DNA from: Octopus sinensis
Taxonomy: Eukaryota
Assembly (NCBI RefSeq): GCF_006345805.1
Contig: NC_043013.1
Location: forward strand, 16,368,001 to 16,432,000
Reading direction: 5' to 3'
DNA length: 64,000 nucleotides
Of this stretch, positions 1 through 64,000 are shown in pieces; the stretch's first letter is position 1; each line of letters begins with the position of its first letter. A program made the translations under genes and the position numbers. The notes under the pieces were generated by a model. The model made no database searches. It worked only from the letters and a program-made list of their open reading frames with translations, and had not been told where the DNA came from.

Positions 1-719
1 GTAACATTGGCAGGAAAATCAATAAACTTGGTGCATTCAAACAAAAATACCTTAATGTTTGGTTTGTACAGAAGCTCCTATGTCACTCTTACCATCAAGA
101 ATGTAGTGAACTGGTGACTAATCTGTTGGAAATCTACAATCAATTGAGATAGCTTTTGGCAAAATACGTGATGTTTAACATACAAAAACAAAAAACTAAA
201 ACCATAATAAATTTTGACATGGTAACAGATCAAGTGACATGGAGAGATGTGTTGCAGACATATTCAATTCGGATCAGATTTACAAAATATCAAAACGTTG
301 GATGATGAGGATAATGACGATGCTGTAGTGATGATTATGATTATAATGAAGATGATACAGAGGAAGAGGAGGTGACGGTGGTGGTGGTGGTGGTGGTGGT
401 TTTGATGAAGGTGATGGTGGTGATGATGCAGATTATGATGATGATGGTTATGGTAGTGATAGTGATTATGGTGAAAATGATGATGGCTTTAGTAGTGGCT
501 GATGATGATGGATAGCAACACAAATATTTCTCTTCTTCAAGGAATTCATGCAGGGTTGTCTACACATGAAAACCAGACACAATTACCAAATAAAAAAGGA
601 AGTAAAACATGGCTTTTGCTGAAGATTCAGCTTGTAAAATTATCATTTTTTTTATCCTGCTGTTGTCAATAAAATAAATTTTGAAAATGAAGTAGACTTG
701 ATTACTTAAATTCTTTATT

Positions 720-965
720 TACATTATTTACATTTGACGGTTATTTGTCCTCATCTTGTTTGTTGTTAACACAACGTTTCGGCTGATATACCCTCCAGCC
801 TTCATCAGGTGTCTTGGGGGAAATTTTAAACCTGGGTTCTCATTCCTAGTTTCGAACCAAGGTTTGAAATTTCTCCAAGAAACCTGATGAAGGCTGGAGA
901 GTACATCAGCCTTCAAACAACAAACAAGATGAGGACAAATATCCGTCATATGTAAATAATTGTAC
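720..965. mobile_element. Penelope-like (PLE) pseudo-LTR fragment pair in inverted orientation
   Basis: About 720-835 is the imperfect reverse complement of about 858-965; it carries a CTGATGA..GAAAC hammerhead motif typical of PLE pLTRs. Confidence 0.6.
769..812 (-). ncRNA. Minimal type I hammerhead ribozyme motif (PLE-type)
   Basis: Minus strand reads ACAC-CTGATGA-a-GGCTG-gagggtatat-CAGCC-GAAA-CG-TT-GTGT: intact core, 5-bp stem II, 4-bp stem I, palindromic AACGTT stem III. Confidence 0.7.
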
Positions 966-1279
966 ATAATTCCTCATCTCTTAAATATAGAACTGTATTA
1001 AATTCCTTAATGGAATATTTTGGAACTATCAACTTCTGTATGTCTGTCTTTGTATTTATATATATATATTCTTTACCAAGAACAGTACTGGTTGGAGTTT
1101 CATCCAGCTAAGCCATCATTGGTGGTGGCATAGCTAGCCAAAACTTTGAAGTCACCGTCAACACTATTCTTGTTAAAGAATAATAAATTTGTATGGAGTT
1201 ATCTTTCAGGTTGATTTAAACATTTTTTTATTATAACTGAACATAAAAACAAACTTATATATATATATATATATATATA

Positions 1280-1420
1280 TATAATCAAAATAAGCAACAA
1301 GTATATCCAAGGTAGAGTAATACAATTGTTTCATGCTACTTCATTTTATTAAACACTGAAGTAGCATGAAGCAATTGTACTACTCTACCTTGGATATCCT
1401 TGTTGCTTATTTTGATTATA
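1280..1420. repeat. Near-perfect hairpin (about 63-bp arms) next to (TA)n, probably a PLE inverted terminus
   Basis: tataatcaaaataagcaacaag... / ...cttgttgcttattttgattata are reverse complements. Confidence 0.75.
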
Positions 1421-1524
1421 ATCACCCCATTTGATTTATATGGATAATACCATACAAAATTCTGGTGCCTTTAACTTAAGTACCATATTCATCTAAATCT
1501 AAATTTTGCTGAACTTACATATAT

Positions 1525-1690
1525 ATATATATTAAATTAGAGATAAAACCACTATTAGGCAAATCAAACAGTGAAAAACATAAACCAAAACATAGAAATA
1601 AAATTAATTAATATAATATACAAAATTTGGTTTATGTTTTTCACTGTTTGATTTGCCTAATAGTGGTTTTATCTCTAATTTAATATATAT
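1525..1690. repeat. Hairpin (about 58-bp arms) in (TA)n, probably a PLE inverted terminus; related copy at about 19530-19650
   Basis: attaaattagagataaaaccactattaggcaaatcaaacagtgaaaaacataaacc and its reverse complement. Confidence 0.75.
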
Positions 1691-1768
1691 ATTTATACTG
1701 TAAAATTAGATTTAATCCTAAATCTATTTTTTCCCTGTAAGTTTGGATTTACTCCCTAATATTATTAT

Positions 1769-1806
<38 letters not shown>

Positions 1807-1809
<3 letters not shown>

Positions 1810-1970
1810 GGTTGTTTGCTATGGCTGGCCAGAGAAGGGCCATCTGGTTTTACATCTATAAAGCGCTTAGCTGTATAGATAACTCCTTAGACTCAAATGG
1901 CAAGAGGCACATAATTTCTCCAGAACTGGGAACCAATGGTCACTCTGACCAGCCAAAGCAAACAATCTTC
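1807..1970. mobile_element. MITE-like element with about 28-bp imperfect TIRs
   Basis: gaaggttgtttgctatggctggccagag ... ctctgaccagccaaagcaaacaatcttc. Confidence 0.5.
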
Positions 1971-3021
1971 TAAATATACTACTGTGAATTTGTGTGTGTA
2001 ATCTGGAAATCAATACAATGAGCTTCTCTACCGGAAAACACTCAGCGAGAAATGGAAGAAAATTTGAAGAAAGAAGGAAAAAAATATTCATAATAATAAT
2101 AATAATAATAATAATCATGTCTCATAAAGATTGACATTACTCTTCATGAAGATAAATAGACAATAAGAAGACTGTGATTTCCTCATTTATATTTTGAATT
2201 TCTGTGTTTCTGCAGTTGCTTCCATTTTACATTTTGAGCCTGAAGAAGACTGCTGGTCTGTCAAAGTATCATAATCCTTTCTGCTCTAAGCACAAGGCCT
2301 GGAACTTTGCTGGAGGGGGATTGTCAATTACATTGACCCCAGTACATGACTGGTACAGTAGCATAAAATCGATCTTCTCAAGAAAAAAAAATGGTGTCTT
2401 GTAATTGATCCACAACACGACATTTCTTACAGTTTTATTCTATGAATTATCATTATCAACACGCCATCATTTATTTTTTTAATTTTTATTTAGAAAAACA
2501 TTAACAGAAAATAAAATTTCGAGTCTGAAAGTGAAGCATGAATTTTCAAGTTAAAGGGAAATAACTTCCTTTTTCTAGAAATTTTGATCGACTGTGAAGG
2601 AAAATAACGAAGTATAATATATATGGTAGCTCTGTTTTCTCTTGTAATATCATTCATATCTAGGATATACTATAGAAATATAAGTTGACCCAATATCTGA
2701 CTGCTATATTATTTTACCGACCCCTGAAGGAAGAAAGGGTTGTTTGACTTCGGTGAACTTTGAAAAGAAGAGAGGTAAATATACCATTTTTTGGTCGATG
2801 CCCTTCCGATTCTTAGTCCATCGCTTTGACTTGAGCCTTGATTTCTTTTTTCATTAGCGCAGTCCAAAATTCCACCGAGGTTGACTTTTCCTCTTAATCC
2901 TTTCGGGCTCGATAATATAAGTGCTTACCAATTCAGCATGCGGTCGATGAAATCGACTTACTTCCCCTAAAATTGCTGGCCTTGTGTGAAAAGATGAAAT
3001 CATTGTTATCACAGTCCAGAG

Positions 3022-3415
3022 GGAGCAAGCTGGCAGAATCGGTAGCACCCCAGATAAAATGCTTAGCAGCATTTCGTCAGCTTTTTTATGTTCTGAGTTC
3101 AAATTCCGTCGAGGTCGACTTTGCCTTTCGTCCTTTCGGGGTTGCTAAAGTAAGTGCTAGTCGAGCACTTGGGGTCGACTTAATCGACTTAGCCCCTCCC
3201 CGAAATTACTGGCCTTGTGCCAAAAATTTGAAATCAATCTAAATAAAAGCGGCGAACTGGCACAATCGTTAGTACACTGGGCGAAATGCTTAGCGGCATT
3301 TCGTCTGTCTTTATGTTCAGAATTCAAATTCCGCCGAGGTCGACTTTGCCTTTCATCCTTTCAGGGTCAATAAAATAAGTGTCAGCTGATCACAGCGGTC
3401 GATATGTAATCGAGT
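3022..3415 (+). mobile_element. Two tandem tRNA-derived SINEs (family A, Meta/MESC-like core)
   Basis: ggcgagctggcagaa..gttcaaattccgccgaggtcgactttgcctttcatcctttcggggtcgat core, repeated more than 15 times in the window. Confidence 0.85.
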
Positions 3416-3832
3416 TACCCTCCATCAGACACCTACCATATTCTGAGCGCCTTGTTTCCCTGGGCATGGATTCATTGAAGCTCCGGCGTCTAGCGACGGA
3501 CTTGGTAAACACCCACAAGGTTATCAACCACCTCACCAACAACAACACTGAACACCTTTTTGATCTCCATGTGTCTAACACACGTGGACATGCCTACAAA
3601 GTCAGAAAACAGCACAGCTCCCATGACTTTCTGAAACATTTTTTCACGCTCAGGGTTGCTGAAGCGTGGAATAAACTGCCTGCATCAGTTGTTGACTGCC
3701 ATGACACTGCATCCTTTAAGGCCCTCATGCTTCCCGAAATCCGTCGAAACTACACCTGATTATATATACACTTTAGATGAGTTGTAGTGCACCTGAGCAC
3801 TGTACACAATTATTATTATTATTATTATTATT
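3416..3832 (+). mobile_element. CR1-clade LINE 3' fragment (ORF2 C-terminus) with (ATT)n tail
   Basis: YSERL..SLKLRRLATDL..TRGH..FFTLRV..WNKLP..VV..FK motifs of the CR1 ORF2 C-terminus. Confidence 0.85.
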
Positions 3833-4049
3833 ATCCCTATAAACTACTGGCTAGGGTCGATAACTCTGAATTCTTAAATAATCGGCATGGATCAATAACT
3901 CTAGAAATGTGAGTCGCGAAAGGTTCCATCAAAGATTTTGTTAAAATACATGTACAATAAAATTAAAAGAAGGCTTTTATAAGCAGTGACGAGGACGGGA
4001 GTGTAGTTTAATAATAATAATAATAATAACAACAACAACAACAATAATA

Positions 4050-4240
4050 ATCCTTTCTACTAAAGTTATAAGGTCTGAAATTTACGGGGAGGGGAGTAGT
4101 CGGTTACATCGACCCCAGTATTTCACTGGTACTTAATTTATCGACCTTAAAAGGATGAAAGGCAAAGTCAACCTGGGCAAAATTTCAAATCAGAACGTTA
4201 AGACGGACAAAATACCGCTAAGCGTTTCGCCCGACGTGCA
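4050..4240 (-). mobile_element. SINE family A
   Basis: Reverse complement of the family A core. Confidence 0.75.
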
Positions 4241-4345
4241 ATAATAGCAAAAATAACAATTCCTTTATTAATCACAAGGGTTTAACAATAATGATAACAA
4301 TAACAATAACAACAACAACAACAACAACAATAATAATAATAATAA

Positions 4346-4815
4346 TCTTTTCTTTATTGGCCACAAGGGCCGAACACAAGGACATGAGTGACAAAGTGGG
4401 ATTAGGCACAATATTAGTGTACAAAAAATAAAAATAATAAAAATTAACAACAAAATTTAAACAATGAAAATAATAAAATTCCCCCCGAAGCAGGGAGTTT
4501 CTTCCAGGGCCAGCCAAGAAACTCCACACATCCTGGTTACCTCAACTGCCAAGGGCACCTCACTCCCTCTCGACTTCCCGCATGTTCAGTGTAGAACCAT
4601 TCACACGGGCCATCCTCGCCACATTCACTCATCTTTCAACAAAAAATACTGGGAGGCACCACTTCTTCACTTTCCTTTTCAAATGGAGCTTGAAAAGGTC
4701 GGAAAGGTCTTCAGTCCTTTCAATCTCGTCCACTACACTATCTCTTTCGCAATAGCTACCAGGCAGAGGAAAACTTCCTTTCCTTCCTAGCCAAAAGAAG
4801 GTGGCGGTGCATCAC
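4346..4815 (-). mobile_element. Tx1/L1-like LINE 3' fragment
   Basis: Homologous to 33480-34262 and 63005-64000 (FHLKRKV motif); tail cccttgtggccaataaagaaaag followed by (ATT)n. Confidence 0.65.
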
Positions 4816-4820
4816 AATGG

Positions 4821-4871
<51 letters not shown>

Positions 4872-4877
<6 letters not shown>

Positions 4878-5689
4878 GAAATAGACAAAGAAAAATCCCA
4901 GCAATGGTTGAGAAGCTCAGGACTCAAAGCAGAAACAGAGGGATTTTTAATTGCAGCACAAGACCAAAGCCTCCCCACCAGAAATTACCAAAAACATGTA
5001 ATGAAAAGAAATATTACAAGTAACTGCAGAATATGTGGAGATGGACAAGAAACAATAAATCATATTATCTCTAGCTGCCCAGTCCTGGCTAAGAAGGAAT
5101 ATATTCACAGACATGACAGAGTTGGAACCTACATACATTGGAAGCTATGCCAACATTATGGAATAACAACAGAAAAAAGATGGTATAGGCACGCACCAGA
5201 AAAGGTCACAGAAAACGAGAAAGCAACCATACTCTGGGATATGCCGATACACACAGATAGAGAAATTAAGGCCAACAGACCAGTTATAGTTGTCAGAGAT
5301 CATGAAGAAAAAAAATGCTTTCTAATTGATGTATCAATACCGGCAGATGACAACGTGTCTCTAAAGGAAATGGAGAAACTCTCAAAATACAAAGACCTGG
5401 AAATAGAGGTAACTAGAATGTGGAATCTGAAAACAGAAACAATTCCTATCATAGTAGGTGCATTAGGCATGATAAAAAAAATATTCAGACAAATACATAA
5501 CAAAAACACCAGGACTTACAAACACATATAACATACAGAAAATTGCACTACTAGGCACTGCACACATCCTACGCAGAACACTTTCCATACAATAACCATC
5601 AGAGCATCACAACAAATCACAGCACATACCCAAGGCACACAGAGCTGCGCTCGGTAGTGAAGTGAAAGCACGCTATAAAAATAAAACTA

Positions 5690-5695
<6 letters not shown>
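4872..5695 (+). mobile_element. Dong/R4-like RLE non-LTR retrotransposon 3' fragment in (TAA)n
   Basis: CRICG..ETINHIISSC zinc knuckle, RHD, ILWD, RP[D/V]IV..IDVS..EK..KY restriction-like endonuclease motifs; frameshift near 5480; flanked by (TAA)n. Confidence 0.9.
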
Positions 5696-5721
<26 letters not shown>

Positions 5722-5724
<3 letters not shown>

Positions 5725-6326
5725 GGAATATATTCACAGACACGACAGAGTTGGGACCTACATACACTGGAAGTTATGCCAACATTATGGAATAACAACA
5801 GAAAAAAGATGGTATAGACACACACCAGAAAAGGTCACAGAAAACGAGAAAGCAACCATACTCTGGGATATGCCAATACACACAGATAGAGAAATTAAAA
5901 CCAACAGACCAGATATAGTTATCAGAGATCATGAAGATAAAAAAACGCTTTCTAATTGCTGTATCAATACCAGCAGATGACAACGTGTCTCTAAAAGAAA
6001 TGGAGAAACTTTCAAAATACAAAGACCTGGAAATAGAGGTAACTCGAATGTGGAATCTAAAAACAGAAACAATTCCTATCATAGTAGGCGCATTAGGTAT
6101 GATAAAAAAATATTCAGATAAATACATAACAAAAACACCAGGACCTACAAACACATATAACATAAAGAAAATTGTACTACTGCGTACTGCACACATCCAA
6201 CGCAAAACACTTTCAATACAGTAACCATCAGAGCATCACAGTAAATCACAGCACATACCCAAAGCACACAGAGCTGCGCTCGGTAGTGAAGTGAAAGCAT
6301 ACAATAAAAATATAACTATTGAATAA
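5722..6326 (+). mobile_element. Second Dong/R4-like 3' fragment
   Basis: Highly similar to 5095-5695; flanked by (TAA)n. Confidence 0.9.
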
Positions 6327-6729
6327 CTAGCAGTATCGCCCGGCGTTGCTCGGGTTTGTAAGGGAAATAACTATAAAATATTTTTAGAGAGTTATAGCCA
6401 AAAAATGGAAAAAAAATGATGGTAAATTTATTTTTAGTTAAAAAGGTCGAGTTGCGTCAAATTTTTTAGTTAAAAAGGTCGAGTTGCGTCCCCATGACAG
6501 TCTGTGGTTTGTGTTTCTGATTCTCAACCCCATGTCGAATTTATCGATTTTTTTCAGAACTGGGGGAACTTTTCAAAATTTTCGCTGCGTTAGTTTTGAA
6601 TTATGACATTGGGCTATGTGTGTGTCAAGTTTCATCAGAATCGGTTGAAAGCCGTGGTCAGGGTGAGGGTACAAGCAAACAGACACACAGAAACACACAC
6701 AGACAAACTGCCGTTTATATAGAGAGAAG

Positions 6730-6730
<1 letters not shown>
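6327..6730 (-). mobile_element. Non-autonomous Helitron
   Basis: Minus strand: 5' TC, subterminal hairpin cccgagcaacgccggg, 3' CTAG, inserted at A|T. Confidence 0.7.
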
Positions 6731-6792
<62 letters not shown>

Positions 6793-6860
6793 GGATTGAG
6801 GTAACTCCTCCAGAAGATATAGAGGCAAAATTAAAAGAAGAGTGCTATTGTCATCTAGTG

Positions 6861-6897
6861 AACGATGTTTCGACATCTCGCGTGTCTTCATCAGGTT
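6861..6897 (-). ncRNA. Minimal hammerhead ribozyme-like motif (PLE-type)
   Basis: Minus strand AAC-CTGATGA-a-GACA-cgcgaga-TGTC-GAAA-CA-TC-GTT. Confidence 0.55.
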
Positions 6898-6917
6898 AAA
6901 AAAAGAAGAAGAAGAAG

Positions 6918-6987
6918 AATTTTAATAAACATACCAAAGAAATGGAGTGGTTTTTCACTCCATTTCTTTGGTATGTTTATTAAAATT
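6918..6987. repeat. Perfect 32-bp-arm hairpin with 6-nt loop
   Basis: aattttaataaacataccaaagaaatggagtg-gttttt-cactccatttctttggtatgtttattaaaatt. Confidence 0.9.
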
Positions 6988-7201
6988 ATTATTATGACCA
7001 ATACCCTGCAAGGCTTGACAGAGAAGAAATTAGCCTAATTAAAAGCCAACAATGGCTCAAAAGCTCTGGATGAAAAGCTGAAACGGGAGGACTGATTCTC
7101 GCTGCACAAGACCAGTACCAGTTTCTCTGCCCTAGGTGTACAGAAAACACTCGGCGAGAAATGGAAGAAAATTTGAAGAAAGAAGGAAAATAATAATGAT
7201 G

Positions 7202-7258
<57 letters not shown>

Positions 7259-7585
7259 GTTTCAAATTTTGCCACCAGGGCAGCCATTTAAGAAATTAAA
7301 AATTAAAAAAGCAAAATAATGAAAGAGGCCATAACACCAAATGCAGAATGACTGCCAAAATTGGAAACAATCATGAAACTCTTGGATGTTTTTTAGCAGA
7401 GTCTCTCTTTGTTATTAGCATTCAAGCAAGGTCTCAATCTAAGAACAACTGTCTCCTTTTCTCAAGAGTCCTGGAAAGAGAGTCCCGGACTCTACTCTTC
7501 ATCTTCTCACGGAGGCGTCGAAATATGAACTGAATAAATAAATAAATAAATTCAAAGCTTGTGTTGGGAACGATATCACGTGTCT

Positions 7586-7925
7586 TCAGGTGTAGTTTTT
7601 GGTAAAATAATAGTCTGCCATCAGGAGTGGACAATCGGTGAAGTCTTCGCAGAAGTCGTAGAACAAGGCGACTTCTTGTGGATGTTGCTTACAGTAGCCA
7701 TGGTAAGCACATTCTTCAAGCGTTGTCTGTTCTGGTAGAAGAGAGCTTTTGGTGCAGGTTTTCTGTCGGAACAGCGCCATTTTGGTGGTGCAGATGGCTG
7801 TGTGGGCGAGGATTTTGTGAATGATTTGTGAAATATAAGTGTCAGACGAGACAACGAGGAAGAAATTGATGAACGGTTCTTTGAGTTGGCTGAAAGAGGC
7901 CAGTCGCAGATCCAACAGGACATAT
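7586..7925 (-). CDS. EF-hand/ubiquitin-like-domain protein, exon 5 (last; RYVLLDLRL...DCPLLMADYYFTKNYT*)
   Basis: Acceptor ttttatttcag at 7926-7927; phase 2 matches exon 4; complex non-repetitive protein sequence up to the stop. Confidence 0.85.
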
Positions 7926-8001
7926 CTGAAATAAAATAAATAAATAAATAAATAAATAAATAGACAGACAGACAGATAGATAGATAGATAGATAGATAGA
8001 T

Positions 8002-8052
<51 letters not shown>

Positions 8053-8504
8053 TAGATAGACACACATAAAAACAATAATGAATGATAGGTACTATGAATG
8101 AATGAATGAATTAGTAAATAAATTAGTAAATAAATAAATAAACAAGTACTTAGGTAGTTAAGTAATTCACTTCGTAACCTCGTGGCTAGAATTCAATCCT
8201 ACTGTGTGACAATTTGGACAAATGTCTTCTACTGTTACCTCGAAAGGACTAATGAATGAAATTTGTAGATGGAAATTGCAGGTCGAGTGACCGTATAGGG
8301 ACTCCCTCATTGATTCACGGACGAAATGATGTAAAGGAGATTTAGCCGTTGTTTATATCTGGGTTCGATACCGGCATGTGTCATCTTGACTAAATATCTT
8401 CTGCACAGATTCAGGTAAACCCTAGAGTCAAGAGTGTAATTTGATGGACGGAAACTATATGAAGCTTTTCAGAGGAACCGTTTCTTTTCTTGTACGGTAG
8501 ATTT

Positions 8505-9030
8505 AACCAGACATCCAGTTTAACACTACTTCCTGGCCCTAGGGTATCTTTAGTGGAGCCCACCCAGTTGTCGCCCAGTTTAACACTACCACATGGTCCT
8601 CGGATGCCTTTAGTTGAGTATACTTTGTTGTCATCTAGTTGAACACTATCGCTTGGCCCCTAAGTATCTTTAGAGTGGTTCTGTACCTACCCAGTTTAAT
8701 ACTACTACGTAGTCCTTGGGTCCATATAGTGAAATCTACCCGATTGTCATTCAGTTTAACACCACACCTGCTCTTTGGATGCCTTTAGTAGAGTCCACTC
8801 TGTTGACACCCAGTTAAACACCATCACATGGTTCTTGGGTGGAGTCCACTTTGTTGTTACCCAATATAACCCCATTACCTGGTTCTTGAGTACCTTTAGT
8901 AGAGTTCACTCTGTTGTCAACCAGTTTAACTCCATCATCGGGTCCTGAGGTACTTCCCGTGGATTCCACTTTGCTGTCACCCAGTTTAACATCATCATCT
9001 GTGCATTAAGTACCTTTAATGGGGTCCAAC
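8505..9030 (-). repeat. Diverged 60-bp minisatellite (about 9 units), reads as a decayed 20-aa repeat
   Basis: Unit anchor ccagtttaacac recurs about every 60 bp; minus frame gives VDSTKGTQEPGNGVKLGDNR-like repeats with stops. Confidence 0.75.
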
Positions 9031-9399
9031 CTATTGAAAGTAATTGAGGCCAGGTTTCTGATTACTTTTTCCATAAGAGAGTTCCGGATGTTTCCCTTCT
9101 TCTCTTGAGTAAGTTCATCACCCATGTAGGGCTTTGGCCATTAGCTTGAAGAGTTAGTGTTTCGAGAAAGATTTGCCTGACCAAGCAGTAACGTAGAAGC
9201 CCCTCTGTTGGCTCACTGACAAAGAAATAGTTTGGAGAGGTTGGCCCCACCTGTGATTCAGTTCCAATAGCTCAAACAAAATTTTGGCATGTTGATTTAT
9301 TTGATTAAACTACAAAGACTAAATATTTAAGGAAGAAAGGAAAAGTAGGAGGTCGTAACACTTGGGACTTTCCTTACAGTGCTAGTGGTATAAAAGTTC

Positions 9400-9632
9400 C
9401 TTCCCCAGTCATACAGACTCACAGGGCCGGTTTCCCTGTTTCCATGGCGTATATATTCCCTACATGGATGGGACGCCGGTTCGTCGCAGGATTACTCATT
9501 TTTCCAGCTGAATAGACTGGAGCAACGCGAAATGAAAGGGTTTTGGTCAAAAACATAACGCATCGCCCGGTCCAGGAATCGAAACAACAACCATGAGTCC
9601 AACAACCTAATCAGTAAACCACGTGCCTCCAC
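9400..9632 (-). mobile_element. tRNA-derived SINE family C
   Basis: Homologous to 30700-30930 and to the 31031 head. Confidence 0.65.
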
Positions 9633-10148
9633 GCTAGTAGTATATGTGAAGTGAAATGACTTTAGCCAAGGATTTAACTCTTAGCCATCTCGACCTGCCA
9701 AGATCTTACCTCTTGTTCAGCTGTGCGAAATGATCCTTCAACTAAACACATGACCAACATGACCAAATATACTGGCCAGTGTAATACCCCAGTATATTAC
9801 TGGTTATTAACAATTATAATTGAAGCGGTATAGAAAGTGTATCGGTAGAAAAATAAAATAATGTAAAAACGTCTTAAAGGAAGCACCTGAGATTGAACTC
9901 TCAAGTCGGGGCATTAGTGTGACAGCAGTGGAATGTACTTGCGCCACGGAGTGTATGATGGTGTGATAAAGTTGTAGATAACGTGTGTTGGTGTGAAAGA
10001 AGTCGTGAATGTCGGTGTGATGAAAATGGGTGGATTGAGGGTAATAGAAAAGAAAATTCTGGCGTGACTGGATGATCGTATCTAGAACTCCTTCGATCGT
10101 AATTCTGTTGCATCATGGTTGACCCGCAGCTAAACAACAATAACCTAC

Positions 10149-10244
10149 CTTTTTCTTGGTACCAGTTTCCTGTTAATGTTCGGATCATCCATTCCTTTTC
10201 CACACAGGGAACAGTACCCTTTACAGTTATATTCCTCTCCCGAT
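10149..10244 (-). CDS. EF-hand/ubiquitin-like-domain protein, exon 4 (SGEEYNCKGYCSLCGKGMDDPNINRKLVPRK)
   Basis: tttcag acceptor, AG|gtaggt donor, 96 nt, phase 2-2, open in the frame required by its neighbours. Confidence 0.7.
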
Positions 10245-10448
10245 CTGAAATCATAGATAAGAAAAAGAAAATATCGTCATGGAATTGTTATTTCACTTGG
10301 GTAATTTTATTGATTTTTATTTGTCGAATGGCTAAGTAATTTTTTATGCACAATGATGAAACTTGATTTTTACACACAAACACACACACACACATCTACA
10401 TATGTACATACATAAATACATACACTTACATACACACACTTGCATCTT

Positions 10449-10484
<36 letters not shown>

Positions 10485-10485
10485 G

Positions 10486-10543
<58 letters not shown>

Positions 10544-10601
10544 CAAAGCTGACCCAATTTTTTCCATGGATAAAATCAGTATTACAAAATCAGTTTTGTA
10601 T

Positions 10602-10657
10602 AGAAGAAGAAGAAGAAGAAGAAGAAGAAGAAGAAGAAGAAGAAGAAGAAGAAGAAG

Positions 10658-10697
<40 letters not shown>

Positions 10698-10735
10698 GCA
10701 GCAGCAGCAGCAGCAACAACAACAACAACAACAAC
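10602..10735. repeat. Compound (GAA)n(CAA)n(CAG)n microsatellite
   Basis: Direct reading. Confidence 0.95.
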
Positions 10736-10761
10736 TGCTGTAAGAATGGAATGGTACATAC

Positions 10762-10885
10762 CCGTTTGTGGAGATTTGTTTTGTCAAGTTGACATAGCTG
10801 ATTGTTTGGGTGAAGTTCTTATCAAGAAGCAGCGTTATCAGATGAAGTTCGGCCGAATTACACGGGATCTTGAGATCAGTCATTC
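10762..10885 (-). CDS. EF-hand/ubiquitin-like-domain protein, exon 3 (GMTDLKIPCNSAELHLITLLLDKNFTQTISYVNLTKQISTNG)
   Basis: ctcatag acceptor, GG|gtatgt donor, phase 1-2; completes FKA-G and supplies a second EF-hand-like loop DKNFTQTISYVN. Confidence 0.85.
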
Positions 10886-11904
10886 CTATGAGTTTGGACG
10901 GGAATAAATAAATGAGAGACATTAACTGCAACCAACTGAAGACCACCTACGAAACTCAACTAATACTTTTATGAACAACACACGTTAGGATCTGTCCCTG
11001 ATCATCTACAAAAGAAACTGCAAGTTCACCATACAATCTCACCAGGCAGAGGAATGTTGGCTGCCCTTCCTAGCCAAAAGAGCAGGGGGGGGGGCTATCT
11101 TCATGTAATTTAGGTACAGGTCCAGCAATTTTGAGGATTACACGATTGTCCCTTCTCGTCAAAATTGCCAGACTTGTGGCTAAATTAGACCACAGAGGAT
11201 GAAAAGTAAATTTCACTTTGGCGTGATTTTGAACTCAGAACATAAAGAGCCGGAACAAATACCGCATGACATTTTATCCGATGCTCTCGCGATTCTTCCA
11301 GCTCGTCACCTTGGCCACATCAATAATTATAAAGGTTTCTAATTATAGGCCACGGCTAGAAATGTTGAAGAATGGGGGAGGCAGTCGAAACCACCAATCC
11401 CAGTACTTGACAAATACTTTATTTTATCGACCCCGAAAGGATGAAAGACATGGTTAACTTCGGCGGGATTTGAACAAGCAGTCACAATATAAAATCGAAA
11501 TATCTCCCAGGTCTCCTGAACTTTAGACAGCCAATATTTACATTTGGTTTCATGATGCGAAGCCGATAAGAAATAATTCTCCTCGTGTATAGAGCGTTAG
11601 TGTATCGGCGTTAACATTCCCAAATGATCTGGTCTATATTGCTACTCTGAGAGCCAAATAAACTGAGGTGAGACAATGCACAATAAAATATTTTAACAAG
11701 AAACACAGCAGAATCTTGGCTGTTGGAGATTTGGACTTATGTTGTTATAGTTGTTACTATTATTATTAACTCCAGATCAGTTTGGACGATGTGTGTAACT
11801 ATGTTATCTAATGTGTCCGACATTTAAACTGTTATACGATTGGAGCGAGATATAAATAAAGGATCTTAAAAACAAAACTTCCTATTATTATTATTATGAT
11901 AATG

Positions 11905-12585
11905 GTGGAGAGCTGACAGAATCTTCAGAACACCAGACAAAATGTTTAGCAGCACTTATTCCGGCTCTTTATATTTTGAGTTCAAATACTCCCGCAGTTG
12001 ACCTTGCTTTCATCCCCTCGGGGGTCGATAAGATAATGTACCTGTCAAATACTTGAGTCGATGTAATAAGCTTTCCATTCAGCTCAAAATTGCTGGCTTT
12101 GTGCCAAAATTAGAAAGGATTATTATAAAGATTATCTAATTGAATCATTAGCAGACCTGACGAAATGCTTAGCGGCTTTCCTTCGAGTGTTTTTCACGTT
12201 CTGAGCTTAAATAGCTCCGAGGTCAACTTTACCTTTCATCCTTTCGGGGTCGATAAAATAAAGTACAAGTCATGTACTGGGATCGATGGTATTGACTAAC
12301 TTCTACCCTAAAACCGCTGGCCATATCACAACATTCCTAAAGAATAATTATCACTATTACCGCAGTATTTTTATGGCAGCGAGCTCGCAACATAATTAGC
12401 ACACCTAACAAAATGCTATGTGGCATTTCGCTCTTTCCAACGTTTTGAGTTCAAATGCCGTCAAGGTCGACTTAGCCTTTTATCCTTTTCGGAGACGATG
12501 AAATAAGTACCAGTTGAACACGGACGATGATCTCGACTTAACCTCTACCCCTAAAACTGCTGGCCTTGTACCAAAATTTGAAACC
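11905..12585 (+). mobile_element. Three diverged tandem SINE family A copies
   Basis: Family A core recurs at about 11980, 12210 and 12450. Confidence 0.75.
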
Positions 12586-12608
12586 TATATTTATGTATAT
12601 ATAAACAA

Positions 12609-13006
12609 CTAGCAGTATCGCCCGGCGTTGCTCGGGTTTGTAAGGGAAATAACTATATAAGCATTTTTAGAGAATTATAGCCAAAAAATAGCAAAAAAAT
12701 GCATTAAAAATGGAAAAAAAATGATGGTAAATTTTTTTTTAAATCGTTGACTCATCGTAGACATTTTTAGAGAGTTACTTCCCTTATATAATAGCGAAAA
12801 AATGCAACAAAATGGAAAAAAATGATGGTAAATTTTTTTTTAAATCGGAAACTCATCGTAGACGCGCGCTAATACCCAGAAGGGCTCGATATGAATCACG
12901 ACTATAAGATACCCGGTTTTGGTTAAACTGCACCGCAAAATGTGGGAGTAGTTAGGAATCTAAATCGTAGGAGACAGACACACAACTTGACTTTTATATA
13001 TAAAGA
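12609..13006 (-). mobile_element. Non-autonomous Helitron
   Basis: Same CTAG plus hairpin end as 6327 and 14982; TC start. Confidence 0.7.
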
Positions 13007-13066
13007 TATCTTTTTATATCGGCCCCGTTAAAAAGGACGTGAGAATCATCAAAAGGAAGTACTTAC

Positions 13067-13238
13067 CTGCCTTAAACTGTTTGTAGGTAACAAGTCCTTC
13101 ATCATCTGTGTCATAACTACTAAACAACTCCGTGACAGAGTTGGAGTTCACAGCTAGCCATCGATTCACACGGTACACGATGCTTTCCACTAATTCTTCG
13201 TTCGACCTCATCTTTTCAACTTCTTTCTCCAGCTTCTC
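13067..13238 (-). CDS. EF-hand/ubiquitin-like-domain protein, exon 2 (EKLEKEVEKMRSNEELV...LFSSYDTDDEGLVTYKQFKA)
   Basis: ttctag acceptor, CAG|gtaagt donor, 172 nt, phase 0-1; EF-hand helix-loop-helix. Confidence 0.88.
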
Positions 13239-14318
13239 CTAGAATTATACATACATACATATATATATATGTTTGTTTTGATGTCAAGTTACATATAAAA
13301 TCAATTTAAAATTAAACTGGAGGATAATTCAATACTTTCTAGTAGGGTACATGTTTATGAACTTTTATGAGAAGGGTGACAGTGACTTCGAAATTTCGAA
13401 TACTACTCGCCTATTATATATATATATAACCTGCTACACCTTCTAGTTACCATCACCTGACCCAAAAGTGACCAATCGAAGACGAAGAATTCGATGTGTT
13501 CTATACTAACTGCCCCTGAATCCAAGAATCAAGCTCATTCATTTATGTTTTTGTTGCTTGAAGGATCGCACATAACAAGAAACTCTGTGCATGGACGCTT
13601 AACAACTCAATCAGTTAAAGGCCTCGTCACTAACTTCATCATGGGTCCCGTATGCTGTTGCTTAATCTGCTAAACTAACAGCCAAAATTCCTCAAATTTT
13701 CTCAAAATGACACGTTACTATCTTAGAATAGGATATGTTCGACAATGCGATCCTGGGTTCTGTTGACAAGAGGAAAACACAGTGTTGTCACGGCTGGAAT
13801 ACATTTGGTCACCGGTCTATTGGTTCAGGGCTGACCTGGAGCTAAACTATATCGCAGTCATGAATCTACAGTCTAACTATTTAGAAATACAATGGACCGC
13901 TGAAGGAATACAACATATCTTTAGAGTTGCACTGTGGCCTTTATGCCTAACCACTGTATGCAGGAATGTGAGTGTTAAGTCTTTAACTCGGCAAGGACAT
14001 GGCATATCTGGGACGATGGATCTGTGGGCGGGGCCTCAGGTGTTCGGTCGATTACTTGAGAGACACTGACCATGGAATTGCACCTAGAAAGTTACCCTCC
14101 CAGGCACAAGTCCGGGCAAGGTTGTTTATGGAAGACCAACAGTCGCCCATGCATACCGGCCTCTCCTCTCCACGCCACCAACTGGAGCAACGTGAAATAA
14201 TGTGTCTTGCTCAAGAACACAACACGCAGTCCGGTCCGGGATTCGAGCTCAAAACCCCGCGAACCACTGAGCAATACCCCTACACAGCAACAATATTCTA
14301 AGCATTATTAATACAGAT

Positions 14319-14357
<39 letters not shown>

Positions 14358-14596
14358 GCACGCACGCGCGCGCGCGCGCTCGCACAAATACTCTAACAGG
14401 GAAGAATAGAAATTAATGTCTAACCCAACTGTATTTCAACTCCGAATACGAAAGAACACAAAACTGAAACATACAAGACTCCACGTGATTTCATCCTTTA
14501 CGTATTTTAGTCAAAAATTCCCACCATCCATCTTTACTTTACATTCAATCTATCGGGAGTCGATGAAGTAACTACCATTCGATTTAGTCGATATAA

Positions 14597-14982
14597 TCTC
14601 TCTATATATAAACGGCAGTTTGTCTGTCTGCGTGTCTGTGTGTCTGTTAGGTTGTACCCTCACCCTGACCACGGCTTTCAACCGATTCTGATGAAACTTG
14701 ACACACACATAGCCCAATGTCATAATTCAAAACTAACGCAGCGAAAATTTTGAAAAGTTCCCCCAGTTCTGAAAAAAAATCGATAAATTCGACATGGGGT
14801 CGAGAATCAGAAACGCAAACCACAGACTGTCTAGGGGACGCAACTCGACCTTTTTAACTCTCAAAAAAAAATTTACCATAATTTTTTTTCAATTTTTTTG
14901 CTATTTTTTGGCTATAACTCTCTAAAAATGCTTTATAGTTATTTCCCTTACAAACCCGAGCAACGCCGGGCGATACTGCTAG
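14597..14982 (+). mobile_element. Non-autonomous Helitron
   Basis: A|TCtctctatatata...cccgagcaacgccgggcgatactgCTAG|T; near-identical to the 6327-6730 copy in inverse orientation. Confidence 0.75.
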
Positions 14983-15112
14983 TTGATTATACTTTAGAAG
15001 GCGATGCTCCAGTATGACTACAGAGTGCCATGATTGGAACAAATAAAATAATAAAACAGCATATAACTTTAAAATATAATTTTTAAAACATGTCTTCTAG
15101 CTTAGGACTTAC

Positions 15113-15172
15113 TTCATTTGATTTCTTTTTCTTCTTTACTTTCTTCGTCTTCTTCTTTGATCGTCCTGTCAT
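15113..15172 (-). CDS. EF-hand/ubiquitin-like-domain protein, exon 1 (MTGRSKKKTKKVKKKKKSNE)
   Basis: ATG at 15172, 20 codons, GAA|gtaagt phase-0 donor matching exon 2. Confidence 0.75.
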
Positions 15173-15184
15173 ATTATCAATGTA

Positions 15185-16156
15185 CGTTCCTGGTATGGAG
15201 TCTTTTATGAAAGGTATTAATAATATAAGGGTTTCTCAGCTAGAGATGGGGGGAGGGGTCCACGTTGAGCTACCGTCGTATGTCAGTATTCATTGAACAG
15301 AGCCACAACAGCGGCGGGTAATATGGATTGTCCAATATGGATTGTCCATTAGTTAATGTAAAATCCAAATATGAGTTTATCGAGTGTCGGTAAATTCATG
15401 TTGCAATGAGAATTGGCAAAAAAGAAAAAGAAAAATGGACGTTTCAGATTAGGGTCAGTTAGCGGTTATATTGTCAACGCAATCCCTTATTGGTTTCCTT
15501 AGATTTTAGATTTTGTCCTACAACTAAGGGCCTTAGTTTAGTGCGTTACTGTTCGTCTGCATTCATGGATCCACCGCGGTTTAATCAACGGACGACTTTC
15601 TTGTTTATAAAGAGGAAGAATTCATCCCCAATTTTCTGCAGTTGTTATATATCCCTGATCTTTACTCAGGGCTCACAGTCACAGATATAATGATTGCCTA
15701 TAAGTTGAAAACTGTTAATAGTCGTTGTTGTTGTCCTTGCTCTAGTTGATAATGATAGTGGTGGTGGTTGTGGCAGTGGTGGTGAAGGCGGCGGTACAGT
15801 TGCTCTTGTTATTATTGTCTGTTTGTTAAATAATGGTTGCGACTTATTACTTCTCAGGAACTGCGTTGTTGTGAAACGTTACCGATTTACCTCTTTTGTG
15901 GTCTTTAAAATCTGTGGGAAATTGGAGACAGTTTATTCTGGCGGTGGGTCAATGTTGTGTTGTGATGTTTCCTTGACACAAACAGACCTCCCCCCCTCAC
16001 ACACACACATACATACACAAACACATAAACACACAAACACACACACGCATGTATATATAAATGTTTATATAATATACATTTATATATATATGTGTGTATA
16101 TCTATCTATCTATCTATCTATCTATATATATATATATATCTATATATATATATATC

Positions 16157-16231
<75 letters not shown>

Positions 16232-16394
16232 TATACATATATATATGTATGTGTATATATAATATGATATATATATATATAATATATATATATATACAAT
16301 AAATTCAGGGTGAATACTTGATAAATGTAAGCACCTGTATATGTATCAACGTATATACATATACATATCTGTAAATGGCGATATATATACATAC

Positions 16395-16457
<63 letters not shown>

Positions 16458-16597
16458 CATACACACATATACATATATGTGTACTATCACCACTTGCTCT
16501 ACATTTACTTGCCAACAGAATAACGTAACTATTTGTTCATTCACTTGATTTATGCGGTGTCAGATGAAGTGTTAACAGCAACAGCAGCAGCACCACT

Positions 16598-16658
<61 letters not shown>

Positions 16659-16740
16659 GTAGTAGTAGTAGTAGTGGGGCGGTGGTAACTGCAGGCTGCA
16701 GTATTCCCTGAAAGAGTACGTCTGCGCCAGTTTATTGTGT
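15185..16740 (+). repeat. Non-coding block directly upstream of the EF-hand gene, duplicated at about 20345-22810 (direct) and partly at about 17940-19050 (inverted)
   Basis: Shared anchors: tcttttatgaaagg..aatataagggtttctc; ttggtttc..gattttagatttt..actaagggcctta; gacagttta.tctg.cggtg; cgtctgc. Confidence 0.7.
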
Positions 16741-16767
16741 GTGTGTGTTTAAATATATATATATGTA

Positions 16768-16803
<36 letters not shown>

Positions 16804-17009
16804 TGTATGTATGTATGTATGTATAGAAAACCCTAAAAACGGAGAACATGCACACTCTAAGAAGCAGAGCAGTCTATATTTATTACTGGTGAATTCCTGT
16901 TTATAGGGTTATCCTGGGTTTCTCGCCGTAAAGATACTCTTTATGGCAAGAAACCGAGAGTAACCCTATAAACAAGCCTTCACCAGTAATATATATGTAT
17001 ATATTGTTT

Positions 17010-17270
17010 GTTCCTTCTTGAGCCACGCCTGGCTCATAAGGCCGGTTTCCTTGGCGTATAGGTTCCCCACCTGGACGGGACGCCGGTCCGTCGCAGGCGA
17101 GCTGCAAGATGCATGAGGAAAGATTGAGAGAAAGTTGTGGCGAAGAGTCAGCAGAAGTTCGCCATTACCTTCCGCCGGAATCGCGTGGAGCCGCCCGGTT
17201 TGAGATTCGAACCAGCGATCCCCCGACCGCGATTCCGCTGCTCTAACCACTAGGCCTTATGCCTTCACAC
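17010..17270 (-). mobile_element. SINE family C
   Basis: Head ggcctagtggttagagcagcgga..ggttcgaatc on the minus strand. Confidence 0.7.
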
Positions 17271-17282
17271 ACACAAATATAT

Positions 17283-17314
<32 letters not shown>

Positions 17315-17776
17315 AATATATGCACACATACATACATACCTATATGTATATACCTAGATATATAAGTATATATACATGCATATATGGGTATAGAACATCA
17401 AAAACACCTTGAACACATGAGAAACGTAAACATAAAAACAAAAACATAGAAAACGAACTTTTTTTCGAACAACGAAACAAAATACAGAGAAACGAGATAT
17501 GCAACATAAAGAATATTCCCCTTCATCAATTGTCCCTGTTTCATCAACTCCGCCCTCGAAGGCAAGGACAAAACGCGACTTCGTGGAAACAATCCTTCCC
17601 GCAAAGCAAATTCATGTATATATGTATATGTATATGTGTGTGTGATTGTATATGTGTATGTGTGTGTGTTTGAGCGTCAATAATACTTTAATTGTTCCAC
17701 GTCCAGCGTTGCTGTGTTTTTTTCTCTTTTTTTTCTCTTTTTTTCTGTTTTCTTGTTTGGATTAACTTTATATATC

Positions 17777-17807
<31 letters not shown>

Positions 17808-18055
17808 ACGCACACACACACGCCACACACACACACACACACCAAACGCCACACACACACATATATATATATATAATATCTATATATATATATATAATAT
17901 ACACACATTACAACACACATACACACACACGCACTCACAATGCTCAGGTGCAGACGCATTGTTTCACAGAATCCTATCACCTGTAGTCACTATCACCATT
18001 ACCACTAGCCAATAACACCACCAAAACCACCAGACCACAACTACTACTATTAGTA

Positions 18056-18102
<47 letters not shown>

Positions 18103-18234
18103 TTAAGACAACGGTTGACGACGACAACGACTAACACAGCTACGTTTTCGTCTTATATATATATATGTGTATATATATATATATATTATATATATATATA
18201 TATCTATATATATATATATAATATATCATATATA

Positions 18235-18312
18235 TATAACAATAGCTGTTTCAACACACGATTCACATCAGGAATCTTGCAAAACAAATGCCAAAACGTA
18301 TATGTATATATA

Positions 18313-18358
<46 letters not shown>

Positions 18359-18620
18359 TCGTTTTGGTATTGTTTTGCAAGATTCCTGATGTGAAATCGC
18401 GTGTTGAAACAGCTATTGATATATTTCGACAGGGTTATTTGTTCTTTTCTTGCCAGATAAACACACGCACCATATAATCATTGTTCACTCGTTTATTGTT
18501 GTTCTTATTTTATCTGATGTCCATTGTCTGGAAATCTTTCGTCACACATTTTCGACCTCTTCAGTGACTCCCCCATTCCACGCGCGTCCTCTTGTTCTGT
18601 TTAGCCCATTCTGTGAGAAT
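18235..18620. mobile_element. PLE-like fragment with inverted terminal copy around (TA)n
   Basis: 18240-18297 is the reverse complement of 18360-18420. Confidence 0.5.
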
Positions 18621-18900
18621 GGCCTAAATTGCAACGAAGGTGGGCTGTGAAATATGTGCCATGGCTCACGCCTCTTCTCCAATACAATAACATATTTCAC
18701 ATACATGGCTATTTAGTACGAAGGTAATAAGCGTGCTACCCAAAAGCACGGTTTCGGGTTCTGTCCCACAGTGTTGCATTTTCGGCAAGGGTCCATCACC
18801 ATAGTCCAGGCCCACCGAATCTTTGTGAGTTGATTTGGGAGGGAAATTGAAAGGAGACCGTTGTATATATATACATATACATATGTGTGTGTGTGTGTGT

Positions 18901-18931
<31 letters not shown>

Positions 18932-19127
18932 GTGCTTATGTGTGATTTCTCCAAGGCAACATCGCAACACAGCGTAGACCCACCAAGAGAATAAACTGTC
19001 TGCAGTCTTCCACAGACTTTAAAACCACGAAACAGATAAATCAGCACTGAATACGCTCACATATTTCTCTCTCTCCTCTCGCTCTCTCTCTCTTCTCTTA
19101 TCTCTTTCCCTCCCTCTTCGCTCTCTC

Positions 19128-19182
<55 letters not shown>

Positions 19183-19262
19183 GATATATATGCACACGCA
19201 CACATATATATACCACACAACTACACATGCACACGCTCTCATATACATATATTTACACGCGC

Positions 19263-19307
<45 letters not shown>

Positions 19308-19892
19308 TTTATTAAAGCATATTACTCTACACTGGTATTGAGTACTCTTTTCCACCTTGTTTCACATTTATATGTTAACACCGGTGTATTGGGCCATAGT
19401 GCCCAAATTCTGACTTGAAAGACTTCACCAGGTGGTTGCTATTAAGTTAGACATGGCCTGGGCCAATAATGGCCGAAACCTATCAAAGTATCAAAGTATA
19501 TATATATATAGATATATATATAAATAATAAATATTAGGGAATAAATCCAAATTTACAGGGAAAAAAATCAGATTTAGGATTAAATCCAATTTTATAGTAA
19601 AATATTATAAAATATTATTAGAGACAAAACCACTATTTTGCAAAACAAACAAGGAAAGACTTAATCAATACATAAAATGTTAATAAATAGTCAAAAAAAC
19701 CGCCACTACATGTATGTATATGTATATGTATATGTATAGATATACATATACACACACACACACTTGCATGTGCAATCCACATACATGTGCGTACGCACAT
19801 ATGCATACATACGCATACATACTTAAAGCTAAGTTACGGGGACGTATTTAAATCAACATCTGGTTTCAAGCGGCGGTGAGACATATACAAAG

Positions 19893-19956
<64 letters not shown>

Positions 19957-20529
19957 TAACATACACACACACACTAACACACACACACCACCTTTCAGTT
20001 TCCCTCTTCCAAATCAATACATAAAACTCTGGTGGCCCCGGAATTATATCGAAAGATATTCGCCTAAGTTGCGAGATTGCGAGATTGCGAGACAGAACCG
20101 AGACCATATTTTTGCGATACAAACTTCTGGCCTTCATACTACACGACTATGTATGTAGATTTTGTTATTGTGTGGGAGTTGAGACGTGGCGTATGACATA
20201 TTTCACAGCCAGTTTTCGTTGCAGTTTAGGCCATGATTAACAAATAAAAACACCGCCTGGGTTAAAAGTTTCCATTGTTATACAACAAACCGGAATTCTG
20301 TTGGTGACGACGACGACGACGGGCTCCATTTGCATGTACTTAGTAGAAGGTCTTTTATGAAAGGGTTTCTAAATATAAGGGTTTCTCGGCTAAAGATTTG
20401 GCCCACGCGGTGCTACATTTATTGTGTGTCAGTTACTGTTAGTCTTCATTGAATACAGTTACCAAAGCGGCAGATGATGTGGATTGCGCATTATTAGTTG
20501 AAGTACAATCCAAATACGACTTTATTCTT

Positions 20530-20777
20530 TTTTCTTTTATTCTTTTATTCTTTTATTTGTTTCAGTCATTTGACTGCGGCCATGCTGGAGCACGGCCCTT
20601 AGTCGAGCAAATCGACCCCAGGACTTATTCTTTGTAAGCCTAGTACTTATTCTATCGGTCTTTCTTGCCGAACCGCTAAGTTACGGGGACGTAAACACAC
20701 CAGCATCGGTTGTCAAGCGATGTTGGGGGACACAACACAGACACACAAACACACACACACACAACACACACATATAT

Positions 20778-20828
<51 letters not shown>

Positions 20829-21075
20829 TACATACACAAACATATATTATATATACATACATACATATAATAACATATATACGACAGGAGGAGGCTTCTT
20901 TTTCAGTTTCCGTCTACCAATCCACTCACAAGGCTTTAGTCGACCCGAGCTATAGTAGAAGGCACTTGCCCAAAGTGCCACGCAGTGGGACTGAACCAGA
21001 ATCATGTGGTTGGTAAGCAAGCTACTTACCACACAACCACTCCAGCGCCTACGCACATAACCGCTCCTGCGCCTA
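20530..21075 (-). mobile_element. SINE family B (tRNA head plus CORE-like segment, internal (CA)/(TA) microsatellite)
   Basis: Minus head ggcgc..gtggt.gtgtggtaagtagcttgcttaccaaccacatg..gttcagtcccactgcgtggcac.ttgggcaagtg. Confidence 0.85.
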
Positions 21076-21424
21076 TATTGAGTAACAATATATTCAGATC
21101 ACAATAAGGATTTGCAAGAAAGAAAAATTAGAAAGCTGACGTCTTGGATAACAGTTTGTCAGCAGTTATATTGCTGACGCAATCACTCATTGGTTTCTTC
21201 GGATTTTAGATTTTTTTCCTGTCACTAAGGGCCTTAATTTTGTGCATTACCGTTGGATCAACAATTGTGAATCAAGGGACAGATTGTTAGTTTATAAAGG
21301 GGAAAAATTTATCCCCGTTAACGAGGTTACTTCTCTGCAGTTGTTGTATAGCAATTGCTGGTCTTTATTCAAGGGACTCAGATATTATAATGGGCTATTA
21401 GTTGACTATTTATTGTTCTCTCCC

Positions 21425-21825
21425 CTTCTCTCTTTTACTTGTTTCAGTCATTTGACTATGGCCATGCTGCAGCACCGCCTTTAGTCGAGCAAATCGACCC
21501 CGGGACTTATTCTTTGTAAGCCTAGTACTTATTCTATCGGTCTCTTTTGCCAAGTGACGGGTACGGAAACACACCAGCATCGGTTGTCAAACGATGTTGG
21601 GGGACAAACACAGACACACAAACATATACACACACACACATATATACATATACATATATACGACGGGCTTCTTTCAGTTTCCGTCTACCAAATCCACTCA
21701 CAAGACTTTGGTCGGCCCGAGGCTATAGTAGAAGACACTTGCCCAAGTTGCCACGCAGTGGGACTGAACCCGGAACCATGTGGCTCGTAAACAAGCTACT
21801 TACCACACAGCCACTCCTACGCCTC
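21425..21825 (-). mobile_element. SINE family B
   Basis: Near-identical to 60398-60823 and 61350-61822. Confidence 0.85.
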
Positions 21826-22166
21826 CTGTTGTTGCTTTTGTTTGGCTGGTGTTGACAATGGCGGTACTGTTGCTGTTGTTATTATTTAGACCTATGTCGG
21901 TCTTTACCAGGCAGACATAAAATAAAAAGCTGTTCCATCCATGATCAATCTGTCGTTCATGCATCAAACAAAGAGTCCATTGTTCAATGTCATTTATAAA
22001 TAAAATAATCTAGACTATAAAAGGTTAGCTGTTATTTCTCACTGGGCGAGTGACTGCAGAGTAAATGCTGCTTCATAGGTTCGTCTGTTCACCCTCTATT
22101 CAGTTTCTGGTGCCCTAATAATGTACGTTGCTGATGGCTGCTATTCGAAGGTGAGTGGTGTGGTCA

Positions 22167-22402
22167 AGGCGGCGAGCTGGCAGAAACGTTAGGATGCCGG
22201 GCGAAATGCTCAGCAGTATTTCGTCTGTCGCTACGTTCTGAGTTCAAATACCGCCGAGGTCGACTTTGCCTTTCATCCTTTCGGGGTCGATTAAATAAGT
22301 ACCAGTTACGCACTGGGGTCTATATTATCGAGTTAACCCGTTTGTCTGTCTTTGTTTGTCCCTTCTGTGTTTAGCCAGCCCCTTGTGGGTAGTAAAGAAA
22401 TA
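22167..22402 (+). mobile_element. SINE family A, long-tail subfamily, with 10-bp TSD
   Basis: TSD ggtgtggtca at 22157-22166 and 22403-22412. Confidence 0.9.
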
Positions 22403-22850
22403 GGTGTGGTCAGAATAGTTGATGAAGTGACCGGCTCTTAGTTAAACAATGGTTGGAACTTAACCCTTTTCTGGAACTATGTTGATATGAAACATTGCTG
22501 ATTCTTCTGTTCTGTGGTTCCAGAGTGTGGAAGACTGGGGACAGTTTAATCTGTCGGTGAATCTATGTAGTGTTGAGACGTTTCCTTGACAAGATCACAC
22601 ACAAGCACACGCGCGCGGGCATATTTGTGTGTGTGTGTGCATGCGCGAGTCTATATGTGTATAATCTGGTCTACTTTTACCTGTCGAAACAATAAGGTTG
22701 CTATCTGGTGACCCATTTCATTTATTTGACATGAGAAGAAACGGTGGTGGTTGGGTAGCGACTGAAGGCTGTAGTGTTCTCCAGAAAGGGTGCGTCTGCA
22801 CATGTGCACTGTGTGTGTGTGTGTGTTGTGTGTGTGTGTATGTCTGTATG

Positions 22851-22883
<33 letters not shown>

Positions 22884-22974
22884 TATATATATATAATATA
22901 TATACATATACATATATACATATATAATATATATATATATATATATATAATATATATATATATATATAATATAT

Positions 22975-23041
<67 letters not shown>

Positions 23042-23609
23042 TGTATGTATGTATGCATGCATGTATATATACTTACAAAAGGGTTGAGCCCCTACCAATC
23101 AAAAGTTACTGCTAAAAAGTTAAGGTGGAAACAACACGAAAGTATGTTTAAAGCTTTTTCTTTATATTTGGTACATCGAGATTTATAAAATACTAGCAGA
23201 GATACTCGGCGTTGCTCGTGTCACATGACATTGAAGAATTAGACATTTCTTTTATATTTTCTTTAATGAACTGGAATTCCCATGATTCGAATTTCATCAA
23301 AATTACAGATGAAGGATTTTAATGAGGGTTCTTTCCCTCTTTACACACCCTAGCAAAAATTCTAATCATGACACATTTATCTCACACTATTCATCTTTAC
23401 GCCCAGATTCCAAAATCCAAATTTTATGGAACCTATTCAAAGGTTTCTGCTCCTGAAAAATGGAGGTCATGGTGCTCTGAAATTTGGGAGTTAAGGCCCC
23501 TATAGGCAGAAGGGGTGTCTTTAAGTCAACCAAAGAAGTTGAATTGTTGAGAACCTTTTTAACTTGAGTCTTATATCTAGTGTTCAAATTTCTTTGAAAT
23601 CGGAAATAT

Positions 23610-24665
23610 ATGTATGTTATCTGGGTTTGTAAAAGAGAGCAAAGCTACAGGAAACCAAAAGACAATGATCACAATAATTAGTTTTGTTGGTCTCTCGCCC
23701 AACTGCGCCTCGCACATAATAATCAAGGGGGTTGTGCGGTCTGGGAAGTTAGGTGGAAAGATGTTTGGATTGATGTGGTCGCAGAAATTGTCTGACAGCC
23801 ATGACTGGGTTCTCCTACTTGTTTGGCATGGTACAGTCTTATTGCCAGATATAGGGTCTTCCTGCAGCCACCCTCTTGATACAGATCAGCACTACCTCCT
23901 AAAGGCACTTGATGTAGGCCTCCGTGTTGAGTCTGAGGTCGTGTGGGAAGATGAATGGAGGCATAACATCGCCATCACTAGTCACTAGTGATCACTCCAA
24001 ATACCATGATGTTAACTAGATATTTGATTTTTATCACCCTCGGCACATGTTTTGGGGACACGGCAATCCAGCGGTTGTTCTGTGTGTTCACCATCTGACC
24101 CTGGCAGATATTTTTCTCGTGTACATATTCGATTGGACAGAATGCTTAAGTTTGTTTAGAACTTCGTAGCGCAGTCTTCTCTCTTGTACTTGATGGCTAG
24201 GGATAAAGATTGGCCTGTTCTCATGTATTTACTACCTACCTGATAAGAAACTCAGACACTCCCATGTTTCTCGCGATGGACCTGATTGACTTGGAGGGAT
24301 CATTGTCAATTATTGCCTGGATCTCACCAACAAATTCAGGAATTCAGAACGATCAGAGTGAGTTTTCCGAACTGCCGTACCTTCATAATCACCATTAAAC
24401 TAATCTAACTCTTTCCGAATCCTTTGCACTGTCCTCAGATTGACACCCAAACACTCTGAAATGTTCGTAATGGAGCTTCCGGCGCGAATGTCAAGCAGTA
24501 CAGCATGCCATTTCCAAATTTCTGGCAGAGTAAATTGCGTCATGGTACTGTTTTTCTCACATATGGCACCCAACTGACCCTACTATACTGTGTAGTTAAC
24601 AAAATCAAAAAGACACAATGCACATGCACGAAATAAAAAATATAAAATGGTGACAATTTACCCAT
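23610..24665 (-). mobile_element. Decayed Tc1/mariner-superfamily transposase
   Basis: Frame-broken remnants such as YIKCL..AGRPYIWQ*D and PLDYYV.GAV, resembling the SPDxNPLDY region of DD(x)D transposases. Confidence 0.6.
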
Positions 24666-24749
24666 CGCTCTCTGTATATATACATATATGTATGAATCTG
24701 TATGTGAGTGAGTGTGTGTGTGTGGGTGTGTCTGTGTGTGTGTGTGTGC

Positions 24750-24781
<32 letters not shown>

Positions 24782-25376
24782 TTACGTATCTGTGTGTCTA
24801 CGTTCCCGGTGTTGGTGTGTTTTACGTTCCCGTAACTTAGTGGTTCGGCAAAAGAGACCGACAGATTAAGTACTAGGTTTAAGAAATAAGTCTTAGAGTC
24901 GATTTGATGGACTAAAACCCGTCAAGGCGATGCTCCAGCATGGTCGCAGTCAAATGACTGAAACAAGCAAAAGAATGAAAGAATATAAAAGAAAAGATAT
25001 TTCAAAAGAAAAGTTGTTACAAATATTTTTTTATATAATAAGTAAGTGAAATGTATGAATGCCACAACATATCGTTCCTCCAAAATTTTACTTTGTATAT
25101 AAATAAATAAATAAATAAATAACAAGAAATCAGTATTGTATTTCATTTATTAATTTTATTGAACTGTTCTTCTTTCTCGAAGTAAAAAAATAGTCACTTT
25201 TTCCTAAATTTCTGTGAAATATCCTTCCACCAAACGTATATTTATCCAAAGACAGTGAATCCGATGTGATAAGAGATACCGCTCTCTCAAATCAGCGATG
25301 GTTTTAAATTATTGTTAACGGACCGAAGAACATGAAGGTTTTTGTATCATTTAACGAGAAGTTTCATATTTCAGAG

Positions 25377-26321
25377 TCACAAGTCGAACTTCCGAGATCG
25401 CTGCTTACAGGAGAATATATTTTTAATGCTTTTTATTATGTTAGCATCAAAAAGCAAAAGAAACGGCAGGAAGACGAAGCTTGACCAATCAGCATAGTTT
25501 AGGACACGTAGCGTTTCTACAGTATAATGGTAAGGTATTATTACACCGGATGAGTTGCTTATTAAGATAACTTGGACAATTCTTGGCACAAGACATAAGA
25601 AAACGATGGAAAAATCAGTCAACAAAATAGGCATGACACAACCGATGTGTTTGTCGTCCATCTTTAGGGAAGGATAAAATTTGGTCTTTGAAGTTGAAGC
25701 CACTAGTGCAATGGCAGACGATAGGAGCAAGACGAGCAAAAACAGGGAAAAATAGGGGAAGAGAATATCTTGTAACAGATGACATGTATCGTTATCACGT
25801 GTGTCGTGATGAGCATTATTGAAATTGAGGAACATAACTATTAGATTGATTAAAGCACTTAAAATTGCCATCGAAAGCAAACTAATATGAATGCCATATT
25901 CATAGCATTTTGACATGTAAACCTGTGGCTTTAGAAGTGAAACACACCGATCGATATTCAAACAAATCATACTTATATTAGCCGCGTCTTGAATAGTTCT
26001 AGACAAGGCATGCCATAAAATACAAAAATTTGCTCCCAAATTCCATTTTCCGTGATTGCTTTCTAAGTAAGCTTCTATGCAAAGGCTGACTATTCCAAAA
26101 ATAAGTGATGTAAACAGTACACCAAGTAGACATTTTCTATAGGGATTCCAGTACTTTGACCAATCTTTAGACAATGCCACAATTATGAGAGAGCAGAGGC
26201 TTATAATTGGGCTGGTAAGACAAATAAGGAAAATACTTCTGCCACTTAAGTGACTGCCGGCAGGAGGTTGGGCGATACCGTATATGTAGTAGCTGTGATC
26301 TTTTATATCTGTTATCACCAT
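25377..26321 (-). CDS. Divergent class A (rhodopsin-like) GPCR 1, 314 aa, single coding exon
   Basis: Seven hydrophobic segments; ECL1 WNLGANFC, TM3 C..(23)..DRC at canonical spacing, ECL2 Cys, TM6 CLVP, helix 8; AG acceptor immediately before the ATG. Confidence 0.9.
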   Translation of the reverse strand: MVITDIKDHSYYIYGIAQPPAGSHLSGRSIFLICLTSPIISLCSLIIVALSKDWSKYWNPYRKCLLGVLFTSLIFGIVSLCIEAYLESNHGKWNLGANFCILWHALSRTIQDAANISMICLNIDRCVSLLKPQVYMSKCYEYGIHISLLSMAILSALINLIVMFLNFNNAHHDTRDNDTCHLLQDILFPYFSLFLLVLLLSSAIALVASTSKTKFYPSLKMDDKHIGCVMPILLTDFSIVFLCLVPRIVQVILISNSSGVIIPYHYTVETLRVLNYADWSSFVFLPFLLLFDANIIKSIKNIFSCKQRSRKFDL

Positions 26322-26472
26322 CTACATGAAATATAATAAACAAACATTTCCTTGAACGTTATATATATTTTGTTACGATAAAACATTCAAGCATCATTAA
26401 AAAACATGCACTGAAAAATTTTTTAATATTTTTTGAAAAATAAACATTTTTATATTTTTCATTGAAAATATC

Positions 26473-26688
26473 TAAGGGGTTAAACACAGAGGGGACAAAC
26501 AAGGACAGACAAACGGATAAAGTTGATTACATTGACCCCAGTGCGTAACTGGTACTTAATTTATCGACCCCGAAAGGATAAAAGGCAAAGTCGACCTCGG
26601 CGGATTTTGAACTCAGAACGTAACGACAGACGAAATACGGCTACGCATTTCGCCCGGCGTGCTAACGTTTCGGCCAGCTCACCGCCTT
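26473..26688 (-). mobile_element. SINE family A, long-tail subfamily
   Basis: Full head-core-tail on the minus strand; approximate TSD tttca.tg.aaatatc. Confidence 0.85.
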
Positions 26689-27069
26689 TTCAATGGAAAA
26701 TATCGTTAAACTTTCATTAAAAATACTCGTTTGTATATTTTAAATTTATTATCACTGGAAATTCTTATTAAATATAAAAAGCTTACATTTCTATATTATT
26801 TCATTTTAAAAAATATTGCAAATAATGGCATTAGTTAATATTGAATCCAATATTGAAAAATATTTTAAATATTTACGTTTGTTTATATTTAATTTTATAT
26901 CATTAAAAAACATTACATATATAAAAGAATCTGTATGTTTACATTAATATTGAAACAATCATTATAAGTTTCTGTATATTAAATTGACCCCTAAAAAGTT
27001 ATAACTGAAAAAAAAACCCATTAAAATACCATTAAATTATGTACATTTGTACATAATTTAATGATATCT

Positions 27070-27242
27070 AGACTTCGGCCATTCTGCGGCACCGCCATAA
27101 AGAAATCGATTCCAGTATGTATTTTGTTCTAAGCCTGGTACTTATTTTGTCGGTCTCTTTTGCAGAAACGCTAAGTTACGGGGACGTAAAGAAACCAATA
27201 CCGGTCTTCGAACGGTGATGGAAAACAAACACAAAGGCACAT

Positions 27243-27282
<40 letters not shown>

Positions 27283-27435
27283 CGACGAGCTTTCAGTTTC
27301 TGTCTACCAAATCCAGTCACAAGGATTGATCAGCCTGTGGCTAGAGCAGGAGAACGAAAATGTCACGCAATAGAACTGAACCAGAAGCCTTTTGGTTAGG
27401 AATCAAACTTCTTACCGCACTGCCAGTCCCACGCC
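27070..27435 (-). mobile_element. Diverged SINE family B
   Basis: Similarity to other family B copies. Confidence 0.7.
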
Positions 27436-27844
27436 AACATCGCTTCAAAATCGTATGAGAACTTCGTCAAAATATTAACATGTAGATATATTGAAAAATA
27501 AAATTTTACATCAGCTGTCCCGATGGTTAAAATTTTGAGGCAGATTTTGGCCGCGAATTCTAGAGAGGGAACGACTCCGTAGAGGCTCTTCGTGTTGTTG
27601 TTGTTGTCGCCCCTAAAATCACAAAGCCATTGATATGCATTCTATATCATCAGGAGCATCCATCAATGGGTGATATATCCTCTTGCCTTAAAAACCTTGT
27701 TCTGGCGGTTTTTGTTTTGTTTTATTATTGCCGTAATTGTTATTTTTGCTATTGTTGCTTTTGTTGTCGGTATTGTTGTTTTCGGTGTTGTTATTATTGC
27801 TGTTGAGCGTAGCAGTCTTCGTCCAGTGGGAGAAGTCCGAAACG

Positions 27845-28157
27845 TGGTCCTTTGCTCTTCGTAAGACCCGCAGAAGAGAAAGCAGGTCAACCTCCGACAC
27901 CGAGAGCATCGACGGATGGATGCGCATCCAGGCTCAGCGGTTGCGTAGAAGTCGGGGATAAGAAACAGGAAGAAAGAGTGAGAGAAAGTTGGGGCGAAAG
28001 AGTACAACAGGGGTCGCCACCACCCCCTGCCGGAGCCTCGTGGAGCTTTGGGTGTTTTCGCTCAAAAAACACACACAACGTCCGGTCTGGAAATCGAAAC
28101 CGCGATCCTCCGACCGCGAGTCCGCTGTCCTAACCATTTGACCATTGCGCCTCCACG
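27845..28157 (-). mobile_element. SINE family C (tRNA-Arg-like head)
   Basis: Reverse complement of 31031-31230. Confidence 0.8.
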
Positions 28158-29483
28158 CTGTTGCTGTTGTTTTCCTTCCTGATATTCTTCGAATTGTGTC
28201 GTCGGCCATCAGGCTTTCTCATATCACCTGAGCAGAGCAATTAGGAGTTGAAGTTGGGTCTCAGGTTTTAGATTGTGCAAAGTGGGAGAAGCTCTTATCA
28301 CCGCCGCCGCCGTACCACCACCAACAACACCACCACCACCAACAACAACAATAGTCACTATGAGATAATTCGATCTACTAGAAATAGCACCAGATCTCTC
28401 TCGTATTACACCTTCCATCGTGGGAAATGAAAGACACAGTTGATAACATAGTCTTAAGTACACAATACTTGAAAGAAACACGAGAAAAGGGTGGGTAGAC
28501 TTTGATCATAGATGAATGCTGCTAGGGCTAAAGAATAACTACACCTACTTCAAAATTTACAAGTAAATGCCGCGAGTAAGGCTTGTTCGAAGTCATAAAA
28601 TGCTGGGTTCAATCTTACTAAGTGACATCTAAAACAAGAGTCTTGCTATAGGCTCATTGTTCATTCAAGCTTCTTGAGTGAAATTGGGTAGACAGAAACT
28701 GGGCGGAAGCCCCTCAGATGGATTGCTCTCGTATTTCAAAGGAGCGACTGTATCACGTATCTTAGGTTTTCAAATATTAATCTGTAATGAAGCTTCAAGG
28801 TAAATATAAATACAAATTAGAGTAAGTTAAGTTTCACCACGAGGAGTGAAAAATCCTTACTTTTCGGACATTGCCCATGCTATCAGTAGACATTTATTTT
28901 TTATATTCTTTCTTTCTGAAGAAAGACTAGAATCCGAAACGCAACGTTTTCCATACCACATAGCAAACAAGTTACCACACTTAATATTCATGTATTTTAG
29001 TTATTCTTTTCATTTACTGTGGAGTGGGGGATGCACCTATGTTGTTTCTTGTGAAATTCATATTATGGGGCTTTGCGGTCGCCGTTAGCCTCAGCGTTCC
29101 AGCCGTGAGAAACCGTCTTAAATTGATGCCATTAATGTTACAGTTACGCAGTTGCAGACCAACCTCTGCAGAGGAAACATGAGGAAGGAGAAAATTCCAG
29201 AGATCGACATGCTAGGGAGAAAGGACTAAGAATGATTGCGTGTGCGAGAACCGAAGGAATTAGGTATGCCAAAAGTAAAGGCAATTGGATCGAAGATGCC
29301 AGAGTGGGGGATGTGTGGGGTGAGGTATGAGACCAGCCAACTCTGAGGAACAGATGTCATTGCAGTAGACCATGAGACCATGGATCTGTTGCACCAGGGC
29401 CTGGCCGACCTAGGGTCAAATAAAAAGGAATAAAACAGTAGATAATTAGGCTTTGATATACAGTCTGGATAACCTTTGACTTG

Positions 29484-29525
<42 letters not shown>

Positions 29526-30125
29526 CAGTAGACACGGGATTAAACCGCAACAGCTAAAGCAAGCGTTGGCTTCTATGACCCTAGATACTGCATAGCAAAA
29601 ATATCGACGAGATAGTCACGATTGGAACATATTTATAGATAGGTATTCTGGGTCAGAGCTGACCGAGAGTTAAACAACGAAATATTAATAACAACAATAC
29701 CAACAACAATCACAACTGCAATCATAATAACAACAATAATGACGAAAGACACTAGGGAATATGATTCCAGCTGCACAAAGGAAGCATACAAGAGTTGGTC
29801 ATGGGAAGAACGCCTCTGAAAATAAGTCTTAGAGAGCTAAGCTAACAATAGCAATATTAAAAATGAAAACAATAAATTGGACTTACTTTGTTTCTTATTG
29901 TTAACCTGTTTGTCTTGTTCCCAGTGAAAGTGAGAAGGGGCTGGTTTTGTGCACTTCTTGCATAGAGTTGTTGATTTATTGTCAAAGAAATTAGCTAGCT
30001 TGTTTGTGAGCAATTAGGATGACTGATTAAGCATTTGTTACAAATGTTGGCCTAGCACTCAAGAAAACAGGGTGGACACCCACCCCCCACAAATAAATAT
30101 ATAAGTAAATATATGTTTAATAAAT

Positions 30126-30191
<66 letters not shown>

Positions 30192-30342
30192 AAACATATA
30201 TATATATATGTACGCATGCATGTATATGTATATATACATACACACACATGTATAAACGCACACATACACACTCATGCACAAACTCAAAAGGAGATACATA
30301 GATTAACATGAACATGTAAACAAATAAATGCCTCTCTCCCCC

Positions 30343-30385
<43 letters not shown>

Positions 30386-31030
30386 CATACGTACATGCAT
30401 ACATACATACATACATACATACATACATACATACATACATACATACATACATGGATATACATATACACACAGACACACGTTAATACACGTATGTACACAC
30501 AAACCAACAAACAAAATTAAGCAAGTGACTTTTTAGTCTAGTGCTGCCTGCAATTATAAATAATGAGTTTCTACGAAATAGACTTACGTTTCATTAGAAT
30601 AATTAGTACATTACACACAATCAAATGTGGTTTAACCCCACCCAACTGACTCTCACACAACCGCACACGAACAATCCCGTATATATGTGGTAACGAAAGG
30701 ATACGTGGCTTAGTGTGATGCGCTCATGACCGAAAGCTTGTGGTTTCAATTCCTGGACCGGGCGATACGTTGTATTCTTGAGGAAAACCCTTCTTTTCAC
30801 GCTGCTCCAGTCCATTCAGCTGGCAAAAATGAGCAATCCTGCGACGGACCAGCGTACTGTCCGGGGTGAGGGGCAATATATGCGCCACAGAATCTGGAAA
30901 ACCAGCCGCATGAGCCTCTGACTCAGGAAGGATATTTTATCTTTTCGTTTTATCTTTTGTATACTATGTAATTTCCCTTCTTTTCCCCTATATACTGTGT
31001 GTGCTTACTCTTTGTTATTATTATTCTTTC

Positions 31031-31415
31031 GTGGAGGCGCAATGGCCTAGTGGTTAGGGCAGCGGACTCGCGGTCGTAGGATCGCGGTTTCGATTCCCAG
31101 ACCGGGCGTTGTGAGTGTTTATTGAGCGAAAACACCTAAAGCTCCACGAGGCTCCGGCAGGGGATGGTGGTGATCCCTGCTGTACTCTTTCACCACAACT
31201 TTCTCTTACTCTTACTTCCTGTTTTCTTTGTGTCCCGTATTTCAAAGGGCCGGCCTTTTCACTCTCTGCGTCACGCTGAATATCCCCGAGAACTACGTTA
31301 AGGGTACACGTGTCTGTGGAGTGCTCAGCCACTTACACGTTAATTTCACGAGCAGGCTGTTCCGTTGATCGGATCAACCGGAACCCTCGTCGTCGTAACC
31401 GACGGAGTGCTTCCA
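31031..31415 (+). mobile_element. SINE family C (tRNA-Arg-like head, TCG at the anticodon position)
   Basis: A box tggcctagtgg, B-box-like ggtttcgattccc. Confidence 0.85.
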
Positions 31416-31539
31416 TTATTCTTTCACTTCTCAGAACGCTCGTTTTTATTTGTTCTGGTTGATTCTGTGAGAAAGGGCGGCAGCTTGCAATCAGAGGTCT
31501 CTTTCCGCACATTATAAGCTTTGATACTTGGCTGTTAAT

Positions 31540-32692
31540 CATCGTGGGAAACATTCAACATCCAAGTACCAATCTCAAAATCCTAGCTGTCTTCCAGCAG
31601 AGCAGTTTTTGGGGTTCGCTCAGCTCTCATGTCAATTCCGATTTCTCTGACATATTTCTCGATTTTGGTTGTTATTGCTCCGAGTGTCCCTACAACCACT
31701 GGAATGACAGACGCTCTCCTTGTAGTTCACATTCTTGCAATTTCGTCTTTTATTAGTCTGTATTTTTCAATCTTTTCTAGTTCTTTGTCACTTATGCGTG
31801 CTTCCCCAGGTATTACAATATCTATAATCTTGGTTTCCTTTTTTCTTTATCTACCACAGCATTATCTGGTCTACGAGCATCGAAAAGGGAGTTATATTGG
31901 ATTGTAAAATACCACAATATCTTATATTCCTTGTTCTCGGTGACTCTTTCTGGTTCATGTTCGTATCATTTCCGTGCTCTGTTCAGGCCGCACTTTTCAC
32001 AAAGCCTCCAGTGGAAGAACTTAGCCACGTTATCCTGCCTCCCTTTGTATTGCTTTTTAGATGTCACATAGCATCCAGTATCGTGATGTTGATTGAAAAT
32101 ATTGAGTCTACCTGAGGTTTGTAACAACAAGGACCTCAGACAGACAGTATGCGTGCAGTTCCAAGTAATGCTGATTTTTGCAATACACCTAGATTGTAGG
32201 GTATTTTTAAAGTTTCCAGATGATTTTTTCAGGTTGGGTGGTATTGAACTCAATGCTTCGATGACCATAGGGACAACCTTTATGTTTGCTCTCGTAGCTG
32301 CCACATCTTAGAGATCTCAATTCTCAAGTCTCCATATATATCAATATTTTCTCTTTCTTTCATTATATGTTGATCTCCTGGCACTGCCACGTCGATTATT
32401 AAGCACACTTGTTTGTCCCTCCTATTAGGCACACTTCTTTATCCCTACTATATCCGGCTCTAACACCTTGTCTGTCTGGAAGTCAAAGTCCCAGAGGATT
32501 TTTGCTTTCCCCTTTTCGTTCATTACGTTTTCCGGTGTATGTTGGTACCAAGCACCCTTTACCTCGTATCCATACTTTTGGCATAGTAGCCAGTGAAGGT
32601 TTTGGACCACCTTGTCGTGTCTGCACTTGAACTCTTTCTGCCCAATACTTTCACAAGCTCTAACAATGTGAGTCACGCTTTCGACCCTATTA
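31540..32692 (-). mobile_element. Two decayed RLE (Dong/R4-like) LINE 3' fragments
   Basis: ESVTHIV..C, RHDKV..HW.LC, ILWDF, PDIV motifs; terminates in (TAA)n. Confidence 0.75.
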
Positions 32693-32693
32693 A

Positions 32694-32770
<77 letters not shown>

Positions 32771-32771
<1 letters not shown>

Positions 32772-32981
32772 AGCGGCGAGCTGGCAAAATCGTTAGCACG
32801 TTGGATGAAATGCTTTGCGGTATTTCACCCGTGGTTACGTTCAGAGTTCAAATTCCGCTGAGGTCGACTTTGCTTTCATCCTTTCGGGGTCGATTAAATA
32901 AGTACCAATGAAACACTGGTATAGATGTAATCAACTATCTCCCTACACAAAATTTCAGGCCTTGTGCCTATAGCAGAAAGG

Positions 32982-33022
<41 letters not shown>

Positions 33023-33232
33023 AGCGGCGAGCTGGTAAAATCGTTAGCACGTTGGATGAAATGCTTTGCGGTATTTCACCCGTGGTTACGTTCAGAGTTC
33101 AAATTCCGCTGAGGTCGACTTTGCTTTCATCCTTTCGGGGTCGATTAAATAAGTACCAATGAAACACTGGTATAGATGTAATCAACTATCTCCCTACACA
33201 AAATTTCAGGCCTTGTGCCTATAGCAGAAAGG

Positions 33233-33285
<53 letters not shown>

Positions 33286-33475
33286 GGCGGCGAGCTGGCA
33301 GAATGGTTAACAAGCCGGGAGAAATGCGTAGCGGAGTTCAAATTCCGTCGAGGTCGATTTTGTCTTTCTTCCTTTCGGGGTCGATAAGTTAAGTAGCAGC
33401 TGAGTACTGGGGTCGATGTAATTGTCTGTTCCCTCCCCACAAAATCCAGGCCTTGTGCTTATAGTAGAAAGGATT
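32771..33475 (+). mobile_element. Three SINE family A (short-tail) copies separated by (ATT)n; the first two are near-identical
   Basis: 32771-32982 vs 33022-33233 differ at about one base. Confidence 0.9.
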
Positions 33476-33479
33476 ATTA

Positions 33480-34262
33480 TTAGGCGTCGACGAGGATCAA
33501 CTTACTGGTCTGTTTCGGAGAACTTTCGGACCGAGGCCTGTGGATAACTTCCAGAAATCTCTTGTCTGGCAGTGCTACCGAGGGGCACTGCCCGTTCAGG
33601 ATAAACTTTGCAGGCACTGAAGGGCCGTCAGCCGGGCCTTCTCGAGGTGCACTGAGAGTGACGAAACCCTTCTGCACGCCCGAGCATTGCTGACCTGTGG
33701 GTTTATATCGAATAGCTGCTGTCGTGTGTAGGACGGATCTGGCTATCAGCTGAATCCATAGTCAAGATTACCCCAACGATATCCTGTAACCGGAAGGGGC
33801 AGGCAATTTCCATTTGTCTGGTGACTGTAGCAAAAGAGATAGTATGGTAGATTCGTTTGAAAGGGCTGAAGTCAAACACTTTCCTCTTTGGCCAAACCCT
33901 CAACAACTTTTACAAGTTTCACTTGAAAAGGAAAGTGAGGGTGGAGAGGGAAGTGTTGTCTTCTAGCAAATTTATTGAAAAGTGGGTGGATGTTGGAAAA
34001 ATGGCCAGTGTTGATGGACCAATTCTGAGAATACACTTGTAAAAAGAATAAAAGAAGGGTTCTTGCGCTGTTGATCAGGCACCCGTGGCCTTTGTTGGGT
34101 TTTCCACGAATAACCTTTAAAGCGCCTCCCCCTAGTGGGAATTTTACTTGTTACCTCACTTTTGTTATTTAATTTTTACACGAATGTGAAAACCCTTTGT
34201 ATCGTCTTGTGTTGTCTTTTATGCATAACTTATATTAGCCCCTGTGGCCAATAAAAGAAAAA
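33480..34262 (+). mobile_element. Tx1/L1-like LINE ORF2 3' fragment
   Basis: SRC.ESDETLLHA zinc-finger remnant; ..FYKFHLKRKVRVEREVLSSSKFIEKW..; 3' tail gcccctgtggccaataaaagaaa plus (ATT)n. Confidence 0.7.
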
Positions 34263-34309
34263 TTATTATTATTATTATTGTTGTTGATGTTGTTGTTATT
34301 AGTATTATA

Positions 34310-34363
<54 letters not shown>

Positions 34364-34386
34364 ATTAGTAGTAGTAGTAGTATTAT

Positions 34387-34424
<38 letters not shown>

Positions 34425-34429
34425 TTCAG

Positions 34430-35290
34430 TAGTGCAGCTCTGTGTGCCATGACTATGTGGTTTGTTGAGGTGCTCTTATTTTCACTGTATTGAAAGTGTT
34501 TTACGTAGGATGTGTGCTATTTTCTGCATGTCAATATGACATACAGAAAATAGCCCACTTGTAAGTCCTGGTGTTTTTGTTATGCATTTGTCTGAATGTT
34601 TTTTTATCATACTTAATGCGCCCACTATAGTAGGAATTGTTTCTGATTTTACGCTCCACATTCGAATTACCTCTATTTCTAGGTCTTTGTATTTTGAAAG
34701 TGTCTCCGTTTCTTTTAGAGAAACATTGCTATCTGTTGATATTCATATATCGATTAGAACACTTTTTTTTCTTAGTTATCTCTGACAACTATATCTGGCC
34801 AATTGGCCTTACTTTCTCTATCTGTGTGTATTGGCATATCCCAGGGTATGGTTGCTTTCTCGTTTTCTGTGACCTTTCCTGATGTGTGCCCACACCATCT
34901 TTTTTCTGTTGTTATTGCATAGTGTTAGCATAGCTTCTAGTATATATAGGTCCCAACTCTGTCATGTCTGTGAATACATTCTTTCTTAGCCAGGACTGGG
35001 GAGCCAGAGACAATATGATTTGTTGTTTCTTCTCCACCACCACCTATACTGGAGTTACTTGTATTTCTTTTCATTACTTGTTTTTGGTGATTTCTAGTGG
35101 GAAGGCTTTGATCTTGTACTGCAATTAACGATCATCCAGTCTCTGCCTTGAGTCCTGAGCTTCTCAGCCATTATTGGGATTTTGCTTTGTCTATTTCTTT
35201 TCTGTTTAGCTTAACCTAATATCTGTCACGTAGGGACTTTTCTTGCCATCATTTTATCATGATCTGTTGCTGTTCCAGTTTTAGTTCAAA
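34430..35290 (-). mobile_element. Dong/R4-like RLE LINE 3' fragment
   Basis: Reverse-complement homology to 4872-5695. Confidence 0.8.
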
Positions 35291-35309
35291 TGAGCATGCC
35301 TAGACAGGC

Positions 35310-37305
35310 AACTATATGCATACATATATGCATGCATACATATATACAAACATACATACATGCATGCATGCATACATACATACATACATACATACATACA
35401 TACATACATACATACATACATACTACATGCATGCATGCATACATAAATACATACATACATACATACAAACATACATACATGCATGCATGCATACATACAT
35501 ACATACATACATACATACATACATGCATACATACATACATACATACATACATACATGCATGCATGCATGCATACATACATACATACATACATACATACAT
35601 ACATGCATACATACATACATACATGCATGCATACATGCATGCATAAATACATACATACATACATACATACATACATACATGCATACATACATACATACAT
35701 ACATACATGCATACATACATACATACATGCATACATACATACATACATGCCTACATACATGCATGCACACATTCATACATACATCATACATACATACATA
35801 CATGCATACATACATACATACATACATACATACATACATGCATGCATACATACATACATACATACATACATGCATACATACATACATACATACATGCATA
35901 CATACATGCATACATACATACATACATACATGCATGCATACATACATACATACATGCATACATACATACATACATATATAGATACATGCATACATACATG
36001 CATGCATACATACATGCATACATACATGCTTGCATACATACATACATACATACATACATGCATGCATGCATACATACATACATACATACATACATACATA
36101 CATACATACATGCATACATGCATACATACATACATACATACATACATGCATACATGCATACATACATACATACATACATACATACATGCATACATACATA
36201 CATACATGCATACATGCATACATGCATACATACATACATACATGCATACATACATAAATTCATACATACATACATACATACATACATACAAACATGCATA
36301 CATACATATATACATGCATGCATACATACATACATTCATACATACATACATACATACATGCATACATACATACATACAAACATACATACATACATACATA
36401 CGTACGTACATACATACATTCATACATACATACATACATTCATACATACATACATACATACATACATTCATACATACATACATACATGCATGCATACATA
36501 CATGCATGCATACATACATACATACATACATACATACATGCATGCATACATACATACATACATACATACATGCATACATACATGCATACATACATACATA
36601 CATACATTCATACATACATACATGCATACATACATACATGCGTGCATACATACATGCATACATACATACATACACATTCATACATACATACATACAAATG
36701 CATACATTCATACATGCTACATTCATACATGCATACATACATAACCTACATACATACATACATACATACATATCATACATACATACATACATGCATACAT
36801 ACATACATACATCATACATACTACATGCATGCATACATCATACATACATGCATACATACAACATACATACATACATACATACATACATACATACATGCAT
36901 ACATACATACACACACAACACCATACATACATACATACACATATACATTCATTCTACATACATACATACATTCAATACATACATACATACATACATACAC
37001 ATCACACATTCATACATACATATATACATACATACATACATACAACATGCATACATACATACACACACCACAACATACATACATACATACATACATTCAT
37101 TCATACATACATACAATGCATACATACATACATACATACATACATGCATGCATACATACATACATACAATACATACATGCATACATACACACACACACAC
37201 ATACATACATACATGCATGCATACATACATGCATACATACATACATACATGCATACATACATGCATACATACATGCATGCATACATACATACATACATAC
37301 ATACA

Positions 37306-37335
<30 letters not shown>
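35310..37335. repeat. About 2-kb (CATA)n/(CATG) tetranucleotide array
   Basis: Direct reading; source of the long HTYI/MYVC pseudo-ORFs. Confidence 0.95.
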
Positions 37336-37336
<1 letters not shown>

Positions 37337-37575
37337 TGTTGTGTCTAGGGAGAGACATTATGCCAATGTACTGAAAACACACACTGATTTAATTCCGCTC
37401 CCAACTAACAAATTTGTTTTGTTTTCGTTTGTCAAAGCACTTTTGTTGCTGCTTGCAACCTTTTCAATGACGATTGATTTAGTTCGTCATAGAACTCATT
37501 TTGAGCTTGAGATTTGCTGCGTGCGCATCAGTGGTCACGTGCGCTTCTGTGTATGTACGAATGTATGTATGTATG

Positions 37576-37606
<31 letters not shown>

Positions 37607-37923
37607 TGTATGTGTATGTATGTATGTATGTGTATGTATGTATGTATGTATGTATGTATGTATGTATGTATGATGTATGTATGCATGTATGTATGTAGGT
37701 ATGTATTCTGCATATTCATGTATTTGTGTGGGCGCGTGCCTCTGTGTGTGTTTGTATGTACATGTAATCTATGTATAAATCCATACATGCATACATGTAT
37801 ATGTATATATATATATTATAATTTTTTTTTAAAATAAAAATAAGATATAAGTGAAATTTTACCGGTGAGTGTGTTAAATAATAAGGCACTAAAAGAGAAT
37901 GACTCTCCCCAGACACAAACAGA

Positions 37924-37987
<64 letters not shown>

Positions 37988-37997
37988 CATTAATACT

Positions 37998-38061
<64 letters not shown>

Positions 38062-38069
38062 CATATATA

Positions 38070-38126
<57 letters not shown>

Positions 38127-38224
38127 AACATAAATATGCATATATACACAATATATATGTGCGTGTGTGTGTATGTACATCTATCTATGTAATATACATA
38201 CATACATTTGCATACACACACACC

Positions 38225-38258
<34 letters not shown>

Positions 38259-38688
38259 ATGCATGTATGTATGTATGTATGTATGCATGTATGTATGTAC
38301 GCATGATTTTTGCAAACAACTTACACATGCAAGCGCTACCAGTCGAATGATGCATTGGGGCTTGGGTGTGTACATGTATGTGTTTAAGTGGAAGTGTTGC
38401 TATATAATGCTAAGTAGACTATCAACATCATGTTAATGTGGTTAACATTTCATCCGAGCCGCTAATGACTATTCACTTAGAGTTTTAACATTTATATTTA
38501 CTTGCAACTCTTTTACCCTCATCCAAATCAAATCTGGGTCAACGCTGCCTTTTCGACTTGTGCAAGAAATATGGGCGAAAACTAAGCTTTTCATCTTTGA
38601 GGGAGTAGTCGATAAAATAACGTAACAGTCAATTACAGGGGCGAGTTGATCTGACTTGTCCACTGAATCGGAGGGGTCTTGGATAGGA

Positions 38689-38689
<1 letters not shown>

Positions 38690-38719
<30 letters not shown>

Positions 38720-38777
38720 CTTCTTCTTCTTCTTCGTTCCTTCTTCTTCTTTTCTTCTTCTTCTTCTTCTTCTTCTT

Positions 38778-38808
<31 letters not shown>

Positions 38809-38975
38809 TTATTATTATTATTATTATTATTGTTGTTGTTGTTGTTGTTGTTGTTATCATTATTATTATTATTGTTGTTGTTGTTGTTATTATTATTATT
38901 GTTGTCGTTGTTGTTATCATTATTGTTGTTGTTGTTGTTGTTGTTGTTATTATTATTATTATTATTATTATCATC
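38690..38975. repeat. Compound (TTC)n(TTA)n(TTG)n microsatellite
   Basis: Direct reading. Confidence 0.95.
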
Positions 38976-38977
38976 AT

Positions 38978-39612
38978 TAAGTGAGAGAGCAGTGCACGCC
39001 ATCAAAATGGCAATAGGGTAGCGTTATAATCCTTAAAATGTTGAATTGTTATAACGCTAACTTCGGTATACAGTATACCTAGTAAAACCAGTAAAGACAC
39101 GACTGTCTCTGACCGCCTACAACGTACTCTCGTACTTCACGTACTTCTCCTTATTTATAGTGACTAGGTTATTCCAGTCGTCATGTGTACCTTTATTATT
39201 AATTCCCTGCTACAGGTACAAATATACGAAGCCCAATATACCCATCGAGGCACACGTATCACACTCATATGCGCGCGAGATGGAGACCTCATATCACGAT
39301 GAACAGCGCATGACCTTGAAGTAAGAATTTTCTTCAGGTGGAGTAGCCCACCCCACTCAAAAGGTCCCTGAATAAGGTTTGTATTAAGGATGATGAACAA
39401 AACGCCCATGTTTCCAGAGGTGAATTATTCAAACCCCAAAGAATCCCTCTCGACACATGGCTATGATGCTCCTCAACTACTCTAGCTTGTGTTCAGAGAT
39501 GCAAATATCGTCAGCCACTAAGGGACATGCTCAAATGGTTAAGGTCAAACAAGTGACAAGCAAATTCCTAGTATTGAGCAGAATATTTGTTGTAGCCCAT
39601 CTTTTATACCAA
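38978..39612. mobile_element. Unclassified TAA-associated interspersed repeat; copies at 58625-59185 and partly at 40080-40255
   Basis: gtgagagagcag.gca.gccatcaaa ... gtgaattattcaaaccccaaagaatccctctc shared between copies. Confidence 0.7.
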
Positions 39613-39653
39613 GATTATTATTATTACTGTTGTTGTTGTTCCTGTTGTTATTA

Positions 39654-39865
39654 AGGCGGCGAGCTTGCAGAAACGTTAGCACGCTGGACGAAATGCTCAG
39701 CGGTATTTCGCCCGTCGCTGCGTTCTGAGTTCAATTTCTGCTGAGGTCGACTTTTTCTTTCATCCTTTCGGGATCGATAAAATAAGTACCAGTTGAACAT
39801 TGGAGTTGATGTAATTGACTCATCCCAACCTCCCACAAGCTGCCTTTGTGGCAAAAATTTGAAAT
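39654..39865 (+). mobile_element. SINE family A
   Basis: Family A core. Confidence 0.8.
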
Positions 39866-39882
39866 GATTATAACAACAATTC

Positions 39883-39936
<54 letters not shown>

Positions 39937-39982
39937 TAATAATAATATAATAATAATGATAATGATAATGATAATAATAATG

Positions 39983-40013
<31 letters not shown>

Positions 40014-40015
40014 TA

Positions 40016-40076
<61 letters not shown>

Positions 40077-40382
40077 AAATAATCTGATGCAGTACCAGGC
40101 AGTGGTTCTCATTGCTTCTGATCTTAACAGATTGGAAGTGTTATCATGTACATTGTTTTGTCTTGGTATAAAAGACGGGCTACAGCAAATAGTCTGCTCA
40201 ATACCACAGATTTGCTTGTCAGTTGTTTGACCTTAACCAGTTGAGCATGTCCCTTAGTTGCAATTTGAAGACTCCACTAGAGTGGACGAAAGCGCTATTA
40301 TGTGATACATGATACTAATAAATATATGTAAATATAAAACCATCCAGATTTCTGAGTCATTTCTTCTAATATATATATATAT

Positions 40383-40447
<65 letters not shown>

Positions 40448-40452
40448 CAGAC

Positions 40453-40533
<81 letters not shown>

Positions 40534-40563
40534 TGTTTCTTTATTAGCCACACAGGGCTGCAC

Positions 40564-40638
<75 letters not shown>

Positions 40639-40825
40639 ATGCAGCAACCCACTTAGCCACAAATGCCTCAAAGTTTTCTGTATAACCAAAATAACTGTTG
40701 TTTTGTTGTTGTCGTTATGGGATTTTTCGAGATAGAGATAGATGGATAGAGAGAGAAGGAGACAGACAGACAGACGGACAGAAACTACTTAGGATTAACA
40801 GAAAAATCTTTTGAATAACTTCTTG

Positions 40826-41036
40826 ATGTGAAAAAATCTTGTATCTTGAGAGAGTTACTACGCCAATAATATATACATACGCACCGATTCGAGTTCACTT
40901 CTTTATTGCTAATCAGTTGGTTGTTTATGTAACTAACCAATTGACTAACAATAAAGAAGTGAAACGGAATCAGTGCGTGTGCTTATTATTATCGGCGTAA
41001 TAACCCTCCCAAGATAAAGCAAGATCTTTTTAACAC
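40826..41036. repeat. Imperfect hairpin with about 95-bp arms
   Basis: gcaccgattc..ttcacttctttattg.ta.tca.ttggtt / aaccaattgactaacaataaagaagtgaa..gaatcagtgc. Confidence 0.7.
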
Positions 41037-41353
41037 ACTTAATCTTACATAACCAGAGATAGAGTAGACCTTTGCTTATCCAACACCGAAAATTAATAGA
41101 AGTGATACCACTGCTATAAGTTGGAATGTTGTTCAGACTGCAAACCCGTATTCAAAATCATAAAGAGAAGCGATCTTTGCCGTTCTGAAATGTATAACGA
41201 ATTGACAAGCCAAGTGAACATGTCGAACAAAATATTCGAGTTATATTCCGCTTGCAAGCATATGAATAAATTTCTCTTGAAGAATGTCTAGCTGCAAAAC
41301 TTAGAAAGAGTTTGCAAGTATCGGCAGAGCATTCGTTACAATTCACTATACAG

Positions 41354-41748
41354 TGTAGCAGTTTCCGATATCCTCACTGTTTGAGTGACACAGCAGGAAT
41401 GATCTCGTTTGAGATTGCATGCATCTTTGGCTGGGTTGTTTCTGTTGTGCCCACTAGACCCTAGAAGGTCTGGAGTCAAAGACCCTGTATACTGAAAGCA
41501 AACCCTTTTATAAAGAGGAGAAATGGCTCAAACAGAGCCTAGGAAAAGTGTCACGAGACCTTAACCAAAGGCCGTGATTAGTTGGCTTTGGACAGTGGCG
41601 CGAAATAAATAGAGACAAACCGCGCCACATGTCAACCAATCAGATCAGTGGACACAACAGGAAGAACCCAGCCAAAGATGGCTGTAATCTCAAACGAGAT
41701 CATTCCTGCTGTGTCTCTCAAACAGTGAGGATATCAGATACCGCTACA
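41354..41748. mobile_element. MITE/foldback-like element with about 100-bp inverted arms
   Basis: gatatcctcactgtttgag.gacacagcaggaatgatctcgtttgagatt and its reverse complement at about 41686-41735. Confidence 0.7.
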
Positions 41749-42527
41749 ACCGCATCAGATTCGTCAGTTAAACGCCAACATTTGCTTAACTGCGGAATCT
41801 AGAATGTTTTCGATCATAAACCTGACCGATGTGAGCATACCTGGGTTATAGAATCATTCGACAACAATACAAGCGACGATTACAACTAATTGTTCATGCG
41901 TTAAATTTTACATTGACTTCAATAACCGGATTCATCCGCTCGGCGCATAAACTGTAGCCGCGCCTTAAATAGGCCAAAATGAGAACAGGCACTTCAGGAA
42001 TGCTAACATTCAAGTAAATATTCCCCTCCCCACACACTGTTACTACTACTACTACTACTACTACTACACACTACACACACACACCACACACACACACACA
42101 CACACATACACAGAGCTTGCAGCTTTGTGAGACGAAAGAAAGGTTCCAACAATTACATGTAAAAAAAGGATAATAGCTATACATAAAATGTATCCGCGTG
42201 TGTACGTGTGTGCCTGTGTGCCTGTGTATGCGCTGCGCGCCCCCACATACATTCATATATTATACATACATTCATGCCAAAAAAATATAGTATACGATTT
42301 ATATAGGTTACACTTCAGTACAGATTATCTCCAAGATATTAATCGTTTATTTTTTTTTTCTATTTTGTAAAATACCAAGGAGCCCAAGTAAATTTGCAAC
42401 TCTAAACACTGCTTTCTAAAGGTCAATTTTGATTGGGTTTCTCTCGCTACATACATACATACATACATACATACATACATACATACATACATACGTACGT
42501 ACGTACATACATACATACGTACATAAA

Positions 42528-42855
42528 AGGAGCACTCCGTCGGTTACGACGACGAGGGTCCCAGCTGATACAGTCAACGGAACAGCTTGCTCGTGAAATT
42601 AACGTGCAAGTGACTGAGCAATCCACAGGCACGTGTACCCATAACGTAGTTCTCGGGGAGATTCAGCGTGACACAGAGTGTGACAAGGCGGGCCCTTTGA
42701 AATACAGGTACAACTCATTTTTGCCAACTGAGTGGACTGGAGCAACGTGAAATAAAGTGACTTGCTCAAGGACACAATGCGTCGCCTGGAATTGAACTCA
42801 CGACCTTACAATCGTGAGCTGAATGACCTAACCACTAAGCCACGCGCCTTCACAC
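42528..42855 (-). mobile_element. SINE family C variant
   Basis: Tail shared with 31240-31415; tRNA-like head at 42855. Confidence 0.75.
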
Positions 42856-42947
42856 GCACATACATACATACGTACATACATACGTACGTACACAAGCACA
42901 CATAGACAGATAGATAGATAGATAGATAGATAGATAGGCAGACAGAC

Positions 42948-43021
<74 letters not shown>

Positions 43022-43062
43022 GTATATTATATACTATATACAGATTATATCTTTTATCTTTT

Positions 43063-43295
43063 AAGGCGGCGAGCTTGCAGAAACGTTAGCACGCCGGGTG
43101 AAATGCGTAGCCGTATTTCGTCTGCCGTTACGTTCTGAGTTCAAATTCCGCCGAGGTCGTCTTTGCCTTTCATCCTTTCGGGGTCGATAAATAAAGTACC
43201 AGTTTCGCACTGGGGTTGATGTAATCAACTTAAACCCTTTGTCTATTCTTGTTTGTCCCCTCTATGTTTAGCCCCTTGTGGGCAATAAAGAAATA
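43063..43295 (+). mobile_element. SINE family A, long-tail subfamily
   Basis: Core plus tail gccccttgtgggcaataaagaaa. Confidence 0.85.
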
Positions 43296-44435
43296 TCTTT
43301 TATTTTTTTACTTGTATCAGTCATCAGACTGCGACCATGCTGGGGCACCACCCCGGAGAATTTTTTTGCTTTTATTGAATCAATCGACCCCAGTACGTAT
43401 TTTGAATCTTTTCTATTTGGCTGTACCTGTGGAAATTTTAAAGTTTAGTGAAAATTTGAAAAATTTGGTGTATTTATGTAATTTTCCACGCCGAATCTCA
43501 AGAGACTATTCACTTTTTACAGATTTTTTTTCCAAATGTTACATAGGTTTAAAGTTTGATCATTTTTACCCAATCGGAAAACAGGATTTGGAAGCTGTCC
43601 TTGCGTGCGTGACAGCATGTGTTGTCAACTGTAAACAAATGAAATATTGGCGGAATTCCTCTTTACGCACGCCATATACCCCCTCATATCTTTTTTCATT
43701 TTTTGGAATTTTCAGAAAACTTTTTTCGAATTTGTATTCTACACACGGGAATTCATACGATTATGCAAAAATCAAAAACAGGAAAAAAATGTCGAGCATG
43801 ATTTAAGGCTGTTATTTTTAGCACAACTTATACCGCATGTGTTTTAAGTATTAAATAAGCGACAAAAAGAAAACGTGGTAAGCAATTACACAACAGCTTG
43901 TGACTAAAATTACCCCAAATTTACAAACTTTCAATGCTATTAACTATTTATTGATTTATGACGAAAATGAATTTCCTGTCAATGATTACTTTAGAAAACT
44001 ACACAAATACGCCAAATGTGAAATCAATTCGAACAAAAATTGAAGAAATTGAAAAGTGGCAGCCAAGCAGAAAGAGCTCATATTTCTTTAAGCCTGGTAT
44101 TTATTCTATCGGTTTTTTATGCCGAACCGCTAGATTTCAGAGAGATAAACACAGCAGCAGCAGCAGCAATTGTCAATCGGTGGTGGGATACAAGCACACA
44201 CCACACACACACACATTAGATATTATTTGTCCTTATAAAAATCAAAGCTTTTTTTTTTGACCGCTGAAAACACAAAACAGAACTGATAATATTTCAGGCT
44301 TTTCGTGTCATTCAAATTAATTTGACCACTCTGCAGATAACTGTGTACTTATTTTCCGAAAACGGATTGTGGTGGCGGTAGTTGGGGTACTACTTGCTGG
44401 TATATTGGCTCTTATTTCTTATATGTATATATATG

Positions 44436-44492
<57 letters not shown>

Positions 44493-44493
44493 A

Positions 44494-44919
44494 TGGCAGC
44501 CCTTTCTCCCTCTACATAGAAAACAACTGGAAGAGATACCTAGATGACTGTTTTATTCTTTGTCATGAAAATATAGAGAAACTCAAAAAATTCCAAGCAA
44601 TTTTAAATGGACTGGACTTAAAAATCCAATTCACGATGGAATATAGCCAGCAACAACTCCCCTTCCTCGACATCCTCATTAAGAAATCTAATAACGTAAT
44701 AGAAACAGATATATACTATAAGCCTACGGATTCCAAGCAATATCTATCATTCAATTCATGCCACCCCAGAGACACCAGAAGGAATATCCCCTTCAATCTA
44801 GCAAAAAGGATATGTACTATAGTTTCTAATGCAAACATCAGAGACACACGACTACATGAACTAAAAGATACACTCATCACAGGAACTACCCACCTTCACT
44901 AATTGACATATGCATTCAA
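44494..44919 (+). mobile_element. Penelope-like element RT/thumb fragment
   Basis: WKRYLDDCF, QFTME..LPFLDI, YYKPTD..YL.F.SCHP..NIPF.LA.RI motifs of PLE reverse transcriptase; starts in (TA)n and runs into the gap. Confidence 0.88.
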
Positions 44920-45019
44920 NNNNNNNNNNNNNNNNNNNNNNNNNNNNNNNNNNNNNNNNNNNNNNNNNNNNNNNNNNNNNNNNNNNNNNNNNNNNNNNNN
45001 NNNNNNNNNNNNNNNNNNN
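44920..45019. other. Assembly gap (100 N)
   Basis: Run of N. Confidence 1.
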
Positions 45020-45039
45020 ACACATATGTGTTGTGTGTA

Positions 45040-45071
<32 letters not shown>

Positions 45072-45095
45072 GTATTATATATATATATATAGATG

Positions 45096-45126
<31 letters not shown>

Positions 45127-45128
45127 GT

Positions 45129-45165
<37 letters not shown>

Positions 45166-45317
45166 ACGAGCTTCTTTTAGTTTTCCTTATACCAAATCCA
45201 CTCACAAGAATTTAATCGGCCCGAGGCTATAGTTCAAGACACTCGCCCAATGTCACGCAACGGGACTGATCTTGGAACCATGTGGTTGGTAAGCAAGCTA
45301 TTTACCACACAGCCTCT

Positions 45318-45359
<42 letters not shown>

Positions 45360-45672
45360 ATATATATTATATTATTAAAAATTAACAGTTATCGCCAAGC
45401 TATATGGCAGTCCATAATATAAGACTAAAGCTGGGTTTGGCTACTCTGCATTGATAAAGGGCAAATACCCTGAAACATGTCTGCAGATGCCTGACCAGCA
45501 AGAGGAAGTGGCTGGCCTCCCCTGTTCAAAGGTTATAATGGACACAGGTTCGTGTGTCATATAGCGAGCTAGAGGCGATGGCCCCTTGGAGCTAATCAAC
45601 GGCAGCTTTAGTCTTATATTTATGGACTGCCATATTAGCTGGCGATAGCTGTTAATTAAAGTCATCTCATCA

Positions 45673-45719
<47 letters not shown>

Positions 45720-45821
45720 GTTATTATTATTATCATCATCATCATCATCATCATTATCATTATTATATTTATATTGCTAATAATTCTTTATCATATATAT
45801 ATATATATATATATATTATAT

Positions 45822-45852
<31 letters not shown>

Positions 45853-45954
45853 TATATATATATATAGTTATAGATATATATATATATATTAACACCTTCA
45901 GTTTTGGATTTGGTTTTCAAGATTCTTTTATGTGAGTTCGTGTATTGAAGCATA

Positions 45955-46243
45955 TATTGTTGTGTCTGGGGAGAGTCATTCTCTTTTAGTGCCTTATTAT
46001 TTAACACACTCACTCGTAAAGTTTCCACTCATTTACTTATTTATTGTTCCTAAAATTTTCGCTGCGTTTTGCAACTTTTTCAATAGTCGTTGACTCTGTT
46101 TATTATCCGAGCTGCGTTCTTTTTGTTTGTTTGTGCGTATGTGTGTGGTTCAGTGGGTATGCGCATATAAACGCATGTATGTATGCATGCAGGCATGAAT
46201 GTGTGATGTATATATGTATGTATGTGAGTGTGGGTGTGCGCGC

Positions 46244-46285
<42 letters not shown>

Positions 46286-46319
46286 ATATAATATTATATA
46301 TATATATATATATGTATGT

Positions 46320-46369
<50 letters not shown>

Positions 46370-47529
46370 TGTATGGTATGTATGTGTGTGTGTACATTTG
46401 TATGCATGCATCTGTATATTCATGTGCTTGTGTGTGTGTGTGTGTCTCTGTTTCCTTATGTGTGCATGTCTGAATGTGCTTGTGTATGGGTTTTTTTGTG
46501 ACTATGTACTGCGTCTGTACGTATGGGTGTGTGTCTCCATATGTGCCCTTGTGTGAAGTGAAGTGTGTGTGTGTATGGTCACGTGTTTCAGTCTTCATTT
46601 GCGTATGTATGTGTGTATGTGTGCTTGTGCTTGTCTGTTCATATTACCTATGTACCTATTCGTTTGTATGGCTATCTGTTTACATTCATATCCATTTACG
46701 TACATGCATGTGCACATACATATACGTACGTGTATACATATACACACACACACACACACACGTACATACATACATCTACATAATAGCCCACTAACTATTC
46801 TACCTGTATATAAATGTAAACTGTGTGTATAGGGGTATGATTACCTACTACGTATATTTCCTCTTTACTACTGGGGATATTTTATTTATGATAACGTTCT
46901 CTTGTATTTGTCTGAGGGTTGGGTCCCTTGGGTGCTTGGATAAAATGCGGATATCAAGTTGCCCCAGGTTGCCTCCATATTGGTCCTTGGCATGCTAGTA
47001 GAGTAAAGTAAGGGACACATATGTAGACACACGTCCATACATACAGACAGTACATAGTCACAAAAAATCCATACACAGACACACACGGACATGCACACAC
47101 AAGGAGACAGAGGTACAAACTACACACTTGCAAACATAGAAACACTCATAAAAGCACACAAACATGAACACGCAAGCTTATGAATATGCAGAATACATAC
47201 ATGCAAACGTACACACATACATACATATGTACATATGCACACACACATACATGCATACACACATTTACATGCAAGCATGCATGGTTACATACATACATAC
47301 CTACATACATGTGTATGCACACACACACTCGCTGACCCACACACATACGCACAAACAAACAAAAAGAACGCAGCTCGGATAATAAACAGAGTCAACGACT
47401 ATTGAAAAGGTTGCAAGACGCAGCGAAAATTTTAAGAACAATAAATAAGTAAATGGGGAAAATTTACGAGTGAGTGTGTTAAATAATAAGGCACTAAAAG
47501 AGAATGACTCTCCCAAGACACAACAACAT

Positions 47530-47530
<1 letters not shown>
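45955..47530. repeat. Long inverted duplication (arms about 45955-46550 and 47010-47530)
   Basis: The ORF track shows the same peptide [33 protein letters not shown] on opposite strands; DNA anchors match. Confidence 0.85.
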
Positions 47531-47564
<34 letters not shown>

Positions 47565-48414
47565 TATAATATATATGTAATGTATGTATGTATGTTGTAT
47601 GGATGTATGTATGTATGCATGCATGCATGCATGTATGTATGTATGTATATATATATGTATGTATGTATGTATTTATGTATGTATGTATGTATGTATGTAT
47701 GCATTCATTATGTATGTATGTATGTATGGCATATATGTATGTTTGTATATATGTATGTATATATACGTGTATGTGTGTATGTATGTGTATAATTACATAT
47801 GTTTTATTGAAAGTGCTCAGCACATGATTACAATTGCGTTGGGTTTATGATACCAATATGAAATTTACCCACAGAAAGAAAATTATAGCTTTCTGTACAT
47901 ACATCATACATACATACATACATCATACATACATACATACATACATACATACATACATACATACATACATACATACATACATACATACATACATACATGA
48001 AATGACCAATAGATATATGAATGTCAGATTACATATCCTGCAATATGTAGTTAAGTACGTTTTACATTTCAAGTTTAAATCATTGGTTAATAACGTTTTT
48101 ATGTTCTCGCAGCATATTTTAGTTCTTCTGGGATTCTGAAGCCAAACTGTATTTAAATATGTTAATACTAACTTAACATAGCACCACAAAGATGTTTAAC
48201 CTGGAACCAGAAGAACATCTTACAATTTCAGTTTACATATTTACGAATATTTAACTCCAAACACGTATGTGTAATGAGTGATTAATCCCATAAAACAGAA
48301 TATATTTCATGAAACTGAAGACGCTAAAGATTTCCATTTTGCAGGTTCAAAACAATCGTATTCATATTCATATTGACCTCAAAGTGTCTATTAATTGAGT
48401 GGTAACATATGGAA

Positions 48415-48654
48415 ACTTTTGAAGGCGGCGAGCTGGCAGAATCGTTAGCACGCCGGGCGAAATACTTACCGGTATTTCGTCTGCCGCTACGTTCTGAGTT
48501 CAAATTCCGCCGAGGTCGACTTTGCCTTTCATTCTTTCGGGGTCGATAAATTAAGTACCAGTTAAGCACTGGGGTCGATGTAATCGACTTAATACCTATG
48601 TCTGTCCTTGTTTGTCTCCTCTATGTTTAGCCCCTTGTGGGTAATAAAGAAATA
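48415..48654 (+). mobile_element. SINE family A, long-tail subfamily, 14-bp TSD
   Basis: TSD ggtaacatatggaa at 48401-48414 and 48655-48668. Confidence 0.9.
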
Positions 48655-48838
48655 GGTAACATATGGAATGAACTGCTGCACATTTTGTTGATAGTCTTGT
48701 TATTACCTAGATGATATTTCAATGGTTTTAAGATATTTTATTTAACAAATATTTATTTTTCTTTCAGACCTGAAAACTGCCCTTCGGTAAGCACGTTTTT
48801 TGTAATTGTTTGTTTTATTTAGTAAAAGAATTAACAAA

Positions 48839-49786
48839 ATGGAAAACCTGTCATTTGTTTTTGAATCTGGAAACTTTAGCAACACTAGTATGAATTTTAC
48901 TGAAGCCGAATTTCAGGAGATATCATATTTTTGGAAGGACGCGGTTGCTTGTGTTTGTGCCACTATTATGTTCCTTTTTAACGGATTTCTCTTGTGTGTC
49001 GTAAACCAAGACAGAAAGGCTTACAGGAAATGCTATTCGTTGCCATTGCTGAATTATTTACTTAACTACACCTTCTTTGGATTGTTCTATTATTTTTACA
49101 ATGTTCATATTCACATCTATGAAAAGATGTCGCACAGTAGCTGCGTTTTCATCCATATCATGTATACCGTGTTTAAAGATGGAACACGCTGTTTCATACT
49201 TCCGATCTGTATTGATGTTATAGTGCAATATTTTAAGCCGAAACTACACGAGAAACAAAAATTTCTCTCCTTTCAGGCAATTTTTCTTGCTGTTCTTTGG
49301 GGTATTCTCTTCACCCAAACAATTTCAATCCACTCAGGAACGTCAGAAAAAGATTCAAATTTCTGCCTTCTTTACATTCATGTCTCCCTTATATGGTACC
49401 AGATCGGGTTTGCTATATTCTTTGACTGTTTACTGATCATTTGTGTCATTCTCCAGCTATATATAGCGGCTAAACGAGAAGAGCCCTTAACGCTGACATT
49501 CAACACTCTGGCAGCACAAACAACCATAGCTTTGTTCCTGACAGTTCTTGACGTGGTTTCCATATCAGCATCTATTGTTATGTTTGTGTATATGCACTCT
49601 CAACTGATGAATTTGTACAACCTTGTTGACTTTATATACATGATAGCCAGTGTATTGTTACCGTTTTTCTGGCTCTGTGATTCCTCAATACGACAGAGTA
49701 TATGGAAAAAAATGACGAAAGGAAATGCGAAACAAGAAGATACAAAAGAAGATATCGAGTTAACTCCGCGAGAAAAGGAATCTTAA
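48839..49786 (+). CDS. Divergent class A-like GPCR 2, 315 aa, single coding exon
   Basis: First ATG at 48839 (the track start at 48806 is TTG); N-terminal sequons NLS/NFS/NTS/NFT; 7 TMs; C3.25, D3.49, TM4 W, ECL2 Cys, TM7 LPFFWLCD; AATAAA at 49936. Confidence 0.88.
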   Translation: MENLSFVFESGNFSNTSMNFTEAEFQEISYFWKDAVACVCATIMFLFNGFLLCVVNQDRKAYRKCYSLPLLNYLLNYTFFGLFYYFYNVHIHIYEKMSHSSCVFIHIMYTVFKDGTRCFILPICIDVIVQYFKPKLHEKQKFLSFQAIFLAVLWGILFTQTISIHSGTSEKDSNFCLLYIHVSLIWYQIGFAIFFDCLLIICVILQLYIAAKREEPLTLTFNTLAAQTTIALFLTVLDVVSISASIVMFVYMHSQLMNLYNLVDFIYMIASVLLPFFWLCDSSIRQSIWKKMTKGNAKQEDTKEDIELTPREKES

Positions 49787-50611
49787 ACATTTTAAACATT
49801 TATTTATGCATGTATGTGTTTATATATATATATATATGTGTGTTTTTATGTATGTATGTATGTATCTTTGTTTGTTTGTTTGTACCTACATACGTATGTA
49901 TACTCTCCTGCCTTTATAACTATTTGAATTTTTCCAATAAAAATCGAATGTGTTCCAAACAGATAAACGAACCCCAGTCAGAATTTATAGGAACAACAAC
50001 GGCCAAGATATACCTGTTGAATTTTAAGAAAGTCTTGCATACATTTACTGTCTCGTTTACAGATTATATTCGCCAGTATGGGTATTACCTGGTCACTGTT
50101 TTGACCGAAAACCCTCATTTTACGTGCATAAAAATTGGGAATTTGTGACAACGCACAAACAATTTGAGATTGAAATGTAAAAGCATAACATGCTTTAAAA
50201 AAATATATAAGATTCGAAGCATTTGTCTCAAAATATTCTCTTTCTCACTGGCTTTGAAGCAAATGTTCACATTTGGGGGTATCAAATATCTATAACTTTT
50301 CTTTACTGTCCAAAATAACTATATCGGGCTTTTTAAGTAATAAACAATAGAAATATTTTACACATATGCACACACTCACAAGGATACATGTGAGCACACA
50401 GGCTCAAAAGAAGGTAGAGAAATTAGAATTCGAATACCAAAGGTAGAGTGAATTAGTATTCTATCGAGATGCTAAGATGGTGAGATAAGACTATAAAAAT
50501 GTTATGTGAAGTATTTCAGCTTCAACAGAATATTTTACGTATGTATGTATGCCATGATAGATCGTTAGCCACTACACACATTTTTCTTCTCTCCTTGTTT
50601 TTTCTGTGTCC

Positions 50612-50647
50612 CTTTTTGTAGAAGAGCGTAGGCTCGAAACGTAAAAG
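50612..50647 (+). ncRNA. Degenerate minimal hammerhead-like motif in a PLE remnant
   Basis: CTTT-ttgtaga-a-GAGC-gtag-GCTC-GAAA-CG-TA-AAAG; stems intact, core mutated. Confidence 0.4.
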
Positions 50648-50781
50648 ACTTTTTCTATTCCTGAGCGTTATACTAATACATCTGTTTGTTTAGTACACCA
50701 CCAGTCTTCGTCTTTTCTTTTTTTTTTCGTAAACTCCTCCCTATGAATATATATATATATATATATATAATATATATATAT

Positions 50782-50819
<38 letters not shown>

Positions 50820-51512
50820 TCACTGTTTTATATATCCGAAAAAGAAGCATGCTCTAAAGCAGTAATATATTTTATAGGATGTTAAAGACTGAATCTGACG
50901 AGTCGTCAATTGTGCTAAGCGCTTTATGGGTGCGAAGCCAATAGTCACTCTATGACTGACCATAACTTCTAACTTCCTAAAATATATGTATCTGTATGTC
51001 TGTGTGTACGTGTGTGTGTGTAGATAGTCTTTCCTGCAGATAGCTTTGAAAAATATATTGTACTGTTTAACAGCAATATTTCATTAGAAGATCCCATTGT
51101 AATATCCTGCAACATCCTCCACAGAAACCGAGAGAATGGTTAATTTCTTTTGCATTTCCACAGACCAAGTGTTTCGATCCGTTTTTACTCATTAGTTATT
51201 TTACAGCTGTGTACCACTCTCGGATAGAAAATAAATATATATTCAAACGCCGCACGTATGTATATACGTATGTATATACGTATGTATATATATGTGCATG
51301 TATGTTTATACATGCATGTATATGCGTATGTATGTATATAGAGCTGTTTGTAGATGTATATGTACGTATAAAAACCCTTCTCTTTTCCTTTCAAATGTTG
51401 TACTAATGACTACTTCATATATATATATATATATATCAACAATTGAGATAAAATTATTAATTAATCAATATGTGGCAAAGTAATTTATTTTACTAAGCCT
51501 AATTATATAATT

Positions 51513-51545
<33 letters not shown>

Positions 51546-51628
51546 ATATAAGGGTAAATAATTATAATTTTAAAATTAATAATCATTACCAAGTAGTTTC
51601 GTATAACTACTTTTGTAAATTCCTACCG

Positions 51629-51678
<50 letters not shown>

Positions 51679-52246
51679 CAAATAAGAAAGTGATGACGAT
51701 ACAAAATGGACAATGGACAGGCATCAGCCGGTAAACATTCCAGTATGTCTATTTATTCCAACGTATTAGAATATATTAGACGAATACAAATACATTTATT
51801 AGTTGGGTATCAAGTTTGTAAAAAAATATGTATGTGCTTTAGTAAGTGTGAGTGCGCGCGCCTGTGTGTGTGTATGTGTGTATATGCCCGAGCACGCACG
51901 CCTTTGTGTTCATGTTTGCACCGCCGTCATTGCATGGCAACCGGGGTACTTTCGTTCACATACCCGTAAATTAGCATTTCGGTAAAACGAGAACCATAGA
52001 ATAACTAACAGATTTAAAATGAGTACTGGCATCGATGCGGTGCCAAAGTATGGTCGCAGTCCAATAACTAAAAGAAGTGGAATAATGAAAGAATACGAAT
52101 GTACACTTATATTTCTATATAACACTTATATATTTCTATATACCATTAAGCAAAAATAAAATGCAATAAAAATGGCGTCTGGTTTGTATGTTTGTTCTTG
52201 TTTTTGTTTTGTTTTTTTTTTGTTCGTTCCATTATTTTTTTGTTAT

Positions 52247-52780
52247 AGGTGCAGGCATGGATGTATGATAAGCAGCTTGCTTACCAACCACATGGTTCCG
52301 GGTTCAGTCCCACTGCGTGGAACCTTGGGCAATTGTCTTTTACTATAGCCTCAGGCCGACCAAACCCTTGTGAGTGGATTTGGTCGACGAAATTTAAAGG
52401 AAGCCTGTCGTATATGTGTGTGTGTGCACGGGTGTGTGTGTGTGCACGGGTGTGTGTATGTGCACGGGTGTGTGTGCACGGGTGTGTATGTGTGCACGGG
52501 TGTGTGTGTGTGCACGGGTGTGAGTGTGAGTTTGAGTGTGTGTGTTGGTGTGTGTAGGGGGCGTACATACGTATGTGTATTTCTGCCTGTGTTTGTCCTC
52601 TACCACCAATTAATACCCGATGCTTGTGTTTTACGTCCTCGTAAACTAGTAATTCGGCAAGAGATCGATAGAATAATTACCAAGCTTTAAAAAATAAATA
52701 CTAGGATCGATTCTCTCGACTAAATAATTTTCCAAGACGGTCCCCCAGCATGGCCGCAGTCTAATGACTGAAACAAGTGA
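52247..52780 (+). mobile_element. Diverged SINE family B
   Basis: Head cttgcttaccaaccacatggttccgggttcagtcccactgcgtgg; tail gcatggccgcagtc.aatgactgaaacaagt. Confidence 0.8.
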
Positions 52781-52994
52781 AATATAAAAAATATTTATTT
52801 TAACCATTCTTCTTTAAACTTTCAATGTCAGGCAAATGTTTCTGTTCCTTCTCCAAGAAACCAAGTTATACCATATTTTAGTCGAGGAGGGTCGGTGGGC
52901 TGGTTCATTTTTGGATGCGCCCAACGGTATTCTTTTTTCTAAATATGGAATCATTTGCGCCATGATTTTTGTCAAATATATACATTGGTACATA

Positions 52995-53538
52995 TTGGGT
53001 TGAGGAATGATTCATGAGCGTTTTTCTTTTTTTTTCAAATTTATTGGGTGAAGGTGGTTCACTAGTCTTTTGGGGTTTTTTATCACAATCCATCTGCTCC
53101 GCCGATTCTCTGGTTGTTTGATGTGGATTTTCGTGAAGAAGTTGATTCAATCGCTCTTCATCGAACTCAATTGGTATACCAGTGTGTGATCCGCCCTCGC
53201 GGTCAAAATTCCCATTTTTGAAGCGCGAAAACCAACGGTGAGCGGTACTTTGAGGCACTGCTCTTCCCTATACAGCACAAATCTCATGAATAGCTTCGGC
53301 GGCCTTAACACCTCGATCAAATGCAAAAAAAAACAAATGCTGTCGAAAATGTTCAGTTTTGTCCAATTATCTGAAAATACACAAAAATCAATAAAATCAA
53401 ATAAATCAGAACACACTATCTTGTAGAGCAAAAAATTATCTTTTAAATCACGTAAAACATTTTGCCAATGCGTTTTATTTCTGCGTGGATTTTTAAATTT
53501 GAAAACAAAAAACGCTCATGAATTATTCCTCAACCCAT
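52995..53538 (-). mobile_element. Internally deleted mariner element with both TIRs and TA TSD
   Basis: TIR ttgggttgaggaat.attcatgagcgtttt at both ends; HTH fragment STAHRWFSRFKNGNFD..G.P.EFDEERL..LL.ENP.QTTRE.A. Confidence 0.85.
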
Positions 53539-53914
53539 TAACAAAATGGGTTGTATAGTACACATACTTGTATATTGTGAAATGAGAAGTTAAATTTATG
53601 CATTTGTATCCAGTGGAATATGTGGAGGTGAGTGGCTTAGTGGTTAGGGTACTTTACCCATGATCTCACGATTTTGGTTTTGATTCCTAGACCAGGCGAT
53701 GCATGGTGTTCTTGAGCAAAATACTTCATTTCACTTTCTTCCAGTCGGTTCAACGGGCAAAAATGAACAACCCTCCGACGGACTGACTCTGTTCAAGGCA
53801 GGAATATATGCGCCACAGAATCCGGGATACCGGCTTTATGAGCCCATGGCTCGGAAAGAACGTTTGATCCTTTGATATAATGAAATGTGTTTTTGAATAT
53901 AAGCTCTTGATATA

Positions 53915-54304
53915 ATCTTTTCTACTATAGGCACAAGGCCTGAAATTGTAAAGGAGGGGGGTAATCGATTACATTGACGCCAGTGCGTAACTGGTACTTA
54001 CTTTATCGACCCCTCCCCCGAAAGGATGAGTGCAAAGTTGACCTCGACGAAATTTGAGCTCAGAACGTAGTAACGGGCGAAATACCTATTTCTTTACTAC
54101 CCACAAGGGGCTAAACAAGGACAGACAAACGGATTAAGTCGATTATATCAACCCCAATGCGTAACTGGTACTTATTTAATCAACCCCGAAAGGATGGAAG
54201 GCAAAGTCGACCTCGGCGGAATTTGAACTCAGAACGTAGCGGCAGACGAAATACCGCTAAGCATTTTGCCCGGCGCGCTAACGTTTCTGCCAGCTCGCCG
54301 CCTT
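53915..54304 (-). mobile_element. Two head-to-tail SINE family A copies
   Basis: Reverse-complement family A cores. Confidence 0.85.
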
Positions 54305-54919
54305 AAAATTAGGTATTTCTGTTTATTTAGGAACCTACAATAAACAGACGCTAAACTATAAATTTCGCAGAATACAACCTTAAAGTTGACACCGCTTCGC
54401 TAAACGCAGAAAATTTCTCTCTCTCTCTCTATTGCCTAAAAATACACAGTTGTTTCGATTCTTAAACCACTGTAACTTTTGCCTCCATTTTTTTTCTCCA
54501 CAACGGTGTGCTAACGTTTCTGCCAGCTCGCCGCCTTCTTCCCACTATCTTTTTGTTAGTTGAATGCACGCAGGTACGTTCAGCTGACATAACGCGGTGT
54601 ATATATGTGTATTTATGCGTGTGTGCGGCAGCATGGGCACATGCAAAATGAACTCCCGCGAACACATTATAACTTACAGTTATAATGTGTTAAATAATAC
54701 TGTACATTTGTATAGAATCCTGTAATTTATCGCTTCTGGCGAATCAATCAATACATACATATATACATATATTTATATATGTATAAATAGAAATATTAAT
54801 ATTTCTAAATCTCTCTAAAGGAGACTACGGCAGCGGTAATGGATATTAATAGTTATCGCCAAGCTAACATGGCAGTCCAGGAAAATAGGACGAATGCTGC
54901 CGTTGATTACATATATATA

Positions 54920-54963
<44 letters not shown>

Positions 54964-54979
54964 GTATATATATATATAT

Positions 54980-55034
<55 letters not shown>

Positions 55035-55672
55035 CATAGATAGATACATAGATAGATACATATATCTGTAAAATTTTCATCGTTGATGTTGATAGTAACT
55101 ATATTTACTCTCTCAACGATAAATGAATAATGGAGTCCTAGATATAGTACTCAAAAAGACGAGATATTCACGACTAAATCCGATCTGACTCGAAGTTATA
55201 TAGCTATGTTCAGTTTTATTATTCTGTCTTCACTAATATTCCATTTGGGATTCGATGCTTCTCGTTTTCAATAAACATGCCACCACGATTCAGAAATATA
55301 ACGGATTGGAGAACATACATTTTTGAAGATCAACATATCTGTAGTAAACTAGATGCACAACTGGAACTGCTCCATCCACAGTCACTGGAAACAGAGTTTT
55401 GAATCTAATAGAAATACTTTTTATTTCACTGAAATCGCTAAATAATATTTTAACAGGGATTTAGGAAAGGAGGGATGTGAAAAAAATAATAAAGATCTTA
55501 TGTCTATAAGTTATATGGAACACTAAAAGCCTCGCTCAAAATCTCCTAACTAGGAAGTGAAATTGAATCTCGTAACTGAAATAGAATACATCTCTTAAGT
55601 AAATGATTTCATACATTTTTTCATTGAAATCTTTCTCTTTTTCAGGTTTGAAGTAATTCTGGCCAACGCAAC

Positions 55673-56572
55673 ATGGAAGGTGATCAAATATATGACTATA
55701 TGAACGGTAGCACAACCGTCGAAATCATTTCATTTTCCTGGATGAATATAGCTTCGTCTGTTGCGGCCATTGTAATATTCCTGCTCAGTGCATTGTTAAC
55801 AACAGCTATTTTCCTAGATCGTAAAGCCTATGAAAAAACACGCGCTTTCTTATTACTGAACTATATGTTTAACTACATACTCTTTGCCTTGTTCTTTTAT
55901 TTCCACAACGTGCATATTCATATATATACAGATTTACCTCAGTCTACCTGCTTATTTATTATTATACTAACTTCCGTTACTAACGACGGTACTCTGTATT
56001 TCATACTTCCTATTTGCTGTGATTTTATTGTGAAATACTTTAAACCAAGCAAATATGAAAGTGAAAGTTTTCTATATATCCAGATCATATTAACAATTGT
56101 TTTGTGGGCTTTTATCTGGATCGAAGACCTATTACTGCTTCTAGCGGGCTCGGGATACGAAAGTGAACACTGTGCTGTTTTCTTACATTCCGTTTCCCTC
56201 TGGATCTATTCTGGCACAGTCATTTTGTATATTATTGCGATGTTGGTGTCTGTAGGTCTATTCATTTACGTCGCAGTGAAAGGTAAAGAGCGCGAGAACA
56301 TAAAATCACGATTAATAACTTTGATCATTGTCGTGACATTCATCATACTCTCTTGTATCGGAGAAATTGTTATTTCGATTGCAATTTATTCGAATATAGA
56401 AAACCCTGTTTATTATTTACCCGTTTTATTAAATATGATAAGGTTTGTAGTGGTACCATTTTTGTTGCTTTTTGATGCCACTATACAACAAAGTATTCGG
56501 AAATTATGTTCAGGAAAGTGTAAAAAATCGAGAAATCCTGAATCAGATGAATTAACTACTGAACTAAATTAA
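55673..56572 (+). CDS. Divergent class A-like GPCR 3, 299 aa, single coding exon, paralog of GPCR 2
   Basis: 7 TMs; shares DRKAY.K, LLNY..NY, NVHIHIY, DGT..FILPIC.D.IV.YFKP, PF..L.D..I.QSI with GPCR 2; acceptor ctttctctttttcag at 55645. Confidence 0.9.
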   Translation: MEGDQIYDYMNGSTTVEIISFSWMNIASSVAAIVIFLLSALLTTAIFLDRKAYEKTRAFLLLNYMFNYILFALFFYFHNVHIHIYTDLPQSTCLFIIILTSVTNDGTLYFILPICCDFIVKYFKPSKYESESFLYIQIILTIVLWAFIWIEDLLLLLAGSGYESEHCAVFLHSVSLWIYSGTVILYIIAMLVSVGLFIYVAVKGKERENIKSRLITLIIVVTFIILSCIGEIVISIAIYSNIENPVYYLPVLLNMIRFVVVPFLLLFDATIQQSIRKLCSGKCKKSRNPESDELTTELN

Positions 56573-56914
56573 TCACATAAAGCGATGTAAAAAAAAAACC
56601 TATTATATCAACTTGTATAATGCTATAAACTTAATTGTGATTTAACAGCTTAAAGACAAATTGGCTTGATACGGTTGTCATGGACAACCAGAATAGTGGC
56701 TTGTAACTTTTTAGTATCAGTGATACTTGGCACATGCGTACTTTTCAAATAATTACGCAGACTTTTTAAACTTCGTTTTCTCGTGTGGTTTCTAGACTCA
56801 GGGCTAGAAATATCACTTCTGGTGCATCTGTTTTTCGTGTAATGGAAGAGAGTAATCAAAATCATCGAAATAGATATTTCGTCTCTCTTCCAGCATCCTC
56901 ACCAAAATGTATAA

Positions 56915-57310
56915 TCTCTCTCTATATAAAGCTGAAGTTGTCTGTGTATGGCAGGTTTGGTAGCCTTCAACTAACACTATCTCCTCTGAGTCCCTGCGGC
57001 GCAGGAGGTTAAAAATAAAATGAGAGTAGATAGAAGAGGCTTGCTCTTCCTTCCGTAGAAGGAAACATTCAAATCGGACCATGTTAACACTAAAAATTAT
57101 TTACATCAAAAAGGTGCTTTTTTTTCTATGAAAATCCCTATTTTTTTACGATTTTTTTTACTGCTGTGTCGCCATTTTTCGTGTATTTCAATCAGAAAAA
57201 TGTTCACTTAAAGAGAATAAAAAGCTACATAATGCAAATCTTTTACTTTTCAAAAATTCCAATTCTAAAGGGTCGAAACAAACCCGAGCAACACCGGGCG
57301 ATACTGCTAG
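56915..57310 (+). mobile_element. Non-autonomous Helitron with a different interior
   Basis: A|TCtctctctatataaa...cccgagcaacaccgggcgatactgCTAG|T. Confidence 0.7.
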
Positions 57311-57862
57311 TTATACATAAGTTGCTAAATATGTTATTTATAAATTTAATATTTAATTATGTTGTTAATAAATATAACATTTAATTAGTATGTCGTTCAT
57401 GATTATAATATCTAATATTTCGTAATTCATCTGTATCTATGGCCAAGCCTTTTTGTGTATGTTGCATGTCTTAGATAGGAAATAATGGAACAAGAGATAA
57501 TAAACTATTACTAATTATAATTGTTTTGCTAATTATATTACTAATTATAATCGTTTTCATCGAAATGAAAAGGAAAGCGCGAAGGACGTAAGCAAAACAA
57601 TTAGATTGTTCATCAGTTAAAGAAATAGATAGATTATGTTCAGATAATATGGAGGGTTCATCTTGAGTGTTCCGCTGGTTTATCCAGTATAACAACTTTG
57701 TAACACTTTCACGTAGGCCCGCATGCACCTACAGCATAAAGCTATTGCTCAACATTACACCACACATCACATAAAAAAAAAGAAAATAGATAGGAAAATT
57801 TTAGAGGAAAATACTTTTAAAATTCCACGCTAAGTAGAATACTGATTATGAAAACCATATTC

Positions 57863-58088
57863 TATTTCTTTACTACCCACATGGGGCTAAACACTGAGGG
57901 GACAAACAAGGACGGATTAAGTCGATCATATCGACCCCAATGCGTAACTGGTACTTAAGTTATCGACCCCGAAAGGATGAAAGGCAAAGTCGACCTCGGC
58001 GGAATTTGAACTCAGAACGTAACGGCAGACGAAATACGGCTATGCATTTCGCCCAGGTGCGCTAACGTTTCTGCCAGCTCGCCGCCTT
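57863..58088 (-). mobile_element. SINE family A, long-tail subfamily, with TSD aaaccatattc
   Basis: Direct repeats at about 57852 and 58089. Confidence 0.85.
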
Positions 58089-59520
58089 AAACCATATTCG
58101 CATCGCAATACAATGCCCAAAATTAGCACGCAAACATACACATCAAAAAAATTTACACATGGCTACTGATATAAAATGAAAAAAATCTAAGGGGAAATAT
58201 TTTAACAGCGACCAACAAATAAACTTGTGATTGCCAATGTATGAAGCTAACGGTCAAAAATCTTTCCGTAAAAAAGTCTACACGAATTCAACCAGTAAGA
58301 GACATACTTTCTTTCGTCTCTATCTTGTCTTGTTTCAGTCATTAGACTGCAGTCACGTTTGGACATCGCTTCGAAAAATTGTCAAATTAATCAACTCCAG
58401 TACTTACCTTGTACACCTGGTACGTATTCTGTCGGCCTCTTTTGCAGAACCCCTAAGATACGGGAACGTAAACACACCAACACCAATTGTCAAGCGGTGA
58501 TGGGGGGAGGAACAAACACAGACACATAGTCATATAGATATATAAATATATATACACACATATAATGAGTATATATTCAAAATGAATACTCGTAAAGATG
58601 TTGCTGTTGTTGTTATTATTATTATTGAGTGAGAGAGCAGCGCATGCCATCAAAGAAGTGACATTGGGGTAAAATATACGAAGCCCAGTATACCCAACAT
58701 GACAATCCGTCTGATAAGGGAACATGCATCACAACCATATGTGCGCGACATGGTGATCTCATATCAAGATAAACAGCGCATGACCTTGCAGGTGGGGCCC
58801 AGTTAGAATTTTCTTCTCGTCGAGTAACCCATCCCGCTCAAAAGGTCCCTAAATAAGGGTTGTTTAAGGATGTTGAACGAAACACCCATGTTTCCAGACG
58901 TGAATTATTCAAACCCCAAAGAATCCCTCTCAACACTACTTCTGCTCATGGTCAGAGACGCACATATCGTCAGCCACTAAGGGACATGGTCAACTGGTTA
59001 AGGTCAAACAACTGAGAAGCAAATCTGTGGTATTAAGTAGAATATTTGCTGTAGCCCATCTTTTATACCAAGACAAAACAATGTACGTGATAACACTTCC
59101 AATCAGTTAAGATCAGAAGCCACGAGAGCCACTGATTGGTACTGCATCAGGGCATAGAGCTACTGCCTGGTGCTGCATCAGGGCATTTATTATTATTATC
59201 ATCATCATCATCATCGGCAAATCTAAATAATTGATATTAACAATAACAATAACATTAATGGTAGCAAGTGATATTAACATTAAATAGCTATACATTAAAT
59301 TCTTAATTATATGAAAGGGTACACGAAGCACCTGCTTGCTCCAAAGTAGGAGTAAAAACTCTAAACGTAACCACTAATCTCACTGAAAATATGTAACGGA
59401 CCAACAGAAATCGGGCAAACGAGTGGAACTTAACACTATCTCGGCTAAAAAGCCGTATAATAAGGTAACAGATATACCTGGATCATGATTTCGAATTCTG
59501 TTCAGCAGGTATTACTGTAC

Positions 59521-60592
59521 CTAAAACGAAAAATCTTTCTCATCTCGGATTACAACGCGGTGTGATGGATTTTTCATTTTAGTTATAGCAAAACCAGCTT
59601 CACTACTGGAAGATGAGGATGTCTGTGGCTGTGTATCTGTGTCTGTGTGTATGTTTATATTCTTATTTATATGTGTATTTTTTGGTGTGAGGTGGGTGGG
59701 AGAGTTTTCCTCGTTTCCCCCAAGAGTGGTTAATGTCTTTGGTGGTGTTTCGTTTGTTGTTGCTGGTGGTTTTGCCGGTGCTGGTGTTGGTTGTGTTCCT
59801 CGTCCCGGCGTAGGCAGCAGTGGAGGGCTTCGACCCCTTGCACACTGTGTTACTTGAGGGCAGTTAACTCGCAAATGAGTAGTTTTCCCACAAACGAAAC
59901 ACTGCGGCCTTCTGTTCTCATTCATTATGTACGACGAATGTGGTTCGGAATTCTTTTGAAGTTTTCAGGCTTGATTTGGAGAAGTATCTCCAGATCCACC
60001 TCAGACCAGTCCTCCCTAGCAGTTTTGTCACTTCTATCGGGGCGATATCTGACCCTTGCTCGATTGTGCATCCCAGAATCCACCACAGGTCAAGTCCTGG
60101 GGGAATCCTGGGAATGCGGACACGCGCTATTCTTTTTCCCAAATGGGATGGGTACATAAGGACATTGTTGGTTTTGCAAAGGGTCATTGAGTGCTTCATA
60201 GCGAGGGCTTCTGACTTAACAAGCACCGAAATAGTGCCGTATTGTCTGCCCTACGCTATGTACTCGGTATCATCCTTGATACATTTCAGTGCAGCTTCAA
60301 TATCTACCTGTTATTATTGCCGGTTTCTTTGTCTCTGCTGAGATGCATCTGAAATGAACTGTTTTTTCTTCACTGCTTCAATTGCCTCTTTGGGTATACT
60401 CTTTACTCTTTTACTTGTTTCAGTCATTTGACTGCGGCCATGCTGGAGCACCGCCTTTAGTCGAGCAAATCGACCCCGGGACTTATTCTTTGTAAGCCCA
60501 GTACTTATTCTATCGGTCTCTTTTGCCGAACCGCTAAGTGACGGGGACGTAAACACACCAGCATCGGTTGTCAAGCAATGCTAGGGGGACAA

Positions 60593-60652
<60 letters not shown>

Positions 60653-61330
60653 CATATATACGACAGGCTTCTTTAAGTTTCCGTCTACCAAATCCACTCA
60701 CAAGGCATTGGTCGGCCCGGGGCTATAGCAGAAGACACTTGCCCAAGATGCCACGCAGTGGGACTGAACCCGGAACCATGTAGTTGGTTAGCAAGCTACT
60801 TACCACACAGCTACTCCTGCGCCTGGGTATGGTCAAGTTGGCTCAGGTTTGTTCGTGTTTTATGATTATCCATACCTGCACTAATTTCTCCTCTGTATTT
60901 ACGAGGACTATGCTATAACGTTGGTCTCGTGTTGCTTGTCGCTTCAACGAACGTATTCTTGTTGGTAATATTGGTATTGTTGTTCTCATTGGTGTCGTTC
61001 TCATTTGTTACTGCTGGTATTGTTGGCGTTTTCGTTACTGCTCCTACCTTTCGTCGTGTTGCAGCTTTTTGTTGTCTCCACCGCCACCATCGCTGTTATG
61101 GCTTCTGTCAACCACTACCATCGACACTCTTGCCGTTTTTGTCCTAACTAATTTCATAAGCTTCGCGAGCTTTCACATTGCTTAGGCCGCTACTGTTGTT
61201 GTTGCTGTTGTTGTCGTCACTGAGAGTGAGTGATATAAGACGAGAGGAGTTTCTGCTGTGGGAGGGATGGTCGGAGAGATAGCTTTTCCCTCTCAGCGCT
61301 TCTATGATTGCTGATGTCAGTGATACTAGA
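59521..61330 (-). mobile_element. Decayed Tx1/L1-like ORF1 (gag-like) region interrupted by a SINE
   Basis: RRPQCFVCGKTTHLRVNCP CCHC knuckle followed by a Pro/Thr-rich tail; frame-broken upstream segments. Confidence 0.65.
60398..60823 (-). mobile_element. SINE family B with 7-bp TSD tgggtat
   Basis: TSD at 60391-60397 and 60824-60830. Confidence 0.9.
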
Positions 61331-61349
61331 GATGATGACGCCAGTACAC

Positions 61350-61557
61350 TCTTTTACTCTTTTATTCTTTTACTCTTTTACTTGTTTCAGTCATTTTGAC
61401 TGCGGCCATGCTGGAGCACCGCCTTTAGTCGAGCAAATCGACCCCGGGACTTATTCTTTGTAAGCCTAGTACTTATTCTAGTATCTTATTCTATCGGTCG
61501 CCGAACAGCTAAGTGACGGGGACGTAAACACACTAGCATCGGTTGTCAAGCAATGCT

Positions 61558-61654
<97 letters not shown>

Positions 61655-61822
61655 TTACGACAGGCTTCTTTCAGTTTCCGTCTACCAAATCCACTCACAA
61701 AGCATTGGTCGGCCCGGGGCTATAGCAGAAGACACTTGCCCAAGATGCCACGCAGTGGGACTGAACCCGGAACCATGTGGTTGGTTAGCAAGCTACTTAC
61801 CACACAGCCACTCCTGCGCCTG
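61350..61822 (-). mobile_element. SINE family B
   Basis: Near-identical to 60398-60823. Confidence 0.88.
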
Positions 61823-62064
61823 TGTTTGTACTTTTTTTAATGCAATGGATAATTAAACGAATAAATAAATACTGTACCTTGTGGGGCAGAAATAGCTCAC
61901 TGAAAACCTTTCAGCGTGTTCTTAGTGTTCTTATAAAAAAAGATAATAACATATATTTGTAGAGACAAGGTGAAAAGCACAGTTTAAAGCATAACTTATG
62001 AAGCGTTTTCGAAAGAACGTCTTACGTATCCCGCAGCGAATAATAATAATAATAATAATAAATA

Positions 62065-62100
<36 letters not shown>

Positions 62101-62297
62101 CTTTTCTACTGGATGTACAAAGTTTCAAATTTGGGGGAAGGGATTAAGTCGATTACATCGACCCCAGTGCGTAACTGGTACTTATTTAATCGACCTTAAA
62201 AAGATGAAAGGCAAAGTCGATCTCGGCGGAATTTGAATAATAATAATAATAATAATAATAAATAATAATAATAATAAATAATAATAATAATAATAAA

Positions 62298-62928
62298 ATA
62301 AATCATATTATCTCTGGCTACCCAGTCCTGGCTAAGAAGGAATATATTCACAGACACGACAGAGTTGGGACCTACATACATTGGAAGCTATGCCAACACT
62401 CTGGAATAACAACAGAAAAAAGATGGTATAGGCACACACCAGAAAAGGTCACAGAAAACGAGAAAGCAACCATACTTTGGGATATGCCAATACACACAGA
62501 TAGAAAAATTAAGGCAAATAGGCCAGAAATAGTTGTCAGAGATCATGAAGAAAAAAATGCTTTCTAATTGATGTATCAATACCAGCAGTTGACAACGTTT
62601 CTCTAAAGAAATGGAAAACTTTCAAAATACAAAGACCTGGAAATAGAGGTAACTCGAATGTGGTATCTAAAAAGCAGAACAATCCTATCATAGTAGGTGC
62701 ATTAGGTATGATAAAAAAAAATATTCAGAACAATACATAACAAAAACACCAGGACTTACAATATATATAACATACAGAAAATTGCACTACTGGGTATTGC
62801 ACACATCCTACGCAAAACACTTTCAATACAGTAACCATAAGAGCATCACAACAAACCACAGCACATACCCAAGGCACACATAGCTGCGCTTGGTAGTGAA
62901 GTGAAAGCACGCTATAAAAACAAAACTA

Positions 62929-62935
<7 letters not shown>
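62298..62935 (+). mobile_element. Dong/R4-like RLE LINE 3' fragment in (TAA)n
   Basis: Highly similar to 5055-5695. Confidence 0.88.
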
Positions 62936-63004
<69 letters not shown>

Positions 63005-63005
<1 letters not shown>

Positions 63006-64000
63006 TTCTTTATTAACCACAAAGGACAAAAACATTATGGACAAAACAGGACAAATATAATGTGGAGTTATTTGAAAGTCGTGTAAACAATGAAAAACAA
63101 TAGAATTAATTGAATATAACAACAAAATTTTCCTAAAGTAGGAGACCTCTGAGAACTGCTCGTGAAAACCCCCACAGGTTCACAACAGTCCTGACCACTG
63201 GCGTTTGTACTCTTTCCGCTTTGTCTACAGGCGCAAGCTTAGAGTAGGCTCACTCACTCGAGCCATTCTTGCAATTTTCACCCACCTTTTAACAAAATTC
63301 CTGGGGTGCAGAACATCCCTCTCCATCCTCACTTTCCTTTCAAGTGAAATTTCAAAAAGTTGAGGGCTTGGCCAAAGAGAAAAGTATCTGTCTTCAGTCT
63401 TTTCAACCTAGTCCACCACACAACCTCTTTCGCTAAGGCTACCAGGAAAAGAAAAACACCCTGCCCTTCCTCACCGTAGGAAGGCGGCGGGACTGTTCTC
63501 ACAATGAATTCAGCTGATAACCGGATTCGTCCTAACCGTGTCAGCAGGTGTTCGACATAAACCTACAAGTCAAAAATACTCGGGTACTGGACGAGAGCAT
63601 GCAGAACGGTTTCGTCGCTCTGCGTACATCTCTGGCAAGCCCGGCTGATTGCATTTCCGTGCCTGTAGAACGTCGTCGCACTTATCCGTCACTAACTCTT
63701 TGTAGAACGCCATAGTAGACTTGTCACAGATCGCATTGCCCGACTGACAGGCGCTCCTCCTCGGACTATGCTTGATCCAGGACTGCAGCTCAGTCAAAGA
63801 CACAAGCTGTGAGAAATCGCATCAGACAAACAGCAACCTACTCACCGTCTAGGAGGCGCTGGAAATGTTGCGGCCTCTGCGTATCAATAGCCACGGCATA
63901 CCCAGCCCTCAATTTAGCAGGTGTTGACAGCAATTAGAGAGCCTGACCACAAAAAGCGATATAGTTGGCGCTCCAGTTTGGTCAGATTTGAACTGGGACA
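63005..64000 (-). mobile_element. Tx1/L1-like LINE ORF2 3' part, runs off the window
   Basis: Homologous to 33480-34262 (FHL.RKVR.ER); tail ..tgtggttaataaagaaa plus (ATT)n. Confidence 0.7.

Follow-up and report, generated by a model that had tools for sequence, protein, structure and literature searches.

Divergent receptors with a predicted class A fold in an octopus gene cluster, two of them plausibly the first units of a shared-leader array

The 64,000 nucleotides of Octopus sinensis DNA analysed here (the window) hold three intact genes for divergent receptors with a predicted class A GPCR fold, and we lean towards the combined reading that two of these, B and C, probably stand at the head of an array of receptors sharing a leader, the third (A) standing apart. 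Their coding regions are the following.

25377-26321, minus strand: receptor A, single coding exon, 314 aa, D-R at 3.49-3.50 retained
48839-49786, plus strand: receptor B, single coding exon, 315 aa
55673-56572, plus strand: receptor C, single coding exon, 299 aa

The initial annotation had described three intact, intronless receptor frames of 299-315 aa in mostly repetitive surroundings. The frames are indeed uninterrupted and their coding regions without introns, but the genes themselves have introns in their 5' UTRs. Self-BLAST masking covers 46% of the window but 0% of the three ORFs, which bears out the description of the surroundings; one repeat lies at about 56920-57320, downstream of C. 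Among the 30 other long ORFs scanned against Pfam, out of 68 in the window (the remainder being the three receptors or mostly microsatellite frames), three gave matches: a reverse-transcriptase zinc finger, a Mos1 HTH and a poly-Arg artefact. A candidate circovirus remnant at 10416-10907 was rejected, being a poly-Arg microsatellite. Neither a six-frame HMM search nor tblastn found a fourth family member or remnant in the window, and comparison of the regions upstream of A, B and C revealed no non-repeat homology. The ORFs of B and C are 5.9 kb apart, and A is 22 kb away.

Assignment to class A, as first proposed, is upheld by predicted structure and by sequence matches. Seven hydrophobic segments had been claimed for each receptor; a simple hydropathy scan counts 6, 6 and 7, but the AlphaFold models of C and A (pLDDT 80 and 78) both have seven long helices plus helix 8. 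The structural matches listed for these two models are all class A-type receptors, the best having Z 23.4 (rmsd 3.5, 271 aligned) and Z 24.8 (rmsd 2.7, 258 aligned), and they are tied, naming no subfamily; B is placed in class A through alignment alone. A profile of the family likewise matches class A chains (best, muscarinic M5 at E 9e-6), and a search of the ESM Atlas returned generic class A and serpentine clusters only. Pfam 7tm_1 falls below its cut-off on A (E 5e-5), and none of the three receptors reaches that cut-off; the profile matches 6 of 18 family rows, and none of the 11 B/C rows at E 0.1. The family has C3.25, the ECL2 cysteine, D/E3.49 and P7.50, all class A marks, and several motifs noted earlier stand: the cysteine exactly 24 residues before the TM3 aspartate (C3.25/D3.49) in all three receptors, and the aligned ICL2 KP and ECL2 cysteine in A, B and C. 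The helix-8 signature P-F-x-x-L-x-D-x-x-I-x-x-S-I is also present in all three, but is not the replacement of NPxxY it was taken for, since it is a degenerate NPxxY that keeps P7.50.

The best sequence matches are aminergic receptors and a PxxW orphan group (P0025, P0034, P0042 and others), alike in C3.25, D3.49, W4.50 and P7.50, and the orphan group also has W7.53 in common with the octopus family. The octopus receptors differ from both groups in having no D3.32 and an acidic residue at 3.37, and in trees they fall outside both or loosely beside them. Membership among the TAAR/aminergic receptors was rejected, since no family row of 18 has D3.32 while all 12 aminergic rows do, and the family lies outside the aminergic clade; nor are the receptors 1:1 orthologs of the conserved aminergic receptors sampled.

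What was first seen as a cluster of three is one family, but a larger one (at least 10 members), with A far more distant than supposed: B and C are 35% identical (E 1e-56), whilst A shares 16-23% identity with them (best pairwise E 7e-6 and 0.034). O. sinensis has at least nine B/C-type proteins in addition to A, placed on one contig by its length, with positions known for the three in the window; the six named O. bimaculoides members likewise agree in the length of their contig. Five 1:1 ortholog pairs join the two species at 76-94% identity (94% for B, 86% for C), and Argonauta has copies too, including co-orthologs of B, A having distant unnamed relatives. The earlier claim of a lineage-specific radiation thus agrees with these copy numbers, with the O. 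bimaculoides orthologs and with the Argonauta copies. No relative was found among 425 pattern matches in metagenome contigs. Five of eight differences in the ORF of C, drawn from single contigs at depth 3-6, are silent (P 0.02-0.04), which, like the five ortholog pairs, speaks for selection.

Receptor A, a sister gene transcribed divergently from B and C, stands separate and has a leader of its own.

25146..25160, minus strand: two AATAAA, candidate poly(A) signals behind A
26322..29886, minus strand: 5' UTR intron of A, acceptor AG immediately before the ATG, donor GTAAGT at 29886
29887..29953, minus strand: non-coding 5' exon of A, its 5' end provisional, occurring once in the window

Database protein P0005 is a translation of this upstream exon fused directly to MVITD. 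The elements around B and C are arranged otherwise.

48746..48767, plus strand: polypyrimidine tract and CAG acceptor, 71 nt before the ATG of B
48768..48786, plus strand: candidate 19-nt shared non-coding exon, ending CG and followed by a strong GTAAG donor at 48787
48820..48822, plus strand: possible second acceptor (TAG), 36 nt after the donor and 16 nt before the ATG of B
49936..49941, plus strand: AATAAA, candidate own poly(A) signal of B
55625..55645, plus strand: polypyrimidine tract and CAG acceptor, 27 nt before the ATG of C, where contigs of three of four runs start
56573..56861, plus strand: 3' UTR of C, followed to the limit of the single-copy contigs (which end at 56655, 56661, 56712 and 56861), with no AATAAA within 350 nt behind C

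Two sets of observations suggest that B/C-type genes probably have a common non-coding leader, spliced to alternative last exons that each encode a whole receptor. The first is the ends of contigs near C from four sequencing runs, likely of RNA as judged indirectly, two of which (X1 and X2) belong to one study. At the acceptor of C the contigs carry 30 (run X1), 28 (run X2) and 0 (run X3) upstream letters, and run X7 has no contig there. If the contigs were assembled at k=31, as we presume, a graph branch would leave 30 letters where the rival exon does not start with G, 28 where the rival continues GTA, and 0 where there is a second upstream exon. All three contigs at this acceptor end at branch-predicted lengths, which indicates a spliced 5' end for C. 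The exon upstream of C must end in a letter other than A followed by G, which the 19-nt candidate, ending CG, does. No contig in the four runs covers 55070-55627 or 57395-57850, which fits spliced RNA and is no proof alone. Even so, pre-mRNA or UTR exons private to C could account for the rival paths at C's acceptor.

The second is the naming of the paralogs in RefSeq, where the O. bimaculoides orthologs of B and C are isoforms X1 and X4 of a single locus, LOC106869328; we read such names as one gene, which we take to be RefSeq's isoform rule. Isoforms X1-X4 are 33-69% identical, with no common termini, different N-termini and positions in separate subclades. Shared coding exons were rejected as the source of the names, the N-termini being different. 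Paralogs are named as one locus also at LOC128246974, LOC115220941 and LOC115220942 (50-68%), making four loci in two species altogether. Against this, LOC115220990, a name transferred to B-like proteins of Argonauta, suggests that B has a locus to itself in O. sinensis.

Under the shared-leader reading, a transcript would enter the acceptor at 48767 and, if the donor at 48787 were skipped, would read through into B; if the donor were used, it would jump over B to the acceptor of C (55646), giving the junction 48786 to 55646, or to a later paralog. Each receptor last exon would end at its own poly(A) site. With a leader shared in this way, the choice of whole receptor would fall to splicing.

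One competitor, which we consider unlikely, is an ordinary tandem cluster: promoters and 5' exons would be private to each receptor, and RefSeq would have merged neighbours through rare read-through or mis-mapping. Locus boundaries do vary by species and release (P0016 was formerly LOC106869328 X2 and is now LOC128246974 X1), several O. sinensis members are single loci, and the leader of A is private. Human odorant receptors are known to have occasional shared UTR exons and chimeric transcripts, according to the available part of PMC3566163. A stretch of 76 identical residues in isoforms X3 and X4 could draw mis-mapped reads; mis-mapping cannot, however, join X1 or X2 to X3/X4, as these are only 33-46% identical, with longest exact matches of 6-11 residues. 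Merging is moreover repeated at the four loci of two species, the contigs at C's acceptor have branch-predicted lengths in three cases of three, and a strong donor sits within the 5' UTR of B, where G|GTAAG is expected 0.01 times in 71 nt.

B and C have shed most of the class A activation machinery. They lack D2.50, R3.50, P5.50, W6.48/P6.50, N7.49 and Y7.53, keeping only P7.50 of the switches, and G-protein signalling by them is therefore doubtful. Across all 12 B/C rows R3.50, D2.50, P5.50 and Y7.53 are absent and a novel proline stands at 3.45; receptor A retains R3.50 and a TM6 proline. Such losses, together with the failure of 7tm_1 on B/C rows, would suit unusual 7TM proteins that leave G proteins inactive and work outside sensory tissue (for instance in gill, kidney, gonad or haemocytes) as scavengers, as arrestin-biased receptors or as modulators of other membrane proteins. 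In other class A expansions of cephalopods, expression is mostly outside the brain, testis and gill included, as far as the portion of PMC6408891 at hand reports. We nevertheless hold this alternative to be rather improbable, because conservation in B/C is highest (0.66-0.68) in ICL1, inner TM3 and helix 8, as expected for a common cytoplasmic effector, and because diversification of outer TM5-7 is easier to reconcile with many different ligands than with a single endogenous one. Bitter-taste receptors, besides, signal without the class A switch motifs that B/C have lost.

The distribution of variability bears on what the receptors may bind. Inner and outer TM halves of B/C are 0.57 and 0.34 identical (0.50 and 0.19 in TM5-7), against 0.39 and 0.27 overall and 0.33 and 0.25 in TM5-7 for 12 aminergic controls, the columns not being independent; variability is greatest at the outer side of TM5-7. 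An acidic residue (D/E) at 3.37, deep in the pocket, is found in 11 of 12 B/C and four of five A-type rows, as opposed to one of 12 PxxW and none of 12 aminergic rows. With the hypervariable outer rim of TM5-7 and the conserved inner face, these features make it an even call, from sequence, whether the paralogs are ligand-diversified sensors. The outer rim would give specificity, and the inner face would signal to one common partner without DRY or NPxxY switches. A putative chemosensory role, with chemicals from outside as ligands and sensory tissue as the place of detection, is a tentative proposal.

Judged by sequence, A is a distant sister lineage of the B/C radiation. In mixture-model trees, A-type and B/C-type rows lie on one side of a branch with support 97/96 (48 rows, with a Sepia protein) and 100/97 (33 rows); a quick 64-row tree left the two unresolved, and the nearest outside group differed between trees. 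A separate origin of A, joined to B/C by long-branch attraction and a neighbour by coincidence, would accord with the 16-23% identity, the quick tree and the length of both stems (more than 1.1 changes per column), yet is very unlikely given the starred mixture-model support in two row sets, the 22 kb separating the genes, and the D/E3.37, helix-8 motif and loss of D2.50, P5.50 and N7.49 common to A and B/C.

The arrangement proposed for B and C has partial precedents. In the zebrafish Ugt5a1-a4 genes, as described in the accessible text of PMC2819257, cDNA cloning identified a common 5' non-coding exon with mutually exclusive, separately polyadenylated coding exons; the likeness lies in tandem single-exon ORFs with an acceptor before the ATG (B, C), leader sharing being only inferred in octopus, and the differences are that those genes encode enzymes and that the first octopus unit, B, would come from read-through of an internal donor. 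The human OR5V1/OR12D3 genes (cited in PMC3566163, seen in part) are also clustered GPCRs with intronless ORFs and common 5' UTR exons, but concern few genes and ectopic tissue, whereas sharing in octopus would span at least four paralogs, down to 33% identity. Going by the part of PMC11886862 available, lophotrochozoan class A expansions resemble the present family in their paralog clusters, short proteins, variable extracellular TM halves and within-genus 1:1 orthologs; they keep DRY and NPxxY as common motifs, both of which B/C lack. The octopus chemotactile receptors discussed there are another cephalopod receptor expansion, but are ion channels derived from nAChR, with another origin and fold (Cys-loop, against the predicted 7TM class A fold here), so the distinction first drawn between the two holds.

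No published description of the family or locus was found: six locus and protein identifiers had no match, and the octopus passages and supplement of SPLASH, in the portions available, are silent, though novelty may depend on three sources outside this search: the SPLASH octopus data table, the PMC6408891 files in Dryad and the PMC11886862 lists in Zenodo. Four UniProt identifiers of the family were looked for in the supplementary files of the principal GPCR survey of cephalopods, which kept one isoform per gene, and none is present. Standard censuses can hardly detect the family: 7tm_1 misses the B/C rows, the survey lacks these identifiers, and datasets restricted to one isoform per gene lose any paralog recorded as an isoform. 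Few chemosensory GPCR expansions are reported for cephalopods (PMC11886862, available part, where 23 expansion genes are counted in O. sinensis and 11 in O. bimaculoides), and receptor arrays hidden in this way bear on that view.

The B/C proteins also bear on the extent to which a class A receptor can shed its activation switches while staying under selection. Should the leader prove to be shared, receptor choice by splicing could be tested directly at this locus, for which a single junction is predicted. It would be a long shot to see here an octopod chemoreceptor array with non-canonical signalling, expressing one receptor per sensory cell via leader splicing and not via the promoter, by which odorant receptor choice is otherwise made; if true, such splicing-based choice would be a new way for a sensory system to select its receptors.

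The three receptor reading frames reported in the initial annotation (A, B and C) are all present at the positions it gave. In each of them (3/3) the Cys-24-Asp spacing holds, as does the TM7/helix-8 motif. Their positions and splice features are as follows.

Receptor reading frames and splice features (window positions)
25377-26321, minus strand: receptor A ORF, intact reading frame
Directly before the ATG of A, minus strand: splice acceptor of A
Ending at 29887, minus strand: 5′ exon of A; the database protein P0005 joins the exon's translation to the start of A
48839-49786, plus strand: receptor B ORF, intact reading frame
71 nt before the ATG of B, plus strand: strong splice acceptor
55673-56572, plus strand: receptor C ORF, intact reading frame
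27 nt before the ATG of C, plus strand: strong splice acceptor

The surroundings are indeed rich in repeats, with 46% of the window masked by self-BLAST and 0% of the three ORFs, and no fourth family member was found in the window. Among the neighbouring elements are a retroelement remnant (zf-RVT, 4791-5531), a tandem pair of 251-base units, 99% alike, from a common short repeat and its ATT tail (32731-33272), a 2-kb (CATA)n microsatellite (35319-37335; about 506 units) that is the source of many long false ORFs, a mariner-type remnant (HTH_48, 52905-53515) and, behind C, a highly transcribed repeat (56920-57320).

In pairwise comparison B and C share 35% identity (E 1e-56), and A matches either only weakly. 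A 7TM fold is supported for C and A by AlphaFold models (pLDDT 80 and 78, respectively), both with seven helices and a helix 8; both match class A structures with tied scores that single out no subfamily. A 7tm_1 search reached A only, under the cut-off, and none of 11 B/C rows gave a match. In mixture-model trees the A-type and B/C-type proteins, together with a Sepia protein, fall on one side of a branch with 48 rows (97/96), and the two types do so again with 33 rows (100/97), after removal of ten long-branch and five redundant rows; a quick 64-row tree did not resolve their relation. W7.53 is common to the family and an orphan group with PxxW in TM7, and the nearest outside group changed between trees. 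This PxxW group consists of amine-like orphan receptors in which P-x-x-W replaces NPxxY, and forms one clade at 96/89 (database proteins P0025, P0030, P0032, P0034, P0036, P0042, P0044, P0052, P0055, P0061 and P0062).

The proteins are class A by descent and fold, as distinct from the nAChR-derived chemotactile receptors as was first proposed, with switches that are not canonical. In conventional numbering, set by a muscarinic-like row of the joint alignment, the 12 B/C rows lack D2.50, R3.50, P5.50, the W6.48-P6.50 pair, N7.49 and Y7.53, retain C3.25, D/E3.49, W4.50 and mostly P7.50, and have gained Y2.50 and P3.45; A-type rows keep a TM6 proline, and R3.50 in 2/5. D/E3.37 occurs in 16/18 family rows versus 1/24 outside rows, and the amine anchor D3.32 is missing in all 18. 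An aminergic or TAAR identity was rejected. Among nine O. sinensis paralogs, identity is 0.57 in the inner and 0.34 in the outer helix halves (0.50 and 0.19 in TM5-7), against 0.39 and 0.27 (TM5-7, 0.33 and 0.25) in aminergic controls. The asymmetry is in part general to class A, and the contrast would fit many ligands and one cytoplasmic partner. B/C-type receptors also have a conserved C-terminal tail resembling E-L-T-x-E-(L/I)-N (49750-49786 and 56540-56572; also in Argonauta and the related protein P0022), possibly a phosphorylation or docking motif.

The family was gathered by searching a word index three times and by one full profile search. O. sinensis has at least 10 members on one contig (A, B and C, with seven others of B/C type), O. 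bimaculoides six named ones on one contig, Argonauta hians four copies on two scaffolds and Sepia pharaonis one distant related protein. Among 1.84 billion proteins the profile found 48 at E 0.001, nine of them at 1e-30, and since all close relatives with a species name are cephalopod, the family is probably restricted to that group. The lineage-specific radiation first suggested is upheld: five 1:1 O. sinensis/O. bimaculoides ortholog pairs (76-94% identity) imply that it predates the split of these species and was retained. In the C ORF 5/8 sequence differences are silent (P 0.02-0.04 versus neutral, from single low-depth contigs). P0005, a relative of A with 88% identity over 190 residues (against 25618-26321), has a TM5 frameshift and an early end; either this is a pseudogene in a related octopus, or the sequence is in error. 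The O. bimaculoides isoforms X4 and X3 (P0008 and P0009) share an identical 76-residue stretch from TM2 to ICL2, are 69% alike elsewhere, and have O. sinensis orthologs with no such common stretch; gene conversion is the likely cause. The four near-identical B-like Argonauta copies (P0020, P0063-P0065), two pairs on two scaffolds, are either recent duplicates or alleles.

The genes had been called intronless, which holds for their coding regions only, as the 5′ UTRs have splice sites (a 5′ exon in A, acceptors in B and C). Within 29887-29960 (minus strand), the 5′ exon of A contains a 20-codon upstream ORF that stops just before the donor. In the B 5′ UTR, 19 nt past the acceptor, CG is followed by GTAAG, a donor pattern expected 0.01 times in 71 nt, placing a candidate donor at 48787. 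P0076, an N-terminally extended Sepia-type record, has, about 26 nt ahead of its start codon, an apparent acceptor with polypyrimidine tract, a spacing that resembles that of C on the basis of back-translation.

C or part of it occurs in 20/24 listed runs, which are not recorded as RNA. Of four presumed-RNA runs from three studies, compared over 55070-57850, three have contigs that begin at the C acceptor, with 30 (run X1), 28 (run X2) and 0 (run X3) letters upstream. Runs X1 and X2 match for one additional base, so the upstream exon should end in G preceded by a non-A. In a toy graph (k=31), 30 letters are expected if the same donor also leads into a rival exon whose first base is A, C or T. 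A rival path reading on as GTA, from a retained intron or by read-through, would leave 28, and a second exon upstream that also joins the acceptor would leave 0. All three contig ends thus take branch-predicted values, and the 30 letters of run X1 are incompatible with an unspliced GT intron.

RefSeq names four O. bimaculoides proteins isoforms X1-X4 of LOC106869328; they show 33-69% identity, different N-termini and different subclades. The O. sinensis orthologs of isoforms X1 and X4, B and C respectively, are separate complete ORFs with 5.9 kb between them. Paralogs are named as isoforms at three further loci too, and P0016, a related protein, was in LOC106869328 in an earlier release and then in a new locus. 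Given how such pipelines work, isoform naming of non-overlapping ORFs would imply that they have a non-coding exon or a splice site in common. The B/C array is probably expressed by splicing of a common non-coding leader to alternative whole-receptor last exons. We predict from the sequence that a transcript skipping donor 48787 would run into B, and one using it would jump to C or a later paralog, which is compatible with the G-not-after-A exon end, the 28 letters of run X2 and the splice site that isoforms X1 and X4 would share. A and the array face away from each other across 26321-48839, a stretch with a 100-base gap (44920-45019); the array's promoter and first leader exon were not found, and may lie within these 22 kb.

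Such an arrangement is already known in zebrafish Ugt5a1-a4, which share a promoter and a single 5′ non-coding exon (PMC2819257), and some human ORs have 5′ UTR exons in common (PMC3566163). Other papers report read-through and antisense transcription in ant OR arrays (PMC12393541) and cephalopod GPCR expansions (PMC6408891, PMC11886862, PMC9795677). None of four UniProt identifiers of the family occurs in the supplements of PMC6408891, and no account of this locus was found in the published texts searched. Choice of one receptor per cell by splicing would be a rather improbable use of the array, and a chemosensory role is a tentative possibility for what is almost certainly a real and conserved family of atypical class A receptors, apparently so far undescribed.
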